Virus record (IMG/VR): IMGVR_UViG_2930337131_000001
Span: 64,054-128,053 of that record
DNA length: 64,000 nucleotides
Source of the DNA: a virus
Taxonomy: Duplodnaviria > Caudoviricetes
Direction: 5' to 3' (one strand)
The notes under the pieces are model-generated. The model searched no databases. It saw only the letters and a list, made by a program, of their open reading frames with translations, and was not told where the DNA came from. How positions within the stretch are numbered: the stretch's first letter is position 1; the number at the start of each line of letters is the position of its first letter. Made by a program: the position numbers and the translations under genes. Shown piece after piece: positions 1 to 64,000 of this stretch.

Positions 1-38
1 TGCGTCAGGGCCTCGGCCCGGAGGACGAGCTCCGCGTC

Positions 39-3000
39 ATGGCGGAGATGGACCGCCGCGACGGCTACGTCGACGAGCGGGTCCGTGCCGCCGCGCAGGC
101 CACACCGCCGGCGAACGCCGACGAGGCGGAGCGCGAAGGCCGCGCCATGGACGAGGCACTTCGGTTCGGCGACACGGACGTCACGCAGCCTGCTCCGGCC
201 ACCCCCGGACGTCTGCGCCGTGAGTTCGACGCCCTCGACGAGGAGCGGTTCCAGGCCGCCATGCAGGCCACCGGCGGGCGGATGCTCAGCCCCGAGGCCG
301 AGGCCCAGGGCATCGACCCGCGCGCCCTGTTCTCCGGTGGCAAGTACAGCAACAAGCAGGCGAAGGCACTGGCCTCGCCCGAGCTGAAGCACTGGTTCGA
401 CGGCGACGACACCACCCCCGGCAACGGCCGACTCACCTACCCGCAGTACCGGGCGCGGGAGGCCGACCGTGCTCTGCGCGCAGAGTTCGCCGACTGGGAC
501 GAGGCCCGCTACCGGCAGGCCGTGGACTTCACGAACGGCTACTTCTTCCGCCGGGAGTACAAGTTCGGCGGCACCGACTTCAACGAGCGGGAACTGTTCT
601 CCGGCGGCAGCCTGAGCGCCCGAGACCGGTGGAGGCAGTACGCCAGCGACGAATTGCAGGAGTGGTACGACCTCAACGGCGGCCGCCAGACCTTCGCCCA
701 GTTCCGCGAGGCCCGCCGCGCCAACGACCGCGCCGAGCGGCACCAGCACGAGGAGGAGGAGCTGCAGCGCGCCGCCGGGGGCACCCCCGAAGGCGGAGCC
801 CCCGACGGGGTGGCACCCCTCACCGACGACGACGTCACCCCGGCGCCGCCCTTCAACGCTGCGACCCCCGAGAGCGAGGCCGACGCCGCGTTCCGCTTCG
901 GCGGCCGCGACCGTATGCAGGAGTTCGCCGACCGGGCCGAGGTGCGCCCGGACGGGGCCACCTCCGAAGGCGTGTGGCTCGACGGCAGGCAGATCGGCAC
1001 CATCCGGAGCGTCAACGGCGGCAATGGCGACGGGGAACCGGTCTGGGACGCCAGCCCGTTCTACGGCCTGGACCACTCGGCCAACAGCCGTTCCCAGAGC
1101 CGGGACACGGCCATCGCCAACCTGGTCGCCCGCGCCCTGCAGAACGGCCCCGCGGACTCCTCGAACCCGAACGAGGACATGTGGGACTCGGTGACCCTGC
1201 ACCTGGCAGGCCTCACCCACCCGCTGCCCGAGCTGCCGGAGTCCCTCCGTAACGACCCGGAGGCGCGCGCCCGGTACGACCGGCTGTCCAGCATGGTCGA
1301 CTCCTTCCGGGACCAGCAGTCGCCCACCGGCGACCTGCGCCAGGACCTGACGCAGGCTCGCGACGACTTCGCGTGGCTGCACGACGCCCTCGAGGGGCGG
1401 GCGCGTACCCAGCAGCAGCGCGAGGAGCTGTCCGACCTCAAGACCCGCACCTTCTGGGCGGACCGTCTCCAGCAGGGTCTCGGCGAGCCGGACAGCGGCC
1501 CGGAACGCCCCCACGCCCCCGGCGAGCCGCAGGGCGACGGAGATGCCCCGGCCCCGGCGGCGCCGACGCCGGAGCCGGTAAACGCCCCGGACGACACCGT
1601 CGATCCGTCGGCGACGCCCGAACCTACGCCGGAGCCGGACCCGGACCCGATCAGCGGCCAGCCCGCGCACTGGGCCCGCGTTGGGGACCTGCAGCAGGGC
1701 GACATGGTCCGCATGAACGGCACCACCAGGAGGGGCCGGCCGGTCCAGCGCGCCGGATACGTGCAGACCACTCCGCAGTTGGTCGACGTCACCCGCCGCG
1801 GCCGCACCGACCAGATGTGGCGTACCTGGGTCACCGAGAACCCGGACGGCACCGGCGCGGCCGGGAACGTCTACACGTCCGCCAACGCCACCGCGGCGCG
1901 CGCCGAGGCGCCGGACAACGTCGTGCCCGGGTCCCCGGTCAGCGGCGCCCAGGCATCGCTGCGCTCGGGTGACCTGCCCGACCAGATCCCGGCCGACCGT
2001 GACGGCAACGGCCTGTTTCCCGGCAGCACCGTCCGCGGCACCGACGACCGGGAAGGCACCGTCACCGGCGCTGCTCCCACCACCGTGTCGGTGCACTGGT
2101 CCGACGGCAACGACGACGACGCGCTCCCGGCGACCACGCTGACCGTGACCAACGGCCAGCGCCCCGACGGCTGGACCGCCGACGGGCACCGGGTGACCAC
2201 GCAGAACATCGTCAGCGACAGTGACGGCGCCCTCCTCGGCCCCGTCGACGACGTCGACGGAGACAACGTCACCGTCCACACGGCCGACGGCACCATCACC
2301 CGCAGCGCGGGCGACCTCCGCGTCACCGGCCAGGTGCGCGACGACGAGCCCGCGACCGCACCGGTGACCGGCATCGACGAGCCCGCGGCCGCGGACCTCA
2401 AGGACGGCGACGTCGTCGTCCTGGACCTCGACGGCCAGCTCTCTACCGTCGCGATCACCAGCCCGCCCCACCGGGACGGCGACCGCGTCACCCTGCAGTA
2501 CGCCGACACCACCACCGGCGAGATGGGCGAGATCGACGTCGACGCCCGCGCGGTCCTCCCGCGCGCCCAGGGCCCGGACGGTGGCGCCCCGGACCTCGGC
2601 CCGGACAACGCGCCGGAGCCGGCCGACGACCTGACCGTGCACCCGACCCCGCGCACCGTGGACCCGGTGACCGGCCCGACCGTCGACCCGGAGCTCGACT
2701 CGAGCGACCGGAACGTCATCGGCGACCACGCCGACGGCCCGGACACCGACCCGGACGCCCACCAGGCGGCCGTGCGCATCACCAGCGACCTGCCCGTCAC
2801 CCCGGAGCAGGCGCAGGCCCTGGCGACGCAACTGCGCTCCGCCGCGGACCCGTCGACGCCGGAGGGCCGTGCCGCACTACGCGCCGCGGACCACCTCGAC
2901 CGGGCTGCCGGCCGGACCCCGCCCGCGGGCCTGGACCGGCCCCGGGCGTCGAACGCCGCGCAGATCGGTGAGGGCGACCTGGTGGCCATGCCGGACGAGC

Positions 3001-5507
3001 GCCACGGCAACGAGGTGCGTGTCTTCCGCGTCATCGACGCCGAGGACGGCCCCGGAGGCGTGCGCAGCTTCCTCCTGGAGGACGAGAACCAGCAGTGGCG
3101 GCGCCGCGTCGTCCACGGGGCCATGCCCGTGTGGCAGCTCCCCGAGGCCGAGCCGGAGCCCGTCAACCCGCCCGACGTCGACGACACCGACGGCGCCCCG
3201 GACCCCGCGGGCGACCCCGGATTCGGTATCCCCGGCGGCCCGATGCGCCGGGCTGGAGACGGCCCCGCCGCCCCGGCCGCCCCGACGACCACCGCCGCGC
3301 CGGACGACTCGAGCACGCCGGACAGCCCGAGCACGCCTGACGAGCCCACGGCGCCCGTCGCCCAGGTCCGCCCGGGAAGCCTGCGCCGCGGCGACGTCAT
3401 CGACGCGCCCGTGAGCCGGACCGGTTACCAGTTCAACGGCCACCGGCGGCTGACCATCATCAGCGAGCCGCAGCGCAACGGCTGGTGGATGCAGCTCACC
3501 GGCGTCGACGAGGACGGCAACGTCCACGACTTCGGGCTGCACAACGGCCGCGCCGTGAACGTCTACGACAGGAACCGGCCCACCCCGGCTCTGCCCCCGG
3601 CCGGTACGCCCCGCGACCCCAACCAGGTGCCGCAGACCGACCTCAACCAGCTCGTCACCGACCACGGCCGCGCCCACGCCGCCCGCATCATCGACGAGGC
3701 CATCGCAGGCACGGAGCCGCCCGGCGACATCCACGCCCTGCGTGAGGGCATCGCCCAGCGCCTCACCCCGGACGCCCTGGCCAACGCCCGCCAGGCGACC
3801 CGCCAGGACGGCATCGCTGCCCTCGACGCCGCGGGCATTACCGGCCGGGACCGGGCGAGCGCCCAGCGCCGCCTGCGCACCACCCGCAACCGGGCCCACG
3901 ACGACACCGTGCGCGCGGCCCTGCGGACCATCAACGACCTCGAGCCGCTCGATGGGGAGAGTAACGAGGACCTGGCGGCCCGCGCCCGGGACCTGCTGCG
4001 CCTCATCCCGGACCAGGTCGCCGGCCGCCCGGACGCCGACCCCGACGCCGACCCGGACGTCACCCGGGCTGTGACGGGACACGCGGACGCCGCGGTGAAC
4101 GCTCTCCTGCAGCAGCTCCAGGCCGCGGGCGTGGACCCGGGCGACGCCGAGCGGATCGCCCGCATCCTCACCCAGCAGATGGCCGGTTCCCGGCAGGCCA
4201 CGGCCCGCCGGATCGCGCGCCGGGTCGCCGCGGCGAACCCCGACGCGGGACAGCAGTCGGGCCTCCTCGCCCGGATCGTCGCCGCCCTGGTCCGACTGGC
4301 CAAGCGGTTCGGGGAGCTGGTGAAGCAAGGCGCCCGCGCAATCGCCGAGAAGTACCGGGACACCCGCGATCGGCTGGCCCGCCTGCGTGCCTTCCTGGGT
4401 CGCATGGTGCGCCGTGTCCGGCAGTGGCCGGAGTCCCGCCGCCTGGCCCGTCTGCACCGCGCGGTGAACCTGCCGGCCGCGGACGGCGAGTCGCTGGCCG
4501 CACGGATCAGCCACTGGGCCGGACTCATGCCGGAGCCGGGCCGGTTCGGGCAGGCGCAGCGGCGCCTCACGTTCTGGCGGCCGACCACGTGGGCGCGCCT
4601 CGCGTCCGGTCGTCTCCCGGACCGGTCGGACCGGATCCAGTGGACCCCGGACCGTGCGGCCGACGGCGGCCCCGGCCTGACCGGGCTCCGCCACATGGCG
4701 GCCCTGCGGATGGCCGGCCAAGACGTCGACACCGACGTGACCCGTCGTCTGTCCGCCGCTCTCGGCGACGACTTCGGGGACGACCCGCACGCCACGCTGC
4801 AGCACGCCGACGACTACGTGGCCGCGAGCGAGCGCCGTCTGGTCAACCTGCAAGCGGCCCGCAGCAGTGCGACCATTCCGGACGACCCCGACCTGGACAT
4901 CGAGATCACGGCCGCCCGCTCCGAGCTCGCGGCCGCCCGCCGGGAGTACTCGGACCTGCGGGACCGGTACGCCGCCGCGGTGCCCGACGCCGTGGCCGCG
5001 TCCCTGGCCGACATCCGCGACATGGGCCCCGAGGGCAACTCCGCGATCGTGTTCGGCCCGGACACCGACCCGGACGCCGAACGGGCCGTGCGAGGCGTTC
5101 AGCGGCTCATCCCCCGGTCGTGGCTCAACACCCCCGAGGCGCGCCGCTTGACGGCCGTGGACGGCACCCAGGGCCGGTACGAGCCGGAGGGGCAGCGGGT
5201 CACGGTTGCCGACCTGGCCGACGAGGGACTTGGCACGGCCGGGTTCGCCCTGGGCCAGCACTTCGCCGGGCACCTGGGCGACCTCGACGCCGCGCAGCGC
5301 GCGTTCCAGTTCAGCCGGACGCACACCGGCCGGCCGGGCGCCCGTCGGATGCAGCGCAGCCCGTGGGACCGGCTCCGGCGACGGCAGCAGACGCAACCGG
5401 AGACCGGTGACACCCTCGCGCGATCCATTCAGGCGATGTTCAGTGGCGACTGGTACCAGGACGACGACATGCGCGCGTTCCTCCTGGGCCTGCTCGCCAC
5501 GCGATAG
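39..5507 (+). CDS. Giant multidomain (large polyvalent-type) phage protein, probably 5'-truncated by the window edge
   Basis: 1822-aa ORF with GC3-rich codons. Duplicated LFSGG..ASxEL..W.D..R.T..Q module, several L..GD.V SH3/KOW-like units, Pro/Asp linkers and a C-terminal zincin-like region lacking HExxH. Confidence 0.7.
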   Translation: MAEMDRRDGYVDERVRAAAQATPPANADEAEREGRAMDEALRFGDTDVTQPAPATPGRLRREFDALDEERFQAAMQATGGRMLSPEAEAQGIDPRALFSGGKYSNKQAKALASPELKHWFDGDDTTPGNGRLTYPQYRAREADRALRAEFADWDEARYRQAVDFTNGYFFRREYKFGGTDFNERELFSGGSLSARDRWRQYASDELQEWYDLNGGRQTFAQFREARRANDRAERHQHEEEELQRAAGGTPEGGAPDGVAPLTDDDVTPAPPFNAATPESEADAAFRFGGRDRMQEFADRAEVRPDGATSEGVWLDGRQIGTIRSVNGGNGDGEPVWDASPFYGLDHSANSRSQSRDTAIANLVARALQNGPADSSNPNEDMWDSVTLHLAGLTHPLPELPESLRNDPEARARYDRLSSMVDSFRDQQSPTGDLRQDLTQARDDFAWLHDALEGRARTQQQREELSDLKTRTFWADRLQQGLGEPDSGPERPHAPGEPQGDGDAPAPAAPTPEPVNAPDDTVDPSATPEPTPEPDPDPISGQPAHWARVGDLQQGDMVRMNGTTRRGRPVQRAGYVQTTPQLVDVTRRGRTDQMWRTWVTENPDGTGAAGNVYTSANATAARAEAPDNVVPGSPVSGAQASLRSGDLPDQIPADRDGNGLFPGSTVRGTDDREGTVTGAAPTTVSVHWSDGNDDDALPATTLTVTNGQRPDGWTADGHRVTTQNIVSDSDGALLGPVDDVDGDNVTVHTADGTITRSAGDLRVTGQVRDDEPATAPVTGIDEPAAADLKDGDVVVLDLDGQLSTVAITSPPHRDGDRVTLQYADTTTGEMGEIDVDARAVLPRAQGPDGGAPDLGPDNAPEPADDLTVHPTPRTVDPVTGPTVDPELDSSDRNVIGDHADGPDTDPDAHQAAVRITSDLPVTPEQAQALATQLRSAADPSTPEGRAALRAADHLDRAAGRTPPAGLDRPRASNAAQIGEGDLVAMPDERHGNEVRVFRVIDAEDGPGGVRSFLLEDENQQWRRRVVHGAMPVWQLPEAEPEPVNPPDVDDTDGAPDPAGDPGFGIPGGPMRRAGDGPAAPAAPTTTAAPDDSSTPDSPSTPDEPTAPVAQVRPGSLRRGDVIDAPVSRTGYQFNGHRRLTIISEPQRNGWWMQLTGVDEDGNVHDFGLHNGRAVNVYDRNRPTPALPPAGTPRDPNQVPQTDLNQLVTDHGRAHAARIIDEAIAGTEPPGDIHALREGIAQRLTPDALANARQATRQDGIAALDAAGITGRDRASAQRRLRTTRNRAHDDTVRAALRTINDLEPLDGESNEDLAARARDLLRLIPDQVAGRPDADPDADPDVTRAVTGHADAAVNALLQQLQAAGVDPGDAERIARILTQQMAGSRQATARRIARRVAAANPDAGQQSGLLARIVAALVRLAKRFGELVKQGARAIAEKYRDTRDRLARLRAFLGRMVRRVRQWPESRRLARLHRAVNLPAADGESLAARISHWAGLMPEPGRFGQAQRRLTFWRPTTWARLASGRLPDRSDRIQWTPDRAADGGPGLTGLRHMAALRMAGQDVDTDVTRRLSAALGDDFGDDPHATLQHADDYVAASERRLVNLQAARSSATIPDDPDLDIEITAARSELAAARREYSDLRDRYAAAVPDAVAASLADIRDMGPEGNSAIVFGPDTDPDAERAVRGVQRLIPRSWLNTPEARRLTAVDGTQGRYEPEGQRVTVADLADEGLGTAGFALGQHFAGHLGDLDAAQRAFQFSRTHTGRPGARRMQRSPWDRLRRRQQTQPETGDTLARSIQAMFSGDWYQDDDMRAFLLGLLATR

Positions 5508-5515
5508 GAGGCAGC

Positions 5516-5785
5516 GTGTTCACCGTCACCGGCGCATTCGATGACGGTGCGACCTACACCGTGCAGATCACCGGGCGGGCAGACCGCCCGGTGATCGGGT
5601 CGCACCGGGCCGCGGCCCTCGTGGAGCTCCACCTGGGCGAGAAGGTCCTCCTGTCCCCGACCGGCCCCCTGGCGGCCGTTGCCGGGGACGACGGGGCGTC
5701 TGTGCTCGCAGTGCTGCGCGAGCACACCAACGTGATCGAGGAGAGCGGCCGCGTACCCCGGCAGGCGAGCGTGCCCGGGAGCTGA
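5516..5785 (+). CDS. Hypothetical protein (89 aa)
   Basis: AGGAGG RBS before GTG, directly after the giant gene's stop codon. Confidence 0.7.
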   Translation: MFTVTGAFDDGATYTVQITGRADRPVIGSHRAAALVELHLGEKVLLSPTGPLAAVAGDDGASVLAVLREHTNVIEESGRVPRQASVPGS

Positions 5786-5794
5786 TCCCGGGCG

Positions 5795-5822
5795 CTTGCC
5801 CAATTGGGCAAGAATGATCTTG
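5795..5822 (-). repeat. parS-like 28-bp element, copy 1 (inverted)
   Basis: Perfect palindrome CTTGCCCAATTGGGCAAG plus AATGATCTTG flank; matches the copies at 12917 and 55894. Confidence 0.75.
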
Positions 5823-5845
5823 GTCAGGGGTGCGGCGGGGTGGCG

Positions 5846-5875
5846 GCGACACAAGCCGCTCCGCTCGCTCATCCT
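5846..5875 (+). promoter_or_regulatory. Late-promoter motif (leaderless)
   Basis: GCGACA-N18-CATCCT, 7 nt before GTG 5883. Confidence 0.65.
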
Positions 5876-5882
5876 CCGCCCC

Positions 5883-6521
5883 GTGACCAGATACGGATTC
5901 GCCATCAAGGCTCTCCCCAAGGGCGCCAAGCCTTTCGGGCAGGAAGACGACGAGAACGAGGAGACCCCGGGGCTCGAGACATCCAGCCCCGGCGCCTCCG
6001 ACAGCGACACCTCCCTGGACCCTGCGGACGAGCTGCCCGAGGATCCGACAGCGGCCCCGGCCGCACCCGCCGAGGACCCCACCGCACCCCCGGAGGACCC
6101 TTCAGCCTCCCCGGCCGGGGACGCTCCACCGGAGGGAGACGGCACCGGCCAGGAGCCGGCGGACGCCCCGCCGCAGCCCGAAGACGACTCCCGCCCCTGG
6201 GCCGGAGACGAGTACAACGAGGGCGACGAGACCGACCCCAACGGCCCCCAGTCGTGGTCTGCGTTCACCGGCAGCAACGGGGAACAGGCTTGGCTCGACA
6301 AAGCCCAGGACGGCACACTGACCGGATGGGTGCGGGACTCCAGCGGCCAGGTGTGGCGCTACACCGACCCCGACGCGTGGGCGCTCGACGTCGACGGCGC
6401 CCAGATGACGCAGACGCACCACAACGGCGAGGACAACGCCCAGGCGGCCGGGGACGGCACGCAGGGCGGACAGGCCCCGGACGACCGGGGCAAGCAAGAC
6501 CTGATGTTCGCGGGCCAGTGA
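5883..6521 (+). CDS. Acidic Pro-rich hypothetical head-region protein
   Basis: In-frame GTG start within ORF 5796-6521; low-complexity N-half and Trp-rich C-domain. Confidence 0.7.
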   Translation: MTRYGFAIKALPKGAKPFGQEDDENEETPGLETSSPGASDSDTSLDPADELPEDPTAAPAAPAEDPTAPPEDPSASPAGDAPPEGDGTGQEPADAPPQPEDDSRPWAGDEYNEGDETDPNGPQSWSAFTGSNGEQAWLDKAQDGTLTGWVRDSSGQVWRYTDPDAWALDVDGAQMTQTHHNGEDNAQAAGDGTQGGQAPDDRGKQDLMFAGQ

Positions 6522-6533
6522 GGAGAGTCGAGA

Positions 6534-6749
6534 GTGCAGCTCAACCGGCAGGCGTTCCAGGACCTGCTCAACGAGGGCAAGGCCGCGTACGCGGCGGGAG
6601 ACCCCTCCGACTCGTGCCCGTACAACATGTACGGCGCCGACGTGGAGGAGCGGTTCGGATACCGCTACTGGACCCGCGGTTGGGTCATGGCCCGGTCTGA
6701 GGCCGAGGCCCAGGCCGCCCAGCCTGTAGGAGCCAGCGCAGGACAGTAA
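6534..6749 (+). CDS. Rmf/CrpP-fold small protein
   Basis: EGKAAYAAG...CPY...YWTRGW matches the ribosome-modulation-factor-like G..A...G..CPY...W..GW pattern; GAGGAG RBS. Confidence 0.65.
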   Translation: MQLNRQAFQDLLNEGKAAYAAGDPSDSCPYNMYGADVEERFGYRYWTRGWVMARSEAEAQAAQPVGASAGQ

Positions 6750-6769
6750 GGCACTCCACTCGGCACGGT
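6740..6769 (+). promoter_or_regulatory. Late-promoter motif
   Basis: AGGACA-N18-CACGGT upstream of the protease gene. Confidence 0.5.
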
Positions 6770-6808
6770 GCCCGGCGGCCCACTGTCCACCGCCGGAGGT
6801 TCCCCGCC

Positions 6809-9010
6809 GTGCCGAGCGCTGCTCCACCCACCAGATCCACCCGTCCCAGCACCACCCAGCGAGGCACCAGCCGGGCAATCTACGCCGTGACGGGCGTGGT
6901 CGACGAGGTCGAGGACCTCATCCTGCCTGGTGCTTTCACCCGCACCCTGGCTTCACGGCCCGTCAAGTCCGTGTGGCATCACGGGTGGAAGGACCCTGTC
7001 GGCGTCGTCCTCGAGTGCGAGGAGTGGATGCCCGGGGACGTCCGATTCAAGAGCATCCCCGACTGGCCGCCCGAGGCCGGCGCGCTCGTCGCCACCGTGC
7101 TCTACAACCTGCGCACACAGCAGGGCCGCGACGCCTACGAGCAGGTCAAACAGTGGCATGAGCACAAGCAGGCCGCGTTCTCCATCGGCTTCCGCGTCCC
7201 CGAGTGGGGCGCCACCATGCGCAACAAGACCCGCATCATTCACGACATGGACCTGTTCGAGGTCTCGCCCGTGCTGCACGGAGCGCACCCGATGACCCGC
7301 AGCCTCGAGGTGAAGTCCGCCGCCGGCAGCGGGCACGACGGGCTCGAGTACAAGTCCACGCCCGGCACCGCGGAGATCGACGTCGTCGCCCCGAAGGACG
7401 ACACCGCCATCAAGGTCGCCGGCCTGGTCGTCAAGGCCGCCGACACCGGCCGCGTCCTGATGATCCAGCGCGCGCTCGACGACGAGGACCCGGCCGCGGG
7501 TACGTGGGAGTTCCCCGGCGGGCATGGAGAGGACGACGAGGACCCGCTGCAGACCGCGATCCGCGAGTGGGGTGAGGAGACCGGCTCGACGCTCCCCGGC
7601 ACCGCCAGCGTCGTCGGATCCTGGACGGCCCCGAACGGCATCTACCGGCTCTACGTGGCCGTGGTCCCGACCGAGGCGTCCGTGCCGATCAACACTCCGC
7701 ACGACGAACGCCGGATCGCCAACCCGGACGACCCGGACGGCGACGCAACCGAGGTCACCGCCTGGTGGCCGATCACGGCCCTACCCGACATGCCGCTCCT
7801 GCGGCAGGAGTGCCGCGAAACCCCGTGGGACCTCCTGGCCGGCGCCGCCCTGCCGAAGCCCTCCGGGCCGAGCCTCGACCCCGTGAAGGTCGCGGCCGGG
7901 ACCGTCGCCGCCCAAGACTTCGCCGACGGCGTGCTGTCCCGCTACCGGGCCCTGGCCGCCGCCGAGAAGAAGTCCGCGCACGCCGCGGTGCAGGGCGCTC
8001 GTACGCGGCCGCACCTCGAGCACAAGTCCGCCCGGGTCATCGTCTCCGAGGCCAAGGCCGCCGGCGGCGCGGACCAGAACCGCGGGGACGCCGAGCAGTT
8101 GCGGCACTGGTACGTCCGCGGTGAGGGCGCAGCTCAAATCGGCTGGGGCACTCCCGGCGACTTCGACCGCTGCGTGTCCATCGCCGGACGCCACATGAGC
8201 CCGGAGAACGCCAAGGGTTACTGCAATCTCCGCCACAAGGACGCCCTGGGCATCTACCCCGCCACCCACGCGGCCGAGAGCAAGAGCGCTCGCCGCGCGG
8301 TCCTCGAAGCCAAAGCACTCAGCGCCAGCACTGGAGACCCCATGGACCCGATCCAGCCCCTGCCCCAGTCGTTCGAGCAGATTCGCGACCGCCTCGGCCA
8401 GGCCGTCCGCGTGCTGCTCGCTCCCGATGACGACACCTGGGCGTGCATCCACGGCACCTACCCGGACCACGTCATCGCCTCGGTGCACTCCGGCGAAGAG
8501 GGAGAGGAGCACTACCTGGTGCCGTACACCCTCGACGGCGACGACGTGACCCTGGGCACGCCGAAGCCGGTCACGCTGGCCACCGTCGTCGTCTCCGACG
8601 AGGACGACGACGAGCCGCGCGAGGCCGACGAGGACGAGGAGGCCGAAGCCCGCGTCGTCCAGCCCACGGTCGACGCACTCAGCGACGCGACCGCGCGGAT
8701 CAGCACCACCACCGCGGGCCCGAAGCAGCTCCAGGGAGTCCGAGACAAGGTCCGCGACCTGATCGCCGCCCTGTCGGCGAAGGGACTCGACGTCGCCGAC
8801 GCACAGCCCGCGCGCCGGATGGGGCTGGACCTGTGGGAGGAGGACGACGAAGAGACGCCCGACGACACCGGGGACGGCGAGCCCGAGGGCGACCCCGCGG
8901 GCGACGACCCGGACGGCGACCAGGACGACCCGACCCTCAAGTCGGACGACGACACCGTCCGCCTGGACCCCGAAGAAGTGAAGGCCGCACTCGCCGCACT
9001 GCGGAGCTGA
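6809..9010 (+). CDS. HK97-type prohead protease fused to a Nudix hydrolase and two further domains
   Basis: Protease motifs VWHH...PVG, FSIGF and LFEVSPV. Nudix box GGHGEDDEDPLQTAIREWGEETG. GGAGG RBS; immediately upstream of the major capsid gene. Confidence 0.85.
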   Translation: MPSAAPPTRSTRPSTTQRGTSRAIYAVTGVVDEVEDLILPGAFTRTLASRPVKSVWHHGWKDPVGVVLECEEWMPGDVRFKSIPDWPPEAGALVATVLYNLRTQQGRDAYEQVKQWHEHKQAAFSIGFRVPEWGATMRNKTRIIHDMDLFEVSPVLHGAHPMTRSLEVKSAAGSGHDGLEYKSTPGTAEIDVVAPKDDTAIKVAGLVVKAADTGRVLMIQRALDDEDPAAGTWEFPGGHGEDDEDPLQTAIREWGEETGSTLPGTASVVGSWTAPNGIYRLYVAVVPTEASVPINTPHDERRIANPDDPDGDATEVTAWWPITALPDMPLLRQECRETPWDLLAGAALPKPSGPSLDPVKVAAGTVAAQDFADGVLSRYRALAAAEKKSAHAAVQGARTRPHLEHKSARVIVSEAKAAGGADQNRGDAEQLRHWYVRGEGAAQIGWGTPGDFDRCVSIAGRHMSPENAKGYCNLRHKDALGIYPATHAAESKSARRAVLEAKALSASTGDPMDPIQPLPQSFEQIRDRLGQAVRVLLAPDDDTWACIHGTYPDHVIASVHSGEEGEEHYLVPYTLDGDDVTLGTPKPVTLATVVVSDEDDDEPREADEDEEAEARVVQPTVDALSDATARISTTTAGPKQLQGVRDKVRDLIAALSAKGLDVADAQPARRMGLDLWEEDDEETPDDTGDGEPEGDPAGDDPDGDQDDPTLKSDDDTVRLDPEEVKAALAALRS

Positions 9011-9120
9011 GTTGCACCCCCGCGACCACTCCACCCCGCCGGCCCCGCTCTACCGCAGTTAACAAAACCGCAGGTCAAACCCCATGCGCTGCCCGCTCTT
9101 GACGTCTCGAGCGGGCAGCG

Positions 9121-9148
9121 CGCGACGTTAACCCCCCTCTCCCACTTT
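9121..9148 (+). promoter_or_regulatory. Late-promoter motif upstream of the capsid gene (variant spacing)
   Basis: CGCGACGTTAACC is identical to the copies at 17381 and 43475; CACTTT lies at a 15-nt spacing. Confidence 0.55.
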
Positions 9149-9235
9149 CATCCCGCCTCGCGTTGAGGCGTCCCGGTGCTGGCCGGGCGAACGGCGCACG
9201 TCAACCGCCACCCCAGCATCAGGGAGAGCCCCGCA

Positions 9236-10528
9236 ATGCCCACCAGCCGTATCCAGGAGCTGCAGAAGGCGCTCGAGCTCAAGAGCAACGAGGCCGAGCG
9301 CATCAGCCAGAGTTTCAAGGTCGAGGACGGCGGTCAGTTCGTCGTCTCCAGCGAGCAGGCGAAGGCCTTCAAGAAGGTCTCCGGCGAGGCGCAGGAGATC
9401 AAGGCGCTCATCGACGCCGAGCAGGGCCTGACCGAGATCAAGCAGTACCTCGACGCCCCGGACGCCCCGCCGGCCGCGGCCGCGCACTACGCCCAGCGTC
9501 ACATGGGCGTCGAGGAGAAGTCCCTCGGCGACCTGTTCGTCGAGTCCAGCTCCTTCCAGCGCGCCACGCAGGCCGAGTTCCGTGACAAGCCGTACATCCG
9601 CGCCGACATCGAGGGAAAGAGCATCTTCTCCCTGTCGGCCGGCACCGTGACCCACCAGGTCCTCGGCTCCGCGCAGAACCTCGGCATCGCCGAGCGCCCG
9701 TTCCGCAAGTTCCACATCCGCGACCTCTTCCCGAAGTCGACGACCAAGAACCCGGTCCTGTACGGCGCACGTGAGACCGGCTGGACCAACTCCGCCCGCC
9801 AGGTCAAGGAGCGGTACGCCGCGGACGGCGTCTCGCCGGCCACCGGGGCGGACACCGACACCTGGGGTCGGGCCCCGCGGTCCAAGCTGACCCTGACGCC
9901 GGTGATGTACCCGGTCGCAGAGGTCGCCCACCTCCTGGACGCGCACAAGAACATCCTGTCCGACGAGCCACGCCTGAAGACCTTCATCAACACGCGCATG
10001 GTCGAGGGCGTCAAGTACGCGGAGGACTGGGACCTCCTGCACTCCGTCGGCGACGGCCAGTCCCTCACCGGCATCTACAACACCCCCGGCGTCCAGCAGT
10101 ACACGGGCCTCGCGGCCGACCAGTACTCCGTCCAGATCCGCCGCGCCATCACCAAGGCGCTGCTGGCCGAGTACGACCCGACCGGCATCGTCCTGTCGCC
10201 CACGATGTGGGAGCACGTCGAGGTCGAGGAGGACAAGAACGGCGCCTTCCGCGTCGCCATCGCCGTCGCCATCGGCGCCGAAAAGAAGGTCTGGAGGCTG
10301 AACGTCGTCGAGACGACCGCGATGGCCGACACCGACTTCCTGATCGGCGCCTTCGGCCTCGGCGCGCAGCTCCACGACCGCGAGAACGTCTCCGTGACCG
10401 TCTCCTCGGAGAACGCGGACAACTACGAGAAGGGCCTCATCACCTTCCGTGCCGACGAGCGCCTGGCGCTCGAGGTCCCCCGGCCGGAGAGCTTCGTCAT
10501 CGGCACCTGGACCCAGCCGACCGGCTGA
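9236..10528 (+). CDS. Major capsid protein (HK97 fold)
   Basis: N-terminal coiled delta domain; LLHSVGDGQSLTGI; C-terminal NYEKGLITFRADERLALEVPRPESFV; GGGAGAG RBS. Confidence 0.9.
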   Translation: MPTSRIQELQKALELKSNEAERISQSFKVEDGGQFVVSSEQAKAFKKVSGEAQEIKALIDAEQGLTEIKQYLDAPDAPPAAAAHYAQRHMGVEEKSLGDLFVESSSFQRATQAEFRDKPYIRADIEGKSIFSLSAGTVTHQVLGSAQNLGIAERPFRKFHIRDLFPKSTTKNPVLYGARETGWTNSARQVKERYAADGVSPATGADTDTWGRAPRSKLTLTPVMYPVAEVAHLLDAHKNILSDEPRLKTFINTRMVEGVKYAEDWDLLHSVGDGQSLTGIYNTPGVQQYTGLAADQYSVQIRRAITKALLAEYDPTGIVLSPTMWEHVEVEEDKNGAFRVAIAVAIGAEKKVWRLNVVETTAMADTDFLIGAFGLGAQLHDRENVSVTVSSENADNYEKGLITFRADERLALEVPRPESFVIGTWTQPTG

Positions 10529-10541
10529 TCCACGCCGCAGT

Positions 10542-10575
10542 GAGGGGGTGCACCCGGGCACGGGTGCGCCCCCTC
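10542..10575 (+). terminator. Stem-loop after the capsid gene
   Basis: GAGGGGGTGCACCCG-ggca-CGGGTGCGCCCCCTC. Confidence 0.6.
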
Positions 10576-10608
10576 CCCCGTACCACCACACGACGACGGA
10601 GGACCCTG

Positions 10609-10881
10609 GTGATCGAGAAGCAACTCACTGGACTCGCGGCAGACCTGGACGCACTCACCAGCGCCCCGGCCGCTCACCGGGGGCCGCGGTGCCATATCGG
10701 GCTCCTCCTGGAGGGCGCGGACGCCGACGTGGCCGAGTCGCTGCGCGCCGTCCTGGAGACCACCGTGTCCGCCACGGTCATTGCGGAAGCCCTCGGCCGG
10801 CACGGCAACCAGGTCACAGCCTGGACGGTCAACCGGCACCGCAGACGCGGAACCCCCAACGGATGCAGGTGCCCCCGATGA
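10609..10881 (+). CDS. Small HTH-like, probably Zn-binding protein
   Basis: GGAGG RBS then GTG; RCH...HRRR...CRC motif; overlaps the next gene at ATGA. Confidence 0.65.
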   Translation: MIEKQLTGLAADLDALTSAPAAHRGPRCHIGLLLEGADADVAESLRAVLETTVSATVIAEALGRHGNQVTAWTVNRHRRRGTPNGCRCPR

Positions 10882-12125
10882 GCCTGAGCACAGAACTGCA
10901 GGCGCTCCTCGAGCCGGCCGCCCCGCAGCAGAGCCAGCCCGCCCAGTCGCAGCGCCCGCAGCAGGCCGCGCCCCGCGGCTGGGAGTCCGGGGTGCGATAC
11001 GAGCCGGGCGGCACGATGGTCGTCACGGCCCCGCCCGCAGACAGCCCGCCCGCCGGAGAGGCCGACTGGCGCGAGCGCGTCGAGGAGATGGGCCTCGCCA
11101 TCCCCGAGGGCTTCCGCGTCCGCCTGGTCGAGGCCAAGCACGACCCGGCCGCCTGGCACCGTGACGCCCAGGGCGACGACGCCGTCACCCGCGCGGTGTG
11201 GCGCTGCAGGTACGTGATCGAACCCGCTGCGCCCGCATGGATGTCCGCCGGCGACGTCGACGCCCTGGTCCGCGACGCGATGCGCCGCCGCCGCAAGGCG
11301 CGTCCGGCCGTCGACACCGCGGAGCGCGCCCTGGTGGTGGTGTACGCCGACGCCCAGGCCGGGAAGGTGGGCCGGGACGGAGGTACGCCGGAGCTCATCG
11401 CCCGGATCGCCGAGCGGTTCGACCGACTCGACGACCACGTCCGGGACCTGAAGGCCGTGGGCCGCGGCCCGTCCGTCGCCTACTGGGCCGACGCCGGAGA
11501 CTGTGTCGAAGGCTTCGAGAACACCACGCAGCAGGCGTTCACCAACGACCTGACCTTGACCGAGATGATCCGCGTCCACCGGCGCGTGACCTTCGAGGGC
11601 CTGGACCGTCTCGCCGGGAAGTTCGGCCGCGTCGTCGCCGCGACCTGCGGCAGCAACCACGGCCGCGTGCGCCGCGGGAAGGACGCTGTGGGCCCGCCGG
11701 TCGACGACTGGGGCATAGAGGTCATGTCCCAGGTGGCAGACGCCTACGCCCGCAACGAGGACGCGTACGGGCACGTCTCGTTCGTGATGCCGGAGCGGTG
11801 GCGGGACACCGTGAGCCTGGACGTCGCCGGGAAGATCGTGGGCCTGTCCCACGGCCACCAGTACCCGCGGCCGGAGAAGGCCGGCGACTGGTGGAGGGGC
11901 CAGACCTTCGGGCGGCAGCCCGTCGCGGACGCCGACATCCTGATCACGGGGCATTACCACCACTTCCGCACCCAGCAGATGGGCAACGGCAGGCTCTGGA
12001 TTCAGGCCCCGACTCTCGACAACGGCTCCGACTGGTACGCGGTCCGCTCCGGCGAGGTCTCCACGTCTGGCCTGCTCGTGTTCAGCGTCGGCCCCGAGGG
12101 CTGGGACGACCTCCGCATCTTGTGA
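10878..12125 (+). CDS. Calcineurin-like metallophosphoesterase / nuclease
   Basis: Motifs ADAQ (variant DxH), GDCVEG, GSNHG, SHGH and TGHYHH. Confidence 0.8.
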   Translation: MSLSTELQALLEPAAPQQSQPAQSQRPQQAAPRGWESGVRYEPGGTMVVTAPPADSPPAGEADWRERVEEMGLAIPEGFRVRLVEAKHDPAAWHRDAQGDDAVTRAVWRCRYVIEPAAPAWMSAGDVDALVRDAMRRRRKARPAVDTAERALVVVYADAQAGKVGRDGGTPELIARIAERFDRLDDHVRDLKAVGRGPSVAYWADAGDCVEGFENTTQQAFTNDLTLTEMIRVHRRVTFEGLDRLAGKFGRVVAATCGSNHGRVRRGKDAVGPPVDDWGIEVMSQVADAYARNEDAYGHVSFVMPERWRDTVSLDVAGKIVGLSHGHQYPRPEKAGDWWRGQTFGRQPVADADILITGHYHHFRTQQMGNGRLWIQAPTLDNGSDWYAVRSGEVSTSGLLVFSVGPEGWDDLRIL

Positions 12126-12127
12126 AG

Positions 12128-12157
12128 AAGACGTAAAGGAGACCGGAAGTTCACCGT
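12128..12157 (+). promoter_or_regulatory. Late-promoter motif (leaderless)
   Basis: AAGACG-N18-CACCGT, 6 nt before ATG 12164. Confidence 0.55.
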
Positions 12158-12163
12158 CCGCGG

Positions 12164-12907
12164 ATGACTTCCACACGCCGGTGGCTCCTGACCACCTACA
12201 AGGGATCCGACTACGCCAACACCTACAAGTGGACCCTGCCCGCGTGGGCAGGGACCCTCCCCGACGGCCGCAACTACAACACCTGTCCTGGCGCCTCTGT
12301 CTGCGCCCCCCTCTGCTACGCCCGGACGGGGACCTACCAGTTCCGCACCGTCAAGGCCGCCCACGAGGCGAACCTGATGATGGTCCTGGACGACCTGCCC
12401 GGCTGGGAGGCGGCGATGACCGCCGAGCTCCAGCACAAGCGCTACCGAGGCGGGAAGTTCGTCCGCTGTCACGACGCCGGCGACTTCTTCAGCCCGGAGT
12501 ACACCGCCGCCTGGATGCGCGTGATGCGCTCCGCCCCCGACGTCACGTTCTACGCGTACACCAAGAGCGTCAGCCTGTTCCGCGAGTGCGTGGAACCGGA
12601 CCCGCCCGCGAACTTCAAGTGGGTGTACTCCCTCGGCGGCCGCGAGGACCACCTGATCGACCTCGAGACCGAGCGGCACGTCGACGTCTTCCCCGACGAG
12701 GAAGCCGTCGAGGCGGCCGGCTACACCTCCCGGGGCGACCTGGGGGACCTGATCTCGATTCTCGGCCCGCAGAAGGTGGGACTGCCCGCCAACAACATCC
12801 GCCACCTCAAGACCAAGCAGGGCGGCAAGCGGTTCAGCGAGCTCGAGCGCGAACGGAAGGCGCAGCGCCGCGGGCCCGGCAAGCAGTTCCGCGGCGGGCG
12901 CCCGTAG
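12164..12907 (+). CDS. Gene product 88 (GP88) family, radical-SAM-like
   Basis: TCPGASVCAPLCYA, VRCHDAGDFFS and FYAYTK motifs. Confidence 0.75.
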   Translation: MTSTRRWLLTTYKGSDYANTYKWTLPAWAGTLPDGRNYNTCPGASVCAPLCYARTGTYQFRTVKAAHEANLMMVLDDLPGWEAAMTAELQHKRYRGGKFVRCHDAGDFFSPEYTAAWMRVMRSAPDVTFYAYTKSVSLFRECVEPDPPANFKWVYSLGGREDHLIDLETERHVDVFPDEEAVEAAGYTSRGDLGDLISILGPQKVGLPANNIRHLKTKQGGKRFSELERERKAQRRGPGKQFRGGRP

Positions 12908-12916
12908 CTACAGGCT

Positions 12917-12944
12917 CAAGATCGTTCTTGCCCAATTGGGCAAG
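12917..12944 (+). repeat. parS-like 28-bp element, copy 2
   Basis: CAAGATCGTT-CTTGCCCAATTGGGCAAG. Confidence 0.75.
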
Positions 12945-12962
12945 TGCCCCACCCGGCAGGGC

Positions 12963-12992
12963 GCGACCGTAACCGTCCGGGTGGGGCACGGT
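12963..12992 (+). promoter_or_regulatory. Late-promoter motif
   Basis: GCGACC-N18-CACGGT. Confidence 0.6.
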
Positions 12993-13031
12993 GCCCGCGC
13001 CCAACACAGACACGAGAGAGGGGCGTGGAGC

Positions 13032-13523
13032 ATGGGGCTCTACAAGGCGGACGGAAGCCGGATCACGAAGTCGGCGTTCCCTTCCACCACGGCGGGCATC
13101 ACCGACCCCGAGGTGATCGTCACGCAGGACGTATACGCCACCCGTCACAGCGACGAGGGCAGCTACTACCCCGGCACCAGCAACGACTCGAAGCCCGAGG
13201 GGTCCGTTAAGACCCTCGCCTTCAAGGCCGGGCAGGTCGTCCGACAGTCGGCGATCAATGCCCTGTACCCCGCGGCGGTGATCGACAGCATCAGTCCGGC
13301 AACCGGTGGTGTCGCCGGAGGCACGGTCGTGACCATCACCGGCAAGAACCTGGACGGTGTCACCTCGGTGACCTTCAACGGAGTCGCGGGCACTGCCCTG
13401 AACGTCGTCTCCGCCACGAAGCTGACCGTCACCACGCCGGCCGTCGCGGCAGGCGTGAGGGACGTCGTCCTGGTCGACGACGCGGGCAACACGACCAAGA
13501 CCGGCGGGTTCACCTACGCCTGA
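13032..13523 (+). CDS. IPT/TIG (Ig-like) domain virion protein
   Basis: IDSISPATGGVAGGTVVTITGKNL...VTFNG...LTVTTP...FTY is a canonical IPT/TIG pattern. Confidence 0.8.
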   Translation: MGLYKADGSRITKSAFPSTTAGITDPEVIVTQDVYATRHSDEGSYYPGTSNDSKPEGSVKTLAFKAGQVVRQSAINALYPAAVIDSISPATGGVAGGTVVTITGKNLDGVTSVTFNGVAGTALNVVSATKLTVTTPAVAAGVRDVVLVDDAGNTTKTGGFTYA

Positions 13524-13533
13524 CCCGCACCAC

Positions 13534-13567
13534 GAGGGGCGGCTTCCTACCCAGGAGGCCGCCCCCT
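13534..13567 (+). terminator. Stem-loop
   Basis: AGGGGGCGGCTTCCT-accc-AGGAGGCCGCCCCCT. Confidence 0.55.
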
Positions 13568-13577
13568 GTCGTACCGC

Positions 13578-13607
13578 GCGACACAAGCCGTACCCGACGT
13601 GCAGGGT
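13578..13607 (+). promoter_or_regulatory. Late-promoter motif
   Basis: GCGACA-N18-CAGGGT. Confidence 0.6.
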
Positions 13608-13647
13608 GCGCGCCGTCCGGACCGAACCCCCCGAGAGGGAGCCACCC

Positions 13648-14238
13648 ATGGCAGGCACCACCGCCCGCACCCGCAAGACCACGGCCAAGACCACCGAGGC
13701 CGCCCCCGCAGAGGAGACCACCGCCGAGGCTGCTCCCGCGCAGGAGACCGCCCCCGCCGAGACCACCGCCCCGGCGGCCGCCGAGGAGACGACCGCGGCG
13801 GCCCCCGCCGAGGAGGCGGCGCCCGTGGCCGAGGACACCCCGGCCGCCGACAGCACCCCGAAGGCGCCCGAGGCTGCCCCGCTCGAGCCTCCGGCCGTCC
13901 AGGAAGCCCCGGAGGCGCCTGCAGAGCCCGGCTACGCCAGCCCCACCGAGGTCATCCCCGACGACGCCAACCTGGCCGAGGTGATCATCGACGACGCCAC
14001 CAAGCAGCCCCCGGCCGACCCGAGCAGCGTGTTCCGACCGCTCACCCCCTACGGCTCCACCCTCGTGTGCACCCTGCGCCTGATCGAGCGGACGCACGTC
14101 GGGCCGCACTCCAACCCCATCGAGCGTCTCCTGCAGCCCGCGGGCGCTCAGGTCTCCGAGGGCGTCGCCGCACGCATCCAGGAGCGACTCGACGCCCAGG
14201 CCGCCCGGCTCGCCGCCCGCAACGGCGACGACGACTAA
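13648..14238 (+). CDS. Hypothetical protein with Ala/Glu/Pro/Thr-rich N-terminus
   Basis: GAGGGAG RBS; AAPAEETT repeats. Confidence 0.7.
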   Translation: MAGTTARTRKTTAKTTEAAPAEETTAEAAPAQETAPAETTAPAAAEETTAAAPAEEAAPVAEDTPAADSTPKAPEAAPLEPPAVQEAPEAPAEPGYASPTEVIPDDANLAEVIIDDATKQPPADPSSVFRPLTPYGSTLVCTLRLIERTHVGPHSNPIERLLQPAGAQVSEGVAARIQERLDAQAARLAARNGDDD

Positions 14239-14249
14239 GGGGGCGCGGG

Positions 14250-15110
14250 GTGGTCTTCGACTATGAACCCATGTACGGCGGGGCGCAGTACGACCCCGAA
14301 CCGGCCGGCGGAGCTGTCAGCCGCCTGGACCTGTACGGCACGGCCGATCGAGGCGGGCCGGTAGTCGCCGCGGCGACGACGGTCACCCGGCTCCGCGCTG
14401 GGGTGTACCGGTTCGACCTGCCCGAGGTCCCGCCCGGCCGCTACTGGGGGATGGTCACCTTCACCCCGAACGACGGGGCCCAGCCGGTCAAGGACACGAG
14501 TCCGCGCCTGGACCTGCCCATGGGCATGGGCCTCGTCACCTCCCCCGAGGCCGTCGCCGACGAACTCGGTGTCCCCCTGCCCGTCACGCCGGAGCAGCGC
14601 GGCGCGCTGGAGACTGCCATCCGCAACGCGCAGGCCGACGTGGTGGGCCACATCAACCGGCCCATCGTGCCGCGGGCACTCACCCTGCGCGCCGTGATGC
14701 CGTTCTACACCGGCCGTCTCGACGACGCCGACACCTGGCCCCTGCCTGAGCAGGACGACAACGTCGTGGTGAGCGCCTACCGAGCCAACCCGGATGGCAC
14801 GTACGACGTCGACTTCCTCATCGGCCTCAACGGGGCCCGCGAGGAGACGATCGTCCGCTACGTCACCGCGGCGGCCGCGGAGTCCGAGCGGCAACGCCCC
14901 GGCGGAGTCGGCGCCACCGGCCGCCGGGTGACCTCCGTGAGCGCCGAGGGACAGTCCATCTCCTACGAGAGCGCACCCACCGAAGGACAGGCCGGAGCAG
15001 CGCCCACGCTGGCCTCCCTCAACCGGCTGCGCCGCAGCCTGTACCAGCCCCTCAACCGCCCGGCCCGCCCGCCGTGGCCGTACTCCACGTACCGCGGCCG
15101 CGGTCGCTGA
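14250..15110 (+). CDS. Putative head-tail connector/adaptor
   Basis: GTG start after AAGGGGG; SPEAVADELG...AIRNAQADV and VTSVSAEGQSISY resemble gp15/gp19-type connectors; synteny. Confidence 0.55.
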   Translation: MVFDYEPMYGGAQYDPEPAGGAVSRLDLYGTADRGGPVVAAATTVTRLRAGVYRFDLPEVPPGRYWGMVTFTPNDGAQPVKDTSPRLDLPMGMGLVTSPEAVADELGVPLPVTPEQRGALETAIRNAQADVVGHINRPIVPRALTLRAVMPFYTGRLDDADTWPLPEQDDNVVVSAYRANPDGTYDVDFLIGLNGAREETIVRYVTAAAAESERQRPGGVGATGRRVTSVSAEGQSISYESAPTEGQAGAAPTLASLNRLRRSLYQPLNRPARPPWPYSTYRGRGR

Positions 15111-15129
15111 TCCGAAAGGAGCGTCTCCG

Positions 15130-15765
15130 ATGGGCGACCTCTACCAGTCCTACAGCGAGCTGACCGGCGGCCAGATCGAGGGCATCGACTACCAACGGAC
15201 CTGGCGCACGTCCGAGGTGTCCACGCTGCTGCACCTGGCTATCCACGGGGGCGGCATCGAGACCGGTACCACCGAACTCGCCGATGCGGCCGCGGCCGAC
15301 ATCCACGACTTCTACACCCTGGACGCCTTCAAGGCCGCCGGCAGCAACGGTGACCTGCACATCACGTCGACCCGGTACGACGAGCCGCAGGCCCTCGCCA
15401 TGGCCGCGGCCGCCACGCACATCGTGTCGTGGCACGGCGCCACGGGCACCACCGCGTTCACCGACCTGGGTGGGCGGGACTCCAACCTCCGCGACCAGAT
15501 CGGCCAGTGCCTCCGCGACGCGGGGTTCACGGTGCAGCTCGCCACGGAGGAGCTGAACGGGAACGACCCGGCGAACATCTGCAACAAGAACCGGCGCGGC
15601 ATGGGCGTCCAGCTCGAGATCAGCACCACCCAGCGCGCCGCGTTCTTCGTGGGCGGCGACATGACCCGGGCCAATCGCAAGAACACCACGGCGGCGTTCA
15701 CCTCGTACGTCGCCGCGGTGAAGCTGGGCATCTCCAAGGCCCTCGTCACGGCCGGGGCGGGCTGA
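15130..15765 (+). CDS. Poly-gamma-glutamate hydrolase family protein (PghP-like)
   Basis: AIHGGGIETGTTELA, LHITSTRYDEP, SWHG and NICN...GVQLEIS motifs; AAGGAG RBS. Confidence 0.85.
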   Translation: MGDLYQSYSELTGGQIEGIDYQRTWRTSEVSTLLHLAIHGGGIETGTTELADAAAADIHDFYTLDAFKAAGSNGDLHITSTRYDEPQALAMAAAATHIVSWHGATGTTAFTDLGGRDSNLRDQIGQCLRDAGFTVQLATEELNGNDPANICNKNRRGMGVQLEISTTQRAAFFVGGDMTRANRKNTTAAFTSYVAAVKLGISKALVTAGAG

Positions 15766-15767
15766 CC

Positions 15768-16103
15768 ATGGCTGTCGTCCTCCCGAACGCCGTACTGACC
15801 GTGTACGCCCTCGCCCACCCCTGGGGGAGGGACGCCAACGGGGTGCCCGTCCCCCCGAACCCGAACCAGAAGCCGGCCCCGCGCGGCACCTGGCCCGGGT
15901 CGGTCCTGCTGCAGGACGACGGCTCATGGTCGGTGCGCCTCGACCCGCGGGCCTGGCCGGTGAAGGACGGCGACACCATCAGCGACGAGACGGGCCGCTC
16001 TTGGACGTTGACCGGCTCGCCCCGCAACCACGCGGTGCCCGGCTGCCCTGATGTCGACTACGTCCAGGCAGTCGCCACCCTCAACCCGCCCGAGGTGCTG
16101 TGA
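15768..16103 (+). CDS. Putative head-closure/stopper protein
   Basis: 111 aa; RDANG...VKDGDTI..W pattern; synteny. Confidence 0.5.
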   Translation: MAVVLPNAVLTVYALAHPWGRDANGVPVPPNPNQKPAPRGTWPGSVLLQDDGSWSVRLDPRAWPVKDGDTISDETGRSWTLTGSPRNHAVPGCPDVDYVQAVATLNPPEVL

Positions 16104-16639
16104 TGGCGGACGCGAAGTTCACGCCGCGCCAGGGTCTCGAGGAGGCCCTGGCCCGGATGCTCGCCCCGTACGTGCAGCGCATCGCGCACCAGGTGGAGAT
16201 CGAGGCGAAGCGCCTGGCGCCGCCCACCAAGCGGTGGGTGACCGTCGGCGACGACAAGGTCCGCCCCACCCACGTCGCGGCCCAGGGCCAGGAGGTCCCC
16301 GGGAACCTGCGCTTCACGATCAACTCCATGCGTTGGGACATGGAACATCGGGGAGTCGGGCCCAGCACGTACATGCTCGAGCCCCGCGACGAGAGCTCCC
16401 GGGCCGTGGCCAACATCAAGAACTGCCGCTGCACCACGCACAAGGACCCGCAGGGCATCGCCCGGCACATCAACACTGGCCAGCCGGTCGTGGCCGGGAA
16501 GAAGGTCACCGTCACCGTGTCCGTTCAGGCCCCCCAGGTCGTCGAGGCCGAGGTGGGCACCGTGTACCCGGGCAACCTGCGTGCGGACGGTACGCACTTC
16601 ATGTCCCGCGCGGCCGCGATCGTCGCCGCCCGTCGCTGA
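16103..16639 (+). CDS. Neck (HK97 gp10-like) protein containing a MuF-type motif
   Basis: AKRLAP...VEAEVGT....GTHFMSRA frame (gp10-like) interrupted by KRWVTVGDDKVRPTH...P.D...IKNCRC. Confidence 0.6.
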   Translation: MADAKFTPRQGLEEALARMLAPYVQRIAHQVEIEAKRLAPPTKRWVTVGDDKVRPTHVAAQGQEVPGNLRFTINSMRWDMEHRGVGPSTYMLEPRDESSRAVANIKNCRCTTHKDPQGIARHINTGQPVVAGKKVTVTVSVQAPQVVEAEVGTVYPGNLRADGTHFMSRAAAIVAARR

Positions 16640-16643
16640 CCGC

Positions 16644-16672
16644 GCGACACAAGCCGGCCGGGCGCCCACAGT
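16644..16672 (+). promoter_or_regulatory. Late-promoter motif (leaderless)
   Basis: GCGACA-N17-CACAGT, 7 nt before ATG 16680. Confidence 0.65.
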
Positions 16673-16679
16673 GCCCGGC

Positions 16680-16952
16680 ATGGCTACGAACCCCACCACC
16701 AGGAAGCCCGCCGCTGAGGCGGAGGAGAACACCGAGCCGGTCATCGAGACCGCTGAGGCCCGCCCGGAGCGCGCCCGCCGCGCACCCGACGTCGTTGGGC
16801 CGCCCCTCGGTGACGGCGAGAAGGCGGTCACCGTCACCCTGTCCCACCACCTGCGGATCGACGGCGCCGACTATCTGCCGGGCGTCGAGATCCGCGTGTC
16901 CCCCGACTACGCCCGCGGCCTGCGCGGTCAGGGCTACGTCGCCCGCACCTGA
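16680..16952 (+). CDS. Hypothetical virion-region protein
   Basis: In-frame ATG; TGATG overlap with the next gene. Confidence 0.65.
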   Translation: MATNPTTRKPAAEAEENTEPVIETAEARPERARRAPDVVGPPLGDGEKAVTVTLSHHLRIDGADYLPGVEIRVSPDYARGLRGQGYVART

Positions 16953-17377
16953 TGACCGAGCCGACCCTTGCCGACGCCGACCCGGTCTCCGTGCTCCTGG
17001 CGTGGCTTCTGCAGAGCGATGAGGTCGCCGACGCACTCGGTGGCCCCAATCGCGTGTCCGGCGTCGCCGAGGCGCCGTGGCCGCACCTGGTCATCGACCA
17101 CGGCGCCGGCGGGGACCTGCGTGACCTGAACTGGGCCATGGCACCGGAGGTGACGCTCGAGGTGCACGGGGACCCGGGCGGCTGGCCGGGGAAGGCCGAA
17201 CTGCGGAAGATCCTCGTGCGCTGCGCCACGGCCGCCAAGGGCATCGTCGAGGCGCCGCACACGCCCGGCCAGCCCGTCATCAACGGGGTGAAGCCCTCCG
17301 GCCTCTTGGTCTGGTCGCCGCTCGTCAACGGCCAACCCAGGTGGCTGATGAACCTCTCGGTGACCCTGCACCCGTGA
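16952..17377 (+). CDS. Putative tail terminator
   Basis: 141 aa, directly before the major tail protein gene. Confidence 0.55.
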   Translation: MTEPTLADADPVSVLLAWLLQSDEVADALGGPNRVSGVAEAPWPHLVIDHGAGGDLRDLNWAMAPEVTLEVHGDPGGWPGKAELRKILVRCATAAKGIVEAPHTPGQPVINGVKPSGLLVWSPLVNGQPRWLMNLSVTLHP

Positions 17378-17380
17378 CGA

Positions 17381-17411
17381 CGCGACGTTAACCACTCCCG
17401 CTCTCCAAGGT
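17381..17411 (+). promoter_or_regulatory. Late-promoter motif
   Basis: CGCGACGTTAACC; GCGACG-N18-CAAGGT. Confidence 0.65.
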
Positions 17412-17450
17412 GTCCGCGCCCTGACACCGGACACCTTGGAGAGCCCCGTC

Positions 17451-18044
17451 ATGAGTGGCGAGACGATCAACAACAACGAAATCGTTGTCCCCAGCATCAC
17501 CCGCGTCTACCTGGGGCCCGTCGGCACGGCCGCGCCCGCCGACGCAACCGTGGCGATGCCGGCCGCTCTGCGGAGCGTCGGCCTCACCACTGAGGACTCG
17601 CTCAAGTTCAACTCCGAACCGAACTTCGAGCAGGTCAAGAGCGCGCAGAGCTCCTACCCGACCCGCACCTTCCAGACCTCCGACGCGGCGACCATCGAGG
17701 TCGACCTGCAGCAGTGGTCCGGCGAGAACTTCAAGGCCGTGTACGGCGGCGGCACCATCGCCGAGATCACGCCGAGCGGCGGCACCGGCACCCCCAAGCA
17801 CTACAAGTTCACGCCGCCCCGCATCGGTTCTCGTACCGAGGTGATGGCCGTGGTCGAGGTCATCGACGGCGGCAAGCACTACCGCTACGTCATCCCCCGC
17901 TGCATGCAGATGGAGGGCGTCGCCTCCGACCTCGCGAAGACGAAGGAGGCCGTCCTCCCGCTGCGCCTGGCCGTCCAGGGCGGCGACGACCTGGATGCCT
18001 TCTACGTCCTCACCGACGACCCCGCGTTCGCGCCCGCGGCGTGA
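17451..18044 (+). CDS. Major tail (tube) protein
   Basis: VYLGPVGTAAP...VGLTTEDSL...YRYVIPR, typical of actinophage tail tube proteins; synteny. Confidence 0.8.
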   Translation: MSGETINNNEIVVPSITRVYLGPVGTAAPADATVAMPAALRSVGLTTEDSLKFNSEPNFEQVKSAQSSYPTRTFQTSDAATIEVDLQQWSGENFKAVYGGGTIAEITPSGGTGTPKHYKFTPPRIGSRTEVMAVVEVIDGGKHYRYVIPRCMQMEGVASDLAKTKEAVLPLRLAVQGGDDLDAFYVLTDDPAFAPAA

Positions 18045-18060
18045 CCTCCCGCGGCAGCGC

Positions 18061-18090
18061 GCGACACAAGCCCCACCGGCTTGGCACTGT
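18061..18090 (+). promoter_or_regulatory. Late-promoter motif
   Basis: GCGACA-N18-CACTGT. Confidence 0.6.
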
Positions 18091-18142
18091 CCGCGCGCTG
18101 CCGCACCCCGGCAACCCAGCTACTCAAGAAGAGGTCACCCAC

Positions 18143-18667
18143 ATGTCGTTCGTCATCGACCTGGACGCCGAGCGCCGCGAGGTCCAGTACCCCGACGGCA
18201 TCCCCGTGAAGTTCGGCGGGGAACAGTTCATCTTCCCGGCCGAGCTGCCGGCCGAAGCTCTCGACCCGATCCTGTCCGACGAGCTGGACCTGGTCGGCCT
18301 CCTGGGCGAGGTCCTCGAGTCGTCCGACGGCGACGCCGGCATCAAGGAAGTCGTCAACGCCCTGTTCCGGCGCCCGTCCCTGCCGCGCAAGTTCCTCGAG
18401 GCGATCCGCCAGACGTACGCGATCCTCCTCGGTGACCAGCACGAGGAGTTCCTCAAGCGCCGCCCGTTCATCGGCGACTACGTCCGCCTCACGACCGGCC
18501 TGACCAAGGTCTACGGGGTTGAGCTGGGGAAACTCTTTCGGTCGGCCGACTCCTCCGAGAGCGATTCGGAGACCTCGAGTCCGACCTCTCCCGATACCAC
18601 CGGATCGACGCCCGACGAGTCTGGCTCCGCCCCGGACAGCCCGGATTCCTCGGACTCCGACGGCTGA
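18143..18667 (+). CDS. Tail assembly chaperone (G)
   Basis: Lies between the major tail and tape measure genes; AAGAGG RBS; contains a slippery site. Confidence 0.75.
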   Translation: MSFVIDLDAERREVQYPDGIPVKFGGEQFIFPAELPAEALDPILSDELDLVGLLGEVLESSDGDAGIKEVVNALFRRPSLPRKFLEAIRQTYAILLGDQHEEFLKRRPFIGDYVRLTTGLTKVYGVELGKLFRSADSSESDSETSSPTSPDTTGSTPDESGSAPDSPDSSDSDG

Positions 18668-18975
18668 TCTCCCTCGTCGACGGCCTGCCTGACGACTCCC
18701 AGGTCCGCTCTGCCCCCATGGGGGGCTGGAACCGGTACCTCGAGCTCCTGGCGATGGTCGTCGAGGAGATCGGACTCCTTGCCTCCGACCGACGGCGCGA
18801 GGAGCCCACCACCATCGTTCGTCCGCCGCGCCCCGGCACAGCGACGCGCAGCAGCTCCGGCACCCCACGCCAGCAGCTCCCGCCGCCCGAGCCGGAACCG
18901 CAGGCGCCCCGCATGACCGGCCACCGCCAGATGCTCATGGCCGCCATGCAGAGAGGAATGGTCCGCAGTGGGTGA
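18526..18975 (+). other. Programmed -1 frameshift (G GGG AAA) and G-T extension frame
   Basis: The -1 frame reads FGDLESDLSRYHRID...LRRLISLVDGLPDDS and runs open into ORF 18718-18975. Confidence 0.75.
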
Positions 18976-21900
18976 GGGCCTACAGGCTGGCCGCCTCGAT
19001 GTGCCGGTCGTCGCTGACCTCGCAGGGTTCGCGGCGAAGCTGCGCAGCGAGGTTGAGGCGGCCGCCGAGGGCCTGGCCGCGAAGATCAAGGTCGAGGTCG
19101 ACTCCAAGGGTCTGCGCAAGCAGATCAAGAAGGCAGTCGAGGAAGCCTCCAAGGGCATCACGGCGAAGATCAAGGTCAAGGTCGACGAGGAGCGGTTCCG
19201 GTCCGAGCTGGACGGGCTGCGGCGCCGCCTCGATGACGAGGAGCTGCACGTTCCCGTCCGGCCGAACGGTGACGGCGACGGCCGCCGTGACGGTCTCCGC
19301 GACGGCCTACGCCGCATGATCCGCGGCGCCCAGGACGACGCCGACCGTAGCCCCGTCAACGTCCCCGTGAAGCCGAAGCTGCCCGGCGGCCGCGGGGCGT
19401 TGATCGGCGGCATCCTCACCCTCCTCGAGCCGGCCGTCGCGCTGATCACCCAGTACGGCGCAGGCCTTACCGCGTTGGTGTCCGCGGCCGCGCCCGCGGT
19501 CGGTGTCCTAGGCGCGATACCGGGGCTGATCGCCGCGGCGGGTACCGCGGCGATCGGCACGAAGATCGCTTTCTCTGGGTTCGGCGACGCCCTCAAGGAG
19601 ACGCTGAAGATCCAGCAGCAGCAGGCCGACGGAACCAAAATCACGAAGGCCGAGCAGCAGAAGCTGGACCAGGCCGTGGGCAAGCTGGGCACCTCGGCCC
19701 GCAAGTCCGTGAAGGACATCGCGTCACTGTCCCCGGCCTGGGCCAAGGTCAAGAAGTCCATCAGTGAACGGTTCTTCTCCCAGATCGAGGGGGACATCAA
19801 GCCGCTCGCGAAGACCACACTCCCCCTGCTGAAGAGTGCCCTCGGCGACTCGGCCTCCCAGATGGGCAAGCTCGCCGACCGCGGCGCCCAGTTCATGAAG
19901 TCCAGCATCTTCCGCCGGGACTTCAAGACGATCGCGGGCACCAACTCCCGCGTCATCGGCAGCATGACCAACGGCCTGGCCAACATGGGCCACGCCACGC
20001 TCGATTTCCTCGTCGCGAGCGGTCCGTTCGTCGAGCGGGTCGGCCGCGGTACCGAGCGCATGACCCAGTGGGTCCGCGCCCAGGTCCAGGCCGGCAGAGA
20101 GACGGGCAGCCTCGCCAAGTTCCTCGACCACGCAGGCGACGCGGCCGGACAGCTCGGGCGCGCCACCGGGAGCCTGATCAAGGGACTCGGCGGTATCGGC
20201 CGCGCGGCCCAGGACACCGGCGGCGCCCTGCTCGACGGCCTCGAGGGCAGCATGAAGCGCTTCGAGCGCTACGCCCAATCAGGCGCCGGCCAGAAGGCGA
20301 TGAAGCAGTATTTCTCCGACTCTGCGCCTGCCTTCCACGAGGTCAACCTCCTGTTCGGCGACATGATGCGCGGGCTTGGCAAGTCCATGAAGGACGGCGG
20401 CATCGTCGACCTGGTCCGGCAGATCCGCCTCCAACTGATGCCCGCGCTGGGGACGTTCTTCAACAACCTCGGCCAGACCGTCGGCCCCGCGATCATCTCG
20501 GTCATCTCGAACATCGCCGAGGCCATCGGGAACCTTTCTGCGGCCGGCAGCGGTCTCGGGGTACTGCTCGTGGCCTTCAACGGTCTCTTGCACGGCATCA
20601 ACGCGCTGACGAGCGCGTTCCCCGCCCTGAACACCGTGGCAGCGATCCTCCTCGGCACGATGGTGTCGCTCAAGGTCGTCAGCGCTGTCGCCACCATGCT
20701 GCGCGGCTTCGGCACGTCGGTCGTGACCGCAGGCTCCAACATCACCCGTTTGAACAACACGCTGCGCGGCACGGCAACCGCGAGCGGCTCGAGTCTGAGC
20801 GTCTGGGGCCGTATGACCGGCGTCTACGGCCGGGTGTCCCAGCAGGGCAACCGCCTGACCGGCACCCTGCGCGGTATCGGCGCCGCCAACAAGGTAGCCA
20901 TGCGGGCGCTCGGCGGTGTCACCGGAGCGCTCGGCGGCCCTCTCGGTATCGCCATCGCCGCGGCGACGATCGGTCTCGGCTGGCTCGCCTCCAAGCAGGA
21001 GGCCGCGGCCCGCGCCGCCCAGGCGCACGAGGAGCAGGTGCAGAACCTGGCCCAGGCCCTGGCGCAGTCCAACGGCGTCGTCGACGCCAACGTCCGGGCG
21101 CAGGCAGCGACCTACCTTCAGGACGTCAAACTCGCCGACGGCAAGGGGAAGCTCGTCGACGTCCTGCGCGACGCCGACGTGAGCCTCAAGGACGTCACGA
21201 ACGCCTACCTCTCCCAGGGCGGTTCGATCGACGACCTGCAGAAGAAGCTGATGACCCTCGCCGACGCCACCAAGTACTACAAGAGCTACGCCGGCGACAA
21301 GGCGTCCAAGCTCGTGTACACGGAGCAGGGCGAGGCGTACAAGGCCGCGGCCGACGCCCTCGGGGATATGAGCGGCACCCTCGCGGAGACGAAGAAGAAG
21401 CAGAAGGAACTCAACGACGCGACGAACGGCGGCACCGCCACCGGCACGACGGCATACGACCGACTGCAGACGGCCGTCCAAGGCTTCTCCGACAAGACCA
21501 AGTCGGCGGACGAGCGGACCCAGGCGCTCAAGTCGGCACTGGACGCCCTCAACGGCAACACCCAGTCGTTCCACGACGCCGAGGCACAGCTCAACTCCGT
21601 GATGCTCCAGATCGACGACACGATGAAGTCGAACATCGACCACGCGGACGGCTGGGGCAAGGCGCTCGTCGGCAACGACAAGCTGGTCGACACGAGCACC
21701 AAGAACGGCCAGACCCTGAACAGCCAGCTCACCGACCTGCGCGACAACATGCTGTCCGTCGCTACCAAGGCGCAGGAAGCCGGGGAACAGGGCCTGATCC
21801 CCATGTCCGCGGCCATGGACAAGAGCCAGGCCGCCATGGAGAAGGCCCGGAAGAAAGCCATCGAGCTCGCCCGGGACATGGGCATCCCGAAGGAGCAGGC

Positions 21901-22981
21901 CAAGGCACTCGCCGACCAGATGGGTTTTGTGCCGTCCGAGATTCAGACGGTGGTCATGGGCAACATGCCCCAGGCGACCCAGCAGGTCCTCGCGCTGCGC
22001 AACCAGCTCGACGGCCTGAAGCCCGGCAAGACCATCAAGATCGACGCCCCCACGGCCGATGCCCAGGCGCAACTCCGTGCCCTGGGTTTCACGGTGGAGA
22101 AGGTCCCCCACAGCAAGAAGATTTCGGTCACCGCTCCGACCACCGGCGCGCGTGTCGACCTCGCGGCTCTCGTCTCGGACATGGCCAAGGCGCCGAAGAA
22201 GAAGCAGGTCACGGTCCAGGCGATCATCAAGCAGGCCGCGGGCGACCTGAAGGGGATCCAGGACAAGGTCGCGAGCCTCAAGCCGAAGAAGTCCATCACG
22301 GTGACGGCACCGACGGCCGTGGCCCAGAAGGCGCTCAAGGATCTCGGATACAAGATCACGAACGTCGACAAGGGCGGCAAGAAGGTCAAGATCACCGCGC
22401 CGAACGCCACCCCGCTCGCCCAGGTCCAGCGCGTCCAGACCGCGATCAACAACCTGACCGGCAAGACGGTGCACGTCACCGTGCAGTACAGCGAGTCAGG
22501 CAAGCCGGCTGTGGTCCGCACGCACGCGGACGGCGGCATCGTGCAGTACGCCAACGGCGGTATCCGCGCGGCAGTCGGCCGGATCAAGGCGTTCGCGGCC
22601 GGCGCCGAGAACCACATCGCGCAGATCGGCAAGCCCGGCGAGTGGCGGCTGTGGTCGGAGCCGGAGACCGGTGGCGAGGCGTACATCCCCCTGGCCCCCG
22701 GCAAGCGCAAGCGCAGCGAGGCAATCCTGCAGAAGGTCGCGGAGATGTTCGGCGGCCGGGTCGTCTACTTCGCCAATGGCGCGCTGCGCCAGTACGCCCA
22801 GGGCGGCGTCCGCGCGCGGGCCGCCACCGTCCGTCAGCGAGCATCGGCCGCGCAGGCAGCGGCCTCCCTCGTCGGCGGTGACCTGAACCTCAACATCGGT
22901 GCCGTGGACTCCACGGGCACCGCACTGGACGACGCCATGTTCGAGCTGCGTCGGATTCGCCTGGGAGGCAGCTATGCGTGA
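18968..22981 (+). CDS. Tape measure protein
   Basis: 1337 aa, Ala/Gly/Lys-rich helical protein with hydrophobic segments; C-terminal HADGG...EPETGGEAYIP. Confidence 0.9.
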   Translation: MGEGLQAGRLDVPVVADLAGFAAKLRSEVEAAAEGLAAKIKVEVDSKGLRKQIKKAVEEASKGITAKIKVKVDEERFRSELDGLRRRLDDEELHVPVRPNGDGDGRRDGLRDGLRRMIRGAQDDADRSPVNVPVKPKLPGGRGALIGGILTLLEPAVALITQYGAGLTALVSAAAPAVGVLGAIPGLIAAAGTAAIGTKIAFSGFGDALKETLKIQQQQADGTKITKAEQQKLDQAVGKLGTSARKSVKDIASLSPAWAKVKKSISERFFSQIEGDIKPLAKTTLPLLKSALGDSASQMGKLADRGAQFMKSSIFRRDFKTIAGTNSRVIGSMTNGLANMGHATLDFLVASGPFVERVGRGTERMTQWVRAQVQAGRETGSLAKFLDHAGDAAGQLGRATGSLIKGLGGIGRAAQDTGGALLDGLEGSMKRFERYAQSGAGQKAMKQYFSDSAPAFHEVNLLFGDMMRGLGKSMKDGGIVDLVRQIRLQLMPALGTFFNNLGQTVGPAIISVISNIAEAIGNLSAAGSGLGVLLVAFNGLLHGINALTSAFPALNTVAAILLGTMVSLKVVSAVATMLRGFGTSVVTAGSNITRLNNTLRGTATASGSSLSVWGRMTGVYGRVSQQGNRLTGTLRGIGAANKVAMRALGGVTGALGGPLGIAIAAATIGLGWLASKQEAAARAAQAHEEQVQNLAQALAQSNGVVDANVRAQAATYLQDVKLADGKGKLVDVLRDADVSLKDVTNAYLSQGGSIDDLQKKLMTLADATKYYKSYAGDKASKLVYTEQGEAYKAAADALGDMSGTLAETKKKQKELNDATNGGTATGTTAYDRLQTAVQGFSDKTKSADERTQALKSALDALNGNTQSFHDAEAQLNSVMLQIDDTMKSNIDHADGWGKALVGNDKLVDTSTKNGQTLNSQLTDLRDNMLSVATKAQEAGEQGLIPMSAAMDKSQAAMEKARKKAIELARDMGIPKEQAKALADQMGFVPSEIQTVVMGNMPQATQQVLALRNQLDGLKPGKTIKIDAPTADAQAQLRALGFTVEKVPHSKKISVTAPTTGARVDLAALVSDMAKAPKKKQVTVQAIIKQAAGDLKGIQDKVASLKPKKSITVTAPTAVAQKALKDLGYKITNVDKGGKKVKITAPNATPLAQVQRVQTAINNLTGKTVHVTVQYSESGKPAVVRTHADGGIVQYANGGIRAAVGRIKAFAAGAENHIAQIGKPGEWRLWSEPETGGEAYIPLAPGKRKRSEAILQKVAEMFGGRVVYFANGALRQYAQGGVRARAATVRQRASAAQAAASLVGGDLNLNIGAVDSTGTALDDAMFELRRIRLGGSYA

Positions 22982-24017
22982 CGGCGACTGGTACATCGGC
23001 TACTACGCCGCCGACAACTATCCGGGCGCGCTGATGCACTTCGGGCGGGAGGACTCGGGCGTCTACTGCCTGTCGGAGCCGGACATCGCGTTCGCGGACG
23101 TCGACGTCGCGGACGCGGCGCTCCCGGGCGAGGACGGCGTCCGCATGGGACGCGACTACCAGCGCAGCGCCACGGCCACCTTCGAACTGGGCATAGACGG
23201 CAGCCGGACGGTCATTGACCGGCACTGGCCCCTGCGCCCCGGCCCAGGCGACCGGGTCGGTGACTGGTCCGAGATGGAAGCCATCATGGCGCTCGTGAAG
23301 AAGCACGACGACGGCCCCGCCGTGCGGGGCCTGGACGGCGTGAACCTGATGCGCCAGGTGTGGCGGGCCGACGCCATCCGCGGCAAGGCAGGGCGCGTCT
23401 CCTGGCTCGCGCACAAGACCGCAGGGCGCACCCGCCGGCTGTACGGCCGCCCGCGGAAGTTCGCGGTCTCGCACTCCCGGCTCTCGTCCCAGGGGTACAC
23501 CCCCGTCGTTGCCGACTTCGTCGCGGTCGACGATCGCTTCTACGACGAGACGGAGCAGCAGGTCGAGCTCTACGACCACATAGCCATCGGCCTGCCGTGG
23601 CGGCCGGGCCGGGGACACCTGCCTGACTGGCTGTACACGTCGAAGAAGACCGTCGCGTTCCAGCAGCGGGGCACGGTGAACACCTTCCCCTACATAGACA
23701 TCTACGGGCCGTGCAAGAACCCCAAGCTCACGATCAACCGTGACCTGTGGGCGGTGCAGCTCAGCATGACGATCGCCGCGGGGGACTACGTCCGTATCGA
23801 CCCGCGGCCATGGGTCCGCACGGTCACCCTCTACACCAAGTCGGACTCCAAATCGGTGGCGGACAAGCTGACCCGGGCCTCGCCCCGCCTGGCGCAGATG
23901 TTCATTCCGCCCGGCCGCTGGTCGGCGTCGCTGTCGTACACCAAGACGGCCGGCGCCACCTCCCACGACGGGCCGCGCATCCTCATCAACTGGCGGGACG
24001 CCTTCAACTGGTGGTGA
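22974..24017 (+). CDS. Distal tail (Dit-like) minor tail protein
   Basis: First gene after the tape measure; GGAGG RBS; LYGRPRK, IYGPCKNP and terminal WRDA motifs. Confidence 0.65.
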   Translation: MRDGDWYIGYYAADNYPGALMHFGREDSGVYCLSEPDIAFADVDVADAALPGEDGVRMGRDYQRSATATFELGIDGSRTVIDRHWPLRPGPGDRVGDWSEMEAIMALVKKHDDGPAVRGLDGVNLMRQVWRADAIRGKAGRVSWLAHKTAGRTRRLYGRPRKFAVSHSRLSSQGYTPVVADFVAVDDRFYDETEQQVELYDHIAIGLPWRPGRGHLPDWLYTSKKTVAFQQRGTVNTFPYIDIYGPCKNPKLTINRDLWAVQLSMTIAAGDYVRIDPRPWVRTVTLYTKSDSKSVADKLTRASPRLAQMFIPPGRWSASLSYTKTAGATSHDGPRILINWRDAFNWW

Positions 24018-24021
24018 CCGG

Positions 24022-24051
24022 GCGACGTTAGCCCCCGCGGCCGCCCACTCT
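24022..24051 (+). promoter_or_regulatory. Late-promoter motif
   Basis: GCGACG-N18-CACTCT. Confidence 0.6.
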
Positions 24052-24081
24052 CTCCCCTCCCGTACGGAGAAGGAGAGCAGC

Positions 24082-25053
24082 ATGACGTGGGACCCGATCC
24101 CCTGGTTCGTGGAGAACACCGCGGCGTCCGAGGAGGTGCTGCGCCTGATCGCCGACGTCGCCGCGTGCGGCGGGGAAGGCATCATCAGCCCCGCGGACCT
24201 CCTCGTCACCGCACTGGACGTCCCGGCCGGCTCGGTCCAGGTCGGACCGGGCGCCATGGTCGCGATACGCCGCGCGGCGGCAGGCGGGGGCAGCCAGAGC
24301 TACGCCGCGCGGATGCCGACGACGGAGCAGGTGGACATCGAGCCGACGTCGGTGGACGGCGCCCGCTCGGACCTGATCATCGCCCGCGTCGAGGACCCGT
24401 ACGGCGGGGAGTCGTGGCCGACGCCGGAGGACCCGAGCGTCGGCCCGTACGTCTTCACGCGGGTCATCTCCGACGTGCCGGTGGGCACCACCAGCATCCT
24501 CGACATCGACCCTGACTCCACCGCGGTCACCCTGGCCCGGGTCGACATACCGGCGGGGACGACGAACATCACTGCGGCGATGGTCACCGACCTGCGGCAG
24601 CTCGCGCGGCCGCGGTCGCAGACCTCCCGCCGCTACCTGCCCGGCGCCTGGGCGACCACGGACGACGTCGGCGCGATCACTGACACCTGGGAGGGCTTCC
24701 CGCTCGGCGCCACCTGGACGGAGAAGGTCCCGGAGTGGGCCACCCACGTGTCGGTGCACGTGTCCATCACGGGCCTGCTCCACCCGGACACGACGGAGGC
24801 CCGCGGGCAGCTCCGGGTGTCGTTCGCCGACACCCAGCACGGTGTGGGGATGCCGTTCAGCGCCACCCAGGCCGGCCGCCTCGCGGTGCAGGCGGGAGCC
24901 AAGTTCACCCTTGCCCCGGCCGACCGCGGGGAGATGCGCGACATCGACGTCGAGGGCACCGGCACCGCAGGCTTCACGGGCGTACTGCGCGCGGACGCCT
25001 ACACGGTGCTGTCGCTCGAGGTGACCTACTCGCAGGAGCCGGTGAGCGCCTGA
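24082..25053 (+). CDS. Minor tail protein
   Basis: RSDLIIARVEDP...LARVDIPAGTTNITAAMVTDLR, an actinophage minor tail motif. Confidence 0.7.
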   Translation: MTWDPIPWFVENTAASEEVLRLIADVAACGGEGIISPADLLVTALDVPAGSVQVGPGAMVAIRRAAAGGGSQSYAARMPTTEQVDIEPTSVDGARSDLIIARVEDPYGGESWPTPEDPSVGPYVFTRVISDVPVGTTSILDIDPDSTAVTLARVDIPAGTTNITAAMVTDLRQLARPRSQTSRRYLPGAWATTDDVGAITDTWEGFPLGATWTEKVPEWATHVSVHVSITGLLHPDTTEARGQLRVSFADTQHGVGMPFSATQAGRLAVQAGAKFTLAPADRGEMRDIDVEGTGTAGFTGVLRADAYTVLSLEVTYSQEPVSA

Positions 25054-26255
25054 TGAGCGGGTGGCGGTACATCGCGATGCGCGCGGTGTCGGGCGACTTC
25101 CTGGACTGGGACGTCCCGTTCGTCGCCGACTCCCCGCCGCGGCGGGAGCTGAACGGGCCGGGCCAGATGACGGGGACGATCTCACCGGAGTACATGCGGC
25201 TGATGGCCAAGCCCGACGGCCTGCCCGTCCTCGCGGAGTGGTCGACCGCGCTGTTCGCGGAGTTCGAGGGCCGCATCCGGTGGGGTGGGTTGATCACGAA
25301 CCTCGCCTTCGAGAACCAGTCGATGAAGGTCACGTGCGCGGGCTACACCGCCTACCCGGCCGGGATGCCGTACCTCGGGAGCGTGATCCGCTCCGGCGCC
25401 ACAATCCCGCAAAAGTGGGCGTACGACGGAAAAGACAAAAATCACGACGGATACATCGACGGCACCCACCCGAAGCGGAAGATGCCGAAGAAGCCGAAGG
25501 ACAAGATCAGCAGCCGGGTGGACGCCTTCGACGTCGTCCGGACCATCTGGAGCCACCTGCAGAGCTACAAGATGGGCGCCCTGGGCGTCACCCTCGACAA
25601 GCACGACTCCGGCTATCTCCTCGGCGCGGCCAGCGGCAAGGACCCGTGGGAACTGCTGTGGTGGGACTCCCCCGACTGCGGCTCCACCATCACCGACGTG
25701 ATGAACCTGGCGAAGGGCGATTTCCTCGAGCGGCACTACTGGGACGGCAGCAAGGAGAAGATCCTCCACCACATCGACCTCGGCAAGAGGCGCCTCGGCA
25801 AGGCCCGCTCCGACCTCCGCTTCGCCCAGGGCGAGAACGTCATCGAGATCGCGACCCCCTCCTACCAGGGCGACTTTTTCGCGAACAACGTCTACGTCCT
25901 GGGCAAGGGCAGCGGCCAGAAGACCGCCCGCGTCCGCGTCGTCGTCGACGACAAGCGCCTCCGCCGGGCGAAGATCATCACCCGGAAGTCCACGGCGCAC
26001 GCCAAGACGCTCACCGAGTACGGCAAGAAGGAGCGCGCAAAGCACTCCGAGCAGCTCACGATCCCGTCCATCGCAGTCCGCCACCACCCCAACGCGCCCC
26101 TGGGCTCATGGGCCCTGGGGGACCGCATCCTCGTCCAGGTCGAGATCCCGTGGGTGGGTGAGCTCGCGATCTGGCACCGCATCACGGCCGAGGAGATCGA
26201 CCCGGCCGGCGGCACCGCAGTTCTGTCCCTGACCCGCTCCGACTTCTACGGATGA
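25053..26255 (+). CDS. Minor tail / baseplate hub (Tal-like) protein
   Basis: WRYIA...RELNGPG...IRWGG pattern; translational coupling; synteny. Confidence 0.65.
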
Positions 26256-26262
26256 CCAGCAC

Positions 26263-26292
26263 GCGACACTAACCCGCTCTCCCCTCCACTCT
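26263..26292 (+). promoter_or_regulatory. Late-promoter motif
   Basis: GCGACA-N18-CACTCT. Confidence 0.6.
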
Positions 26293-26343
26293 CCGCCTGC
26301 CCCGGACATCCCGGCGGCCGCGGAGACACGGAGGGGAGGACGG

Positions 26344-29300
26344 GTGTCGTCCTTCAACCTGGACGAGCGGGAGAAGCGCAGGCAGTTCGCCACCTACTTC
26401 AAAGAGCTCGAGGACCGGATCGCCAACCTCGAGCGGACCAACCAGCTCAACAACGCGAGCATCGAGGGCGGCGCCCTCGACATCTACGACGAGGACGGTG
26501 CCCTCAAGGGCTCCGTCGGCGTGCAGGACGACGGCACGGTCGCCCTGGTCCCCCACCCGGAGAACACCGACCCGCCCCCCACACCGACCGCACCGACCGT
26601 CGACTCCGCCCTGGCAGGGCTGGACATCACATGGTCCGGCCAGTGGGCCAACTCCGAGACCGCGCCCAACGACTTCGCCCTGGTCCAGGTCCACGTCGGC
26701 ACACCCGCCGACTTCACCCCGAACGCCGCCACCCAGGTCTCGCAGATCAACGACGTGACCGGCGGCAAGACGACCGTGCACGTCGAGGGCTACGACCCCG
26801 TGTGGGTGCGCCTGGTCGCGGTGAACACCGCGGCGCTGACAGGTGATCCGTCGGACGCGGTGCAGGGGCAGGCGAGGCAGGCCGTCAGCCAGGACCTGAT
26901 CGACAACATCATCACGGACGTCAAGATCGCGAACGAGGCGATCACCGAGGCCAAGATCGCGCTGTCGGCTGTGACCAGCGACAAGATTGCGGCCGGCTCG
27001 GTGAACGAGCTGCTCCTGGCCGACGACGCGGTCACCGCGGCGAAGCTCGCGGCCGCTTCCGTGGGGACGGTTGCCCTCGCCGATGGGGCGGTGCTGGCGG
27101 AAAAGCTCGCCGACAACGCGGTCACGCAGTCCAAGGTGGCGGCGAACGCGGTCACGGAACTCGCCCTCGCGAACTCGGCGGTCACCTCGGCGAAGGTGGC
27201 CGTGGGCGCGATCGACTCCACGAGGATCGCGGACGCGGCCGTCACGGCAGTGAAGATCGGGCAGAACGCGGTCACCGCGGCGAAGCTAGCCGACGGCGCC
27301 GTGGGCGCGCTGGCCCTGGCGGACTCCGCGGTCACGGCGGCGAAGGTCGCCGTCAACGCGATCGACTCCACGAAGATCACGGACGCGGCCGTGACAGCGG
27401 CAAAGATCGGCGCGGCCGCAGTCACCACGGGCAAGCTCGCCGCCCAGGCCGTCACGCTCGCCAACCTGTCCGGGGCGCTCGCCGACGTCGCCTCCCAGCG
27501 CTGGGTCGACACGATGGGCGACCCGTCCACCTGGACGGTGGCCGCCCTCAGCACCGGCGGCGCCTTCGACTTCCTCACCGGCGTCACCGACGCCCAGACC
27601 GGACAGACCGTCGGCCAGGCCACCGGATTCGCCCGGCTGCGCGGCAACACCCTGATCCCGTACGACCCCGACGTCCTCTATCGCATCTCCGCCCGGGTCC
27701 GGATGCCGCAGGCCGGCACCTCCGACGCGGTCTATGTCGGCGTCCTCGGCATCGGCGCGGACGGCGTGACGCTGGTCAACCGCGACGGCTCCAACTCCGT
27801 GAACAGCCACTACTACCCGGCCGCGTCGGGGAAGGCCGTCGCGAACACGGACGGCTGGGTCACGGTCATCGGGTTCATGAAGGGCCGGGCGGCCTCGGGT
27901 GTCTCAGGCAGCGCCGGCCCGAACAACGACCCCCGCTCCCCGGGCCTGGTGAACGCGGGCGTGCGGTTCATCAGCCCGTACATCTGGCTCAACTACAACC
28001 AGCAGTCCAGCGGGTCCTCAAAGATGCAGATGGACTACGTCGCGATCGAGGCCCTGAAGACCGGCGTGGTCGACACGATCAACCTGTCGTCCGGCGCGGT
28101 CACGGCCCCGGCCATCGCGACGGACGCTGTGATCGCCGGGAAGATCGCGGCCGACGCCATCACCGCGCGAGAACTCGCGGCGAACTCGGTCACGGCCGCG
28201 GAGTTGTCCGCCGGATCGGTCACGGCGGCCGCCATTGCGGCGAACACCATCACGGCCGGGCAGCTCGCCGCGAACTCCGTCACGGCGGCGCAGATAGCCG
28301 CGGGCAGCGTGCAGACGGCGGCCCTGGCCGCGGACGCGGTGGCGGCCGGGAAGATCGCGGCTGACGCGGTCACCGCGCGGGAGCTGGCCGCGAACTCGGT
28401 CACGGCCGCGGAGCTGTCCGCCGGGTCCGTCACGGCGGCCGCCATCGCGGCGGGAACCATCACGGCCGGACAACTGGCCGCGAACTCCGTCACGGCGACG
28501 CAGATAGCTGCCGGGGCGGTGCAGGCCGGAGCCCTGGCCGCGGACGCCGTGGCGGCCGGAAAGATCGCGGCGGACGCAGTCACCGCGCGGGAGCTCGCGG
28601 CGTCCTCCGTCACGGCATCGGAGCTCTCCGCGGGGTCCGTCACGGCCAACGCCATCGCGGCCGGGTCGGTCACCACCGACAAGCTGACCGTCGCGGGCGG
28701 CGCCAATCTCATGTCCGACCCCTCGTTCGAGGGAGCGTTCAGCGCCGCCCTCGTCGCCGGCAGCAACAACTTCTCCATCGACACGATCGGAAACGGGTCC
28801 GCCAAGTCCCTCAAGCTGAACGCAGTTGCCGGAGCTGCCACCACCAAGTCGCAGATGATCACTCGGGTGCCGATCCTCGCCGGTGATCAGCTCTATCTCG
28901 CGTTCGACTACCTGGCCTCCAGCGACTACACCAGCACTGCCACCCCGAAGTTCTACGCCCGGTGGGAGGACTCCACCGGGACAACGATCGGCTACGGCGT
29001 GGCAGCGGCCTCCCCGCCCGTCCTCGGCGGCAGCACGTGGAACCGGCCCACCGCCACCGTCACCGCCCCCGCCGGGACCGTGCAGGCATCCATCTGGGCG
29101 GAATCCTTCAATGCCTCGGCCGGAACCCTTTGGTTCGACAACATCGCCGTTCGCCCGGTCGTGGCGGGCGTGCAGATCGCCGACGGTGCGATCACCACGC
29201 CCAAGATGGTCGCCGGGTCCATCCAGGGCGACCGGATCGCGGTCAACACCCTGAACGCCGACCGCATCGTGTCCGGCTCGATTACTACGAGCCAGCTCAA

Positions 29301-31857
29301 CGTCACCACCGCGGCGAGCGTGCTGCAGAAGTTCTACGACGTCGGCGCGGACGCCGGGAAGTGGCGCACCGGCGGCTCGAGCACCACCACGGTCACCACC
29401 CCCTCGAACCTGGCCTCGGTCCAGGTGGCCGATGCCCAGGCCGGCGGATCGGTCATGCGCGCGGTCGGCGGAGTCGTTGCCGCCTGGCGGCCGGATGTGC
29501 TCATCCCGTTCGACCCGAACATCCTCTATCGGGTCTCCGTCGTCGCCCGGCAGACCGTCGCGGGCAGCGACACCTCGCAGCAGCGGCTCTACATGGGCGT
29601 GGCCGGCGTGGCAGCGGACGGCACCACCCTGGTCAACACCACCGGCGCAGCCTCCGCAGCCACCCAGCACTACATCGCCGCGGCCTCGCAGAACCTCACC
29701 GCGGGCAGCGGATGGCAGCGCTTCACCGGCTACCTCAAGGGCTATGCGGCGACCGGCGCCACCGCCACCCAGGGCGCCACCACCTCGCCCACCACGCCGG
29801 GCGTGCTCCACGCGAACGCCCGCTACATAACGCCGCTGTTCTACCTGAACTACAGCGGCGGGACCGGCACCGCCGAGATCAGCTCCATCACGGTCGAAGT
29901 CATCGAGACCGGCGCAGTGCAGACCGTCAACATCGCCGATGGCGCCATCACGGCGAACAAGATCCTGGCCAACACCATCACGGCCGACAAGATCGTCGGC
30001 CTGACCATCACGGGCGACAAGCTCGCGGCGAACACCATCACGGCCGACAAGATCCAAGCCCTGTCCATCACGGCGGCGCAGCTCGCGGCGAACTCGGTCA
30101 CGGCGACGGCCATTCAGGCGGGCTCCATCGACGCCACCCACATCAAGGCTGGGGCAATTACCGCCGACCGGCTGTCCCTCGGCACTGACGGCAACCTCAT
30201 CGCCGACCCCAGCTTCGAGGGCGCCGTCTCCGTCGGTCGGGCGTCCACTAGTACGTACTGGTCCATCGTCAGCCCCGGCAACAACACCCCGCAGGCCCTT
30301 CAGGTGAATGCGGCCAACGCCACGGCCATCACCCGATCCCTGACGCTGGCCACGGTGCCAGGGATGCCCGGTCAAAAGCTGTGGCTGTCCATCGACTACT
30401 ACGCCTCCACCGACTGGAACGGCCTCCGGATCAGCTTCTACGGGCAGTGGCTGGACGCGGCCAGCAACATCCTCGGATACAGCACCATCACCACCGGCGA
30501 CAACGCGGCCGTCAAGGGCGCATGGACCACCCTGAGCGGCGTTCCCGACGATGCCGCCCCCGCTGGCACCACCCAGCTCCGCATCGCGTGCTCCACCACC
30601 AACTCCAGCGCGGGCACCGTCCAGTTCGACAACACGACCGCGCGCATCGTCCTCGCCTCCGGTTTTGCTGGGGCCCGCTCCGAGATCAGCCCTCGAGGCC
30701 TGCAGCTCTTTGACGACAACGGCGAGGAAGCCGTCTCTCTCCTGACCGGCCGGCCCAACTACCTGACGCTCAGCTCCGACGGACTGCCCGTCGCGACGAT
30801 CGACCAGACCGGCGGCGCCTACTTCCAGAGCCTGGCGGTCGCCGACACCCTCACCGTGGGCGGGGACCCCTTGACCGCGGTCCTCGACCAGCGGCCGCGC
30901 GGAATCATCTCGTACGGCGTGCCCGCCACGACTGTGACGGCCACCGGCACAGAGCTCGGCTACTTCGAGCTGCCCGTCACGGTCGAGTCCGGCCGGATGT
31001 ACCGCATCAAGTTCCACGCGACCGCGGATTTCGACAACAACAACGATGGAGAGGCCCGCCTGTACCTCCGCGACGGCGGGGCTTCCACGCCCTCGATCTC
31101 GTCGACGCTGCGCCAGCACGTCATCCTCACCCCGTCACACACGGGCCGGTACTGGACGGCAGAGCTCGAGTACATCGTTCCTGGAAGCACCCTCGGCGCC
31201 GGCCTGCACCGATTCCTGCTCTCCTTCGAGAACTCCGGCAGCACCAGCGGTACGACGTTCGAACTGGGGTTGGCCACCACCGGCCGGAGTTGCGTCTTCT
31301 ACGCCGAGGACATCGGCCCGGAGATCCCGAAGACCGGCGGATACAACACCGGAGGTGGCACGGCCACCCCGCCTGTCGTCCAGTACACCAAGACCTACTC
31401 CGCGACCTGGTCCGGGTCGTACTCGAACCGTGGCTCGTACAACAGCTACTACGGCAACTCCTGTTATCAGGGCTACTACAGCTCCACGAACGGCATGCAG
31501 GCGAGCCTCATCGGCTTCTCGTCGTCCCTGGGCACCGACCTGTCGGGCGCGACCATCCAGAAGGCCGAGGTCTATCTGTATTTCGATCACTGGTACTACA
31601 ACAACGGCGGTAGCGCCGTGATCAAGGCGCACAGCTTCACGTCCCGCCCGTCCACGTTCTCCTCCGATCCCGAGTCCAAGACGATCTCTTGGGCGAAGAA
31701 CGAGGGCAAGTGGGTCGACATCACATCGGTGTTCGACTCCACGAAGTGGCGGGGCATTGCCCTGGACCCAAACAGCTCGAGCCTGACCTACTACGGCCGC
31801 GCGCGTGGCTACGGCCAGACCAACCCCCCGAAGCTCCGCGTCACCTACACGAAGTGA
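26344..31857 (+). CDS. Long tail fibre / receptor-binding protein
   Basis: 1837 aa with many AVTAAKIA/NSVTA decapeptide repeats and duplicated CBM-like modules (NL.SDPSFEG; IP.DP..LYR). Confidence 0.85.
28135..28680 (+). repeat. ~210-bp tandem repeat (x2.6) in the tail fibre
   Basis: GCCGG(G/A)AAGATCGCGGC recurs at 28135, 28345 and 28555. Confidence 0.8.
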
Positions 31858-31866
31858 GGAGGCCCC

Positions 31867-32247
31867 GTGCCCACACTGCCACTGCCGCTTAGCGCCCTCT
31901 GCGGTCTCGCCGATGAGCCGACGTTACTGCCGCGGGTCCGCCTGGCCATTGCGATGATCGCGCAGGAGGTCTTTGCCGAGCCTCCCGAAACTCCCGGCTA
32001 CCCACTGCGCTGGAACCTGGCCAAGACCGTGTTGAGCCCTACAGCGGCACAGACGATGCAGATGATGGTCGGCATCGTCGCCTCGCCCCCCATGGTCGCC
32101 GCGGCGGCCGCCACCGGTGCGACGGGCGCGTCAGCCATGGCCGCCGCGATCACGGACGACCAGATCCTCGGAGCGATCCGCCTTGGCTGGAACGCAGTCG
32201 CCGGCGTCAGCCCGACGGCAGCGGAGCCGATGGTGGTTGAGACGTAA
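31867..32247 (+). CDS. Hypothetical protein (possible tail-fibre-associated); contains a TTA codon
   Basis: GAGGAGG RBS; TTA at 31924. Confidence 0.65.
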   Translation: MPTLPLPLSALCGLADEPTLLPRVRLAIAMIAQEVFAEPPETPGYPLRWNLAKTVLSPTAAQTMQMMVGIVASPPMVAAAAATGATGASAMAAAITDDQILGAIRLGWNAVAGVSPTAAEPMVVET

Positions 32248-32268
32248 GCGGTCGCAGTGGTGCAGGGT
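32239..32268 (+). promoter_or_regulatory. Late-promoter motif
   Basis: GAGACG-N18-CAGGGT. Confidence 0.5.
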
Positions 32269-32349
32269 CCCCGGCTGCGGGGAGCCGCGGGCTTTCGGGC
32301 CCCGGCTCCCGCGCATCCCACCCGACGACCGATGACCGAGGAGGCGCTC

Positions 32350-32757
32350 ATGGAGTGGCTCACCTCTCTGGCGCCTGTCCTCGCCCCCCTGTCCGGCATG
32401 GTTGGCGTGCTGGGCGGGGCCTGGATGGTGTACCGGCAGACGAAACACAAGACCGACACCGACGCCCGCACCGCGGAAGCCAACACCGCAGTCACCGCTG
32501 TGACGACCGTGACAGAGGGCTTCACCAAGCTGCTGGAGCAGCAGCGCGAGACCAACGCGAAGACCCTCGAGCGGCTCACCACCGTGGAGGCCCGCGTGGA
32601 GCGCCTCGAGGAGGAACAACGGCAGTGGCGGAGGTGGAAGGCCGCCGCGGTGGAGTACATCCACCAGCTCCGCGCGCTGGTCGGCCGGCTCCGTGAGAGT
32701 CCCGCCCCGGCCCCGCCGCGGGAGCTCGCCGAGGACCTGGGCGACAACGCGACGTAA
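32350..32757 (+). CDS. Single-TM coiled-coil lysis-cassette membrane protein
   Basis: GAGGAGG RBS; N-terminal TM segment followed by a coiled coil. Confidence 0.65.
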   Translation: MEWLTSLAPVLAPLSGMVGVLGGAWMVYRQTKHKTDTDARTAEANTAVTAVTTVTEGFTKLLEQQRETNAKTLERLTTVEARVERLEEEQRQWRRWKAAAVEYIHQLRALVGRLRESPAPAPPRELAEDLGDNAT

Positions 32758-32778
32758 GCCGTCGGCCGCGCGCACAGT
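32749..32778 (+). promoter_or_regulatory. Late-promoter motif
   Basis: GCGACG-N18-CACAGT. Confidence 0.6.
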
Positions 32779-32799
32779 CCGCCCGTCAAGCATCCCCGC

Positions 32800-33138
32800 A
32801 TGAAGGGCAACCCCATGTCTCCAGTGCTCGAAGCACTCTCCACCGGTGGCCAGGTGGGCGCCGTACTGCCGCTGCTCACCGCGGTCGTACAGCGCCCCGC
32901 CTGGTCCGCCCGGTACAAGCAGGTCGTCGCGGTCGTCGCCGCAGTCGTCGCCGGCGTCGCGGCCGTAGCGGCAGACGGCGGCTGGGATCAGTTCCAGCAC
33001 GGCAAGCTCACCCTGGCCACCTTCCTCGGCGTCCTGGCGGCCGCCCAGACGTCCTATGACCTGATCTGGAAGCCCTCCAAGATCGCCCCCGTGATCGAGG
33101 CCCTGACCACGCGGAAGGGGGCACAGCAGACCGAATAG
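32800..33138 (+). CDS. Holin-like membrane protein
   Basis: 112 aa with about 3 hydrophobic helices, at the end of the tail module. Confidence 0.65.
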   Translation: MKGNPMSPVLEALSTGGQVGAVLPLLTAVVQRPAWSARYKQVVAVVAAVVAGVAAVAADGGWDQFQHGKLTLATFLGVLAAAQTSYDLIWKPSKIAPVIEALTTRKGAQQTE

Positions 33139-33142
33139 GGAC

Positions 33143-33179
33143 CATGGGGCCCGCCGGCCCTTCAACTGGCGGGTACCAT
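33143..33179 (+). terminator. Stem-loop after the holin-like gene
   Basis: ATGG.GCCCGCCGG...CTGGCGGGT.CCAT. Confidence 0.5.
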
Positions 33180-33185
33180 CGGCAA

Positions 33186-33454
33186 CTGAGGTGGTCGCAC
33201 GACTACCGCGGAGACGCGTTCGAGGCTCCGGTCAAGGGTTCTTGGGACTGACAACACACCTCTAGTTCAGATGGGAGTGTTCCTCTTCCCGTGGTCGCCC
33301 TTGATCACACAGGAGTCGATTAACCGGGTGCGTGTAGAGCACTCGGGGCCGGGGAGCGGATGCTCCTGCGACGAACCGGCCTCGTCCTTCGCGACCGTGC
33401 GGCCGCCTCGCCTTGTCTCAGCAGGCACCACCCAGGGACCGAGAGCACGGCCCT
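33186..33454 (+). ncRNA. Candidate structured RNA / long 5' leader
   Basis: Nested complementary segments: TCAAGGG/CCCTTGA, GGGA/TCCC, AACAC/GTGTT, CCGGGTGC/GCACTCGG, GGAGC/GCTCC, GACGA/TCGTC, GGTCGC/GCGACC and CTGAG/CTCAG. Confidence 0.4.
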
Positions 33455-33479
33455 ACCCGAACCGGAGGAACACTCGCCC

Positions 33480-34301
33480 ATGAGCATCGCGCAGAAGGTC
33501 GCCGCCGAGACCGGATACCTGTCCCGGATGTCCGATGAGACGTTCATGGACGTCGTCGTCGCCTACGTCATGGGGGACACGGACCCGCGCGTACACCGGG
33601 CCGTCCAGGGCGAGGCACTCGGATCGCCGCGGCTCGCATCCCGCACTCTCGACGCCCTCGAGACCGCCCTGCGCCGCGCGCGGCAGTACAACCCCCTCCA
33701 GGAGGGCGAGACCAAGCGGGAGCAGCAGGCCCGCATCGCGCCGTGGCGGGCGAGGATCCAGGCCGCGATGGGCCCGCTCCAGGACGTCGTCGACGACCTG
33801 GCCCACGAGCACGCGAAGCAGTTGGCCGCCCTCGACGACGATTCGTTCACCGACCGGTTCACCGACTTCGTCCTCGGCGAGCCTGCCCCCGCGCCGACGT
33901 CCCAGCGGATTGAGGCTCTCGGCTTCCGGTCACACAGAGTGGCTAAGAGGGCGGCGGCACTCTGCCGCCTGATGGACGAGGACCCGGGCCAGTTCCTGCC
34001 CGAGCCCGCTCCGGGCGAGAGCCGCACCGCGCGGCAGAAGCGGGTCGAGGAGTTCCGCCGGCGCGTGGAGGCCGAGGCCGCGTTCCTGCGGTACGGCGTC
34101 CAGTACGCGGAGGCGCGCCAGGGCCGGATGCCCAGCGAACCGAACCACCGGCTGCAGGCGCTCAAGCTCCTCGGCCAGGCCCACCCCCAGGAGCTGCTCG
34201 AGCTCCTGCGCCGGGTCCGCGGCGAGGCCCGCGCCGCCAAGCAGGAAGCGCGCCGCGACGCCCGGGACGTTCGGCGCGCGGCCCAGACCGGCGCGCGCTG
34301 A
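33480..34301 (+). CDS. Hypothetical helical protein (273 aa)
   Basis: GGAGG RBS before ATG 33480; internal duplication (MSDETFMDVV / LDDDSFTDRF). Confidence 0.7.
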   Translation: MSIAQKVAAETGYLSRMSDETFMDVVVAYVMGDTDPRVHRAVQGEALGSPRLASRTLDALETALRRARQYNPLQEGETKREQQARIAPWRARIQAAMGPLQDVVDDLAHEHAKQLAALDDDSFTDRFTDFVLGEPAPAPTSQRIEALGFRSHRVAKRAAALCRLMDEDPGQFLPEPAPGESRTARQKRVEEFRRRVEAEAAFLRYGVQYAEARQGRMPSEPNHRLQALKLLGQAHPQELLELLRRVRGEARAAKQEARRDARDVRRAAQTGAR

Positions 34302-35074
34302 GGCGCGCTCCTGGCCGACCGCTCCACCTTCAAGGGCGCGCCCGATGGCGCGCCCTTCTCCATGTCCGGGCGCGCCTGGGCACCGCGCCGCGCGCGCGGA
34401 CTCGGCGCGGTCCTCGGCGCGCGGCCGGCCGGTGGGCGCGCCGCGCGCCACCTATCGCGCGGATGGGCGCGCGCGCTCGAGCGGTCAGGGGCGCGGTAGT
34501 CCTGCGCGCCGTTCCGGAGCCCGCGCGGGGCTCCCCCCGGGGCCGCGCTCGAGGGCGCGCCACGGCCAGGCGCGGGGCGCGCCCTCGAGAAAGGGCAGGT
34601 CAGATGGCGCGCGCCCTGGCGCGCTTGCTGTGGCGCGCGTGCGCGCGGTGGCCATGGCGCGGGCGCGCGGCGCGGTCGGATCGGGCGCGCGCGCGATCGT
34701 CAGGAGGGCGCGCGGCGCGGCGCGGGTATGGCGCGCGCTCACTGGATCGGCGCGCTTGGGCGCGCGCCCGGCGGCGCGCCTGGGTCCGCGCGCGCGGCGC
34801 GGTACGGGATGGCGCGCGCTCCCTCTGGGCGCGCCTGGGCGCGCGCGGATCGGCGCGCTTGGGGAGCGGCGCGGGCGCGCCTGGCAGGCGCGCCCAGGGG
34901 AAGGCGCGCAGTGCCTGGGCGCGCGCTTGGGGGAGGGACGGCGCGGCGCGCGGGCGCGCCTCGAGGTGATGTGACGTGACGAGAGAAGGGGGAGCGGCGC
35001 GCGCCGTGGAAGCGCGCCCGAGGGGGCCGGGCGCGCGTCACGTCACGTCACGTCACTGTCCGGCGGGCGCGCCC
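34273..35074. repeat. Non-coding GCGCGC-dense array
   Basis: About 40 GCGCGC-containing blocks by hand count in ~800 bp between convergent genes, with GTGAC/GTCAC pentamer repeats at the right end. Confidence 0.8.
34332..34357. terminator. Perfect 11-bp stem-loop
   Basis: AAGGGCGCGCC-cgat-GGCGCGCCCTT. Confidence 0.55.
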
Positions 35075-36768
35075 TCGAAGTACGGCGCGAACCGCCTGGC
35101 GAGCTTCGGGTCGACCGGCGGGGCCTTCCGGTAGTACTCGGCGAGCTCCGTCTCTCCAGCCGCCTCGAGGTACTCGACGAGTCCCGGGCGGTGGCCGAGG
35201 ACGTAGTTCCGCAGCTCGGGCAGCTCCGGGTCGCCGGTCTCGGAGATCGGCCCCAGGTGCTCACCCTTAGTCATCATCAGGAGTCGGGCCTGAACCTCGG
35301 CCTCCTCGTACAGGGCCTTGAATGCGAGCTCCTCGCCCCTGTTCCTCCGGGAGGCCGGACGCGCGGCGGCGGGGGGCGGGACGTCCTGGGGCTCCTCGGC
35401 CTGGCTGGTCTCCTCCGGGTTCTCGTCGATCGGGGGCTCCTCGTGCTCCGGGTCCGGCGGCGGGGGCGCGGAGTCGTACTCGGCCGGCGGCTCCGGCTCC
35501 TCGTGGGCCTGGTGCTCGCGGGCCTGCTCCGGCCGCTGGTCCTGCGGGGCCGGGGCGGTGCTCGGTGCCTGCTGGGGCGGCTGGGTTCCCTGCCCGGCGG
35601 CGGCCGCCTCCGCCTTCTTCTTGGCCTGCTCCCTGACTGCGGTCAGGGCGCGGGTGATCAGGGCGTCGGCGTTCATCTCCCCCCACAGCTTCGTGCGGGT
35701 GGGAATCCGCTCGAGGGTCCGCTTGCCCCACGTCTCGCGGATGTCGACCAGGCGCGCCTCCGGATCGGTCGGGTCGTTGAGCGCCTGGTGCACGAGACTG
35801 ACGGCCCCCTGGCCGGTGAGCTCGGATGACTGGGGCGCATGCTGCTGGGGCTGGGCTCCCTGCTGGGGCGGGCGCTGCTGAGACTGGTTCGGCCCCTGCT
35901 GCCGCTGGTTCTGCTGCTGCGGCGGCCGCTCCCCCTGCTCGTCCAGGTACGCGTCCGGCCGGGTCTCGGTGACCTGGCGGGTGGCGGCGGCCTCGTGGAA
36001 ACCCATGCGGCGGAGCAGGCTGTCGATGCTGAAGTCCCGGTACCGCTCCGTCTCGCCGGGCTTCATCTCCCAGTGCAGCGTGCGGACCCCCGTCAGGTAG
36101 GCGTCGCCCAGGCCGTGCAGTTCCACGATGGCGTCGACGGCGGCCGGAAGGTTCTTCTCGGCCTTGATCTTTCGGGTGGTGTTCCGGGTGGGCTTGTCGT
36201 TCTCGAACGCGGTCACGATCTCCTGGCGGGCGATCATCACCACGGGGCCGGAGTGCCGGCGGAGCAGCCACAGGAACTCGCCCCACCGGTCCTTCGCCCG
36301 GTTCCACAGGTCGGCGTCGATGACGACCGGGTCGTCCAGCGAGGGCCCGCGGCGCTTGTTCTCCTGCGCCTTCCGCACGGCGCGGCGGCGCGCGTACAGG
36401 GCCTGCTCGTCGCCGAGCATCTCCCACAGGTTCGAGCCGTTGTCGACGACGATCATGTTGGGCTTACCGTCGACACGGGGCTGCGCGACGATCCAGCGGA
36501 CGGCGTCGAGGATGTCCTGATAGGTGCCGTCGTGCTCGACGATCTCGTACCGGGCCCCGGGGATCTTGCCGTAGTAGTCCGCGGTGCCCTCGGACCCACC
36601 GATCTCGAGCCAGTACGTCATGCCGATGAGGTCGGAGCGCGAGCCGACAGCGGCCTCGTAGCTCTTGCCGCACTTCTCGGGCCCGCACAGCAGGATGAAC
36701 GGCGGGTTGGGGAGGCAAGTCGGCTTCCGGGACGTACGGGCGCGCTGCGGCGCGGTGATACCAGGCAT
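35053..36768 (-). CDS. Sak4/AAA_24-like ATPase (recombination/annealing) with long Gln/Pro-rich extension
   Basis: Walker A GPEKCGKS, Walker B MIVVDN and VVMIAR; GAGG RBS. Confidence 0.7.
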   Translation of the reverse strand: MPGITAPQRARTSRKPTCLPNPPFILLCGPEKCGKSYEAAVGSRSDLIGMTYWLEIGGSEGTADYYGKIPGARYEIVEHDGTYQDILDAVRWIVAQPRVDGKPNMIVVDNGSNLWEMLGDEQALYARRRAVRKAQENKRRGPSLDDPVVIDADLWNRAKDRWGEFLWLLRRHSGPVVMIARQEIVTAFENDKPTRNTTRKIKAEKNLPAAVDAIVELHGLGDAYLTGVRTLHWEMKPGETERYRDFSIDSLLRRMGFHEAAATRQVTETRPDAYLDEQGERPPQQQNQRQQGPNQSQQRPPQQGAQPQQHAPQSSELTGQGAVSLVHQALNDPTDPEARLVDIRETWGKRTLERIPTRTKLWGEMNADALITRALTAVREQAKKKAEAAAAGQGTQPPQQAPSTAPAPQDQRPEQAREHQAHEEPEPPAEYDSAPPPPDPEHEEPPIDENPEETSQAEEPQDVPPPAAARPASRRNRGEELAFKALYEEAEVQARLLMMTKGEHLGPISETGDPELPELRNYVLGHRPGLVEYLEAAGETELAEYYRKAPPVDPKLARRFAPYFEGAPAGQ

Positions 36769-36885
36769 CGGTGTTCCTCGCTTCGTGGTCTCCCCGGGTG
36801 CTCTCCCGCGGAGGATGCAACGGCGAAGGGGTTAACCTCTCGCCGTTGTCCCTGGCTTACTATTCTACCCGCTTGGTGGGGTAGA

Positions 36886-37299
36886 TCAATGCCGGTTCAG
36901 CAGATCCGCGACGGGAGTTGCAAGTTTCGGGTCCTGGTCCTCGCGGTGCCGCTTATACCAGGCGTCGAGGGCCTCGAGCCCGTCGGCCGCGGCCGCCTTC
37001 TGGTCCTCGGGCATGGCTTCCCACTCGGCGACTGCGTCCTCGTACTCGCCGCGGACCGTGTCCGGGTCCTGGCGATTGAGGGCCTCCGTGATCTCCTGCC
37101 ATGAGGCGCCGCCCAGGGCCTCGGCGAGGACGACGCGGTCGACGATCTCGTTGGCCAACTGGCGAAGCCGGCGGGCTTGCAGGATGCGGTCGGCCGGGCT
37201 GGTGGTCTCGGCGGTGGTCGCGACTGTCTGCCGGGCGAGGTCGGACAGGTCGCGGGCTGCGCGGGCGGTGGTGATCCGGGCCAGGATCTCCGGTTCCAT
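36886..37299 (-). CDS. Hypothetical protein (HTH-like GASWQEITEALN)
   Basis: 137-aa ORF with typical codon bias. Confidence 0.6.
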   Translation of the reverse strand: MEPEILARITTARAARDLSDLARQTVATTAETTSPADRILQARRLRQLANEIVDRVVLAEALGGASWQEITEALNRQDPDTVRGEYEDAVAEWEAMPEDQKAAAADGLEALDAWYKRHREDQDPKLATPVADLLNRH

Positions 37300-37377
37300 G
37301 GAAGGGTCCGATCATGCGGGCGGCGGGCGCCCCAGGTCGGGGGCCCGCCGCTTCGGTACGGGTAGAGGCAGGATGCC

Positions 37378-38619
37378 TTACGAGCCGGTTGCCGTCAGCG
37401 CCTGGTCGAACGCAGCGAAGACAGCATCGACGGTCGCGGGCTGCGGGAGGAGGACCCCCTTCTGCGCGGCGTACTCCTTGATGATGCGGCCGCGTGTCCT
37501 GCGGCCGCTCCCTTCGTGCTGGCCGAGGACCTCCGCAATCGCGGCGCCGGTCAAAGGCCCGTCGAAGACGTCGCGGTGTCCACCGTCGATGACCTCGGCG
37601 ATGATCGCGCGCAGCTCCTCCTCCGTGCTCCACGCGGGGACCACGTACGGCTGGGGCGCGCCCTGCGCCTCTCCGGCCGGGGCGGCGGGTGCGGGCTCCG
37701 GCGCGGCCATCGGCTCGAGAGCCATGGTCGGCTGCGCGGGAACGGTGGCCGTGACCCGGCGCGGCTTCGGGGCAGCGGCCGGAGCGACCGCGGCCGGAGC
37801 CGGTGCGAGAGCTGCAGCGGGCGGGAGCACCGGGGCCGCGGCGGGGGCCGGAGCCTCGAGCGCCTCGACCTCGACCGGCTCAGCGAAGATGCCCGTGGGG
37901 TCGATGCCCGCCGCGCGCAGACCGGCCGCGGCCGTCTCCGCGAGGGGGACGCCGGCGCTGACGAGCTGCAGCGGGAGCAGCGAAGCCACTGGCGCCTTCC
38001 GGCGCCAGGCTCGACCGAACCGGCCGCGGAGCTGCGCCTGGTAGACGAGTCGCTCCTGCTCGAGCTTGAGGACCGTGTCGTACGAGGTGAGTTCCCACAG
38101 CTTCATGCGGCGCCACAGCAGGAAGGTGGGCAGCGGAGAGAGGACCCAGCGCGCCCACCGAACCTTGTCCATCTGACGGCGGCGGCCGGTGGCAGCGCCG
38201 ATACGGACGGCGTAGGTGTGCGTAGCGATCTCGGAGACGATGACCCAGAGCAGGGCCATCGCTCCGTGCGCGATCTTGGACCAGAGGGATTCGCCGGACG
38301 CGACGTTCAACGCGCAGGACGTCAGGCTCAGCACCCAGGGGACGAGCCGCGCCCACCACAGCGGCATCCCCGTGCGGATCAGGAACAGGTGGGCCCCGGT
38401 GAACACGGGGATAGCGGAGTCGATGGCGGTGGGCAGGACCCACGGCTCGGTGAAACCCCAGTCTTCGGCTGCTTTGGACACGGCGTCGAATGATGCGAAG
38501 AAGCCCAGTCCGCCGACGGCGGCTCCGCCAACTGCGGTCAGGCCCGCGCCGAAGCGCTCCCAACGGCTGAGCGGCGGGACGCCGGAGTCGTCCTCGCGGG
38601 TATGGGGGAACTGGCTCAC
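37378..38619 (-). CDS. DUF2637-family membrane protein (Streptomyces plasmid/AICE spread-associated type)
   Basis: Four TM helices, then RWARWVLSPLPTFLLWRRMKLWELTSY, an Ala/Pro linker and a C-terminal HTH. Confidence 0.75.
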   Translation of the reverse strand: MSQFPHTREDDSGVPPLSRWERFGAGLTAVGGAAVGGLGFFASFDAVSKAAEDWGFTEPWVLPTAIDSAIPVFTGAHLFLIRTGMPLWWARLVPWVLSLTSCALNVASGESLWSKIAHGAMALLWVIVSEIATHTYAVRIGAATGRRRQMDKVRWARWVLSPLPTFLLWRRMKLWELTSYDTVLKLEQERLVYQAQLRGRFGRAWRRKAPVASLLPLQLVSAGVPLAETAAAGLRAAGIDPTGIFAEPVEVEALEAPAPAAAPVLPPAAALAPAPAAVAPAAAPKPRRVTATVPAQPTMALEPMAAPEPAPAAPAGEAQGAPQPYVVPAWSTEEELRAIIAEVIDGGHRDVFDGPLTGAAIAEVLGQHEGSGRRTRGRIIKEYAAQKGVLLPQPATVDAVFAAFDQALTATGS

Positions 38620-38771
38620 GGACACCTTTCCTCTCGTTCGGGTCTCCCCGGTCGGCTTATGCTCGTGGCCTTCCGGGTCGACCAAACGATATAGCGTCTT
38701 CCGCCTGTTGTGCCTGAATCAGTTCCCACAGTGCGTCAGGGACGCGGTCATACCGGGTGTTTTGGGGCCGG

Positions 38772-39611
38772 TCACCAGTCGAGGGGCTCCGCCGGCTTCC
38801 GCCGGTCGGGGCCGACGATCCGAGCGACGTGCGCGGAGGACTCGAGCCGGGACAGCAGCCGCTCCCCCAGGATGTCGACCACGCCCAGGCCCGGACTGTC
38901 GGGCGTCCGGCGGCTGCGCAGGTTCGTGGTGTACGCCGTGGGCCGCCCGGCCGAGATGCGGGCGTCGATCAGGTCGATGGTCTCCCGCCGTGCGAACTCC
39001 GTGGCGGTCATGTCCATCTCTCCGCACAGTTCGTCGAGGATCAGCAGCTCGCACGTTACGAACTTCTTGCGGACCTCCCACGCCTTCAAGTTGTGCGGGG
39101 CCGAGTCCGGGCGTCGCCACGTCAGGTACGTCGCGTGCTTGATCATCAGGGTGTCCACGCCCGCGATGACGGCCTCGTTGCCCAGGGCGAACGCCGCGGC
39201 GGTCTTCCCGCTGCCGATGTTCCCCGGGATGATCATGTTCAGGGTCTCCGGGCGGGAGCCGGACCGCTTCGCCTCCACCAGGGAGTGAAGCCAGTTCTGC
39301 AGGGTCTGCGGCTTCTGGTTCTTGTCCAGCTTGAGGGGGCCGGTGGTGAACCGGAAGCCGAGGTACTCCTGGTGGGCCGCGTCCTCGACGCTCCGCTCCC
39401 ATGCGAGTCGTCGCGCGTGAGCCTTCGGCACGGCCGTGTCCTCCCAGAGCTCTATCTCTGATCTGTCGGTGCGGCGGTCGGGGACGCCGAGCTGGGACAT
39501 GTCGGCGCCACCGCGGCGCAGGATCGCGAACATGTGGTCGGTCACGGCGCCTGCCAGGTTCAGGCCGCGCTCGGGGCCCGGGGTCACCGGGGCATCCACC
39601 GTGAGGGACAT
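38772..39611 (-). CDS. DnaC/IstB-like ATPase (helicase loader)
   Basis: GNIGSGKT, LLILDELCGE, AYTTN and GERLLSRL motifs. Confidence 0.8.
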   Translation of the reverse strand: MSLTVDAPVTPGPERGLNLAGAVTDHMFAILRRGGADMSQLGVPDRRTDRSEIELWEDTAVPKAHARRLAWERSVEDAAHQEYLGFRFTTGPLKLDKNQKPQTLQNWLHSLVEAKRSGSRPETLNMIIPGNIGSGKTAAAFALGNEAVIAGVDTLMIKHATYLTWRRPDSAPHNLKAWEVRKKFVTCELLILDELCGEMDMTATEFARRETIDLIDARISAGRPTAYTTNLRSRRTPDSPGLGVVDILGERLLSRLESSAHVARIVGPDRRKPAEPLDW

Positions 39612-39616
39612 CGAGA

Positions 39617-40612
39617 TCACACTCCCTGCGTGCGGTTGACCACGCCGAACGTGGCGTCGTCGGAGTCGTCGTGTTCGGGGGCTTCGGGGGTGCCGGGTGG
39701 GGTCTCGCCCTGCTTGCCCCAGGTCGCCGAGTCGCTGTACGGAACGGCGCCGTTGGAGCGGGTCGGGGTGATGTGGTTGGTGACGACGCCCAGGGCGTCC
39801 TGCCACTGCTGCGCGCTGGGCAGGTGCTTACGCGCGCGGCGGAGGGCGTCCGCGCACTGGCGCTGCGTGTAGCCCGCTTCCAGGGCCTTCTTCACCATGC
39901 CGCGCATAGCGATGTAGCCGTTGGTCTTGCCGACGTACTTGCCCAGGTGCTTCTCAGCGTCCGCCCACCACCACGTGGCGACCTTCTCGGCCGCTTCGTC
40001 GATGGCCTTCTTCTCCGCGGCCTTCTTGTCCGCCGCGGCCTGCTTCTCCGCGTCGTCGGCGGCCTTCTGCTCCGGGGTCCGGCGGGTGCGCCGCTTGGGG
40101 GCGGCCGGCGGCTCCTCGGCGGCCGCGGGCTCCTCCTCCGGGGCAGGGGGCTCCTCGTCGCGGGGGTCGGGCTCGAACCCGTCGCTGCCCAGGGTGCCGT
40201 CCGGGTACTCGACGAGGAACGTGCCGTCCTCCTGCTCGATGACGGGGACGGCCGGGTCCTTCTGCGAGCTGAAGATGGCGTGGTCGGCGGCCCACTGGGG
40301 AACGGGGTACTCGGCGACTGACGTGCCCATCACGACCTTGCCGGTGCGCAGACGGCGGCGCTCGAGGCGGTAATACCCCTTCGCGGCGAGCTCGCGCAGC
40401 GCGGTACGGACGGCCTCGCGGCCCTCCCGACCCTCGCCCTTGGAGAGCTGGTCGGAGCGGACCTGCCACCCCTCCTTCTGGTCCAACAGGTAGGTGAGCA
40501 GGCCGAGGGCGCGGAAGCTGATGCTCGTGTCCCGGGCGGTCGTTGACTCGACTCGCACGTGGTAGACGCGCCGGGCGACCCGCACCCCTGTGGGATCGGA
40601 CAGGCGGCTCAT
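39617..40612 (-). CDS. Phage replication initiator (N-terminal wHTH)
   Basis: ISFRALGLLTYLL...GREAVRTALRELAAKGY; upstream of the loader gene. Confidence 0.75.
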   Translation of the reverse strand: MSRLSDPTGVRVARRVYHVRVESTTARDTSISFRALGLLTYLLDQKEGWQVRSDQLSKGEGREGREAVRTALRELAAKGYYRLERRRLRTGKVVMGTSVAEYPVPQWAADHAIFSSQKDPAVPVIEQEDGTFLVEYPDGTLGSDGFEPDPRDEEPPAPEEEPAAAEEPPAAPKRRTRRTPEQKAADDAEKQAAADKKAAEKKAIDEAAEKVATWWWADAEKHLGKYVGKTNGYIAMRGMVKKALEAGYTQRQCADALRRARKHLPSAQQWQDALGVVTNHITPTRSNGAVPYSDSATWGKQGETPPGTPEAPEHDDSDDATFGVVNRTQGV

Positions 40613-40887
40613 GCGGATGCCTCGCTGGGGGTGTCGTTGGTCAGGCGGAAGTCGGTGCGCTTGGAGCGGCGGCCGGACTCGTTGCTCAGGTAGCGGTACC
40701 GGCGCTCGGCCATGCCCGCGTTGCGCAACTCGGTGACGGCGCTGCGGACCTGGTGGGAGTTCAGGCCCAGGCCGGTGTAGATGGACGCGAGGTCGACCCA
40801 CTCGCCGTCGGGGTGGAGGGCGAGCTGGAAGAGAACACGGTGCGCGCGGTCGGACAGGCGCCGGGGGCGGGTCTGCGTGGTGGTCAT
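40609..40887 (-). CDS. Small winged-HTH protein
   Basis: LSDRAHRVLFQL...LGLNSHQVRSAVTELRNAGMAER. Confidence 0.65.
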   Translation of the reverse strand: MTTTQTRPRRLSDRAHRVLFQLALHPDGEWVDLASIYTGLGLNSHQVRSAVTELRNAGMAERRYRYLSNESGRRSKRTDFRLTNDTPSEASA

Positions 40888-40946
40888 GGTGCTGGTCCCT
40901 GGGAAGAGGGGCCCGGCCGCGAGGGGCCGGACCCGGGCGGCTGTCG

Positions 40947-41552
40947 TCACTCGTCGCGCGCGCCGGGCTGCGCCTTGGGCAGCAGCTCCGGCGTCTCCCG
41001 CAGTTCGTCGTCGAGGTCACCGCGCCGGTAGGCGGCCAGCAGAGCGGCCTTGCCTATCGGCTGCTTCTTGAAGGTCTTCCAGGTCCAGGTGACGGTGCCG
41101 GTGGGCTTCCCGCCCGGCACGAACTTGAGACCGGGGATGAGCTCACCGGACCGCGAGTCGAAGATGGCGCCCGTCTCTGGGTCGCGCTGGGCGTGCCGGA
41201 GAACGGCCGTCTCGAACGACTTCTTCCGGACGATGACGACGTCGTACTCGCCCTTCTCCTCCGCGTACTCGTCGAACGCGGCTTCGTCGGCGATCTCGAA
41301 CCGGTCGCGGGTCTTGTTGACCTTGTAGTGACCGACCTCTTCGCCGCCGACGGTGATGGTGAGGTCCGACTGCTTACGCTCGAGGAACGCCTGGACGAGG
41401 GGGTCCTTCGGGGCGTTCACCTTCGGGGTGATTATCGCCGCCTGGTGTTCCGTCATGGCGCGGGCGATTGCCCCGACGAGCCCGAGAGTATGCAGGTCAG
41501 GCCCGGAGTCCGACTCATCGGCCGGGACGGCGTCGGCAACGTCGTGCGACAT
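40947..41552 (-). CDS. Hypothetical phage protein
   Basis: GAGAGG RBS; DPETGAIF...GELIPGL motif common in phage DNA-metabolism proteins. Confidence 0.7.
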   Translation of the reverse strand: MSHDVADAVPADESDSGPDLHTLGLVGAIARAMTEHQAAIITPKVNAPKDPLVQAFLERKQSDLTITVGGEEVGHYKVNKTRDRFEIADEAAFDEYAEEKGEYDVVIVRKKSFETAVLRHAQRDPETGAIFDSRSGELIPGLKFVPGGKPTGTVTWTWKTFKKQPIGKAALLAAYRRGDLDDELRETPELLPKAQPGARDE

Positions 41553-41735
41553 CTCGGTGTTCCTCTCTTTCCCCGGACGCCTGGCCCAGGGTTCTGGTCC
41601 TCCCGGGCTGGTGTTCGGGGCGCGTCACCTTGGGGTACGTCGCCGGCCGATTTTTGTTACACCTAGGCCCAGGTAGCTGGGTTGCTCTCCCAACTGAGCC
41701 GAATAGTACACCCAGGGCAACGCGATGTGGAGCGC

Positions 41736-41764
41736 GCGACACAAGCGCCTCGTCCGTCTACCTT
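41736..41764 (+). promoter_or_regulatory. Late-promoter motif
   Basis: GCGACA-N17-TACCTT (CGCGACACAAGC). Confidence 0.55.
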
Positions 41765-41982
41765 CCTCGCGGCTCTGCAGCATCCGGCGACGTCACCGGG
41801 AGCAGCAGGGCCCCGGCTCCGCCCCATCCGGAACGAGGGCGGAACCGGCCCGGCGGCAGGTGAGGGTCGGCCATGACGGCATCGTCCCGCTTGCGAGGCG
41901 GGGCGCCGCGGTAGGAGTCCGCGGGCTCGCAGCCCTCACCCGCTGCCGGACACCGACCGCATGGGAGAGGAACGCACCAGCC

Positions 41983-42615
41983 GTGACCGAGACGATCGCC
42001 GCGCCGCGCTACATCGCGTACGTGCCGCTCACCGACCTGTCCCCCGCGCCCCGAAACCCGAAGCGGCACGAGCTCGAGCTGATCATCGCGTCGATCGACA
42101 TGCACGGCCTGGTCGAGATACCCGTCGTCGACGAGCGGACCCAGCAGACCCTCCACGGCCACGGCCGGCGCGAGTCCCTGCTGGAGATGCAGAACCGCGG
42201 GATGCGCGTCCCGAGCGGTGTCGTCGTCGACGAAGACGGGGGCTGGCTGGTCCCTATCCTGCGCGGCTGGCACTCGAGGAACGACGCCGAGGCGGAGGCC
42301 TTGGCCATCAAGCTCAACCGGCTGCCCGGCGAGGGCGGATGGGACCCCCGCGAGCTCGCCGAGATCCTCGAGGACCTGGCGACGAACGAGGTGGAGCTGT
42401 TCGACTCCCTGGCCATTCCCCACGACGAGATCGACAAGATGCTCGGCCAGGTCGACCCGGAGACGTTGCCCGGCGGCGGCCGCGAGGACGAGACGCCCCT
42501 GCTCCACCTGCCCGACGACGGAGAGCGCGGCGACGGACTCAGCCCCGACGACGAGGGCCGCGCACCGCACACGACGTGCCCGGCCTGCGGGCACCTGTTC
42601 ACCTCCAGCCGCTGA
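41983..42615 (+). CDS. ParB/Srx N-terminal-domain protein with C-terminal Zn ribbon
   Basis: LSPAPRNPKRH...SIDMHG...PVVD...HGHGR; CPACGH. Confidence 0.75.
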   Translation: MTETIAAPRYIAYVPLTDLSPAPRNPKRHELELIIASIDMHGLVEIPVVDERTQQTLHGHGRRESLLEMQNRGMRVPSGVVVDEDGGWLVPILRGWHSRNDAEAEALAIKLNRLPGEGGWDPRELAEILEDLATNEVELFDSLAIPHDEIDKMLGQVDPETLPGGGREDETPLLHLPDDGERGDGLSPDDEGRAPHTTCPACGHLFTSSR

Positions 42616-42635
42616 CCGCCTCCCGAGGAACGCCC

Positions 42636-43280
42636 ATGTCCACCCGACGCAAGGCACGCCGGCCCGAGGGCCGCAGCGGTCGCCCACGCCTGCTCTCCGA
42701 AGAGGTCGAGTCCCGTCTCGTCGCGGCCTCCCGCACGGGCGTAGCCGTCGAGCTGGCTGCCGAGATGGCCGGCATCTCTCGCTCCACGTTCCTGGCGTGG
42801 ATGGCCCGCGGCCGCGCCGAGGTCGACGCCCGTGAGGAAGGCAAGAAGCCCGACCCGGCCGAGGAGGAGTACGCGGCCCTGTTCGAGAAGGTCCGCACCG
42901 CCCGTGCCACCGCGGGCGCGCGCGCCATGATGAACATTCGCAGGATCGCGGACGGCGGCATCGTCACCAAGATCACCACCCGCAAGTTCCGCGACTCTGT
43001 CACCGGCGAGATCGTCGAGGAGACCGTCGAGGACCGCACGCCCCCGGACTGGCGCGCTGACGCCTGGTACCTCGAGCGGCAACACCGCGACGCCTACGGC
43101 AAGGACGCGACGCTCGCCCTCGAAATCACCGGCCTCGGTGACGTCCCGGCCGGCGCGGACGACGGGGCCGTCGACCTGGCCGCGCTCGCCGAACGCCTGG
43201 ACCGCAGCCTGTTCTCGGTCGAGTACCCGCCGGAGCTCGAGGACGGCAGCGTCGTTGACGCCGAGGTGGTCGACGAGTGA
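42636..43280 (+). CDS. Terminase small subunit-like HTH protein
   Basis: GRPRLL...AAEMAGISRSTFLAW...DWRADAWYLER. Confidence 0.6.
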   Translation: MSTRRKARRPEGRSGRPRLLSEEVESRLVAASRTGVAVELAAEMAGISRSTFLAWMARGRAEVDAREEGKKPDPAEEEYAALFEKVRTARATAGARAMMNIRRIADGGIVTKITTRKFRDSVTGEIVEETVEDRTPPDWRADAWYLERQHRDAYGKDATLALEITGLGDVPAGADDGAVDLAALAERLDRSLFSVEYPPELEDGSVVDAEVVDE

Positions 43281-43459
43281 CCCGGCAACCGCCCGCGCCT
43301 GCCCCGCTCTGCGGCGCCCGCACCGTCTTCTGGCCCGACGACGAGGCGTGCGACGCAGAGTGCTCCTGGCCGCCCGAGCACGGCGGGAGCAGGCACTTTG
43401 ACGAGAGCCTCGGCGAGTGGGACGAGTCCGAACTGCCCACCGTGCTGCGCGACGAGTAG
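43277..43459 (+). CDS. Small Cys/His protein
   Basis: GTGA overlap with the previous gene; C...C...H....H pattern. Confidence 0.5.
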   Translation: MTRQPPAPAPLCGARTVFWPDDEACDAECSWPPEHGGSRHFDESLGEWDESELPTVLRDE

Positions 43460-43474
43460 GGCCGCAAGCCAGCA

Positions 43475-43505
43475 CGCGACGTTAACCACGCACGCCCTGC
43501 ACGGT
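43475..43505 (+). promoter_or_regulatory. Late-promoter motif
   Basis: CGCGACGTTAACC; GCGACG-N18-CACGGT. Confidence 0.65.
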
Positions 43506-43540
43506 GCCCCCTCCTGATCTCCAGCAGCGGAGGAAGCACC

Positions 43541-44458
43541 GTGACAACCGCCTACTACCCGGGCGCCAGCAGGGCGTACGACTTCTCGAAGACCTACCCG
43601 GGCGACCTGATGGACCCCGACAAGGTCCTCTTGCACACGACCGAGGGGACCACCCTCGTCGACTACTCCAAGGGCGCCGTAGCGCCGAACATCACGGCCA
43701 TGCCGAACTTCGCGAAGAAGCGGCTGGAGTGGTACCAGCACTACCCGTTCACCCACTCCGCGCGCGCCCTGGTCAACAAGGCCGGCGGGGTGGAGACCAA
43801 CACGGACGACGTCGCCCAGGTCGAGCTCGTCGGCACGTGCGACCCCGCGCACCGCAAGACGTGGGGCAAGCTGCAGGCGGGCGTGCATTACATCTTCTGG
43901 CCGGAGGCACCGGACTGGGCGCTCGACGACCTGGCCGACTTCCTGGCCTGGCAGAACGTCAACAACGGCGTGCCGCTGACCACGCCGAAGGACTGGCTCC
44001 CGTACCCGTCCTCGTACGGCAACAGCCGCGTGCGGATGACGTTCGCGGAGTGGCGCGCCGCGAAGGGCGTGCTCGGCCACATGCACCCCCCGGAGAACGA
44101 CCACGGCGACCCGGGAAACATCCCCATCGCCGCGCTCCTGTCCTCGGCGAAGATCAAGGCCGCGGCCCTCAAGGGCGGTTCCACCGGCGGCGGCACGTCC
44201 ACCCCGGCGCCGAAGCCCGCGCCGCCGTTCCCGGGCGCCCAGTACTTCGGTCCGGGCAAGAGCAACGCTCACATCACGGCCATGGGCAAGCAGCTCGTGA
44301 AGAAGGGGTTCGGCAAGTACTACACCTCGGGTCCCGGCCCGACGTGGAGCGATGCGGACCGCAAGAATGTCCGTGCCTTCCAGCTCGCGCACGCCTCCCT
44401 CGCGGGTGACGCCGACGGCATCCCCGGCCCGAAGACGTGGAAGCTGCTGTTCTCCTGA
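43541..44458 (+). CDS. Endolysin (amidase + peptidoglycan-binding domain)
   Basis: LLHTTEG, QVELVG and GHMHPPENDHGDPG motifs; C-terminal ADGIPGPKTW. Confidence 0.9.
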   Translation: MTTAYYPGASRAYDFSKTYPGDLMDPDKVLLHTTEGTTLVDYSKGAVAPNITAMPNFAKKRLEWYQHYPFTHSARALVNKAGGVETNTDDVAQVELVGTCDPAHRKTWGKLQAGVHYIFWPEAPDWALDDLADFLAWQNVNNGVPLTTPKDWLPYPSSYGNSRVRMTFAEWRAAKGVLGHMHPPENDHGDPGNIPIAALLSSAKIKAAALKGGSTGGGTSTPAPKPAPPFPGAQYFGPGKSNAHITAMGKQLVKKGFGKYYTSGPGPTWSDADRKNVRAFQLAHASLAGDADGIPGPKTWKLLFS

Positions 44459-44515
44459 CCCTCCTCCGGCCGGCTCGCACCCGCGGGCCGGTCCCCGACT
44501 CCTGAAAGGCCCGCT

Positions 44516-44983
44516 GTGGCAGGCGAGACCGTCATCACCGTCATCGGAAACCTGGTCGACGACCCCGAACTCCGCTTCACTCCCTCCGGCGCCGCGGTGG
44601 CCAAGTTCCGCGTCGCCTCGACTCCCCGCACCTTCGACCGGCAGACGAACGAGTGGAAGGACGGCGAGAGCCTGTTCCTGACCTGTGCCGTGTGGCGGCA
44701 GGCGGCCGAGAACGTCGCCGAGTCCCTGCAGCGCGGGATGCGCGTCATCGTCCAGGGCCGCCTCAAGCAGCGCTCCTACGAGGACCGTGAGGGCGTCAAG
44801 CGCACGGTCTACGAGCTGGACGTCGAGGAGGTCGGCGCGAGCCTGCGCAACGCCACCGCGAAGGTCACCAAGACCAGCGGGGGCGGCGGGGGCAACGGGG
44901 TGCAGCGCTCGACACCGTCCGCTGGCCGTCCGGCCGCTGACGACCCGTGGGCGGGCCCGGCGCCGGACGAGCCGCCGTTCTAG
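44516..44983 (+). CDS. ssb: Single-stranded DNA-binding protein
   Basis: [38 protein letters not shown]...DEPPF. Confidence 0.95.
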
Positions 44984-44995
44984 CCGTACGCACAC

Positions 44996-45031
44996 GAGAG
45001 GGGCCCCGGACCATCGTCCGGGGCCCCTCTC
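44996..45031. terminator. Bidirectional terminator
   Basis: 16-bp perfect stem GAGAGGGGCCCCGGAC/GTCCGGGGCCCCTCTC between convergent genes. Confidence 0.75.
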
Positions 45032-45037
45032 GGCTGT

Positions 45038-46807
45038 TCAGGCCGCGGCGGGCACGGTCCAGGCCGACGGCAGGATGAGCAAGTCGTCGGCGTCGGCCTG
45101 GCCCTCGTCGTCGGTCGCCTTCTGCTCCTGGCCGGGAGGGTTGGCGGACTCCGAGTTGGTGTCCTGCCCCGGCGGTGTGGCCCCTTCGGCGGGCGTCTCC
45201 ACTGGGGCCGGGGTCTCCTCCACCGGCGGCGCGGGGGTCTCCTCCACCGGCGTGTCGGTGACCGGGGGCGGCGTCTCCTCGTCCGGCGGGGTGGCCGTCC
45301 CGTCCGGCTCGCTCGGCACGGGGTCCGCGCTCGGCGGCGGCGTCGTGTCTGCCGGCGGCGGGGTCGTCCCCTCCGGCTGGCTCGGCGTGGGGTCCGCGGT
45401 CGGCGGCGGGGTCGTCTCGACCGGCGGCGGGGTCGTCTCTACCGGCGGTGGGGTCGTCCCCTCCGGCTGGCTCGGCGTGGGGTCCGCGGTCGGCGGCGGG
45501 GTCGTCTCGACCGGCGGCGGGGTCGTCTGCGCGGGCGGGGTGGTGGTCGTGTCCGTCGGCGGCGTCGGCGGCGTCGTCGGGGTGCTCGGCGTGGACGGGG
45601 TCGACGTCGGTGTGGTGGTGGGCGTGGACGGGGCCGTCGGGGTGGAAGGCGTGGTCGTCTGCACGGGCGGCGGCGTGGTCGTCTGCGCCGGCGGCTCGGG
45701 CGTTGTCACCAGCACCACACCGCCACCAGTGGCGGCCGGGGGCCGCTCAATGCCGATGGCGAGTGCCACGATGTCGTCACCGCCGGGGCCGCCGTACACG
45801 GGCGTCGCGTCCACCAGGCCGAGCACCAGGCGGGCCGCGACCATCGACGGCGCGTCCGACGTCGCTACCGCGGGTTGGGCGATGATCTGGTGCACTTCCT
45901 GGCTGTTCAGGCCGAGGGTGCCCAGGGTGAGGGCTGCGAGCCGCGGCGGGAGCGGGGTGGACCCGCCCATCACGTTCGGGCCCGCGTCCTTGTCCGCCTG
46001 CTGCAGCAGCTTCATGTACTCGGCGATGCGCGCCTGGTCGGTGCCCCACAGCACGTACCGGCCGTGCACCTTCATGTCCTGGTACAGCTCCTGCGACCCG
46101 TCCTGACGTGCCCATGTGCGGGCATAGTCGGCGTCGTAGAAGATGCGCAGGCCGATCTGCTCCTTGCCGTAGGAGAACGTGAAGATCGTACTGTCCGGGC
46201 CGGTCGCGGCCTTGGTCGACATCACCATGCCGTCGGCATCGGTGCACTCGGCCTCGAGCGCACTCACCGGGTTGCACTCGATCTTGCTCGCGCCGGAGAA
46301 ATAGTCGAACTTGTCGTCGGTGAACGGGGCGTTCTCGACCTTGGTCCCGGCCGCGTCCGGCGTGACGTCCGGCGCGCTGGCCTTCGCGTGCACGGGCGCG
46401 TCGTCGACGATGTTCGTGTACCGGCCCAGGGCCCAGCTCGCCGCCAGCGCAGGGAGCAGTGCGGCGACGACGACCGCCTTGCGCCGCCGCTTGCCCGCGG
46501 GCGGGAGCTTCTCCGTGGCGACGTCGTCCTTGAGGTCGACCGGCGGGCGCTCGACGCTCGGCGGGGCCGGGGCGTTCAGCCCCAGCATGTCGTCGAGGTC
46601 CTTGAACTCCGGGCACTGCTCCCGGATCATCCGCTCGGCGGCCTCCCGGGTGATCCCGGGCAGCACGTTGAGCACGTTGTCCACGGCCCGGGTGAAGGTC
46701 TGCCCCTGGCCCATGAACAGCGTGCGCACACCGTGCATCCTGAACAGCGCCGCGTCGGCCGGGAAGTCGCCGACGACGATGTCGATTTTCTCCGCCGGGC
46801 TGCTCAC
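45038..46807 (-). CDS. Single-TM protein with extracellular domain and long Pro/Thr-rich tail
   Basis: KRRRK followed by a TM segment; ETTPPP repeats; 90-bp DNA duplication at 45360/45450. Confidence 0.7.
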   Translation of the reverse strand: MSSPAEKIDIVVGDFPADAALFRMHGVRTLFMGQGQTFTRAVDNVLNVLPGITREAAERMIREQCPEFKDLDDMLGLNAPAPPSVERPPVDLKDDVATEKLPPAGKRRRKAVVVAALLPALAASWALGRYTNIVDDAPVHAKASAPDVTPDAAGTKVENAPFTDDKFDYFSGASKIECNPVSALEAECTDADGMVMSTKAATGPDSTIFTFSYGKEQIGLRIFYDADYARTWARQDGSQELYQDMKVHGRYVLWGTDQARIAEYMKLLQQADKDAGPNVMGGSTPLPPRLAALTLGTLGLNSQEVHQIIAQPAVATSDAPSMVAARLVLGLVDATPVYGGPGGDDIVALAIGIERPPAATGGGVVLVTTPEPPAQTTTPPPVQTTTPSTPTAPSTPTTTPTSTPSTPSTPTTPPTPPTDTTTTPPAQTTPPPVETTPPPTADPTPSQPEGTTPPPVETTPPPVETTPPPTADPTPSQPEGTTPPPADTTPPPSADPVPSEPDGTATPPDEETPPPVTDTPVEETPAPPVEETPAPVETPAEGATPPGQDTNSESANPPGQEQKATDDEGQADADDLLILPSAWTVPAAA

Positions 46808-47193
46808 GGCTGGTGGTCCTTCGCCCTGCGCTGTATCACCTCGGCCATGGCCGCGGCGAGGTTCTGCAGGCGGTCGGGGGTGATCTCCTCGATGTCGGAG
46901 ACCACGAGCTCGCCACCGCCGGGCAGGGCGATCTCCTCGCGGTGGAGGCTCACGTCCTCCAGGCCGTCGTCGGTGCCGGCGTCGTCGCGGGTCTCAAGCG
47001 GGTTCAAGGTCCGCATGAAGGCCGCCATCATCGCGTCGTGCGTCTGCTTGATCCGCTCGGGGCTCCGTGTGTGGCCCGGGGCCAGGGCTCCCGCGGCCGC
47101 CATCGCGCGGCGCGTCTCGATGTCGTGAGGGACTGGGCCGCCCTCGAGCGCACGTTCCAGGCGCTCGGCTTCCCTGTCAGCGCGTCCGAACAT
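46804..47193 (-). CDS. Putative anti-sigma factor (resembles the RsbN N-terminal domain)
   Basis: Overlaps the sigma gene 3' end; REAERLERALEG...AAAGAL...HDAMMAAF. Confidence 0.45.
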   Translation of the reverse strand: MFGRADREAERLERALEGGPVPHDIETRRAMAAAGALAPGHTRSPERIKQTHDAMMAAFMRTLNPLETRDDAGTDDGLEDVSLHREEIALPGGGELVVSDIEEITPDRLQNLAAAMAEVIQRRAKDHQP

Positions 47194-47881
47194 GATGCGC
47201 CCTCTCCCTCTCCAGCACGGCCTCGACACGAACACCTACGACTCTTCCTCTGCTTGCTGCGATGGTCAGCAGCATCTCCACCAGGTCGGCGGAGGACTCC
47301 CCTTCGGGCAAGACCTTCGCCAGCCGCTTCAAGGAGCGATGTTGCAGAGTACGCACTGCACTCTCGGTCTTTCCCATGATCTGCGCAGTATGCGCAGGAG
47401 TGCACCCGTCAAAAAATCGGAGCTGCAGGCACTTACGTTGGTCGGGCTTCAATTCGTTCATGCCCTGGGCGATGGCTTCGGCCACCTGCTTCTGCTCGAG
47501 CTGCTGCGCGACGGACGCTCCCGGCCGTGGCCGGTCCAGCATCAGGTCGTCGGCCTGCAGAACCTCGGTGGGCCGACGCTGCTCCTTGCGCAGGTAGTCG
47601 ACGGCGGTGTTGCGCGTGATGGTCGCGAGCCAGGCCATGGGCTTCGTGCCCGGCTGGTATCGCGCCACGTTTTGCGCCACCTTGATCCAGACCTCTTGCG
47701 CGAGGTCCTCGGAGATGTGCGGGTCGCGGACGTACTGGCGGACCCAGTTATGGACCACGGAGTGCAGCCGCATGTAGAGCTCGCTGATGGCCTCTGGCGC
47801 TTTGGCGCCTCCGGAGGCTGCACGTGCCATGAGCTGGTCAACGGTTACGGATCGGTCGGTCACGGCGTGAAGTCCCCCCAT
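47177..47881 (-). CDS. ECF sigma factor, BldN-like
   Basis: Region 2 EDLAQEVW...AWLATITRNTAVDYLR; region 4 QRKCLQLRFFDG...TAQIMGKTESAVRTLQHRSLKRLAKVLP. Confidence 0.85.
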   Translation of the reverse strand: MGGLHAVTDRSVTVDQLMARAASGGAKAPEAISELYMRLHSVVHNWVRQYVRDPHISEDLAQEVWIKVAQNVARYQPGTKPMAWLATITRNTAVDYLRKEQRRPTEVLQADDLMLDRPRPGASVAQQLEQKQVAEAIAQGMNELKPDQRKCLQLRFFDGCTPAHTAQIMGKTESAVRTLQHRSLKRLAKVLPEGESSADLVEMLLTIAASRGRVVGVRVEAVLERERAHHVRTR

Positions 47882-48113
47882 GTGCCGTCTGGGCGCCCGA
47901 CGTGCGGGTCCGAGGACTCAGAACACCCAACCCGGTACAGGAGGATCGTCTTCCGCTGTGGCGCTCAGGAAGCATAACCGGCCACTCTCCGGGCGTCACC
48001 GTACGGATGTGCGATGTTCGATTGCCCTGGGCTTACTGTAATCTCGCCGTTGCAGGCGAGCGTCGCGGAGAGCACCGCGGCGGGAGCCAGACCTAAAGAG
48101 AAGGAGCACCCCC

Positions 48114-48374
48114 GTGATCACGCCGCCCGCAGTTGACCAGCCGTCCCACATCGACCTGGCCCTGATGCGGTTCCCCCACCAGCAGTGGATCCCGGCGCCG
48201 GCCGCGGCCGCGCACGTGGAGAACGTGGGACTACCTCGTGAAATCCTCCGGCTGGTGATCCGCACCGGCAAACGCCGTGGTGTCCTACGTATCAAGCGCG
48301 TGCCCGACCACGTCGGGTTCTACGTGATGAGGGTCTCCAAGATGCACCCCGATGAGGTCACGGCCACGGCCTGA
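48114..48374 (+). CDS. Small hypothetical protein (possible wHTH)
   Basis: AAGGAG RBS; divergent from the sigma gene. Confidence 0.55.
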   Translation: MITPPAVDQPSHIDLALMRFPHQQWIPAPAAAAHVENVGLPREILRLVIRTGKRRGVLRIKRVPDHVGFYVMRVSKMHPDEVTATA

Positions 48375-48556
48375 CTGATTCTTTGGATAACGGGCCTGGG
48401 CGCCCCTCCCTCCTTGCCAGCCGCGCCGCGAGGCGCGTGGGCTGTGCGCGCGAAAAGCACCTAGGAGGAGGGGGCGCCCAGGCCCGTTATCCGGATCCAC
48501 TCAGACGGTAGTAGCTTGGCACCTCCGACCGACCCGACGTGGGTAGGAGCCACACC

Positions 48557-49084
48557 GTGTCTGACCCGTTCGCCGTGCCCGCCGGCCCGCTGTTCCAGCA
48601 GATCGACCAGGCCCGCGCCGCAGGCGACGAGCGCGCCGCGGCCGCGGCCCTCGAGGAGCTGCTCGCCCTGTACGTACGGCTCGGCAGACGCGAGCTGGGC
48701 ACGATCCCCGAGCAGAACGACTACATCGTCGCCCGACACCTCGGCTTCGTGCCCGAGGCCCTGCAGCGCCTGGGCGTGACGCCCGCCGATCTCCCGGAGC
48801 CTCCCGGCCGCCGGCGCCCACTCCCCCCGCACTCGGCCCCGGCCGACCCGGACAGAGCCGAGATCGCCGAACAGTTCGCCCGCATCGGCGCAGCCGGCGA
48901 CGGGCCGCCGGAACGCTTCGGCGTCGCCTTCCGCCCCCAGGACAACGTCGTGCGGAAGGGGCGGCTGCAGCCCTTCGCCGTCGTCGACACGGACGAGGAC
49001 GGCCTGCCGGTCGCCTGGTACGACACCAGCGAGTGGGCCGAGGTCGTGGCCGACACCGCCAACCGGCTCCGCCTGCTCGACTGA
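48557..49084 (+). CDS. Hypothetical protein
   Basis: AGGAG RBS before GTG. Confidence 0.6.
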   Translation: MSDPFAVPAGPLFQQIDQARAAGDERAAAAALEELLALYVRLGRRELGTIPEQNDYIVARHLGFVPEALQRLGVTPADLPEPPGRRRPLPPHSAPADPDRAEIAEQFARIGAAGDGPPERFGVAFRPQDNVVRKGRLQPFAVVDTDEDGLPVAWYDTSEWAEVVADTANRLRLLD

Positions 49085-49122
49085 CCGCCCGCCCCGGAAC
49101 CCTCCGAGGCGGGCGGCGCTGT

Positions 49123-50514
49123 TCACGCGCTGGGGACGACGCACTGGAAGCACGCCGTGCCCTGGACGAACCGGTCCCCGTGCTCCTCGCACACCTCGAA
49201 CACCACCTCGTCCGGGCGGACCTCGCAGGACTCGCACGCGGTGCCCGGCTGGGCATACTTCTGGCACAGCGGGCAGCGGGGCCAGCCCTCGCACTTCACG
49301 CACCGGTCCGTGCCCGTGGGCGTGGTGATCGGGTCCCGGCACTCCTTGCAGTCCGAGAACCTCGTGCGGCGAAGAAGCATCCCGTCGACGTCCTCGCCGG
49401 GCATCATCGCGTCGGGCTGCCAGACGCTGCTGTTCTTGATCTCCTCGTAGCGCTCCCAGTAGCCGGGGGCGTTCTCCGGGTCGCGGGGAGCGGGCATCAC
49501 CGCGCGGCGCGGCACAGGCGTCGACGCGAGGTCCGACAGGCGCCGGGCGATGACAGCTCCCACCGACCGGGTGTCCGTCGGCAGCGGCCGCAGCAGCACG
49601 GTGAGGATGAGATCGCGGGGGAAGTCGTCCAACAGGAGCCCATCGACGGCGCGGCCCTGGTCCTGCAGAACCTTCCCCGTCAGCAGCAGCTCCGGCCTCT
49701 CGTGGCCGAGACCGAGCAGCAGGTCGACGCCGGGTGTCCTCTCCACGGCTCGAGCCTTCTTCTTCTGGGTACGGATATCGACAGCCTGGCCGTCCTTCCT
49801 TCCCTCCCCGGCTGCAGGAGCTGCAGCGCTGGAACCTACGGAGGGAAGGGGCGAGTCAGTGGTGCGGGTAGTAGGGGAGGGTTGGGTGACTTCAAGTCGC
49901 CCCCCCTCGGACTTGTAGTCACCCCTCTCGGGACTTGTAGTCACCCCCTGACTTGTAGTCGCCCCCTTTTCGGGGTTCTCCACAGGGGTGACTTCCTGTC
50001 GCCCCCCCTCGGAGGGGGTGTTTTCCACAGGGGTGACTTCCAGTCGCCCCTCCTGTTCGCCCTCCGCGGGGGCCGACTCGGGGGCCTGCTTCGGCTTGGG
50101 CTTGCCCTTGTCGGCGCGGGTCTTCTTCGGCGGGGCCGGGGCGATGGCCGGACGATCCTCGCGGGTCAGCGGCCTGCGGCCGAGGCGGGCGCGGAAGGCG
50201 TTCGTGCGCTCGATGTCACGGAACCACTCGTGAGGGATCAGCAGGTCGTACACCGTGGGCCGTCGGTGTTCGGGGATGTACATGGCCGCGCGCTGGTCGC
50301 CCTCGGCGATGAGCTTGCGCTCCTCCATCGCGGCCAGGGCGCGCTGCACGGTGCGCGTGCTGATCTTGGCGTAGCTCGCGATCGTCTTGACCGACGGGAA
50401 GGCGTTGCAGCCGTCTTCGTCGGCCGCTTCGGCGAGGCAGCAGAGGGTGCCCCACTCGTTGATGTCTGCCGTGGGCGCGTCCTTCATCGCCCACAGGATC
50501 GGGTCGAGACTCAC
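49123..50514 (-). CDS. Second replication initiator (HTH_36-like) with intragenic iterons and C-terminal Cys-rich Zn fingers
   Basis: AFPSVKTIASYAKISTRTVQRALAAME; several CxxC pairs at the C-terminus. Confidence 0.75.
   Translation of the reverse strand: MSLDPILWAMKDAPTADINEWGTLCCLAEAADEDGCNAFPSVKTIASYAKISTRTVQRALAAMEERKLIAEGDQRAAMYIPEHRRPTVYDLLIPHEWFRDIERTNAFRARLGRRPLTREDRPAIAPAPPKKTRADKGKPKPKQAPESAPAEGEQEGRLEVTPVENTPSEGGRQEVTPVENPEKGATTSQGVTTSPERGDYKSEGGRLEVTQPSPTTRTTDSPLPSVGSSAAAPAAGEGRKDGQAVDIRTQKKKARAVERTPGVDLLLGLGHERPELLLTGKVLQDQGRAVDGLLLDDFPRDLILTVLLRPLPTDTRSVGAVIARRLSDLASTPVPRRAVMPAPRDPENAPGYWERYEEIKNSSVWQPDAMMPGEDVDGMLLRRTRFSDCKECRDPITTPTGTDRCVKCEGWPRCPLCQKYAQPGTACESCEVRPDEVVFEVCEEHGDRFVQGTACFQCVVPSA
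49888..50050. repeat. Six iterons GACTTNNWGTCRCCCC (putative origin)
   Basis: Copies start at 49888, 49910, 49932, 49950, 49990 and 50035. Confidence 0.8.
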
Positions 50515-50777
50515 AATCGCTCTCTCTGAGGTTCATGGGTCCAGAGAGGCAGGAACCGCGCATCGCGAATATCACAGCCTGGCGCGGAAACGAGTGGCCG
50601 CGCCGAGGTGCCTGTATGCTCGATGCCAAGCAGTCCCTACCCCCTTTGGCGAGGACCGGGTAGGAAGTTGGGGCGTCAACCGGGCCAGGTTGATGCCCCT
50701 TCTGCATGTCTGCCGCTAATTTCGGTGGCGGCGATCACACCTTACACCTGCGTCATCCGAACGGTAGGATGGTTGGC

Positions 50778-50999
50778 ATGACGACACCACGGACGCCTGC
50801 GAGGAAGAAGGTCAGCATCACGCTGCCGTTCGAACTCGAGGCTCGCGGCCAGGCTGCGGCCGGCGACAACTTCTCCGCCTACATGGAGCAGGCCCTGGAG
50901 GAGAAGCTCATCAACGACGGGATGCTCGAGTACAACCGGCTGCGCGCCCTGGACCCGGCGGAGGACCTGTTCGAGGCCGCCGAGGCGGACGCCGCGTGA
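50778..50999 (+). CDS. RHH-type antitoxin (leaderless)
   Basis: RKKVSITLP...NFSAYMEQAL; TAGGAT -10 element 7 nt before ATG. Confidence 0.65.
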   Translation: MTTPRTPARKKVSITLPFELEARGQAAAGDNFSAYMEQALEEKLINDGMLEYNRLRALDPAEDLFEAAEADAA

Positions 51000-51313
51000 C
51001 CGACATCCAGCGCGGTTCGGTGTGGCGCATCCCCACCGTGGGTCGCGAACGCACGGTCCTGGTCATCGAGAACAACGCGGTGATCCGACTGCACCCGGGC
51101 GGCATCCTGTGTGCCCTGATCCAAGAGGTCGCGGACGCTCGGGACACCCTCGTCACCGTCCCGATCCAGGAGCCTGTGGCCGGCGTCGTCATGGCTCCCG
51201 ACATCTCCGCGTTCCGGCCGCAGCGCTTCGAGCAGGGAAAACTCGAGGGCTACGTCTCGGCCGCCGACATGGAGCGCGTAGACCGCGCCGTCCGGGCCGT
51301 TCTCGACCTGTAG
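50996..51313 (+). CDS. PemK/MazF-family toxin
   Basis: IQRGSVW...ERTVLVIENN...GYVSAADMERVDRAVRAVLDL. Confidence 0.75.
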   Translation: MTDIQRGSVWRIPTVGRERTVLVIENNAVIRLHPGGILCALIQEVADARDTLVTVPIQEPVAGVVMAPDISAFRPQRFEQGKLEGYVSAADMERVDRAVRAVLDL

Positions 51314-51358
51314 ATCGCTGATCCTGCGCGCCCCCTGCCGACGTGGCCGGGGGCGTCG

Positions 51359-51835
51359 TCATGCCCGGGTCCTGATCGCGGCCCAGGTGACGCGGCCGCC
51401 GTGGTCGCCGATGTTCTGGCCCACCTCGGCGGCGACGCCATGCACCAGGTACAGGCCCGGCTCCTCCTCGGGCGCGGGCAGAGGGCAGTTCATCTCCCCC
51501 ACCGACAGCATCACGTGCCATCCGTCGTACGCGATCCGTGCGACCAGGCCGGCGCCGACCGTGTGCCGGGCGGTGACGTCCACCAGCTCGACGAGGACGG
51601 CCTGGACGTCGGCGGAGATCGTGGTGACGTCGCGCACGCCCTCGAGCATCCGAGGCAGTGCCAGCGCGGCGAGCGCACGGGCCTGCTCCATCGCGTTGAC
51701 GGGCGAGACCTCGGAGCCGATCACGAAATCGACCGAGTTCTCCACGCCGAACAGCAGCGCGGGGTCGCTCTCGGTACCTCTCTCCGTGAGCGTGCGCGGA
51801 GAGAGGTCGTGGGGCCCGATGTCAGAGATCGTCAC
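51359..51835 (-). CDS. Degenerate HATPase_c_2 (anti-sigma-kinase-like) protein
   Basis: LVELVDVTARH (N-box Asn lost); GLYLVHGVA...GRVTWA. Confidence 0.55.
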   Translation of the reverse strand: MTISDIGPHDLSPRTLTERGTESDPALLFGVENSVDFVIGSEVSPVNAMEQARALAALALPRMLEGVRDVTTISADVQAVLVELVDVTARHTVGAGLVARIAYDGWHVMLSVGEMNCPLPAPEEEPGLYLVHGVAAEVGQNIGDHGGRVTWAAIRTRA

Positions 51836-52182
51836 GTTGATCCGTTCCGTCGATGGCTCGTTCTCGAATGTTAGTTCGATACCGAGTAGCGTGCGAGGGG
51901 TCTAAGCGGGTGGAACCGACTGGGTGGTCGGACAGTGAGGGCGGAGGAGAGGTAGCGATGCCACGGGGGGCCTTCCGGGGGGATACGTGCGGTTATCCAG
52001 GGCAAACGGCAGCACTTCCGGTAACCAAGCGTTGCAGGATCGTGCCGTTCCGCCACCCATCAAAGATGGTCACCAGGGTCATCGTCAAACGATTCGTGGT
52101 CGAAACCTCTGCAGCGCCAACCGATTGTTGGATTGGAGCTAGGGTGAGAACCTCACGTCCCGCCAGGAGAGACCACCACACC

Positions 52183-52683
52183 GTGACCTCAGCCACCCCC
52201 CCTCCCCGCTCGTTCAGCGAAGTGCTGAACCTCCTCCTCGAGTCACAGGCCCAGGAGGATCCGAAGAACCCCGGCACGTTCGTTCCCCCGACGAACACCG
52301 AGGTCGCCGAGGCGATCAACGCCAAATTCGGCCCCGGGTCCATCACCGGCGAGTACGTCCGCCGACTCCGCAAGGGCGACATCAAGAGCCCCAGCGTGCA
52401 GGCCGCCTCCCTGCTCGCCGCCTTCTTCGGCCTGCCCCTGGACGTGTTCAACGCCACTGGCAGCGAGACCTCGAAAAAGGTCATGGAAGAAGTGCAACGT
52501 TTGACCGCCTACAGGCGTCGAACCCTTGACGACGAACCACCGACTGTCGCCGTGCTGGCGCGGGCCGCACGCCGCCTGTCTCCCGCCGGCCAGAAACGCG
52601 TCGTCCAGTACGCCCAGCGGCTCGAGGAGATCGAAGACATGGAACGCGGCGCCGGTGAGCCCATGGCACCGTCCAGCGACTAG
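52183..52683 (+). CDS. EspR-like XRE transcriptional regulator
   Basis: FSEVLNLL...EVAEAI...ITGEYVRRLRKG..SPS....LAAFFG; C-terminal ARAARRLSPAGQ; AGGAG RBS. Confidence 0.75.
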   Translation: MTSATPPPRSFSEVLNLLLESQAQEDPKNPGTFVPPTNTEVAEAINAKFGPGSITGEYVRRLRKGDIKSPSVQAASLLAAFFGLPLDVFNATGSETSKKVMEEVQRLTAYRRRTLDDEPPTVAVLARAARRLSPAGQKRVVQYAQRLEEIEDMERGAGEPMAPSSD

Positions 52684-52706
52684 CCCCCCACAAGGTACGC
52701 ACTCAG

Positions 52707-53249
52707 GTGATCCGATACTCCAACGACCGCGAGGTGCGCCAGACTCTGGCGGCCTTGACCGTCCCGAACCCGCTCACAGTCGACTCTCTCTTCGCAGTCA
52801 TGCGGGACCACTACCAGACGTGCTACTCACGTGCTCTCGAGCTGTGGCGTGGAGCTTCCCCATTCCCCCAGATCCACGCCAACGCCCTGTGGCTGACCCG
52901 CCCTCACGCTGACAGCGACGTGGTGTGGCTCGACCCCGCGCTCACCGGCGCGGCCGCCGTGCACTCCCTCGGCCACGAGTTCGGCCACCAGGCCCTACGG
53001 CACAAGCCCCTCGAGCTCCCCACCGAGCCACGGCAGGCCGAGACGTACGAATTCCTCAGCTCCGAGTTCCTGGACGGCTGCCTGTTCGGCCGTGCCCGCT
53101 CCCACGACGGGCCCCAGGATCCGGAGTACGTGCGCGTCGAGGACGCGGCGGAACGGTTCGCGTTCCTCCTGCGCCGCACGGCCGCGGACCAGGCCCGCGA
53201 CACCCGGCACCACGACCCGCTGGTCGGCCGGCTGCACGACAGCCTGTGA
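52707..53249 (+). CDS. ImmA/IrrE-like zinc metallopeptidase
   Basis: HSLGHEFGH (HExxH) and downstream EDAAERFA. Confidence 0.7.
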   Translation: MIRYSNDREVRQTLAALTVPNPLTVDSLFAVMRDHYQTCYSRALELWRGASPFPQIHANALWLTRPHADSDVVWLDPALTGAAAVHSLGHEFGHQALRHKPLELPTEPRQAETYEFLSSEFLDGCLFGRARSHDGPQDPEYVRVEDAAERFAFLLRRTAADQARDTRHHDPLVGRLHDSL

Positions 53250-53282
53250 CCCTCCCCCGCCCACCCCTCGCCGAAGGCCCCC

Positions 53283-54539
53283 GTGTCCACTGACGACCTC
53301 ATAGACCTGTTCACCACCATCCCCCTCTGGGTGGTGGTCGCGGTCCGTACCTACTACTGGCCCAAGACCCCGGGGAAGCGGGCGATCCTCGCCACCTTCA
53401 CCGCCCTCACCGTCGGCGCCACCCTGCGACTCGCTTTCATCGACGACGCCCTGGCCCGCCTGTTCCACTTCAAGGACGCGGCCGTCCTGCCCAAGCACCT
53501 GTGCGTGATGCTCGCCAGCATCCTCCTGGTGGGCTGGCTCAAGTCGGTCGTCCCACCCCGTGACAAAGAGCCTGCCTGGCTCCGCTGGATCGACTTCAAG
53601 CCCCGCATGGTCTTCGTGGCCGTCATGAGCATCGCGGCCTCCGCCGTCTTCCCGTACGTCCGGCCCTCGATCACCGCGCCCGACGGCTCCCCCGACTTCG
53701 CCTCCGCCCAGTACGGCGACGTCGCCGGCACCGTGCACCTGGCCGCCTACCTCCTGACCATGGGTGTGGCCCTGGCCCCCTCCGCGGTGCTCTGCCTCAC
53801 CGTGGCCAGGCGCACCGATGACCGCCTCCTGCGCGTCTGCATGCGCCTCATGGCCGCGGGCGCGGCCGCGGGTGCCTTCTACCCGGTGTACCGGATCGCG
53901 TTCCTGATCTGCGGGTTCACGCACTGGACGTTCCCGCTGAACGAGGCCGAGTTCCACCGCGGCGGGTCGCTCATCCAGCTCGTGACCATCCTGTTCATCA
54001 TCGTCGGCAGCTCCGTGCGCGCCGTGGAGATCGTCCTCCGCGCGGTCCGTATGCGCCGGGCCCTGATCGACCTCCGCCCCCTGTGGGCCGAGCTCGTCTC
54101 CGTCCTCCCGCCGGACGTCATCAAGCGCCGCTTTCAGGAGCCGACGGGCGCCCTGGCCGACCGCTACACCTTCACCGACCTGTACGGCCGCCTGGACGCC
54201 CGCATCGTCGACATCTCCGACGCCGCGTTCGAGCTGCTCCCGTGGGTCGAGGAGGACCTCCCCGGCCGGGCGCTCGAGGAAGCCCGCACGGCCGGCCTCT
54301 CCGGCGGGGAGGCCGAGGCAGCAAAGCAGGCCCTGTGCCTGCGCGTCGCCCGCCAGCGGGCCGTCGACGGCGAGCCCCACGCTAGGACCCCCGCCGTATC
54401 TCTGCTGTCCCTGCGCGACGACCTGGCGTCGAACACCCGATGGCTGGCCCGGGTCGCCCGCCACTACGCCTCGCCCGCATTCGACGACGCGGCCAACCGC
54501 CTCGCCGGACACCTCGTTCTCCAGGAAGCCACCGCATGA
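53283..54539 (+). CDS. MAB_1171c-family multi-pass membrane protein with C-terminal cytoplasmic (DUF6545-like) domain
   Basis: About 7 TM helices, then LRPLWAELVSVLP...RIVDISDA...WLARVAR; follows the XRE and peptidase genes. Confidence 0.75.
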   Translation: MSTDDLIDLFTTIPLWVVVAVRTYYWPKTPGKRAILATFTALTVGATLRLAFIDDALARLFHFKDAAVLPKHLCVMLASILLVGWLKSVVPPRDKEPAWLRWIDFKPRMVFVAVMSIAASAVFPYVRPSITAPDGSPDFASAQYGDVAGTVHLAAYLLTMGVALAPSAVLCLTVARRTDDRLLRVCMRLMAAGAAAGAFYPVYRIAFLICGFTHWTFPLNEAEFHRGGSLIQLVTILFIIVGSSVRAVEIVLRAVRMRRALIDLRPLWAELVSVLPPDVIKRRFQEPTGALADRYTFTDLYGRLDARIVDISDAAFELLPWVEEDLPGRALEEARTAGLSGGEAEAAKQALCLRVARQRAVDGEPHARTPAVSLLSLRDDLASNTRWLARVARHYASPAFDDAANRLAGHLVLQEATA

Positions 54540-55153
54540 GCAGCACCACCGCACCCGCCCCGGCCCCCGTCGAGAACCGGGCCGCCCGGCTCATCACCGA
54601 CCGCGCCGAGCCCCGCAACGTCATCATCCTGGTGTCCCTGGGCGTCGGCCTCGCCCAGGACAACCCGCTCACCGGCGCGCTGTGGGCGCTCGAGGCCATC
54701 CTGTTCGCCGCGGCGATCCCCATGGCGTACATCAAGAAGGGGATGCGCGCGGGGAAGTGGGCCGACCGGCACGTCGGCCAGGTTCAGCGCCGCACCCTGC
54801 TGATACCCGTCATCATGGCGTCCGTCGCCACCGGCATCGGCGCCATGCTCGTCTTCCACGCCCCCCGCGCGATGCTCGCCCTGGTCCTCGCGATGCTCGC
54901 CACCCTCGCCGTGCTCCTGGTCCCCACCGCCGTGTGGAAGTGGAAGATCAGCGTGCACACCGCGGTCGCCGGCGGAGCCCTGGCGATGCTCGCCCTCACC
55001 TGGGGCCCGCTGGTCTGGCTCGCCTACCCGCTGCTGGCCATCCTCGCCTGGTCCCGCATCAGCCTGCGTGACCACACCCTCGCCCAGACCATCGCAGGCG
55101 CGGCCGCGGGCACCATCACGGCGGGCCTGGTCTTCGCCGCCCTCACCGCATGA
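54536..55153 (+). CDS. PAP2-superfamily membrane phosphatase
   Basis: KISVH and WSRISLRDHTLAQ motifs; multi-TM; ATGA overlap. Confidence 0.7.
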   Translation: MSSTTAPAPAPVENRAARLITDRAEPRNVIILVSLGVGLAQDNPLTGALWALEAILFAAAIPMAYIKKGMRAGKWADRHVGQVQRRTLLIPVIMASVATGIGAMLVFHAPRAMLALVLAMLATLAVLLVPTAVWKWKISVHTAVAGGALAMLALTWGPLVWLAYPLLAILAWSRISLRDHTLAQTIAGAAAGTITAGLVFAALTA

Positions 55154-55166
55154 CGTAAGGCGCACC

Positions 55167-55892
55167 GTGTCTGTACTCCTCCCGGCCATGCAGACGTCTT
55201 CCGCACCCGTAGCCCCGACCGCCCGCCACCTCGCCGTCATCGCCGACGGCAACCGCCGGTGGGCGGCCGCCAACGGTCACACCGTCGAACACGGCTTCCG
55301 TCAGGGCGCGGCCGTCGTCCACCAGGTCCTCGACCACTGCCGCGCCCGCGGCCTCGAGGTCGCGTCCGTGTTCCTCATGTCCGACCGGAACTTCGGCCGC
55401 GCCGAGGCCGAGGTGCAGATCCTCACCGACGTGATGGTCGACATCCTGGAGAAGGAGACCGCCGCGACGACCGGCCCGATCCGTGTCCTGCGCCAGTTCT
55501 CCGGCAACTACCTGATCCCCGGCCGGCTCCTGGCCGCCATCGACCGCGCGGAGCAGGCCACGGCCGACCGGACGGGGATGACCGTCTGCCTGGGCATCGG
55601 CTACGACGGCCGCGCCGACATCCGCCAGGCCGTCGCCCACGCCCTCTACGCGCCGGACTACGACGAGCGCGAGGAACTGCCCGTCGAGCGGTACCTGTCC
55701 ACCGCGGGACTGCCCGACCCCGACGTGGTCATCCGCACCAGCGGCGAGCGCCGCCTGTCCGGATTCCTGCTCTACCAGGCCGCGGACGCCACCCTGCACT
55801 TCGATGACCGGTACTGGCCCGAGTACAACGCCGACGCGGTCGAGGAGGCCCTCGCCGTGCACGCGGTACAGAACCTCACGTACGGCCGCTGA
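55167..55892 (+). CDS. cis-prenyltransferase (UppS family)
   Basis: HLAVIADGNRRWA, SDRNFGR, GYDGR and DPDVVIRTSGERRLSGFLLYQ motifs. Confidence 0.9.
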   Translation: MSVLLPAMQTSSAPVAPTARHLAVIADGNRRWAAANGHTVEHGFRQGAAVVHQVLDHCRARGLEVASVFLMSDRNFGRAEAEVQILTDVMVDILEKETAATTGPIRVLRQFSGNYLIPGRLLAAIDRAEQATADRTGMTVCLGIGYDGRADIRQAVAHALYAPDYDEREELPVERYLSTAGLPDPDVVIRTSGERRLSGFLLYQAADATLHFDDRYWPEYNADAVEEALAVHAVQNLTYGR

Positions 55893-55893
55893 C

Positions 55894-55920
55894 CAAGATC
55901 GTTCTTGCCCAATTGGGCAC
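55894..55920 (+). repeat. parS-like element, copy 3 (upstream of parA)
   Basis: CAAGATCGTT-CTTGCCCAATTGGGCAC. Confidence 0.75.
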
Positions 55921-55976
55921 GCCCCCGGGCCCCGTGCGAGTGACGTGCGGGGCCCTATCACGCGCCGCGGCCGGTA

Positions 55977-56023
55977 CCGATACGGGCTAGGTGCCCGATA
56001 CGGGCCGACGGTCTGACTATCGT
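55977..56023 (+). promoter_or_regulatory. parA promoter with CCGATACGGGC direct repeat (x2), leaderless
   Basis: Repeats at 55977 and 55995; TATCGT 7 nt before ATG 56031. Confidence 0.5.
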
Positions 56024-56030
56024 CCCTCCC

Positions 56031-56873
56031 ATGAAGACACCCACAACTGATCTCGAGTGGATCCGGGCAGGCACGTTGCCGCTCCCCCGGCCCGACGAGA
56101 CACGCATCATCGTGATGTGCAATCAGAAGGGCGGCGTCGGTAAGACGACGACGACCATCAACCTCGCCGGGGCTCTCGCCTTCTACGGCAAGAGAGTCCT
56201 GATCGTGGACGGCGACCCCTCCGGCAACGCCTCGGACGCCTACAAGGTCGAGATGCTCGACGAGGACGAAGGCGACACGCAGACGAAGTGCATCCTCGAA
56301 GGGAAGGACCCCCACGACCTGGTGGCCAGGCCGTTCGAGAACATCCACGTTCTGCCGGCCAGCCCGGACATGCAGTTCCTCGCCCCGCGCCTGCGCGAGC
56401 AGGGCGATGCACTGCACGCCTACCGCCACATGCTGGACTTCTTCCGGGGTGAGTACGACTACATCCTCGAGGACACCCGGCCGGCCGTCGACACAGACAC
56501 CAACTCGATGACCGCGGCCGCGGACGCTGCGGTCACCATGGTCGACGTCGACCGCTGGGCGATGAAGGCCGTCGGTACCCAGCTCGCCCAGCACGAAAAG
56601 ATCATGAAGCAGCTCCGGCGCGACGACTTCCTCGAACTGGGCCTGGTCATCAGCACTGCCAAGATGAGCGGCGGCGACTTCGACAAAGCGGTCCTCAAGA
56701 ACCTGCACAACCACCCCATGCTGCCGGTCCTGTCCGAGGTTCCGTACCGCGGCGCAGACCTCAAGGAAGCCCGCGCCATGGGCCAGCCCGTACAGATGTA
56801 CCGTCCGAAGTCCGACACGGCGGGCTTCTTCCGAAACGTCGCAGTCAAGTCAGGGCTGGTGGAGGCAGCGTGA
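56031..56873 (+). CDS. parA: ParA/Soj partition ATPase
   Basis: NQKGGVGKTTT, LIVDGDPSGN and YDYILEDTRP motifs. Confidence 0.9.
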   Translation: MKTPTTDLEWIRAGTLPLPRPDETRIIVMCNQKGGVGKTTTTINLAGALAFYGKRVLIVDGDPSGNASDAYKVEMLDEDEGDTQTKCILEGKDPHDLVARPFENIHVLPASPDMQFLAPRLREQGDALHAYRHMLDFFRGEYDYILEDTRPAVDTDTNSMTAAADAAVTMVDVDRWAMKAVGTQLAQHEKIMKQLRRDDFLELGLVISTAKMSGGDFDKAVLKNLHNHPMLPVLSEVPYRGADLKEARAMGQPVQMYRPKSDTAGFFRNVAVKSGLVEAA

Positions 56874-57826
56874 GCAAGCCCAAGGACTGGGAAGCAGAGA
56901 CCGACTGGGGCAGCCTCGGCGGCGGTGGCTCCGGCAAGACGGCCGAGAAGCTGGCGAAGAACGAGAAGACGACCGAGGAGCAGCGTGCGGCCGCACGCGC
57001 ATCCCAGATCGAGAAGGCCGTCGCCGAAGCTATCGAGGACGCCAGGCCCGGACTGCACAAGGTTCCCGACCCCGTTGAGCCCGCCGGGGAGGGCGCGCTC
57101 ACCGACGAGGAACAAGTGCGGTACCGGGAATGCCTCGAGGGCGTCGACCTGGGCAATCAGGCATGGTTCATCCAGGGCAAGGCGCTCGACACGATCGCCG
57201 TGGGCCGGCTGTTCCGCGACACCCCGCACAAGCTCGAGCCGCACCGCAACTACGAGACGATCGAGGAGTGGGCGCCGCTGGAGAAGGGCGTGTCGGTCGG
57301 CCAGTGCAGCAAGCTGCGCGCGGCCTGGGCGATCGGGGAGGTCCTCGCGGCGCGTGGCTACGACGCCAACCCTGGCCAGGTCCGGGAGATCGTGCCGGTC
57401 CGCAACGCCTTCAACCTGAACGCGGCCGTCGCGCTGTACGTCCTGGTCGCCGACACCTGGGGCCAGGACAAGGTCACGGCCGAGCGGCTGCGCAACACCG
57501 TCAAGATGCTGCCCGGCGACCTGGAGCTCGACGAGGACGAGGACGTCGACGCCCTGGCGAAGACCATCAAGGGCGTGCTCGTCGAGGAGCTGCAGCCGCC
57601 CGTCTCGCACGCGATCCCGGCCGCGGTGACCCGGGCCGTCGACAAGCGGGCCATCGGCATCGCGGACGCCCTCAACCGGCCGCGGATTCCCCGCTCGGAG
57701 GTGACCCGCCAACTCATGCAGGCGTTCGCCGACCCGGAGGACTCCACGGTCTTCGACATCGTCCTCGAGCGGATGAAGGCGGAGGAGGCGGCCGCGAAGA
57801 AGGCCGCGAGGAAGGCGCTGGAGTAG
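56870..57826 (+). CDS. Non-canonical ParA partner (putative centromere-binding protein)
   Basis: GTGA overlap with parA; disordered N-terminus; no GxxR CTPase motif seen. Confidence 0.6.
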   Translation: MSKPKDWEAETDWGSLGGGGSGKTAEKLAKNEKTTEEQRAAARASQIEKAVAEAIEDARPGLHKVPDPVEPAGEGALTDEEQVRYRECLEGVDLGNQAWFIQGKALDTIAVGRLFRDTPHKLEPHRNYETIEEWAPLEKGVSVGQCSKLRAAWAIGEVLAARGYDANPGQVREIVPVRNAFNLNAAVALYVLVADTWGQDKVTAERLRNTVKMLPGDLELDEDEDVDALAKTIKGVLVEELQPPVSHAIPAAVTRAVDKRAIGIADALNRPRIPRSEVTRQLMQAFADPEDSTVFDIVLERMKAEEAAAKKAARKALE

Positions 57827-57846
57827 CCGCACGGCGCCCGAAGACA

Positions 57847-57881
57847 CGGAGGCCCGGCCATAGGTGGTGGCCGGGCCTCCG
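57847..57881. terminator. Hairpin repeat, copy 1
   Basis: CGGAGGCCCGGCCA-taggtgg-TGGCCGGGCCTCCG. Confidence 0.7.
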
Positions 57882-57894
57882 CGCGCGTACAGCG

Positions 57895-58584
57895 TCAGTT
57901 CCGGCGCGCCATACGGGACAGCTCGTGCGCCTTCCCCGGCTTCTTCCACTCGGCGAACCGGGCGCCGTACACCTGATCGACCTTGCCGTCGGTCATCTTC
58001 ACCGCGTATCCGCCCTCGGCGATCTCGAACGGCTTGGTCAGCTTCTCCAGGAAGTCGTACGCCTCGCCCGTCGACTGCGAGTCGAACCAGGCCTGCGTCA
58101 CGAAGTCCGACACGCTGACCTTCCGGCCGCCCACCTTCACCTCGTACGCGAAGTTCTCGACCGGGTCGCACACCTCGTACGCCCACAGCGCGCCGTCCGC
58201 GTCCGACGCCCAGAGCTGCACCCGCGGGTCCAGGTACGCCTCGAGGACCTCGTGCGACAGCACCGCGGACACCGACAGCTCCCCCTCCAGGGCACTGCCC
58301 CCGTTGTCGAACACGGGGCCCGCGAACACCTTGCCGTAGATCGCGTCACCGTCCTTCGTGTGCCAGCCCAGGGCGCCGGCCTGGTCGGAGTCGTCGAACA
58401 CCCCGATGACGTAGGCGCCCGGCGGGACGGGCGCGTTCTTCTCCATGTAGACCACCGACAGCGGCTTGACGCCCCACTCCGGCGCGACGTCCCGGCGTAC
58501 CTGCGTGGCGCAGGCCCGCGCGGCGAGCTGGACGTCCCCGTCGCTGATACGGGACGAGTGGTTGACGACCGCGATGAACACCAT
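57895..58584 (-). CDS. Putative zinc metallopeptidase-like protein
   Basis: ALGWH, SHEVLEAYLDP and EVCDPV motifs; GAGG RBS. Confidence 0.6.
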   Translation of the reverse strand: MVFIAVVNHSSRISDGDVQLAARACATQVRRDVAPEWGVKPLSVVYMEKNAPVPPGAYVIGVFDDSDQAGALGWHTKDGDAIYGKVFAGPVFDNGGSALEGELSVSAVLSHEVLEAYLDPRVQLWASDADGALWAYEVCDPVENFAYEVKVGGRKVSVSDFVTQAWFDSQSTGEAYDFLEKLTKPFEIAEGGYAVKMTDGKVDQVYGARFAEWKKPGKAHELSRMARRN

Positions 58585-58682
58585 GCGTATGCCTCACAAA
58601 CTGGCTCCGCCCCGGCCTGGTTGCCGGAAGCGGACCGCACGGTGACCCGGGCGGGGGCATTGCGTCGCGTGCCCGGACGCAC

Positions 58683-58717
58683 CGAGGGCCCGGCCATAGG
58701 TGGTGGCCGGGCCCTCG
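58683..58717. terminator. Hairpin repeat, copy 2
   Basis: CGAGGGCCCGGCCA-taggtgg-TGGCCGGGCCCTCG. Confidence 0.7.
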
Positions 58718-58768
58718 TGGGTTCTTCTCACGCAGGATAGGGCAGTTGATGGGGCGTTGGGCCAGGGG

Positions 58769-59821
58769 TCAGAACTCGTCGTCCTCCGGGTCCGTGATCA
58801 CGCCGAGCTCCAGGTCGTAGCGCACGGCCGTGTGGACGTACCCGGCCTCGTCGATCCGCCACCTTGCCCGTTGAACGGCCTTGACCGGCACCGGCACGCA
58901 CGCCTCCTCGACGCGGGCCGGGCCGCCCGCCGACGGCTTGTAGCCCTCCTCGACGGGGTCGAGGACCACCAGGAGACAGTGCCCGCTGTCCTTGACGTAG
59001 CAGTGCCACGGCGCCAACTCGGCGGGCAGTTCCCCGGGGTACGGGCGATCGAGGAGCAGACCGGCCAGCGTCCGCCGCACGATCGTCTGCGGGGACGTCG
59101 CAGTGCCGCCCGTCGCCGACGGGGTGAAGCACCGCACCGGCGGGGCCTCCAACTGGAAGTGCCGGCGGGCCTGCTTCCGCACCCTGGGCAGCGGCGCCAT
59201 CTGCTCCTCGTCGACGGCCCCGGTGTCGATGGCCGTCCACGCCCCGAACAGCCCGCGGAACATGCCGTACGCCGGATCGGCGGGGTTGCTGACCTGGACG
59301 GGCCACGCCTGCGGGGGAAGGTGCACCTCCTCGTGGTAGGTCAGCGGCCCGTTCACACCCAGCGCGGTCGGCGAGCACAAGCCGAGCCGGTCGGCGACCT
59401 GGGTGTCGCTCCACCACGACGCCCACGTCCCGCCGTCGTACGCCACGCCCCAGCTCGCGGCCCGGATCGGGATACCGCTGCGCAGGTACATCGGAGGCTT
59501 CTCCCACACCAGGAACCCGGCCGGGGACGGGAGGAGCTGCTCGACGGCCTGGTGCCGGAGCTCAACCGCGGCCGCCACCTCGCAGGCCGCCGCGTCGAAG
59601 TAGTACAGATCCGCCGTCGACAGCCGCTCCCGCTCCGCGGCCGCCAACGCCGCGGCGCGGTCCTCGAGCCGGGGCAGGGCCGCCACCTGCGGAGGCATCA
59701 CGAACCGCACCCCTTGGCCCATCATGTGGGCCCACGCAAGAGCGGCGTTGGCCCGTGTGAAGTCCAGGGTCGGCACCCACAGCTCGTGAGTGGACTCCGG
59801 GGGGTACTCGCGGTCAGACAC
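58769..59821 (-). CDS. Hypothetical protein
   Basis: GAGGAG RBS before GTG; LPSPAGFLVW motif. Confidence 0.65.
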   Translation of the reverse strand: MSDREYPPESTHELWVPTLDFTRANAALAWAHMMGQGVRFVMPPQVAALPRLEDRAAALAAAERERLSTADLYYFDAAACEVAAAVELRHQAVEQLLPSPAGFLVWEKPPMYLRSGIPIRAASWGVAYDGGTWASWWSDTQVADRLGLCSPTALGVNGPLTYHEEVHLPPQAWPVQVSNPADPAYGMFRGLFGAWTAIDTGAVDEEQMAPLPRVRKQARRHFQLEAPPVRCFTPSATGGTATSPQTIVRRTLAGLLLDRPYPGELPAELAPWHCYVKDSGHCLLVVLDPVEEGYKPSAGGPARVEEACVPVPVKAVQRARWRIDEAGYVHTAVRYDLELGVITDPEDDEF

Positions 59822-59928
59822 AGGTTCTCCTCGATACTGATGCGGGGCGGAGCCGCTATCACCGGTTCCGCCCCGCTCACTTTGCCGCAGTGCACTGACA
59901 CCGTGGGCCGGGTCAGTGGAACGCCTCA

Positions 59929-60213
59929 TCAGGGCGCGTCGTCGACCAGCGCGGTGTAGAAGTCGGGCGCCGTGCCGGGGCCGGGGTGGTGCGGCTCCCA
60001 CTCGACGTCAACGTCCCGGCTCTCGAGCGTCTTGCCCAGGTAGTCCTCGGCCCAGCGCTTCGCGGACTCCACGTCGTCGGGGCCGATCCTGTCCGTCGTC
60101 TCGTACACGATCGTGTCGGCGCCGGCGCCGTGCCGGATGGTCCATGCGGCGTCCGGGCTCCCCTCCGCCTCGTACCCGAGCGTCCAACGCGGCTGCTGTG
60201 TCGCCTCGTTCAT
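59929..60213 (-). CDS. Hypothetical protein
   Basis: GAGG RBS; 94 aa. Confidence 0.6.
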   Translation of the reverse strand: MNEATQQPRWTLGYEAEGSPDAAWTIRHGAGADTIVYETTDRIGPDDVESAKRWAEDYLGKTLESRDVDVEWEPHHPGPGTAPDFYTALVDDAP

Positions 60214-60282
60214 GTCCGTCCTCTCACGGTGCGTGCAGTGTGCGCGTCATACTGCCGGGCGGCGCTGACACCGCCCGGCTGA

Positions 60283-60783
60283 TCAGGCAATTTCCATCCC
60301 GGCGTAGCACGCCGAGTGATCCCAGTCGTCGGCCACCGGGTAGCCGCAGAAGCACTCCCCCTCGAGCGCGGGCAGGCCGCGCATACGGCGCTGCAGCGCG
60401 GCCATCAGGTCGGTGCGGTGGATCCACCCGCGCTCGCTGACCATGTCCAGGAGCTGCGCCTGGCCGCGGTTGTACGCGTCCCATGCCACGTCTCCGCTGG
60501 GCTCCGGCCCGTGGGTCGCCTCCCACGCCAGGTGAGTACCGGTCTCCTCCTCGAGCCGGGCGACGAACCCATAGATCCGGCTGCAGCGCATCCCGTCGAG
60601 CTCGTCCAGGCGCCAGATGTTCCGCTCAGCGTCCTGCCACCAAGTCGACTGGAACAGCAGGTCCGACCAGTGGTCCACGGGCTGCCGCCGGCCGCGGAGG
60701 ATCTCGAAGTGGTCGTCGAACCACTGCTCCTCGAGCTGGGCCCGGCGCTCGGCTCGCCCGCGGGCCAGGTAGGAGCTATGCAC
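60283..60783 (-). CDS. Hypothetical protein with C-terminal CxC..H..C
   Basis: GGAGG RBS. Confidence 0.6.
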   Translation of the reverse strand: MHSSYLARGRAERRAQLEEQWFDDHFEILRGRRQPVDHWSDLLFQSTWWQDAERNIWRLDELDGMRCSRIYGFVARLEEETGTHLAWEATHGPEPSGDVAWDAYNRGQAQLLDMVSERGWIHRTDLMAALQRRMRGLPALEGECFCGYPVADDWDHSACYAGMEIA

Positions 60784-61096
60784 GGCGCGCCCTCCTGCCG
60801 TACCCGCGCTCGGCCAGGTCCGCGGCGGCCTTCATGATGGCGACCCCGTCCGGGTGGTCGTACACGGCGCGGACGATCGCGTCGTGCCACGCCTGTTGGC
60901 CGCGCAGCACCCGGGCCGACGCGGCGTCCTTGCGGCGCGCGGCCTCGAGCTGCTGCTCGATCGTGGGGCAGTGGCAGACCTCGAGGTCCGGGTTCTCCAC
61001 CCGGGCGTGACACCCGGGGATGAGGTACCGGCCGCCGTGCTCGTCCTCCCACCAGTGGCAGACCAGCGTGCGGCCCTCGGCTCGCTTACCGGCCAC
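60776..61096 (-). CDS. Hypothetical Cys-containing protein
   Basis: Overlaps both neighbours in the operon; start codon uncertain. Confidence 0.5.
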   Translation of the reverse strand: MAGKRAEGRTLVCHWWEDEHGGRYLIPGCHARVENPDLEVCHCPTIEQQLEAARRKDAASARVLRGQQAWHDAIVRAVYDHPDGVAIMKAAADLAERGYGRRARRA

Positions 61097-61736
61097 GGCG
61101 CGGCGTCCCGTTCCGCACGTCCCGGCGGGCGCGCATCGCCGCACTGGCAGCCGCCTCGTCCTCGGCGCTGGGCGGCTGGATGTTGAGAGCGGCCAGGACG
61201 GCGCTCAGGATCGTGCCCGGGTCGGCGCCCGGCTCACCGGCGGCGCCCTCGATCGCGTGCCAAGCGCGGTCGTGCTCGCCCGGGGTGAGCACCCGCGGCG
61301 GCTGCACGTTCCCGGCCGCTCGCTGCTGCGCGTACTGGGCAGCCGCGGTGAGCGCGTCGCGCAGCTCCGGCAGCCGGCCCGTGAGGACGACGACGCGCAC
61401 CGTGGCGCCCTCGTCGTCATCGTTCGCCTGCCTGGTCACCTCGAACGTGGTCCAGGTGCCGCCCGGCAACACGGTCAGGCTGTCACCGGTGTGGTCGGTG
61501 GCGTGGTACTCACGCCGGGCGTGGAGCGCGGCGTCGAGCTCGTCGGCCTGCTCGATCGTGAGCCACATACTGACGACGTCGCCGCCGAGGGCGAGGTTCT
61601 CGCCCTCGACCCACACGTACGGGCGCTTAGACGCGTCGGTCGCGGTGCGCAGGATCAGCCGGTGGTTCTGTCCGTCGGTGTAGCAGTACGGGAACGTGGG
61701 CTGCTCGAGGACGGCGGCGGTCAGGTCGTTGGGCAT
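61086..61736 (-). CDS. Hypothetical protein
   Basis: AGGAG RBS. Confidence 0.6.
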   Translation of the reverse strand: MPNDLTAAVLEQPTFPYCYTDGQNHRLILRTATDASKRPYVWVEGENLALGGDVVSMWLTIEQADELDAALHARREYHATDHTGDSLTVLPGGTWTTFEVTRQANDDDEGATVRVVVLTGRLPELRDALTAAAQYAQQRAAGNVQPPRVLTPGEHDRAWHAIEGAAGEPGADPGTILSAVLAALNIQPPSAEDEAAASAAMRARRDVRNGTPRRGR

Positions 61737-61763
61737 GGTCGTCTCCTGATGACGGGCGGGCGG

Positions 61764-61895
61764 TCAGGCGGGCTGCGGGACGGACAGGCTGGGGAGCTCG
61801 AGGGGCCACGGCCGGCGGCGGGCGAACTCGACGCGGTCCGGCTTCCATCGGCCGCTGTTCGGCTTGCGGCGGCGGGGCGTGACGTTCCATCGCAT
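61764..61895 (-). CDS. Small basic 43-aa protein (not in the ORF track)
   Basis: AGGAAGG RBS; MRWNVTPRRRKPNSGRWKPDRVEFARRRPWPLELPSLSVPQPA. Confidence 0.4.
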   Translation of the reverse strand: MRWNVTPRRRKPNSGRWKPDRVEFARRRPWPLELPSLSVPQPA

Positions 61896-61922
61896 GGCGG
61901 TGCCTTCCTGGGCAGGTGGTGG

Positions 61923-62255
61923 TCAAGCGGCTTGAGTGCCGGGGCGGGTCTGGTCCGCGGCCGGGGACGGCAGGAGACGGAGGTGACGGCGCAGTTCCGC
62001 GGTCTCGCGGGCGTGCGCGCGGTTGTACTCGCGGCGCCGCTCTGCGGCCGGGGACTTGTCCTGCCATCCGTCCAGGGCGGCGAGGAGGTCGGCCATGTGC
62101 TGCGCCTGCTCCTCCGGCGTCCACCGGCGGATGGGGCGGGGCTCCGGCGGGCGTGTGGGGAGCGGCGGCAGCGTTGCGGGGCGCTGGACGGGCTCGCCGC
62201 GGCCGAACTTGCCGGTGGGCCACTGCTCGGCCATCAGGCGCTCGTACGGGTCCAT
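61923..62255 (-). CDS. Hypothetical protein
   Basis: AGGAG RBS before ATG 62255. Confidence 0.55.
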   Translation of the reverse strand: MDPYERLMAEQWPTGKFGRGEPVQRPATLPPLPTRPPEPRPIRRWTPEEQAQHMADLLAALDGWQDKSPAAERRREYNRAHARETAELRRHLRLLPSPAADQTRPGTQAA

Positions 62256-62326
62256 CTCGCATCTCCTGCCGGTTGTGCGGGTGGTGGAGCAGGGGCCGGG
62301 CGCGCGGCGGCGCCCGGCCGGTGGGT

Positions 62327-62839
62327 CTACTTGGCGGGGGCCTCGGGGGCGCGGCTGCACTTGCACTTGTGGCCGCAGCGGTCGCAGTCCTCGCAGAGCT
62401 CGTGCGGGCAGCAGCCGCACGGCAGGCGGCGGGTGGGCGGCAGCGTGCAGCGGTGCGCCGCGTCCTCCTCGGCGGCCGCGTCGACCTGGTCCAGGAGGGC
62501 CATGGCGGCGCGCACGGCGACGGGGTCGGCGAGGGTCTCGGCCCGCACTGCGGACTCGTGGGCGTCGAGCATGGCCTTCGCCTCGTCGTGGTAGACGGGC
62601 CCGCCGGCGAACGGGGCGACGAGGTGGTTGAAGATCGGGCGGCGCGTCTCCCGGGACGGGGTCGGCGGCGCGGCGCCCAGCTCGTCGGCCTGGTGGTCCA
62701 GCCACATCGCGGACGCGAGCACGCCCGTGTGCGTGTTGGAGTGCGCGGTGTCCGGGAGCTGCAGTTCCCTCTCGCGCAGGAAGCGGGCGGCCATGCGCAA
62801 GACGCGGGCGTCCTGCTGGGTGAAGACGACGGGGTCCAT
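62327..62839 (-). CDS. Hypothetical protein with Cys-rich C-terminus
   Basis: CGCCPHELCEDCDRCGHKCKC; GAAGG RBS. Confidence 0.6.
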   Translation of the reverse strand: MDPVVFTQQDARVLRMAARFLRERELQLPDTAHSNTHTGVLASAMWLDHQADELGAAPPTPSRETRRPIFNHLVAPFAGGPVYHDEAKAMLDAHESAVRAETLADPVAVRAAMALLDQVDAAAEEDAAHRCTLPPTRRLPCGCCPHELCEDCDRCGHKCKCSRAPEAPAK

Positions 62840-62917
62840 CAGGGGTTGTCCTTCCAGGGACAGGAGTGGTGGAAGTGCCGGACCGCCTGGGGGAACGTCG
62901 CGGCCCGGACGGCTGTG

Positions 62918-63370
62918 TCAGAACAGGCCGGACTGTCCGGCGGCCTCGAGCTCCTGGCGCGCCGTCTCGGTGGCCTTCTCGGCCTCCTGGCGGCGGAGCT
63001 GCGCGACGAGCGGGGCCTGGCGCTGCGCCTCGGCCGTCTTGCGGGCCTGCAGCTCCGCGGACGTCGCCCAGCGCGTCATCACCTCGTGGTCGGCGAGCTC
63101 GGGCACGTCACCGAGCGCGGTGCACCTGACGTGCGGGCTCTCGAGACGGCCGGTGACCTCGGCGAGGGTCCGGAGCCAGTTCGGGCCGTACGCGCCGACG
63201 ATGACGACGAGCGTCCCGGCCGCGTCGAAGCCCTGCCGCAGGGAGAACCCGTCGGCCGCGTGCTGGTCGGGCCCGCCGGCCTTCTGCTCGTAGACGTCAA
63301 GGCCGAGGTCGACCAGCCCGCCCTCGACGAGATGGCGGCGGATCGTGGACGTGCGCGTGGCTCGAGACAT
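62918..63370 (-). CDS. Hypothetical protein ending in QSGLF
   Basis: GAGG RBS; C-terminus resembles a clamp-binding motif. Confidence 0.6.
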   Translation of the reverse strand: MSRATRTSTIRRHLVEGGLVDLGLDVYEQKAGGPDQHAADGFSLRQGFDAAGTLVVIVGAYGPNWLRTLAEVTGRLESPHVRCTALGDVPELADHEVMTRWATSAELQARKTAEAQRQAPLVAQLRRQEAEKATETARQELEAAGQSGLF

Positions 63371-63504
63371 GGGTGTCCTCGCTTCGTGGTCTGGGCCGGT
63401 GCTCTCCGGCCCGGGGCGGTGCGCCCTGCTCCTGCGCCGGGTGGGCCGGTTCAGGGGCGGAGCGCACCGCCCGCCGTGGGGTGGCGGGCGATGCTGGGGG
63501 CGGG

Positions 63505-63831
63505 CTACGCCAGGGCGACGGTGACCAGGACGTCGGAGAAGTACGTGTCGGGGTGCTCGCCGTCGTTGATCTCGAGGCCCTGGAACTCCCAGTCCGCGGC
63601 GATGTCCGCGGCGAGCTCGGCGCGGCCCTTGCGCAGCGCGTCACCGTGGCTGACGGCCTCCACGGAGAACCAGTCGAGACCGGAGTCACGCAGCGACACC
63701 CACGCGGCGTTGGAGTTGTCGCCGACGCGGACGGCCTCCGGCAGGATGCGGCGGATCTCGAACCCGGCGACGGGGCGGTCGGTGTAGACGACGGTGAAGC
63801 TGCGCAGGGTCTTGTGCAGGGTCAGGGACAT
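63505..63831 (-). CDS. Hypothetical protein
   Basis: GAGG RBS after an AGAGCA hairpin leader. Confidence 0.6.
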   Translation of the reverse strand: MSLTLHKTLRSFTVVYTDRPVAGFEIRRILPEAVRVGDNSNAAWVSLRDSGLDWFSVEAVSHGDALRKGRAELAADIAADWEFQGLEINDGEHPDTYFSDVLVTVALA

Positions 63832-63920
63832 GGGGTTCCTCACTTCGTGGTGGGGGGCCGGTGCTCTCCGGCCCCGGGGGTGGGGCGCCCACGGCGGGCG
63901 CCCCTGGGGAGCTGCCGCGG

Positions 63921-64000
63921 TCAGGCGGCGAGCAGAAGCTGGGGGTCGTCCGGCAGGCTGTTGAGGAGCGCGTTCCGCCAGGCGATGGCGTACTTGGGGC
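63921..64000 (-). CDS. 3' end of a gene entering from beyond the window
   Basis: ...PKYAIAWRNALLNSLPDDPQLLLAA*. Confidence 0.4.
   Translation of the reverse strand, partial: PKYAIAWRNALLNSLPDDPQLLLAA

Follow-up and report, generated by a model that had tools for sequence, protein, structure and literature searches.

It is textbook biology that a phage can carry a promoter consensus of its own. The late promoters of T4 (gp55/gp33) and the middle and late promoters of SPO1 (gp28, gp33-34) are scattered by the dozen among the morphogenesis genes and are read by phage sigma-like factors; the T4 late promoters consist of a -10 element alone, TATAAATA, and require the sliding clamp. In Streptomyces the primary sigma factor HrdB reads promoters of the form TTGACN-16-18-TAGAPuT, in which the -35 element is typically not more conserved than the -10 element. 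Another kind of dispersed site is the stoperator of the cluster A mycobacteriophages (the L5 gp71 sites), an asymmetric sequence of about 13 bp with two dozen intergenic copies in one orientation, found within both early and late operons and with no fixed -10 partner.

For phiEco32, gp36 is described as a phage sigma factor that has the middle and late genes transcribed from a phage-specific consensus, the early genes relying on the host sigma (PMC12276001). For ECF sigma factors, PMC6101532 reports that their sigma-4 domains bind -35 elements more tightly and more specifically than those of primary sigmas, and that they flip a single base where primary-type -10 recognition exposes two. The ECF frame given in PMC7776599 is a spacer of 16-18 bp, with the start 10-11 nt from the flipped base.

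The stretch that we analysed (the window, 64,000 nt) is half of the 128,053-bp genome IMGVR_UViG_2930337131_000001. This genome is akin to Streptomyces phage Gilgamesh and to Streptomyces plasmids of 125-132 kb, and the element that bears the motif described below is a Gilgamesh-like Streptomyces phage-plasmid. Its carriage as a plasmid is evident in many strains, and Gilgamesh is the sole named phage of the family. The genome encodes many HTH proteins as well as DpdA-type DNA-modification genes.

Architecture and distribution of the motif

The motif is about 30 bases long and has two parts, GCGAC-RYWARSC and CAnnnT, separated by a variable stretch of 12 nt. It is present at all 15 coordinates given in the initial annotation, at 9122 in the variant form reported there, with a perfect upstream box and TTTCAT replacing CAnnnT (Table 1). 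Counting from the G of GCGAC as idx 0, the first base of CAnnnT is idx 24 in 12 sites and idx 23 in two (16644 and 41736), which leaves 18 or 17 nt between GCGACR and CAnnnT in 14 of the 15 window sites. The spacing is rigid, with one value in 13 of the 15 and two sites 1 nt shorter. The upstream box has no symmetry, it overlaps the -35 position and it holds more information than the -10 block; GAC at idx 2-4 is invariant, and three sites (6740, 12128 and 32239) have a weaker form of the box. The most conserved -10 bases are C24, A25 and T29, and S-T-S occurs at idx 28-30, the base after the T (idx 30) being solely C or G. Conservation extends past the two blocks to idx 7-11, W-A at idx 7-8 included. 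The two conserved blocks have no mutual complementarity.

Table 1. Motif copies and sigma-region genes in window coordinates; the PWM was built from the 15 listed + strand sites, which makes its scores circular for them
Feature	Position	Strand	Score (bits)	Gene context or support
Motif copy	5846..5875	+	25.2	Leaderless GTG 5883, 212-aa ORF, homologue of Gilgamesh gp50
Motif copy, weak upstream box AGGAC	6740..6769	+	22.2	SD + GTG 6809, 733-aa prohead protease/NUDIX protein
Variant copy	9122..9151	+	upstream box 22.2, downstream 0.0	SD + GTG 9176, major capsid protein
Motif copy, weak upstream box AAGAC	12128..12157	+	25.5	Leaderless ATG 12164, 247-aa GP88-family protein
Motif copy	12963..12992	+	26.9	SD + ATG 13032, IPT/TIG-domain protein
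Motif copy	13578..13607	+	33.5	SD + ATG 13648, unit extending to head-to-tail adaptor
Motif copy, 17-nt spacer	16644..16672	+	31.9	Leaderless ATG 16680, 90-aa ORF then tail terminator
Motif copy	17382..17411	+	31.8	SD + ATG 17451, major tail protein
Motif copy	18061..18090	+	32.5	SD + ATG 18143, tail assembly chaperone then tape measure protein
Motif copy	24022..24051	+	29.4	SD + ATG 24082, minor tail proteins
Motif copy	26263..26292	+	34.6	SD + GTG 26344, 1,837-aa tail fibre protein
Motif copy, weak upstream box GAGAC	32239..32268	+	26.0	Holin-like membrane protein, start 32332 or 32350
Motif copy	32749..32778	+	33.9	Overlaps final 9 nt of gene before; SD + ATG 32815, small ORF
Motif copy, 17-nt spacer, -10 block TACCTT	41736..41764	+	30.0	Long leader to ParB-like gene (41983), TerS (42765)
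Top-scoring motif copy	43476..43505	+	37.7	SD + GTG 43541, endolysin then SSB
Weaker copy, GAGAGGTTAACC...CATCCT	36812..36841	-	20.9	Precedes 571-aa AAA-ATPase-like gene 35053-36768 (-)
Weak candidate copy	58639..58668	-	18.2	Precedes 229-aa ORF 57895-58584 (-)
ECF-type sigma factor gene, candidate motif reader	47177..47881	-		Pfam r2 + r4; TIGR02937 7.6e-29
Conserved 130-aa ORF	46804..47196	-		Overlaps sigma gene end; 87 homologues, mostly on 124-132 kb contigs; no Pfam family

These counts are far from what shuffled sequence gives. The upstream 12-mer GCGACRYWARSS occurs 18 times on the + strand of the 128-kb genome and 0 times on the - strand, compared with 1.37 +/- 1.15 (maximum 5) in 200 dinucleotide shuffles, and CAnnnT stands at offset 23/24 in 14 of the 18 upstream-box matches against a background of 1.66% (about 1.7%; binomial 3e-22). 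Within the window, GCGACRYWARCC with at most one mismatch has 14 matches compared with 5.60 +/- 2.47 in 100 shuffles, 0 of which reach 14, and its 10 exact matches are on the + strand every time. A looser pattern, GACNNWA-N14-15-CANNNT, gives 20 matches on the + strand and three on the - strand genome-wide (shuffles 2.85 +/- 1.70, maximum 8). All but one of these 23 are intergenic or no more than 34 nt from a called gene end, in an orientation that agrees with the next gene; the one within coding sequence is at window position 5388, inside the giant ORF.

The full set is larger than the roughly 15 copies first estimated. There are 22 copies on the + strand of the whole genome, which bears out the suggested layout of many promoters, and at least seven of them lie outside the window (genome positions 18515, 18950, 20709, 21878, 25554, 53991 and 57545), including sites 5' of TerL, the portal operon and the giant ORF. 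The statement that all copies are on the + strand is right for the 15 sites listed and wrong overall, given the weaker - strand copies at 36841 and 58668. The former is kept in four relatives with its core positions at 100%; for the latter the orthologous segment in relatives was not recovered. Two - strand genes possibly belong to the regulon. By gene content the motif-associated genes have virion, packaging and lysis functions, and the label of a morphogenesis and lysis regulon is too narrow: the motif also precedes TerL, the HNH gene region, the portal operon, the 3,992-aa ORF and the ParB-TerS unit, and likewise the endolysin-SSB unit. It is missing from the non-structural gene blocks, where other motifs are found; one of these, an "early box", has seven copies in the 128-kb genome and 0 in Gilgamesh.

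Alignments with five relatives, made without the PWM, gave a two-block footprint: identity is 0.94 over ten core positions, 0.54 in the spacer and 0.69-0.74 in the flanks, and the core is above the spacer in 13 of 13 sites. Gilgamesh and seven plasmids carry the motif at orthologous places, and the upstream box is identical across them. Even the less regular sites are kept, with the core positions of 6740 100% conserved in four relatives and the variant form of 9122 retained in five.

Promoter reading and proposed mechanism

The gene downstream starts either at idx 36-37, with no leader, or at idx 54-93 with a Shine-Dalgarno sequence, the one exception being a 247-nt leader. An ATG or GTG of a long ORF lies 6-7 nt past CAnnnT (idx 36/37) at seven of the 22 + strand sites (p = 4e-5); the three such cases reported earlier in the window, at 5846, 12128 and 16644, are confirmed. 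The seven ORFs span 90-3,992 aa, and TerL and the giant ORF are among them. Starts annotated for orthologues by PGAP and SEA-PHAGES fall at idx 35-38: at idx 35-37 for the 5846 site (PGAP, four plasmids), at idx 36-37 for 12128 (Gilgamesh, L009 and L010) and at idx 36-37 for 16644 (Gilgamesh, L008, L010 and L011). The tail fibre orthologue behind the 26263 site is leaderless in Gilgamesh, L009 and L011. Judged by this spacing, TerL and Gilgamesh gp45, gp48 and gp50 are probably leaderless, and the motif would correct several start codons, including those of these four genes. The leaderless geometry puts the -10 T at -7/-8 and the A at -11/-12.

Two blocks at 16-19 bp spacing, a co-oriented gene downstream, and conserved blocks with a free spacer were all seen. 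In silico, this supports the view that the motif is built and placed like a sigma-70-family promoter, and the altered -35/-10 layout proposed at the outset agrees with the blocks conserved in five relatives. We consider it very probable that the copies are promoters of a phage-specific class. That they are instead some other RNA or DNA signal (terminator, processing, packaging, partition or DNA-modification target) strikes us as highly improbable. Some copies do lie in or abut strong hairpins (genome 25554; window 9122, 12963, 13578, 16644 and 18061), and DpdA-type genes could supply a modification system, but hairpins are not general, random windows have the same mean folding energy as the sites, the conserved blocks cannot pair, and the window has 0 Rfam matches. 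Strict orientation, start codons fixed at 6-7 nt and Shine-Dalgarno starts 54-93 nt away would also be unexpected for such a signal.

If the copies are promoters, GCGAC(R) would be the -35 element and CAnnnT, 17-18 nt further, the -10 element, with transcription starting 6-8 nt past the T of CAnnnT. About a third of the units would then yield leaderless mRNAs and the others would have leaders of 17-57 nt bearing a Shine-Dalgarno sequence, and with 22-26 promoters the genes for packaging, head, tail and lysis would be expressed as many short units. Both elements deviate from what the host primary sigma prefers, with GC in place of TT in the -35 and C in place of T at -12, so that the promoters would be silent without a phage factor. 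The capsid promoter at 9122, which has no CAnnnT, is unexplained by this model.

Silence could in principle be imposed in another way, by a repressor that acts on the asymmetric 12-bp box, stoperator-like, and holds weak host-type promoters off in the plasmid-prophage state with no phage positive factor involved. The box resembles a stoperator in its 12-13 bp, its asymmetry, its intergenic siting and its two dozen copies in one orientation, and carriage of the element as a plasmid, evident in many strains, requires that its virion genes be silent. We nevertheless regard this as improbable. A -10 partner at a fixed distance in 14 of 18 boxes, together with start codons at the predicted +1, implies that the box is part of a promoter and not a roadblock within an operon. 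The box is absent from the non-structural blocks. Immunity-specific operators also usually differ among relatives, and the box is the same in Gilgamesh and seven plasmids, unlike the early box.

The candidate reader

The ECF sigma gene noted at 47177-47881 in the initial annotation is confirmed (TIGR02937, regions 2 and 4). It has regions 2 and 4 only, its best solved relative is BldN (6dxo), and comparison with its homologues points to the GTG at 47863 as the probable true start. The gene was found in eight of eight motif-carrying relatives, and many of its 55 homologues are on contigs of 121-132 kb. Every member examined has both sigma and motif, a series without a presence/absence contrast, and the region-4.2 helix (V/I)RTLQHR is nearly invariant in members only 36% identical overall. 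The overlapping 130-aa ORF is a possible partner of the sigma. Homologues of the pair are found on dozens of 121-132 kb Streptomyces contigs.

The most likely reader of the motif, as far as sequence comparison can indicate, is this sigma, which would direct host core RNA polymerase to the motif promoters and would itself be made from a different promoter class. The motif distances are compatible with the ECF frame. The presence of the gene in all eight relatives, its near-invariant region-4.2 helix, the asymmetric, information-rich and rigidly spaced upstream box and the phiEco32 precedent also count in favour of the sigma. Several features speak against it: CAnnnT has an invariant A and, four bases on, an invariant T, the hallmark of primary-type -10 elements; GAC stands in the -35 block where AAC is usual for ECF promoters; and S-T-S at idx 28-30, to be compared with the (C)GT(C)-type -10 core of ECF promoters, has only C or G at idx 30. 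Reading A-R-C at idx 8-10 as the AAC core was rejected, as it would be too near the start site judged from the leaderless starts. Most ECF sigmas are autoregulated, and the sigma gene lacks an upstream motif copy, with no PWM match above 12 bits on the - strand at 47882-48113 and none in the upstream alignment. A Micromonospora plasmid with a sigma 34% identical has 0 motif copies in 40.5 kb. The sigma reading also gives no contact for W-A at idx 7-8.

The main rival is that HrdB reads the sites and that the ECF sigma serves another gene class; a phage activator or sigma-appropriating factor, bound to the 12-bp box (-36 to -25), would then compensate for the weak -35 and for C at -12. GCGACA-N18-CAnnnT retains the key bases of TTGACA-N17/18-TAnnnT (G, A and C; A-11 and T-7), the leaderless starts place T at -7/-8 and A at -11/-12, and W-A at idx 7-8 sits at the position of the T4 MotA box. 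Even in family members with a sigma no more than 36% identical the motif stays the same, a constancy that the invariant host HrdB would explain. There are many HTH proteins that could act as activators, and two exposed -10 bases are typical of primary sigmas (PMC6101532). We still think this alternative unlikely. A dimeric activator usually binds a repeat or dyad, and the asymmetric box contains neither; no single activator candidate emerged, and conservation is higher in the -35 block than in the -10. The sigma, which all members retain, presumably serves a large gene class, and no other two-block repeat resembling an ECF promoter was found.

The geometry itself fits both the primary-sigma and the ECF reading. 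Taken whole, we lean slightly towards a phage-specific promoter class that is read with the element's own ECF-type sigma and that splits the packaging, head, tail and lysis genes. More tentatively, and with greater doubt than hope, we suggest that a family of Streptomyces phage-plasmids, widespread and 125-132 kb in size, may express all its virion, packaging and lysis genes from about 25 units, short and often leaderless, through a phage-borne ECF sigma with primary-like promoter geometry (GAC at -35; A and T four apart at -10) and a specificity outside the AAC/CGT rule, the sigma and the overlapping 130-aa ORF forming a plasmid/lytic switch.

Significance and comparison with known systems

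The motif would set the unit boundaries and provide a first regulatory map for this phage-plasmid family, and it singles out a sigma-promoter pair that can be tested as the switch by which a plasmid-prophage governs its virion production. Should the ECF sigma prove to be the reader, the two could offer a compact orthogonal expression system for Streptomyces, and an example of ECF specificity off the AAC/CGT rule.

Compared with the stoperators, the motif is alike in asymmetry, copy number, intergenic siting and single orientation relative to transcription, and unlike in having CAnnnT at a fixed offset in 14 of 18 boxes. It shares with HrdB promoters the geometry, the G, A and C of the -35 and the A and T of the -10, but nearly every copy reads GC where the -35 has TT and C where -12 has T, and the positions at idx 7-11 are additional. 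Judged against the general ECF pattern, there is likeness to ECF group 4 in the BldN-nearest sigma of regions 2 and 4, the information-rich -35, the rigid spacing and the distances, which fall in the ECF frame of PMC7776599. Set beside ECF promoters such as that of sigma-E (GGAAC-N16-17-GTC), the motif differs in GAC for AAC, in a -10 with A and T four apart like that of primary-sigma promoters, and in the lack of a copy 5' of the sigma.

The likeness to phiEco32 is that a phage sigma takes the host core RNA polymerase to many scattered promoters of the same consensus (PMC12276001), a role for which the sigma here is a candidate; the phiEco32 consensus is AATGTA centred at -11.5 and requires the co-factor gp79, whereas the motif has its strongest block, GCGAC-RYWARSC, at -35 and CAnnnT as the -10. 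The setting differs too, with a GC-rich actinomycete host, a phage-plasmid element and no gp79-like factor known. With T4 and SPO1 the element would share dispersed short phage-specific promoters in place of one late operon, and it differs from T4 in that its motif is two-block with a rigid spacer of 17-18 nt.

Form and enrichment of the motif

The initial annotation had listed 15 copies of a candidate late-promoter motif between window positions 5846 and 43476, and we found the motif at all 15 of them. It consists of an upstream box (GCGAC-RYWARSC, index 0-11, counted from the first G as 0), a variable stretch and CAnnnT, which begins at index 24 in 12 of the listed sites and at index 23 in two; site 9122 has TTTCAT in its place. 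The most informative columns are G2, A3, C4, W7, A8, C24, A25, T29 and C31.

The two blocks can be counted without a position weight matrix (PWM). With at most one mismatch, GCGACRYWARCC had 14 matches in the window, against 5.60 +/- 2.47 in shuffles, and its 10 exact matches there are all on the + strand. Genome-wide, GCGACRYWARSS occurs 18 times on + and never on - (1.37 +/- 1.15 in 200 shuffles), and the looser GACNNWA-N14-15-CANNNT 20 times on + and three times on - (expected 2.85 +/- 1.70). The upstream box and CAnnnT are tied to each other, since CAnnnT stands at offset 23/24 in 14 of 18 boxes where 1.66% would be expected (p = 3e-22); YAnnnT does so in 16 of the 18. A PWM built from the 15 listed sites scores them at 22.2-37.7 bits, values that are circular for these sites, and the highest score over ten shuffles was 20.0 bits. 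The next-best matches and the copies beyond the window are given in the table. That all copies lie on the + strand holds for the 15 listed sites and fails for weaker PWM matches, the two best of which are on -.

A scan with an E. coli-type promoter consensus, on DNA of 71% GC, recovered none of the motif sites and had a single match (TTGATC-16-TAGAAT, window 36889-36862, -). Terminator-like matches in the window showed no excess over shuffles, and at this GC content neither outcome is informative.

Placement, conservation and the promoter reading

Genes were called with a GC-frame script, whose starts tend to be over-extended. Of the 23 loose matches, 22 are intergenic or at most 34 nt from a called gene's end and the other lies 117 nt before the end of a giant ORF; every motif copy is oriented toward the next gene of its own strand. 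A start codon (ATG or GTG) stands at index 36-37 in seven of the 22 + strand sites (background 4.6%, p = 4e-5), opening ORFs of 90 to 3,992 aa. Three of the seven are in the window, where a start 6-7 nt past CAnnnT had been reported and is borne out. In the remaining sites a Shine-Dalgarno sequence precedes a start at index 54-93, with one exception among them, the 247-nt leader of the ParB-TerS unit. PGAP or SEA-PHAGES starts fall at index 35-38 of the local copy in orthologues of the three window sites and of the tail-fibre gene, as does the annotated start of the giant-ORF orthologue in one related plasmid locus.

In Gilgamesh, a related Streptomyces phage, the annotated starts of gp45, gp48 and gp50 lie inside or upstream of motif copies. 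Its TerL CDS is annotated from record base 1 (GTG), and the last 73 bases of the record hold a motif copy and an in-frame ATG, 12 codons upstream of this GTG across the ends (compare genome 25554-25593 here). Judged from these sequences, the called TerL start is probably too far downstream, base 1 being a matter of convention.

PWM copies occur at orthologous places in Gilgamesh, of which the whole genome was scanned, and in seven plasmids (CP108533, NZ_CP107934, CP109288, NZ_CP122459, NZ_CP107821, NZ_CP108441 and NZ_CP070374), of which 40-50 kb each were scanned. Because a PWM-based search is circular, we also projected 550-nt segments by blastn onto Gilgamesh and four plasmids and aligned them with MAFFT. 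This kept 13 of 17 sites (at least two orthologues) and left out 12963, 32239 and 43476 (one orthologue each) and 58668 (none). Over ten core positions, identity to the window averaged 0.94, against 0.54 over the spacer (index 11-23), the orthologous sites not being independent; the near flanks had 0.69 and 0.74, and coding flanks 0.72-0.74. Core identity exceeded spacer identity in all 13 sites. As read from the alignments, this pattern is the footprint left by a protein that binds two blocks and leaves the spacer free. An IMG/VR scan with one motif variant gave 69 loci, 36 of them with flanks homologous to this genome's own predicted promoters. We take these 36 as the same family and read the other loci, on AT-richer contigs, as chance.

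Because anatomy, orientation, start-codon distance and footprint all fit, we predict that the motif is very probably a sigma-70-family promoter. If +1 is set at the leaderless start codon, GAC comes to lie at about -34 to -32, A25 at -11/-12 and T29 at -7/-8, and the spacer measures 17-18. It is extremely unlikely that the motif is instead a terminator or processing signal, a partition or packaging site or a modification target: the two blocks are not complementary to each other, folding energies at the sites equal those of random windows, and Rfam at the gathering threshold gave no match in the window. Weak host-type promoters under repression at a stoperator-type site would share the asymmetry and orientation of the motif, but such a site would come without a fixed -10 partner and without start codons at +1, and we regard this explanation as improbable.

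When the surroundings of the sites were folded, strong hairpins adjoined some of them. As a general rule, however, "terminator-promoter modules" were rejected, the mean energies (up70 -28.5, span90 -36.3) being equal to those of random windows (-25.7, -35.2). In the capsid-gene copy only the A and T at index 28-29 of TTTCAT are kept in five relatives, and the leader of this gene has two hairpins, the first being GCCTC-gcgtt-GAGGC. At the major tail protein gene, the -10 region of the predicted promoter and the gene's Shine-Dalgarno sequence form a 17-bp stem; the two arms also match in two plasmids, and match less well in Gilgamesh. Since the leader folds at -34.9 kcal/mol in read-through RNA versus -2.6 in RNA from the predicted +1, the model suggests that the ribosome site would be free only in transcripts from the gene's own predicted promoter.

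The candidate reader

By its sequence the ECF-type gene in the window is clearly a group-4 sigma factor, with its start, going by homologues, probably at the GTG at 47863. Its Pfam domains are r2 and r4, and it matches TIGR02937 (7.6e-29); its best subfamilies, all sub-threshold, are SigX, BldN, SigK and ShbA, and its closest solved relative is S. venezuelae BldN (6dxo). The sigma is encoded by every one of the eight relatives in which the motif was looked for (79% to 36% identity), and its region-4.2 helix is nearly invariant even in the 36%-identical members. We counted 55 homologues with 54% identity or more, many on contigs of 121-132 kb.

We lean somewhat toward the phage's own sigma as the reader of the motif. 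The sigma's presence in all eight relatives, its 55 homologues and its near-invariant region-4.2 helix count for it, and so does the upstream box, which is asymmetric, overlaps the -35, holds most of the information and is rigidly spaced; PMC6101532 describes binding of the -35 by ECF sigma-4 as tighter and more specific than that by primary sigmas. With C4 set as -31, the motif distances match the ECF frame given in PMC7776599 (16-18 bp spacer, start 10-11 nt from the flipped base). Against the phage sigma, the motif has GAC where ECF promoters have AAC, and the A and T of its -10 are four bases apart. This is typical of primary sigmas, which according to PMC6101532 expose two bases, whereas ECF sigmas flip one. 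The main rival, which we consider rather unlikely, is the Streptomyces primary sigma HrdB acting with an activator or appropriator from the phage that would bind at -36 to -25; some other explanation is very unlikely.

A PWM scan and an upstream alignment found no motif copy upstream of the sigma gene, a further point against the phage sigma. That alignment, of the window, Gilgamesh and two plasmids, has no recognisable promoter class, and its conserved blocks are shared by the window and Gilgamesh only. The Micromonospora plasmid pVMKU has a 34% identical sigma and no motif match in 40.5 kb, which tells neither way, and the IMG/VR scan, with its one variant, found no independent lineage with the motif and no sigma, or the reverse. 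Compared by eye with the E. coli RpoE sequence, R177, T178 and D95 of the sigma presumably occupy the positions of RpoE R171, S172 and N84; they are invariant or nearly so across the sigma family. Todor et al. link these RpoE positions to -31, -34 and -12/-13. Beyond region 4 the sigma continues into a conserved C-terminal extension of about 40 aa, and a conserved 130-aa ORF (87 homologues, no known family) overlaps the end of its gene and may encode a regulator of the sigma.

Coordinates of the motif copies and other features
Feature	Position	Strand	Remark
Motif, start at index 36-37	window 5846, 12128, 16644	+	
Motif, start at index 36-37	genome 20709, 25554 (TerL), 53991, 57545 (giant ORF)	+	
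Next-best PWM match	window 36841	-	20.9 bits
Next-best PWM match	window 58668	-	18.2 bits
Next-best PWM match	window 19791	+	16.4 bits
PWM copies beyond window	genome 18515, 18950, 20709, 21878, 53991, 57545		27.9-36.1 bits
Weaker PWM copies beyond window	genome 25554, 12020, 3862 (-)		
Capsid-gene motif copy and leader	window 9122-9190		
Stem, major tail protein	window 17403-17441		17 bp
ECF-type sigma gene	window 47177-47881	-	
Sigma C-terminal extension	window 47177-47300		
130-aa ORF	window 46804-47196	-	
Giant ORF	window 3-5507, from genome 57582		3,992 aa; between portal operon and head protease
PemK/MazF-like toxin gene	window 50769-51313		small upstream ORF
DUF6545, PAP2-like, undecaprenyl-diphosphate synthase homologue	window 52707-55892		near toxin gene
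Leader hairpin, full	window 36805, 63406, 63868	-	
Leader hairpin, partial	window 33441 (+), 41689 (-), 48068 (+)		
TTGCCCAGGGTGTACTATTC box	window 41720 (-); genome 978 (-), 4374 (-), 8173, 10616, 15619, 23429		
TTGCCCAATTGGGCAA palindrome	window 5796-5811, 12928-12943, 55905-55920; genome 57495		
Contig-end repeat	genome 1-100, 127960-128053		

The element, its other repeats and known systems

The window (70.7% G+C) is the second half (64054-128053) of one 128,053-bp contig, whose ends share a sequence, probably because a circular or permuted molecule was assembled with an overlap. Pfam and PHROGs identified head genes (prohead protease-NUDIX fusion, major capsid protein), tail genes (tail tube, tape measure, minor tail and fibre proteins), lysis genes (holin-like protein, endolysin) and, besides the ECF-type sigma, a ParB-like protein, TerS, SSB, a DnaC-like loader and ParA. 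The first half holds TerL, a portal-MuF fusion, DpdA-type DNA-modification genes, a tyrosine recombinase, an FtsK-like protein and the start of the giant ORF, which extends into the window. Gilgamesh (129,136 bp) matches about half of a queried 21-kb structural region at 81% identity; Streptomyces plasmids about 125-132 kb long match this region too, at 70-80%. Because of these matches and the gene content of both halves, the element is, on sequence grounds, a temperate phage of the phage-plasmid kind. The toxin gene and the block near it are cargo genes in the plasmid-maintenance region. The giant ORF has no Pfam match, and PGAP labels its relatives, whose CDSs span 13-19 kb, as UvrD or DEAD/DEAH helicase-domain proteins; we take its place among head genes to be reminiscent of packaged anti-restriction proteins such as P1 DarB.

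A second repeated element, a hairpin whose loop (AGAGCA) is constant and whose stem, about 5-8 bp long, varies, lies in 5' leaders and is followed by (A)GACCACGAA, the Shine-Dalgarno sequence GAGGA and ATG. Its arms stay complementary across copies, of which there are 13 in the genome (ten in the first half) and 11 in Gilgamesh, before non-structural genes on both strands. It has no Rfam match, and we take it to be reminiscent of the start-associated sequences of cluster K mycobacteriophages. The 20-bp box TTGCCCAGGGTGTACTATTC closely precedes several of these hairpins. It has seven copies in this genome and none in Gilgamesh (at most three mismatches) and might serve as an early promoter or operator particular to the immunity of this phage; in the window, its copy adjoins the late motif at 41736, in a divergent region. 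The palindrome TTGCCCAATTGGGCAA, with GAACGATCTTGG flanking on one side, has four loci here and four in Gilgamesh. Three of the four here lie 35-50 nt upstream of late-motif copies (genome 57545, window 5846 and 12963), and the palindrome could be an operator or a bidirectional terminator.

Our literature searches, which covered Gilgamesh transcription, Streptomyces phage-plasmid sigma regulons, actinobacteriophage late promoters and phage-encoded ECF sigmas, found no description of the motif, nor of the first two subjects. T4 and SPO1 are older examples of phage sigma systems. The closest mechanism is that of phiEco32, in which, according to PMC12276001, the phage's own sigma gp36 transcribes middle and late genes with a phage-specific consensus.

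Follow-up and report, generated by a model that had tools for sequence, protein, structure and literature searches.

The 128-kb genome of a Streptomyces phage related to phage Gilgamesh carries 19 copies of a leader cassette of ~56 nt each, built around a hairpin with an AGAGCA loop; the 64,000-nt window analysed here is the right half of this genome. The cassette is enriched far past chance, stands at a fixed distance from the start codon and is kept at orthologous genes. We favour, at a rough probability of 0.45, the explanation that the hairpin is an RNA operator for a trans-acting factor, through which translation and/or stability of a non-structural regulon would be co-regulated. The expression units that the cassette marks in this Gilgamesh-like Streptomyces phage-plasmid, ~19 in number, are non-structural and presumably early.

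Architecture and gene context of the cassette

The cassette begins with a variable GC-rich stem capped by the AGAGCA loop, followed by the box (G)ACCACGAA, an extended Shine-Dalgarno (SD) sequence, GAGGAACACC, and an ATG. All 19 genomic copies precede an ORF in sense orientation, and 16 of the 19 genes start with ATG. The distance from the loop end to the start codon is 27-39 nt in 18/19 copies (the uORF of the FtsK-like gene being counted), and the hairpin ends 10-20 nt before the SD sequence. The box occurs 18 times in the genome, 14 times directly 3' of an AGAGCA hairpin. In the consensus alignment the stems lead into (G)ACCAC, the linker is rich in A/C and the SD sequence is extended; the first five alignment columns are variable, i.e., the stem has no conserved linear element on its 5' side, and the conserved box is 3' of it. 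The GAAGcGAGG of the cassette is able to pair with the 16S rRNA 3' end (...CACCUCCUUU, 16S from a Streptomyces genome). The SD contexts of non-cassette genes differ from the cassette leader; here and below, gene calls come from our own crude GC-frame caller (150 ORFs), and counts that depend on it are approximate.

The cassette set includes genes for DpdA, a DNA methylase, a Gam-like protein, an FtsK-like protein and an AAA ATPase. The sequence-only reading of the window had proposed that the hairpins define an early regulon; the gene set is indeed conserved between relatives, and the term 'early' derives from this gene content, by which the regulon is presumably early. Sequencing runs listed for L004:700-10690 included none of RNA; one DNA run covers this stretch fully and is possibly the source of the sequence, and some soil or rhizosphere runs match a small share of it. 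One hairpin-only match in a coding region, at genome position 1503(-), was dismissed as chance (16.3 bits, absent at the Gilgamesh counterpart).

With a spacing of 27-39 nt, 18 of the 19 loops are within reach of the 30S binding site, as a translational operator should be, and because the hairpin lies 10-20 nt before the SD sequence, a factor bound there could set the initiation rate. The same arrangement could be a purely cis-acting translation cassette, in which the hairpin would insulate an A/C-rich landing pad and a strong SD sequence with no dedicated regulator, and loop and box may also touch the 30S subunit directly. The A/C-rich linker and extended SD agree with such a module, as does the lack of any regulator among the Pfam-scanned ORFs. 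Predicted ribosome-binding-site accessibility is slightly higher in cassette genes than in others (0.49 versus 0.44, one-sided p=0.049 with the crude gene set), a marginal difference. An insulator needs no fixed loop, yet the loop is the most conserved part of the cassette. Moreover, AGAGCA and its complement are both absent from the 16S rRNA of a Streptomyces, so that pairing between loop and 16S is unavailable; mimicry of a 16S hairpin was discarded for the same absence. We consider a module without a regulator quite improbable.

Hairpin copies within the window

The six hairpins reported in the sequence-only reading are all present, in position and strand, and each precedes, in sense orientation, an ORF whose codon-position GC is typical of genes, i.e., in a 5' leader as had been claimed. 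Each folds singly, with energies of -8.5 to -18 kcal/mol and z-scores of -2.6 to -4.2 relative to shuffles. The loop, described as invariant, is AGAGCA in five of them and a 7-nt AGAGCAA in the hairpin at 41675-41695(-). Two stems also needed redrawing at otherwise correct positions: that at 33434-33454(+) contains a bulged A, and that at 36795-36808(-) can be extended to ~36790-36813 with one mismatch. The stretch ACCACGAAGYGAGGA, noted downstream of three copies, was found at those of 36795(-), 63393(-) and 63854(-).

Copy 1 (33434-33482, +; 43.1 bits with the cassette model) comprises the hairpin at 33434-33454 with its loop at 33442-33447, a variant box ACCCGAAC, the SD sequence GGAGGA and the ATG at 33480-33482 of a 273-aa ORF (33480-34301); its ortholog stands upstream of Gilgamesh gene 76, and the stem changes between the two are compensatory. 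Copy 2 (36766-36814, -; 56.4 bits) has the hairpin at 36795-36808, the box ACCACGAA at 36782-36789, the SD sequence GAGGA and an ATG at 36768-36766 that opens a 571-aa AAA-ATPase-like ORF (35053-36768). A sigma-70-like TTGATC-16-TAGAAT lies ~50 nt upstream on the same strand.

Copy 3 (41675-41695, -; 20.5 bits) has the 7-nt loop and no ACCACGAA box. It follows a promoter-like motif, TTGCCCTGGGTGTACTAT (41703-41720, -), a putative promoter whose TACTAT ends 7 nt before the hairpin, and it opens a ~150-nt leader that is nearly identical in Gilgamesh; a GCTC upstream of the hairpin is not conserved there. The gene it precedes, a 201-aa Mu Gam-like ORF (40947-41552, -), starts with the ATG at 41552, 130 nt downstream. 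Given this distance and the missing box, the hairpin may also, or instead, be an SD-independent promoter-proximal element.

Copy 4 (48061-48116, +; 42.2 bits) is preceded by another putative promoter motif, TTGCCCTGGGCTTACTGT (48022-48039, +), and then a small hairpin; its own hairpin (48061-48082) is followed by a linker without the ACCACGAA box, the SD sequence AAGGAG and a GTG (48114-48116) starting an 86-aa ORF. At the orthologous Gilgamesh gene 93 a C-G pair of the stem is replaced by A-U, a compensatory change, and the loop is AGAGCAA. Copy 5 (63368-63412, -; 53.2 bits), directly downstream of a strong GC hairpin, combines the hairpin at 63393-63412, the box at 63383-63390, the SD sequence GAGGA and the ATG at 63370-63368 of a 150-aa ORF. 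Copy 6 (63829-63875, -; 56.1 bits) lies 5 nt downstream of a GC hairpin and is made up of the hairpin at 63854-63875, the box at 63844-63851, the SD sequence GAGGA and the ATG at 63831-63829 of a 108-aa ORF.

Enrichment, covariation and selection

By itself, the hexamer AGAGCA shows no enrichment (21 sites versus 19.9 expected). Hairpins with a strict 6-nt AGAGCA loop and a stem of at least three pairs number six in the window alone, compared with an average of 1.44, and never more than 5, in 100 shuffles; the count of six takes in an unclaimed CCC/GGG site in coding sequence at 38247 and misses the 7-nt-loop site at 41683. With stems of at least six pairs, the window has three versus 0.18 in shuffles. 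By either measure the enrichment in the window alone is only modest. At the scale of the whole 128-kb genome the excess is decisive: 12 such hairpins versus 0.08 on average, and at most 2, in 50 shuffles, so that the pattern does not occur at background frequency. Hexaloop hairpins whose stem has at least six pairs number 667 in total, and AGAGCA, with 12 copies, is the commonest loop among them; the next unrelated loop has 6. The reverse complement TGCTCT scores 11, which are the same sites seen on the opposite strand.

The covariation suspected in the six stems is borne out by the larger set. In 37 copies 79.5% of the cells pair, compared with 57.2% in shuffled data, and 66 cells are double changes compared with 27.5; the observed values were reached by 0/500 shuffles. 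Pairing in 62 further distinct copies is 85.5% versus 60.0%, in an alignment that was fitted to the model. The 98 unique copies contain 42 G-U pairs and 10 A-C mismatches, an excess that assigns the fold to the sense strand. The G-T bias expected of non-template-strand DNA is the same as that of RNA. Loops of the 98 copies are AGAGCA (70), AGAGCAA (16), CGAGCAT (6) or other variants (6), with a length of 6 nt in 73 and 7 nt in 25.

The two phages, this one and Gilgamesh, are ~80% identical overall. Across 17 ortholog pairs, loop identity is 101/102, compared with 88% in each arm, 85% in linker, box and SD sequence, 79% in the upstream flank and 71% in the downstream coding sequence. The AGAGCA loop is thus under strong purifying selection. 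Together, the sense-only copies, the conserved loop and the covarying stems support a structured, strand-specific recognition element in the leaders of non-structural genes.

A hairpin-type DNA promoter had also been offered as an explanation. Hairpin promoters of phage N4 have a conserved loop and a variable stem, lie upstream of early genes and serve the virion RNA polymerase. The AGAGCA hairpin shares the constant loop and variable stem, and as a DNA-level element it could be extruded in the N4 manner, or be a site for a DNA-binding protein or recombinase. This phage encodes a 3,998-aa ORF in its virion module and two tyrosine integrases, and a cassette behind a GC hairpin could begin a new transcript. 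However, the 42 to 10 asymmetry places the fold on the sense strand and not on the template strand, where an N4 hairpin forms; the loop is of 6-7 nt; seven copies already have a promoter-like motif in front of them; and the tight linkage to SD sequence and ATG is an mRNA feature. The cassette core GGAGAGCACC has no palindromic symmetry and is therefore not a symmetric-dimer site. The 3,998-aa ORF has no Pfam, PHROG or PDB sequence match and shows no polymerase signature, and so, as judged from its sequence, is an unlikely N4-like virion polymerase. An integron attC-like recombination site was rejected, as the arms depart from the attC core-site pattern and the SD linkage argues to the contrary. 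A role at the DNA level is highly improbable.

Promoter-like motifs and neighbouring hairpins

Seven copies start 5-27 nt downstream of a phage promoter-like motif, and the remaining ones follow intergenic GC hairpins. In five promoter-proximal copies the stem comes 5-8 nt after TACTAT, approximately at the expected +1; in two (genome 8221+ and window 48061+) an extra small hairpin separates the AGAGCA hairpin from the predicted +1. Internal copies have a separate GC hairpin 0-12 nt upstream. The AGAGCA hairpins themselves are no intrinsic (rho-independent) terminators: a consensus terminator scan flagged no T-tract after the six window hairpins, whose stems lead into (G)ACCAC. The upstream intergenic GC hairpins have no T-tracts either, so that they are at most putative terminators.

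Such an arrangement recalls processive antitermination. In lambdoid nut sites, found in early leaders behind early promoters, a small boxB hairpin with a protein-read loop and free stem sequence adjoins a linear box. A nut-like cassette would use its hairpin as boxB and its linear box to load a phage factor and host Nus proteins onto RNA polymerase, which would then read through the GC hairpins that separate early genes. Several features are alike: the constant loop on a variable stem, the conserved linear box, the seven copies directly after promoter-like motifs, and the internal copies just after strong intergenic GC hairpins. Copy 3, far from any SD sequence, would also suit an antitermination site, and a 125-aa protein whose N-terminal helix is rich in Arg is the product of one cassette gene. 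Against this, the genome has 19 copies, compared with ~2 in lambdoid phages, one per operon, and near-constant spacing from a conserved SD sequence and start codon is needless for antitermination. The loops are of 6 or 7 nt and not GNRA-like pentaloops, the box lies 3' of the hairpin and is dissimilar to boxA, which stands 5', the Arg-rich protein has no fold match, and the upstream hairpins lack T-tracts. The near-constant distance to SD sequence and start codon, together with the 19 copies per genome, favours a role in translation or stability, and we judge antitermination unlikely. In reverse complement, the loop looks like the beginning of boxA; a boxA reading of it was discarded, since no copy is in antisense orientation and the G-U pairs, too, belong to the sense strand.

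RNA processing combined with 5'-end protection is about equally unlikely. Here a polycistronic early RNA would be cut just 5' of each AGAGCA hairpin, all cassette mRNAs would share a 5'-terminal hairpin guarding them against 5'-end-dependent RNases, and the upstream GC hairpin would guard the 3' end of the preceding fragment. The five promoter-proximal stems near +1 and the GC hairpins 0-12 nt before internal copies fit this, as primary RNAs would then begin with the structure that processed ones also have at their 5' end, and so does copy 3 with its distant SD sequence. Yet a stem alone would suffice for protection, leaving the invariant loop and the conserved ACCACGAA box unexplained; a small hairpin intervenes after +1 in the two promoter-proximal copies mentioned above; and the Pfam-scanned ORFs contain no nuclease candidate. 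The E. coli ompA leader is a comparable 5'-terminal stem-loop that stabilises mRNA, with no loop-sequence requirement. Several AGAGCA hairpins are likewise at, or a few nt from, the predicted transcript 5' end, whereas most cassettes are internal to intergenic regions and their loop sequence is fixed.

Search for a possible reader

The operator explanation would have the element act as RNA rather than as non-template single-stranded DNA, with the single-stranded loop read by a putative trans factor and the stem sequence irrelevant. The reader would most probably be a phage-encoded RNA-binding protein, and less probably the ribosome itself. Once bound, this factor could set the translation initiation rate, and thereby the stability, of all cassette mRNAs jointly, for instance by switching the regulon off, or raising its output, at a particular stage.

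When 121 of the 150 own-called ORFs and the 3,998-aa ORF were scanned against Pfam, no match to a known family of RNA-binding or antiterminator proteins emerged. The Arg-rich 125-aa protein (L004:10685-11059) was modelled by AlphaFold2 with a pLDDT of 88.6; Foldseek gave no match in the PDB at E<=0.001, and the best hit of a wide VIA search (Z 5.5, N-terminal domains of ParA-type partition proteins) is within noise. It has 72 homologs, nearly all from Streptomyces and many on 124-132 kb contigs, but others, at 35-45% identity, sit on 87-99-kb viral contigs without AGAGCA cassettes; 11 distant-homolog loci (of 15 searched) yielded two weak model matches only. Since homologs occur in cassette-less phages, co-occurrence provides no argument for this protein as the reader; with no informative fold match either, it is no more than a candidate.

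Known RNA families offered no lead. Rfam 15 had no matches in the whole window at gathering score, and at E<=1 over L004:800-16000, which holds ten cassettes, only a weak, unrelated ASdes match in coding sequence. The likeness of GTTGG..AGAGCA to a tRNA D-arm was dismissed, as ARAGORN finds no tRNA in the window and the GCTC upstream of copy 3 is not kept in Gilgamesh. A literature search, main texts being covered, found no account of an AGAGCA leader hairpin or of its Streptomyces phage regulon.

Distribution among relatives

A scan with the model detected the cassette in Gilgamesh (18 copies) and in four IMG/VR relatives (10-19 copies). The starts it predicts coincide with those annotated in GenBank for 14/18 Gilgamesh genes, and the loop-to-start distance is 31-39 nt in 16/18 copies. 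The outliers are gene 93, at a distance of 47 (a figure whose anchor is unchecked), and gene 83, at 131.

The cassette is private to this phage lineage. A lysogen-like genome of S. glaucus has 17 strong matches, all on a 125.6-kb contig, and three weak ones elsewhere; this restriction to the phage element favours a phage-encoded reader or direct ribosome contact. A host origin of the motif was rejected, as multi-copy matches occur only on 124-126 kb Streptomyces contigs among the 80 listed of at least 120 matches. Single matches in that list are on Streptomyces contigs of 86 to 135 kb and in scattered unrelated taxa, as chance predicts, and when 22 single-match loci were rechecked with the model, true cassettes were present in two (L032 and L016). 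A sister lineage has a similar leader layout with an ACGG-type loop after TGTAGCTACA-type promoters, which suggests that matched loop-reader pairs have diverged between lineages.

Comparison with known regulatory elements

The targets of T4 RegA, the MS2/PP7 coat proteins and Mu Com, all of them read by a phage protein, resemble the cassette as RNA elements at or next to a ribosome-binding site. RegA controls many early mRNAs at once, and in this respect is similar; its sites are unstructured and poorly conserved, whereas the cassette is structured and conserved. Each coat-protein operator exists in one copy, with the start codon inside it, unlike the 19 copies here.

The closest analogue is the pair of start-associated sequences (SAS) and ESAS of cluster K mycobacteriophages. 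As described in PMC3203893, SAS is an asymmetric, SD-containing motif a few nt before the start codon, with 11-19 copies per genome, all in one orientation, confined to the non-structural half and preferring ATG. The same source gives a 13-bp consensus, GGGATAGGAGCCC, with at most two mismatches, 3-7 bp before the start codon, and an inverted repeat just upstream of about half of the copies; ESAS are 17-bp inverted repeats with conserved arms and a variable spacer, and both recur at orthologous genes and are restricted to a single phage cluster (PMC3203893). Its authors held that departures from the repeat do not support RNA pairing and favoured a DNA-binding protein (PMC3203893). The function was still described as unexplained in 2025 (PMC12699233). 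Position and copy number of SAS and cassette are analogous; the sequences are unrelated, the cassette having GAGGAACACC in this place. Relative to ESAS the pattern is reversed, with an invariant loop, arms that vary and covary, and sense-strand G-U pairs. Host genus and phage lineage differ as well.

Implications

Actinophage genomes have been known to carry start-associated repeats since 2011, with a mechanism lacking. The AGAGCA cassette adds a clear RNA-structure signature, in that its stems covary, its G-U pairs are on the sense strand and its loop is invariant; together with many natural variants and a cultivable Gilgamesh on S. lividans, this makes the mechanism directly testable. In practical terms, the cassette corrects gene starts, as in the case of Gilgamesh gene 137, and makes the presumed early, non-structural regulon recognisable in a widespread group of Streptomyces phage-plasmids; it may also serve high-GC actinobacteria as an expression leader that is compact and independent of context.

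A more far-reaching proposal, which we put forward as a speculative one, is that the cassette is the operator of an unrecognised phage RNA-binding regulator, or a direct ribosome-recruiting module, and acts as a private post-transcriptional channel. If so, 125-kb Streptomyces phage-plasmids would possess such a channel for ~19 early genes of DNA modification, end protection, replication and host takeover. It would be the first RNA-structure-based regulon described in actinophages, and would provide a tractable model for the unexplained start-associated motifs of the SAS/ESAS type.

AGAGCA hairpins in the phage genome

The virus genome is a single contig of 128,053 bp and ~70% G+C, and the window spans its bases 64054-128053. 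Among named phages, Streptomyces phage Gilgamesh (MN234216; 129,136 bp; host S. lividans) is the closest to it, with ~80% identity over 83% of a 16-kb test stretch, and the Gilgamesh annotation served as an independent guide to genes. Neither tRNAs nor Rfam families at gathering score were found in the window.

All six AGAGCA hairpins reported by a sequence-only reading of the window, 33434(+), 36795(-), 41675(-), 48061(+), 63393(-) and 63854(-), were recovered, and each folds alone at -8.5 to -18 kcal/mol. Their description needed three amendments: an A is bulged out of the 33434 stem, the loop of the 41675 copy has 7 nt (AGAGCAA), and the 36795 stem is extendable with one mismatch. The bare hexamer is not enriched (21 seen, 19.9 expected); the special feature is the hairpin context, not plain AGAGCA. 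Compared with background in shuffled sequence, the excess in the window is modest, with 3 hairpins versus 0.18 for stems of at least 6 pairs and 6 versus 1.44 for at least 3 pairs, the latter six taking in one unclaimed coding-region site and leaving out the 7-nt-loop copy. Over the whole genome it is decisive (12 versus 0.08, stems of at least 6 pairs). AGAGCA was the commonest loop (12 copies) in an unbiased census of 667 hexaloop hairpins with stems of at least 6, the next unrelated loop having 6; its reverse complement, TGCTCT, counted 11, being the same sites on the other strand.

Architecture of the leader cassette

The AGAGCA hairpin belongs to a longer leader that is itself repeated. 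The consensus, derived from 37 aligned copies (19 from this genome and 18 from Gilgamesh), comprises a stem of 7-9 pairs, the top two mostly G-C, the AGAGCA loop, a spacer of 2-6 nt after the stem-loop, a box (G)ACCACGAA(G/C), a gap of 1-2 nt, the Shine-Dalgarno (SD) stretch (G/A)AGGA(A/G)CACC and, after 0-3 nt, ATG. When run on the genome, a covariance model built from this alignment regained all 19 training copies, with scores of 20.5-65.8 bits, and no other match exceeded 16.3 bits; no Rfam model for the cassette was found. Each of the 19 copies is in sense orientation to the ORF that follows; in 18 the end of the loop is 27-39 nt ahead of a start codon, in one it is 130 nt ahead, and 16 precede an ATG start. 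The GenBank-annotated start in Gilgamesh coincides exactly with the cassette-predicted one in 14 of 18 cases. Since ACCACGAA occurs 18 times in the genome, 14 of them directly after an AGAGCA hairpin, and other phage genes show different SD contexts (approximately, given the crude gene caller), the whole 56 nt constitute one unit. Allowing one mismatch, the sequence GAAGcGAGG can base-pair to the 3' end of 16S rRNA taken from a Streptomyces genome.

One more AGAGCA, between CCC and GGG at window 38247-38252(+), antisense to local genes, was taken as chance: it has a 3-bp stem, lacks the box and lies within coding sequence. The start of Gilgamesh gene 137 (DNA methylase) is probably mis-annotated, as position 118223 lies 45 nt upstream of the cassette-predicted ATG at 118268, in the hairpin region; annotated and predicted starts also differ by 3 nt in gene 93 and by 30 nt in gene 83.

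Fold, strand and selection

The stems had been described as variable in sequence and yet complementary, and the alignment bears this out: 79.5% of stem cells pair in the 37 copies versus 57.2% in shuffles, and double-change cells number 66 versus 27.5. No shuffle out of 500 came up to these values, and slid registers drop to ~40%. Pairing was 85.5% versus 60.0% in 62 further distinct copies from relatives, a figure that leans to structure, the alignment being model-fitted. The seven inner pairs of 98 unique copies comprise 602 Watson-Crick and 42 G-U pairs, 10 A-C mismatches and 32 other combinations. Because G-U exceeds A-C four-fold, the fold is on the sense strand, i.e., in mRNA or non-template DNA.

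The loop reads AGAGCA in 70 of these 98 copies, AGAGCAA in 16, CGAGCAT in 6, AGAGCAG in 3, AGAGCG in 2 and CGAGCA in one. When 17 leaders of this phage were compared with their Gilgamesh orthologs, identity was 101/102 in the loop, 88% in each stem arm, 85% in the linker, box and SD, 79% in the upstream flank and 71% in the following coding sequence. The loop is thus the most constrained part and the stems change by compensation, as in the 48061 copy, where CGCGG/CCGCG stands for CGAG/CTCG in Gilgamesh.

When a single-stranded loop stays invariant and the stem beneath it is free to vary in sequence, this is the hallmark of a site recognised by a trans-acting factor. That the leader acts purely in cis, as an insulator or enhancer, would suit its A/C-rich linker, but is quite improbable, as this leaves the invariant loop unexplained and predicted ribosome-binding-site accessibility is only marginally better. 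Readings at the DNA level, among them the hairpin-type promoter suggested earlier, are very improbable; they are disfavoured by the strand asymmetry of G-U versus A-C and by the lack of a polymerase signature in sequence searches of a 3,998-aa ORF. The sense-strand fold, the fixed distance to SD and ATG, the 19 copies and the absence from host genes together point to an operator in mRNA.

Genes carrying the cassette

The cassettes form three blocks, at genome positions 940-15,652 (10 copies), 35,160-42,817 (3 copies) and 97,495-127,915 (the 6 window copies). None of the 19 falls in the virion module (~43-97 kb), in agreement with the view that they lead non-structural genes. As far as the crude gene caller shows, they are confined to real intergenic gaps and are not found within runs of overlapping genes. 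The downstream ORFs encode DpdA (7-deazaguanine DNA modification), a C5 DNA methylase, an FtsK-like translocase (via a conserved 18-codon upstream ORF), an AAA-ATPase-like protein, a Mu Gam-like protein and many small proteins without assigned function. As for the proposed early regulon, a conserved regulon is supported, and 'early' is deduced from gene content; a search for RNA data sets matching L004:700-10690 of the genome gave none.

The cassette and upstream ORF of the FtsK-like gene are located at 15165-15280(-) of genome stretch L005 (genome about 35,065-35,180; Gilgamesh about 8,869-9,050). In both phages, the stop codon of the upstream ORF overlaps the FtsK-like gene's SD and GTG start (GAGGTGAcGTG), which looks like translational coupling through a leader peptide. 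DpdA (L004:16-909(-)), a PAPS-reductase-like protein (L004:1048-2145(-)) and a radical-SAM protein (L006:9764-10738(+)), all on stretches of this genome, likely constitute a 7-deazaguanine DNA-modification set.

Promoter-like motif

The genome has seven copies of a 20-nt promoter-like motif, TTGCC(C/T)NGGGTGTACTATTC, and three looser variants; an AGAGCA-type hairpin follows each of the seven. The stem starts 5-8 nt past TACTAT, near the expected +1, in five of the seven; a small extra hairpin intervenes in the other two. In the window the motif lies at 41703-41720(-), ahead of the 41675(-) copy, and at 48022-48039(+), ahead of the 48061(+) copy, with a variant at 36846-36863(+); further copies in L004 are at genome 966(-), 4362(-), 8185(+), 10628(+) and 15631(+). 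Both motif and cassette are present at the DpdA gene. TTGCCC and TACTAT are only 6 nt apart, which is not canonical -35/-10 spacing, and the orthologous places in Gilgamesh carry TTTCC-N3-GGTGTACTATTC; the motif is possibly a promoter or operator specific to the phage. At the 36795(-) copy, a sigma-70-like TTGATC-16-TAGAAT lies ~50 nt upstream. Most internal copies follow, at a distance of 0-12 nt, a separate strong GC hairpin that lacks a T-tract. Window 47177-47881(-) encodes an ECF-type sigma factor (Sigma70_r2 and r4), divergent from the putative promoter and the cassette at 48022-48116.

The 41675 copy is far from its own SD and adjoins the promoter-like motif, suggesting that the hairpin can also act alone near the 5' end. 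This copy keeps two rivals alive: a nut-like antitermination site, which we consider unlikely, and, with similarly low odds, RNA processing with 5'-end protection. The earlier proposal of an RNA recognition element stands in its general form, with the operator as the best reading, in view of the sense-strand fold, invariant loop and fixed SD/ATG spacing.

Proposed operator and search for its reader

For an mRNA operator we estimate a probability of roughly 0.45, somewhat short of even. A trans-acting factor would read the AGAGCA loop, leaving the stem sequence free; this reader would be either an RNA-binding protein encoded by the phage or the 30S subunit, and once bound could set translation initiation and mRNA stability of the non-structural regulon, by shut-off or activation.

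Of 150 ORFs given by the crude gene caller, 121 were scanned against Pfam, together with the separately defined 3,998-aa ORF. The matches were to an ECF-type sigma factor, HTH proteins, ParA, SSB and nucleotide-metabolism enzymes; known RNA-binding or antiterminator families were not among them. A 125-aa protein encoded by one cassette gene has an Arg-rich N-terminal helix and a confident predicted fold, for which no informative structural neighbour was found. It is widespread on such elements and has distant homologs in 87-99-kb phages without the cassette, and is a weak candidate for the reader.

The 3,998-aa ORF (L185:64-12057 in this genome; C-terminal part at window 39-5507(+)) belongs to the virion module, is rich in acidic low-complexity repeats and has no Pfam, PHROG or PDB sequence match; its Gilgamesh counterpart is gene 48, an annotated hypothetical protein of ~4,600 aa. 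Cell-envelope genes, an unusual phage cargo, are represented at window 54536-55889(+), where an undecaprenyl-diphosphate synthase (Prenyltransf, E=1.7e-49) has as neighbours a DUF6545 membrane protein and a weak match to PAP2.

Distribution and lifestyle

An exact-pattern scan of IMG/VR revealed multi-copy contigs, and the covariance model, whose application to relatives had been advised, counted 19, 15, 18 and 10 copies in relatives of 126, 113, 126 and 29 kb, respectively; two of these four are classed as proviruses. Two further IMG/VR fragments hold true copies, and an unrelated 194-kb contig gave a single weak match. Among the matches listed for bacterial genomes, Streptomyces contigs of 86-135 kb contain the search pattern, in multiple copies on two of 124-126 kb, and elsewhere only scattered single matches occur, as chance predicts. 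In S. glaucus JCM 6922, where 150 of ~12,000 first-look candidates were scored, 17/17 strong matches are on one 125.6-kb contig and only 3 weak ones (23-24 bits) lie elsewhere. This confinement to phage-type contigs argues that the cassette is private to this phage/phage-plasmid lineage and not used by host genes.

Many Streptomyces assemblies contain the element as a separate contig of 124-135 kb (loci L065, L067, L075, L082, L097 and L134, and contigs with homologs of the 125-aa protein), one homologous contig is labelled a plasmid, and the phage encodes ParA (window 56031-56870) and ParB-like genes, which together suggest a phage-plasmid lifestyle.

Two ~98-kb IMG/VR loci of a sister lineage, L195 and L197, contain no AGAGCA cassettes. 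They have 11 and 17 promoters TTGCGTGTAGCTACAC-N8-10-TAGTCTGTAGCTACA, in 20 kb each, every one with two copies of a 10-bp palindrome and followed by a leader with G-rich stem, ACGG-type loop, A/C-rich linker, SD and ATG, i.e., the same layout with another loop.

Relation to known elements

The closest described feature is the SAS/ESAS motifs of cluster K mycobacteriophages (PMC3203893, PMC12699233). They resemble the cassette in placement at gene starts, copy number, restriction to non-structural genes, ATG preference and lack of a known function, but differ in sequence; moreover, ESAS arms are conserved, and RNA pairing is not supported according to the authors (PMC3203893). Further comparisons were with nut/boxB, RegA and coat-protein operators, 5' stabiliser hairpins and N4 promoters; several defining features checked for known elements were absent from the cassette. 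No published description of the cassette was found, supplements not being covered. The structured leader motif is real, strongly supported and apparently undescribed. Its place would be among the start-associated repeats or cis-regulatory leader elements of phages, with the mechanism given here as a proposal, and it marks out a regulon that is conserved across a widespread group of Streptomyces phage-plasmids.

Follow-up and report, generated by a model that had tools for sequence, protein, structure and literature searches.

Clustered short words serve as cis sites in several well-described systems. P1 oriR/incA and lambda ori are iteron arrays, the classical iteron repeat unit being about 17–22 nt long, and oriC carries two opposed arrays of DnaA boxes; the incA array of P1 is dispensable. 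The pac site of P1 is cut between flanking hexamer repeats, that of SPP1 is divided into pacL, pacC and pacR, and clusters of methylation sites function at both P1 pac and oriC. In Streptomyces, TraB binds 8-bp TRS repeats in the clt loci of plasmids. Among actinobacteriophages, PMC7157519 describes both a ParB, that of RedRock, which binds arrays of eight 8-bp repeats, and a region of about 600 bp in cluster A mycobacteriophages that lies next to parABS, expresses a non-coding RNA and is needed for replication. In the KfrA operator of plasmid RA3 an all-helical protein binds a set of five 9-bp repeats (PMC7783346).

The locus described here belongs to an element related to Streptomyces phage Gilgamesh and to the 125–135 kb Streptomyces plasmid-prophages, and we studied it in a 64,000-nt stretch of a virus genome, called the window below. 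Like the iteron replicons and oriC, it clusters a short, lineage-specific word beside replication genes; its arms are opposed in one class of relatives (class E), as in oriC, and it is dispensable in one natural deletion, as is P1 incA. Unlike iteron replicons, it has a core of only 7–8 nt in about 40 copies and no A+T-rich unwinding element, it lies 3.9 kb beyond the initiator-like gene with four other genes between, it has no second cluster of its word elsewhere, and no covariation with the initiator-like protein is seen. With the KfrA operator it shares a neighbouring gene for an all-helical protein, but searches found this protein (gp76-like) to resemble no known DNA binder in sequence or fold, and the likeness can be offered as an analogy only.

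The tract and its neighbours

The tract sits at the point where the two main gene blocks converge, as the initial annotation had it and as the codon-position analysis agrees. Its parts and neighbours, in window coordinates, are these:

33480–34301, plus strand: gp76-like orphan gene, 273 aa, ending the rightward structural/tail block (open reading frame and codon-position GC; homologue of Gilgamesh gp76)
34302–35052, no strand: whole non-coding array, 751 nt, 82% GC, between two converging stop codons
34332–34357, plus strand: terminator-like hairpin AAGGGCGCGCC-CGAT-GGCGCGCCCTT, two inverted motif copies (from the sequence and an alignment of seven class A tracts)
34358–34585, no strand: left arm, with GGCGCGC 9 times and GCGCGCC 8 times, near parity
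34586–34604, plus strand: conserved core GAGAAAGG-GCAGGTCA-GA with a motif copy on either side, GCAGGTCA at 34595–34602
34605–34964, no strand: right arm, with GGCGCGC 22 times versus GCGCGCC 9 times
34965–35057, no strand: 5-nt units arranged as an inverted repeat, (GTGAY)n ... (CGTCA)4, around a loop of about 55 nt that contains three copies of the motif
35053–36768, minus strand: ATPase gene, 571 aa, with which the leftward replication block ends
36886–41552, minus strand: replication-type module (137-aa orphan, DUF2637 membrane protein, DnaC/IstB-like loader, HTH replication-initiator-like protein, Mu Gam-like protein)

The non-coding tract had originally been placed at 34273–35074, a start that falls within the last 29 nt of the gp76-like gene, whose final 54 nt contain three GCGCGC blocks; the true gap is 34302–35052, and judged by its sequence this GGCGCGC-packed interval between two stop codons is indeed non-coding. 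Three open reading frames of 100–209 aa lie inside it and none passes the codon-position GC filter, in keeping with the earlier view that the tract holds no real gene. Across the tract, a related metagenome contig differs from the window by indels of 1 and 2 nt. Within these 751 nt there are 54 copies of GCGCGC, against 219 in the remaining 127 kb of the 128-kb genome, and with the whole genome (128,053 nt, 71.3% GC) as reference GCGCGC is enriched 39-fold and GGCGCGC 68-fold. Seen against the window, the interval 34273–35074 holds 54 of 146 copies of GCGCGC (67 per kb inside, 1.5 per kb outside), 34 of 65 of GGCGCGC and 12 of 22 of GGCGCGCC; when the window is cut into 500-nt bins, four or more GCGCGC occur in just the two that begin at 34001 and 34501, and no motif cluster of more than four sites was found outside the tract anywhere in the genome.

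Other parts of that description also stood up well. The hand count of about 40 blocks becomes 42 when overlaps are merged (spanning 34248–35072, with 41 inside 34273–35074), the longest strictly alternating run is the reported 11 nt (34685–34695), and TRF gives nothing beyond local partial periods of 10–79 nt, so the tract is no tandem array. Nor does GC content explain the motif density, since the observed counts lie above every one of 1000 first-order Markov simulations of the tract composition, both for GCGCGC (54 observed; simulated mean 16.7, maximum 36) and for GGCGCGC (34 observed; simulated mean 5.7, maximum 16). The suspected periodicity of 10–11 bp was not borne out: a period of 10.75–11.5 nt is among the four top peaks in eight of nine arrays, always under the 95% null, which no period beats in any of the nine, and helical phasing is weak. 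An assembly artefact, the other worry raised at the outset, can be set aside, and the tract is genuine sequence. A contig that an independent assembler made from what is probably the source run is identical throughout it, and an unrelated metagenome, from a rhizosphere, has an 11.3-kb contig that covers 33449–35865 with 184 other letters and 26 gaps.

Searches of Pfam, PHROGs and NCBIfam gave the gp76-like protein no match above cut-off and no DNA-binding assignment, and its profile found nothing below E 0.17 among PDB sequences. Its AF2 model (pLDDT 90.6) is all helical, and fold searches with it gave nothing significant (Foldseek against PDB, best E 0.087; BFVD, best E 0.053; VIA wide, best Z 5.6), so that it is confidently predicted to be all helical, in a model without a known DNA-binding fold. 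The ATPase begins with a RecA-like/AAA_24 domain at its N-terminus; a helical middle domain that includes a beta hairpin comes next, and a disordered linker rich in P, Q and E leads to a helical bundle at the C-terminus. Family searches in the same three collections returned AAA_24/phrog_1366 only, and fold searches with the C-terminal half returned nothing better than E 1.4 (Foldseek) or Z 6.6 (VIA). The order of elements in the middle domain (helix-helix-helix-hairpin) had suggested a winged helix, an assignment that no search supported. Beyond the ATPase gene, the gene order of the replication-type module is the same in Gilgamesh and in six plasmid records.

A word that changes with lineage

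The array occupies the matching gap, directly after the ATPase stop, in 45 of 50 relatives; two further loci, L013 and L042, stop short of the gap and enter none of the counts. In the Gilgamesh record it is found at 72,280–73,021. Its conservation, its layout and the switching of its motif are direct observations. The repeated word varies by lineage, with six motif classes among the relatives, and the arrays are distributed as follows:

GGCGCGC(C): 34 relatives
CGCGCGCG: 2 relatives
GCACGC/GTGCAC: 3 relatives
GGGTACGG/CCGTACCC: 4 relatives
GATC-containing tandem units: 2 relatives

Common to the lineages is the order of terminator hairpin, left arm, core, right arm and (GTGAC)n inverted repeat, and the word in the hairpin and in the copies flanking the core switches together with that of the arms; in class E relatives (the L064 tract) the equivalent terminator-like hairpin is made from GGGCGTACCC/GGGTACGCCC. 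The core, GAAWnnGCAGGTCA, is at the matching position in 40 of the 50 sequences (29 exact, 11 with one mismatch) and was seen in every motif class except B and F, and the inverted repeat, which overlaps the ATPase stop codon, is kept in all motif classes. Motif orientation differs among classes, and the G/C skew of the arms flips between them. An excess of GGCGCGC over GCGCGCC in the right arm is found in 10 of 12 class A arrays, and in all four class E arrays the arms are opposed, the left with GGTACG 9–18 times versus CGTACC 3–4 times and the right with 0–2 versus 12–16.

The expectation that relatives would keep the motif while the spacers diverged proved half right. Over six pairwise comparisons with the window, motif columns are 70–95% identical and spacer columns 46–83%, but the word itself differs between lineages. 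Taken with the presence of the array in most relatives and a layout that stays constant while the motif changes, this strengthens the initial annotation's proposal of a selected multi-site platform. Such switching of a word within a fixed layout is what one would expect from co-evolution with a cognate binder, or from concerted evolution of an incompatibility determinant. The flanks past −2/+1 of the motif carry little information, and the conserved unit is thus 7–8 nt, which is shorter than classical iterons of 17–22 nt and in this respect speaks against iterons.

Four relatives (L014, L066, L068 and L070) have no array within 800–900 nt downstream of the ATPase gene, and a fifth, L034, has lost it with all surroundings kept, the (GTGAC)n inverted repeat included; L034 is nevertheless a plasmid-sized contig, so the array is not what sustains the plasmid form. 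For at least 12 loci with an array the contig is 276 kb to 10 Mb long, which means that those elements are integrated, and one scan of species-representative genomes gave 40 loci, many of them on plasmid-sized contigs. The loss in L034 and the integrated array-bearers fit a lytic origin or control locus. Literature searches on Streptomyces phage-plasmids (PMC13659240 among the papers), on pZL12 and on GGCGCGCC phage repeats brought up nothing about the array, and no paper naming both Gilgamesh and Streptomyces phage was found.

A candidate platform for the replication module

Our preferred reading, which we hold tentatively, is that the tract is a lineage-specific, iteron-like binding platform whose likeliest role is as a cis site for the replication module next to it. 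Some 40 sites with a 7–8 nt core, (G)GGCGCGC(C), would be read by a sequence-specific DNA-binding protein that the element itself encodes. They are arranged as two arms around the GAAWnnGCAGGTCA core, with a hairpin closing each end, and the tract would probably work either as a kind of origin or as a region that controls replication. An initiator, or a protein associated with the loader, might then assemble on the arms in many copies, much as DnaA does at the two opposed box arrays of oriC or RepA at the P1 oriR/incA iterons, and we propose that the motif changes with lineage owing to a role of these sites in determining incompatibility. That a protein binds here, which protein it would be and that it acts in replication are our inferences. 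The 42 blocks follow immediately on the ATPase gene, which closes a module that includes Gam-like, HTH initiator-like and DnaC-like genes.

The A+T-richest 20-mer of the tract, in the (GTGAC)n arm, has 10 A/T and the richest 40-mer 14, so no A+T-rich unwinding stretch was found there, and scans of the tract for sigma-70-type promoters and for simple terminators came up blank. GCAGGTCA occurs genome-wide 10 times on the plus strand and twice on the minus strand (2.2 expected per strand) and recurs on one strand at other intergenic places, in some cases with A-rich sequence upstream, a pattern that suggests a promoter or regulator site. GC skew tracks gene direction and is uninformative on replication. 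Both gene blocks face the tract, so that forks leaving an origin here would meet transcription head-on, a point against an origin. The lack of an A+T-rich stretch, the weak helical phasing and the differing motif orientation among classes also count against this reading.

Which protein might read the array? Twelve neighbourhood proteins were compared by pairwise and sliding-window identity in classes C, D and E, and none separates cleanly by motif class; the DnaC-like, DUF2637 and FtsK-like proteins show no more than a weak fit to the classes, and class A offers no close partner for L016 in such a comparison. Among the 50 relatives there is no pair of close kin with different motif classes. 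Identities of the HTH initiator-like protein (C–C 0.60, C–D 0.58–0.62, D–D 0.68–0.90) have little power, because the motif classes coincide with clades. ParAB and FtsK-like readers are disfavoured on evidence given below.

Competing readings

Less likely than a replication site is a new kind of phage cis element, a re-programmable 'barcode' platform whose 5-nt heart (CGCGC, CGTGC, CGTAC, CGATC) would have been re-specified stepwise in different lineages. Its reader would fall outside known DNA-binding families, perhaps the gp76-like protein or the middle domain of the ATPase, and the element would be neither origin, centromere nor pac; it might be a terminus or insulator organising the converging halves of the 128-kb genome, or a nucleation site for DNA condensation.

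A pac site for a headful terminase, with small-terminase oligomers on the two arms and a cut in or near the conserved core, strikes us as unlikely. Short repeated words do flank a central non-repetitive segment, as in P1 and SPP1 pac, and in class E the opposition of the arms is strict. Integrated prophages retain the array and one plasmid-sized relative does without it, the class given for G000 is that of direct terminal repeats, and the Gilgamesh record begins at the large terminase gene, which is the convention for circularly permuted genomes. Against this, about 40 sites over 750 nt far exceed the known pac sites in size and copy number, and the small-terminase homologue (about 42645–43274) is 7.6 kb off, not in or beside the array, and is 77–85% identical across classes C and D despite their different motifs.

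Also unlikely, in our view, is a structural element or insulator that lacks a reader of its own, a very G+C-rich buffer with alternating purine-pyrimidine runs between converging operons, which might stop read-through from both sides, absorb supercoils or form Z-DNA or cruciforms. Its position at the exact convergence point with hairpins at both ends would suit such a role, and alternating runs of at least 6 nt make up 31–51% of 10 of 11 arrays versus 9.9% genome-wide, exceeding all 200 dinucleotide shuffles in those 10, the A/T-containing class D among them. In the L016 array, however, alternation equals the dinucleotide expectation, and transitions within the motif would preserve it anyway. 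The window tract folds as a single strand far better than its shuffles (z −11.5), but L016 (z +1.7) and L019 (z −2.8) do not repeat this; since folding is not conserved, the duplex sequence is what is kept, and a hairpin element, or the cruciform-prone one suggested by the initial annotation, is not supported. The blank terminator scan is no help either, and a physical role leaves unexplained both the homogenisation of one word per lineage and the conserved, non-repetitive core.

We think it quite improbable that the tract is an operator or roadblock cluster for an immunity repressor or other regulator, with motif class as immunity group and with read-through or a core promoter silenced during lysogeny. 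Lineage-specific words would fit the divergence of repressors and operators, and the recurrence of GCAGGTCA hints at a promoter or regulator site, but the arm motif is clustered nowhere else in five whole genomes, promoters included, no promoter was found by the sigma-70-type scan, and no repressor has been identified.

A centromere for the ParA partner, as first suggested, or a clt-like loading site for an FtsK/TraB-like translocase is very doubtful. The tract shares with actinobacteriophage parABS its actinobacterial hosts, extrachromosomal prophages and a cis array of short repeats on the 8-nt scale, so that motif length fits the RedRock ParB repeats as well as those of TraB. Yet parA (56031–56873) lies 21 kb away with its own two copies of CCGATACGGGC (at 55977 and 55995), the array has five times more copies and is kept in integrated relatives too, and ParAB cassettes are bordered by palindromes or direct repeats of their own, which bear no relation to the array, and have been swapped independently of the motif: a same-motif plasmid pair has ParA 29% and ParB 36% identical, a different-motif pair 64% and 58%. 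Like clt, the array is non-coding, belongs to the same host genus and lies at the 3′ end of an ATPase gene, but that ATPase is RecA-like/AAA_24, not FtsK-like. The FtsK-like gene itself is distant. Of 22 records, 7 gave no hit for it at E ≤ 1e-20, and each of these 7 has an array; it is present in the genome of the array-less L034, and in two class A elements it is just 37% identical to the window's copy.

More improbable still is a non-coding RNA gene or RNA-primed origin comparable to the prophage origins of cluster A mycobacteriophages. The core is a possible promoter, but no Rfam family matches the tract (the best, a miRNA, is at chance level, E 0.25), RNA structure is not conserved, and the G/C skew of the arms flips between classes. 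A single RNA run gave just short pieces at low depth, which are neutral on this point. Weakest of all, and hardly credible, is the early idea of a decoy or sensor array of restriction/methylation sites: each class has a short palindromic core, and GCGC/CGCG, GTGCAC, GTAC and GATC are typical type II targets, but outside the tract the words are at maximal-order Markov expectation in five genomes (GGCGCGCC, for example, 32 observed versus 33.3 expected), a C5 methylase domain occurs in two of five records and an N6/N4 methylase in none, and no DNA methylase family is shared.

Elements of this family, 120–135 kb long, are common in Streptomyces, where they carry partition, toxin-antitoxin and metabolic genes. 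Among their non-coding features the array stands out most, and no other part of them has a word that is re-specified by lineage. Identifying its reader would yield a new pair for DNA recognition whose specificity varies in nature, a factor that probably determines incompatibility or host takeover in the family, and a replicon or control part for Streptomyces genetics; should the array be a lytic origin or a pac site, it would supply the missing cis site of Gilgamesh-type phages. Returning to replication, our preferred reading, we add that a separate iteron cluster at 49888–50010, inside an HTH_36 gene, could be a site for replication in the plasmid mode.

A motif array where two gene blocks meet

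The 128,053-nt IMG/VR record, of which the window is the second half, is complete, with direct terminal repeats and a G+C content of 71.3%. Its rightward structural and tail gene block meets a leftward block at a non-coding gap, whose neighbours have counterparts in Streptomyces phage Gilgamesh (129 kb):

33480-34301 (+): gp76-like gene, left neighbour (Gilgamesh gp76, annotated as hypothetical protein)
34302-35052: non-coding gap holding the array, between the stops of the two flanking ORFs
35053-36768 (-): ATPase, 571 aa, right neighbour (Gilgamesh gp77, annotated as AAA-ATPase; weak AAA_24 match; phrog_1366)
next beyond (-): orphan, 137 aa
next beyond (-): DUF2637 membrane protein
next beyond (-): DnaC/IstB-like loader
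next beyond (-): HTH protein, matching replication-initiator PHROGs
next beyond (-): Mu Gam-like protein

The initial annotation had described a non-coding tract at this convergence point with about 40 GCGCGC blocks, alternating runs of up to 11 nt and a density unmatched elsewhere, and the description has held up well. Within 34273-35074 there are 54 copies of GCGCGC (146 in the entire window), 34 of GGCGCGC (65) and 12 of GGCGCGCC (22); merging the motif hits gives 42 blocks from 34248 to 35072, the longest alternating run is indeed 11 nt, and a genome-wide scan found no other cluster exceeding 4 motif sites. The enrichment over the remaining genome is 39-fold for GCGCGC and 68-fold for GGCGCGC, and both counts exceed those in all of 1000 simulations with the tract's dinucleotide content (maxima of 36 and 16). 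Copies are flanked by G at -2 and -1 and by C or G at +1, so that the word reads (G)GGCGCGC(C). The three ORFs within the gap (100-209 aa) all fail the codon-position G+C filter that real genes pass. Nor is the tract an assembly artefact, since two further contigs span it: a second assembler's contig from the probable source run, with zero differences, and a contig of 11.3 kb belonging to an unrelated rhizosphere metagenome, which covers 33449-35865 with 184 substituted nucleotides and 26 gaps and has 1- and 2-nt indels among its differences inside the tract.

A constant place and a changing word

The key result is that the array keeps its place while its word differs between lineages. We examined the DNA past the ATPase stop in 50 relatives whose sequence reaches far enough (phage and plasmid collections gave 7, IMG/VR 4 and species-representative genomes 39; loci L013 and L042, where the sequence stops short of the gap, were left out), and an array is present in 45 of them.

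Arrays of the relatives, grouped by repeated word
Class A: GGCGCGC(C); 34 relatives, L050 counted in
Class C: CGCGCGCG; 2 relatives, L017 and L018
Class D: GCACGC with GTGCAC; 3 relatives, L019, L065 and L067
Class E: GGGTACGG/CCGTACCC; 4 relatives, L062, L063, L064 and L069
Classes B and F: GATC-containing tandem units; 2 relatives, L016 (class B) and L049

In L050 (11626-13000) an insertion of 1.3 kb, which contains an ORF of 355 aa, stands between the hairpin region and the array and displaces the latter from the ATPase stop. No array lies past this stop in 5 of the 50 (L034, L014, L066, L068 and L070; for the last four this covers the 800-900 nt downstream of the ATPase gene); in L034 (11713-11834), a 126-kb S. 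ardesiacus contig, a deletion has removed the array together with two thirds of gp76 at its C-terminal end, and the (GTGAC)n hairpin is retained. In our reading, the word hearts CGCGC, CGTGC and CGTAC form a series joined by single transitions.

A common layout runs, in window orientation, from the gp76 stop through a hairpin, left arm, core and right arm to an inverted repeat:

Hairpin 3' of the gp76 stop: two inverted motif copies, then CCCTTC
Core: GAAWnnGCAGGTCA, with a motif copy at either side
Inverted repeat: 5-nt GTGAC units, its right arm overlapping the ATPase stop

The core recurs at the equivalent position in 40 of 50 sequences, with the window among them, and spans classes A, C, D and E; 29 copies match exactly and 11 differ at one base, and while a one-mismatch hit taken alone could be due to chance, the exact hits agree in position and in the upstream GAAW. 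Both the hairpin and the core-flanking copies carry each lineage's own word, which has therefore been homogenised throughout the tract. Orientation is patterned too: the arms are opposed in all four class E arrays, GGCGCGC is favoured in the right arm of 10 of 12 class A arrays with the left arm balanced, and one orientation prevails in class D. Across seven aligned class A tracts, motif-block columns are 70-95% identical to the window and spacer columns 46-83%, a contrast somewhat inflated because the aligner may prefer matching G+C blocks; within this class motifs are better kept than spacers, a check that the initial annotation had proposed. GCAGGTCA, which is shared with the core, occurs genome-wide in 10 copies on the + strand and 2 on the - strand (2.2 expected per strand), including window positions 9070, 34595 and 41492 and positions 23386 and 24205 of the whole record; several copies are intergenic with A-rich upstream sequence, for example 97 nt before ORF 9167-10528, and a promoter or regulator site is possible.

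As a cis-element of this widespread Streptomyces phage-plasmid family, the array is real, far from random and maintained in evolution. Its place, layout, core, homogenised words and word-over-spacer conservation look like five marks of a selected multi-site protein-binding platform co-evolving with an element-encoded binder, much as first proposed, and the array is probably a new variant of iteron-like platform. Such a binder would assemble on many sites, with words and binder changing together, and re-specification of this kind is characteristic of incompatibility determinants such as iterons and centromeres. Among described systems, those closest to it are iteron arrays, Streptomyces clt loci, pac sites and the 8-bp-repeat parS arrays of actinobacteriophage RedRock (PMC7157519); the array has a principle in common with each, but each also has, where testable, at least one defining feature that the array lacks. 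No published account of this array was found in a search mostly at record level.

Candidate roles and the search for a reader

An origin-type or replication-control site is our tentative first choice, because the evidence speaks against ParAB and FtsK and because the replication module ends at the array. Against it, the word core is only 7-8 nt, the tract has no A+T-rich stretch, the genes on both sides point toward it, and no covariation with the initiator-like protein was seen in a comparison of little power. A pac site, ranked second, seems unlikely: two arms flank the core as arms flank the central segment of P1 and SPP1 pac, and the Gilgamesh record begins at the large terminase gene, but the small-terminase homologue lies 7.6 kb from the array and keeps 77-85% identity between two motif classes. 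Just as doubtful, and ranked third, is a structural or insulating element without a reader, which would suit the convergent genes and the alternating purine-pyrimidine runs enriched in 10 of 11 arrays but leaves the homogenised words and the core unexplained. A hairpin or cruciform element as such, the latter among the proposals of the initial annotation, is disfavoured, since the strong folding of the window (z of -11.5 against shuffles) is absent in L016 (+1.7) and mild in L019 (-2.8). An operator or roadblock cluster is less likely than these three.

ParAB or FtsK sites are more improbable still. The ParA partner had been suggested as binder, but the cassette is remote from the array:

56031-56873: parA, 21 kb from the array
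56870-57826: parA partner, 318 aa

ParAB type is also independent of the word: the two class C plasmids share a word and have ParA only 29% and ParB 36% identical, whereas one class C and one class E plasmid, with different words, reach 64% and 58%. The relatives' unrelated cassettes share one location among the tail genes (NZ_CP108441, 49.7-52.3 kb; NZ_CP122459, 105.3-107.6 kb; NZ_CP070374, 34.1-37.1 kb), each with its own flanking palindromes (TCTTTACGNCGTAAAGA; CGTGTCTCACNNGTGAGACACG), and partition systems look to be freely exchanged as cassettes. Upstream of parA, the 11-nt repeat CCGATACGGGC has two direct copies 18 nt apart (55977-56005), unique in the 128-kb genome, and is likely an operator or mini-centromere of that cassette. 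As for a clt-like site, an FtsK-like protein was found in 15 of 22 records searched and all 7 lacking it bear arrays; the array-less L034 genome has one, and copies in two class A elements are 37% identical to the window's.

An RNA-based origin would be more surprising again, and the tract has no Rfam match. Least probable of all is a methylation or restriction array: the decoy first suggested sits poorly with words at maximal-order Markov expectation outside the tract in five genomes, where C5-methylase domains occur in 2 of 5 records and N6/N4 methylases in none.

Arrays persist in integrated elements too: at least 12 of the loci that bear one are on contigs measuring from 276 kb to 10 Mb, among them a complete chromosome. 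Because the array is retained there and lost in the 126-kb L034 contig, we argue against a role needed for plasmid life and favour a lytic-cycle or control role. Plasmid-mode replication could instead use a candidate origin at 49888-50010, where five iteron-like GACTTGTAGTCACCCC-like copies with a period of 18-22 nt lie inside a gene, as lambda ori lies inside gene O:

49123-50532 (-): 469-aa gene holding the iteron cluster, N-terminal HTH_36 domain

The reader was not identified among the FtsK-like protein and 12 proteins of the neighbourhood, compared as whole proteins and 40-residue windows across classes C, D and E, a weak covariation test because motif class and clade go together. The DUF2637 protein alone separates classes, and barely (within-class minimum 0.73, between-class maximum 0.70), and no copy was detected in class E; the DnaC-like protein fits the motif split in class C and fails internally in class D. 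L016 (class B) is equally distant from all class A relatives. The gp76-like protein is confidently predicted (pLDDT 90.6) to be all-helical and to have a long, basic helix at its C terminus, with no fold match in structure searches. Over its N-terminal 250 residues the ATPase is similar to the protein called 'RecA-like DNA recombinase' in many mycobacteriophages; its C-terminal half is modelled as two confident domains with a disordered linker between them, neither matching a known DNA-binding fold.

The wider element

Gilgamesh matches 96% of the length of 33300-36900 at 77.8% identity; three Streptomyces plasmid records also match, two across 27-70% of the length and one over only 55 nt, and the ATPase protein search adds three plasmid records of ~130 kb each. 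Since phage portal and capsid genes occur there alongside ParA/ParB, toxin-antitoxin pairs and FtsK-like genes, these relatives are plasmid-prophages. Between portal and capsid genes lies a giant gene of ~4000 codons (57564-69560 of the whole record; its end is window 3-5507), with counterparts of 13.9 kb in Gilgamesh (gp48) and 16-19 kb in the plasmid relatives, where its annotation is DEAD/DEAH helicase family protein. Two genes contain long in-frame tandem repeats, a tail-fibre-like ORF of 1837 aa (26344-31857; units of 150-210 nt) and a 589-aa ORF (45038-46807, -; units of 21, 69 and 90 nt). A partial C5 cytosine-methylase domain lies at 15852-16577 of the whole record within an 878-aa open frame, and a related domain is present in CP109288 and not in three other plasmid relatives. 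Finally, the Gilgamesh record carries queuine tRNA-ribosyltransferase and PAPS reductase-like annotations at 101.5-104.3 kb (L021, 19505-22277), which point tentatively to 7-deazaguanine modification of the DNA, a pathway that, if real, would affect the G-rich array.
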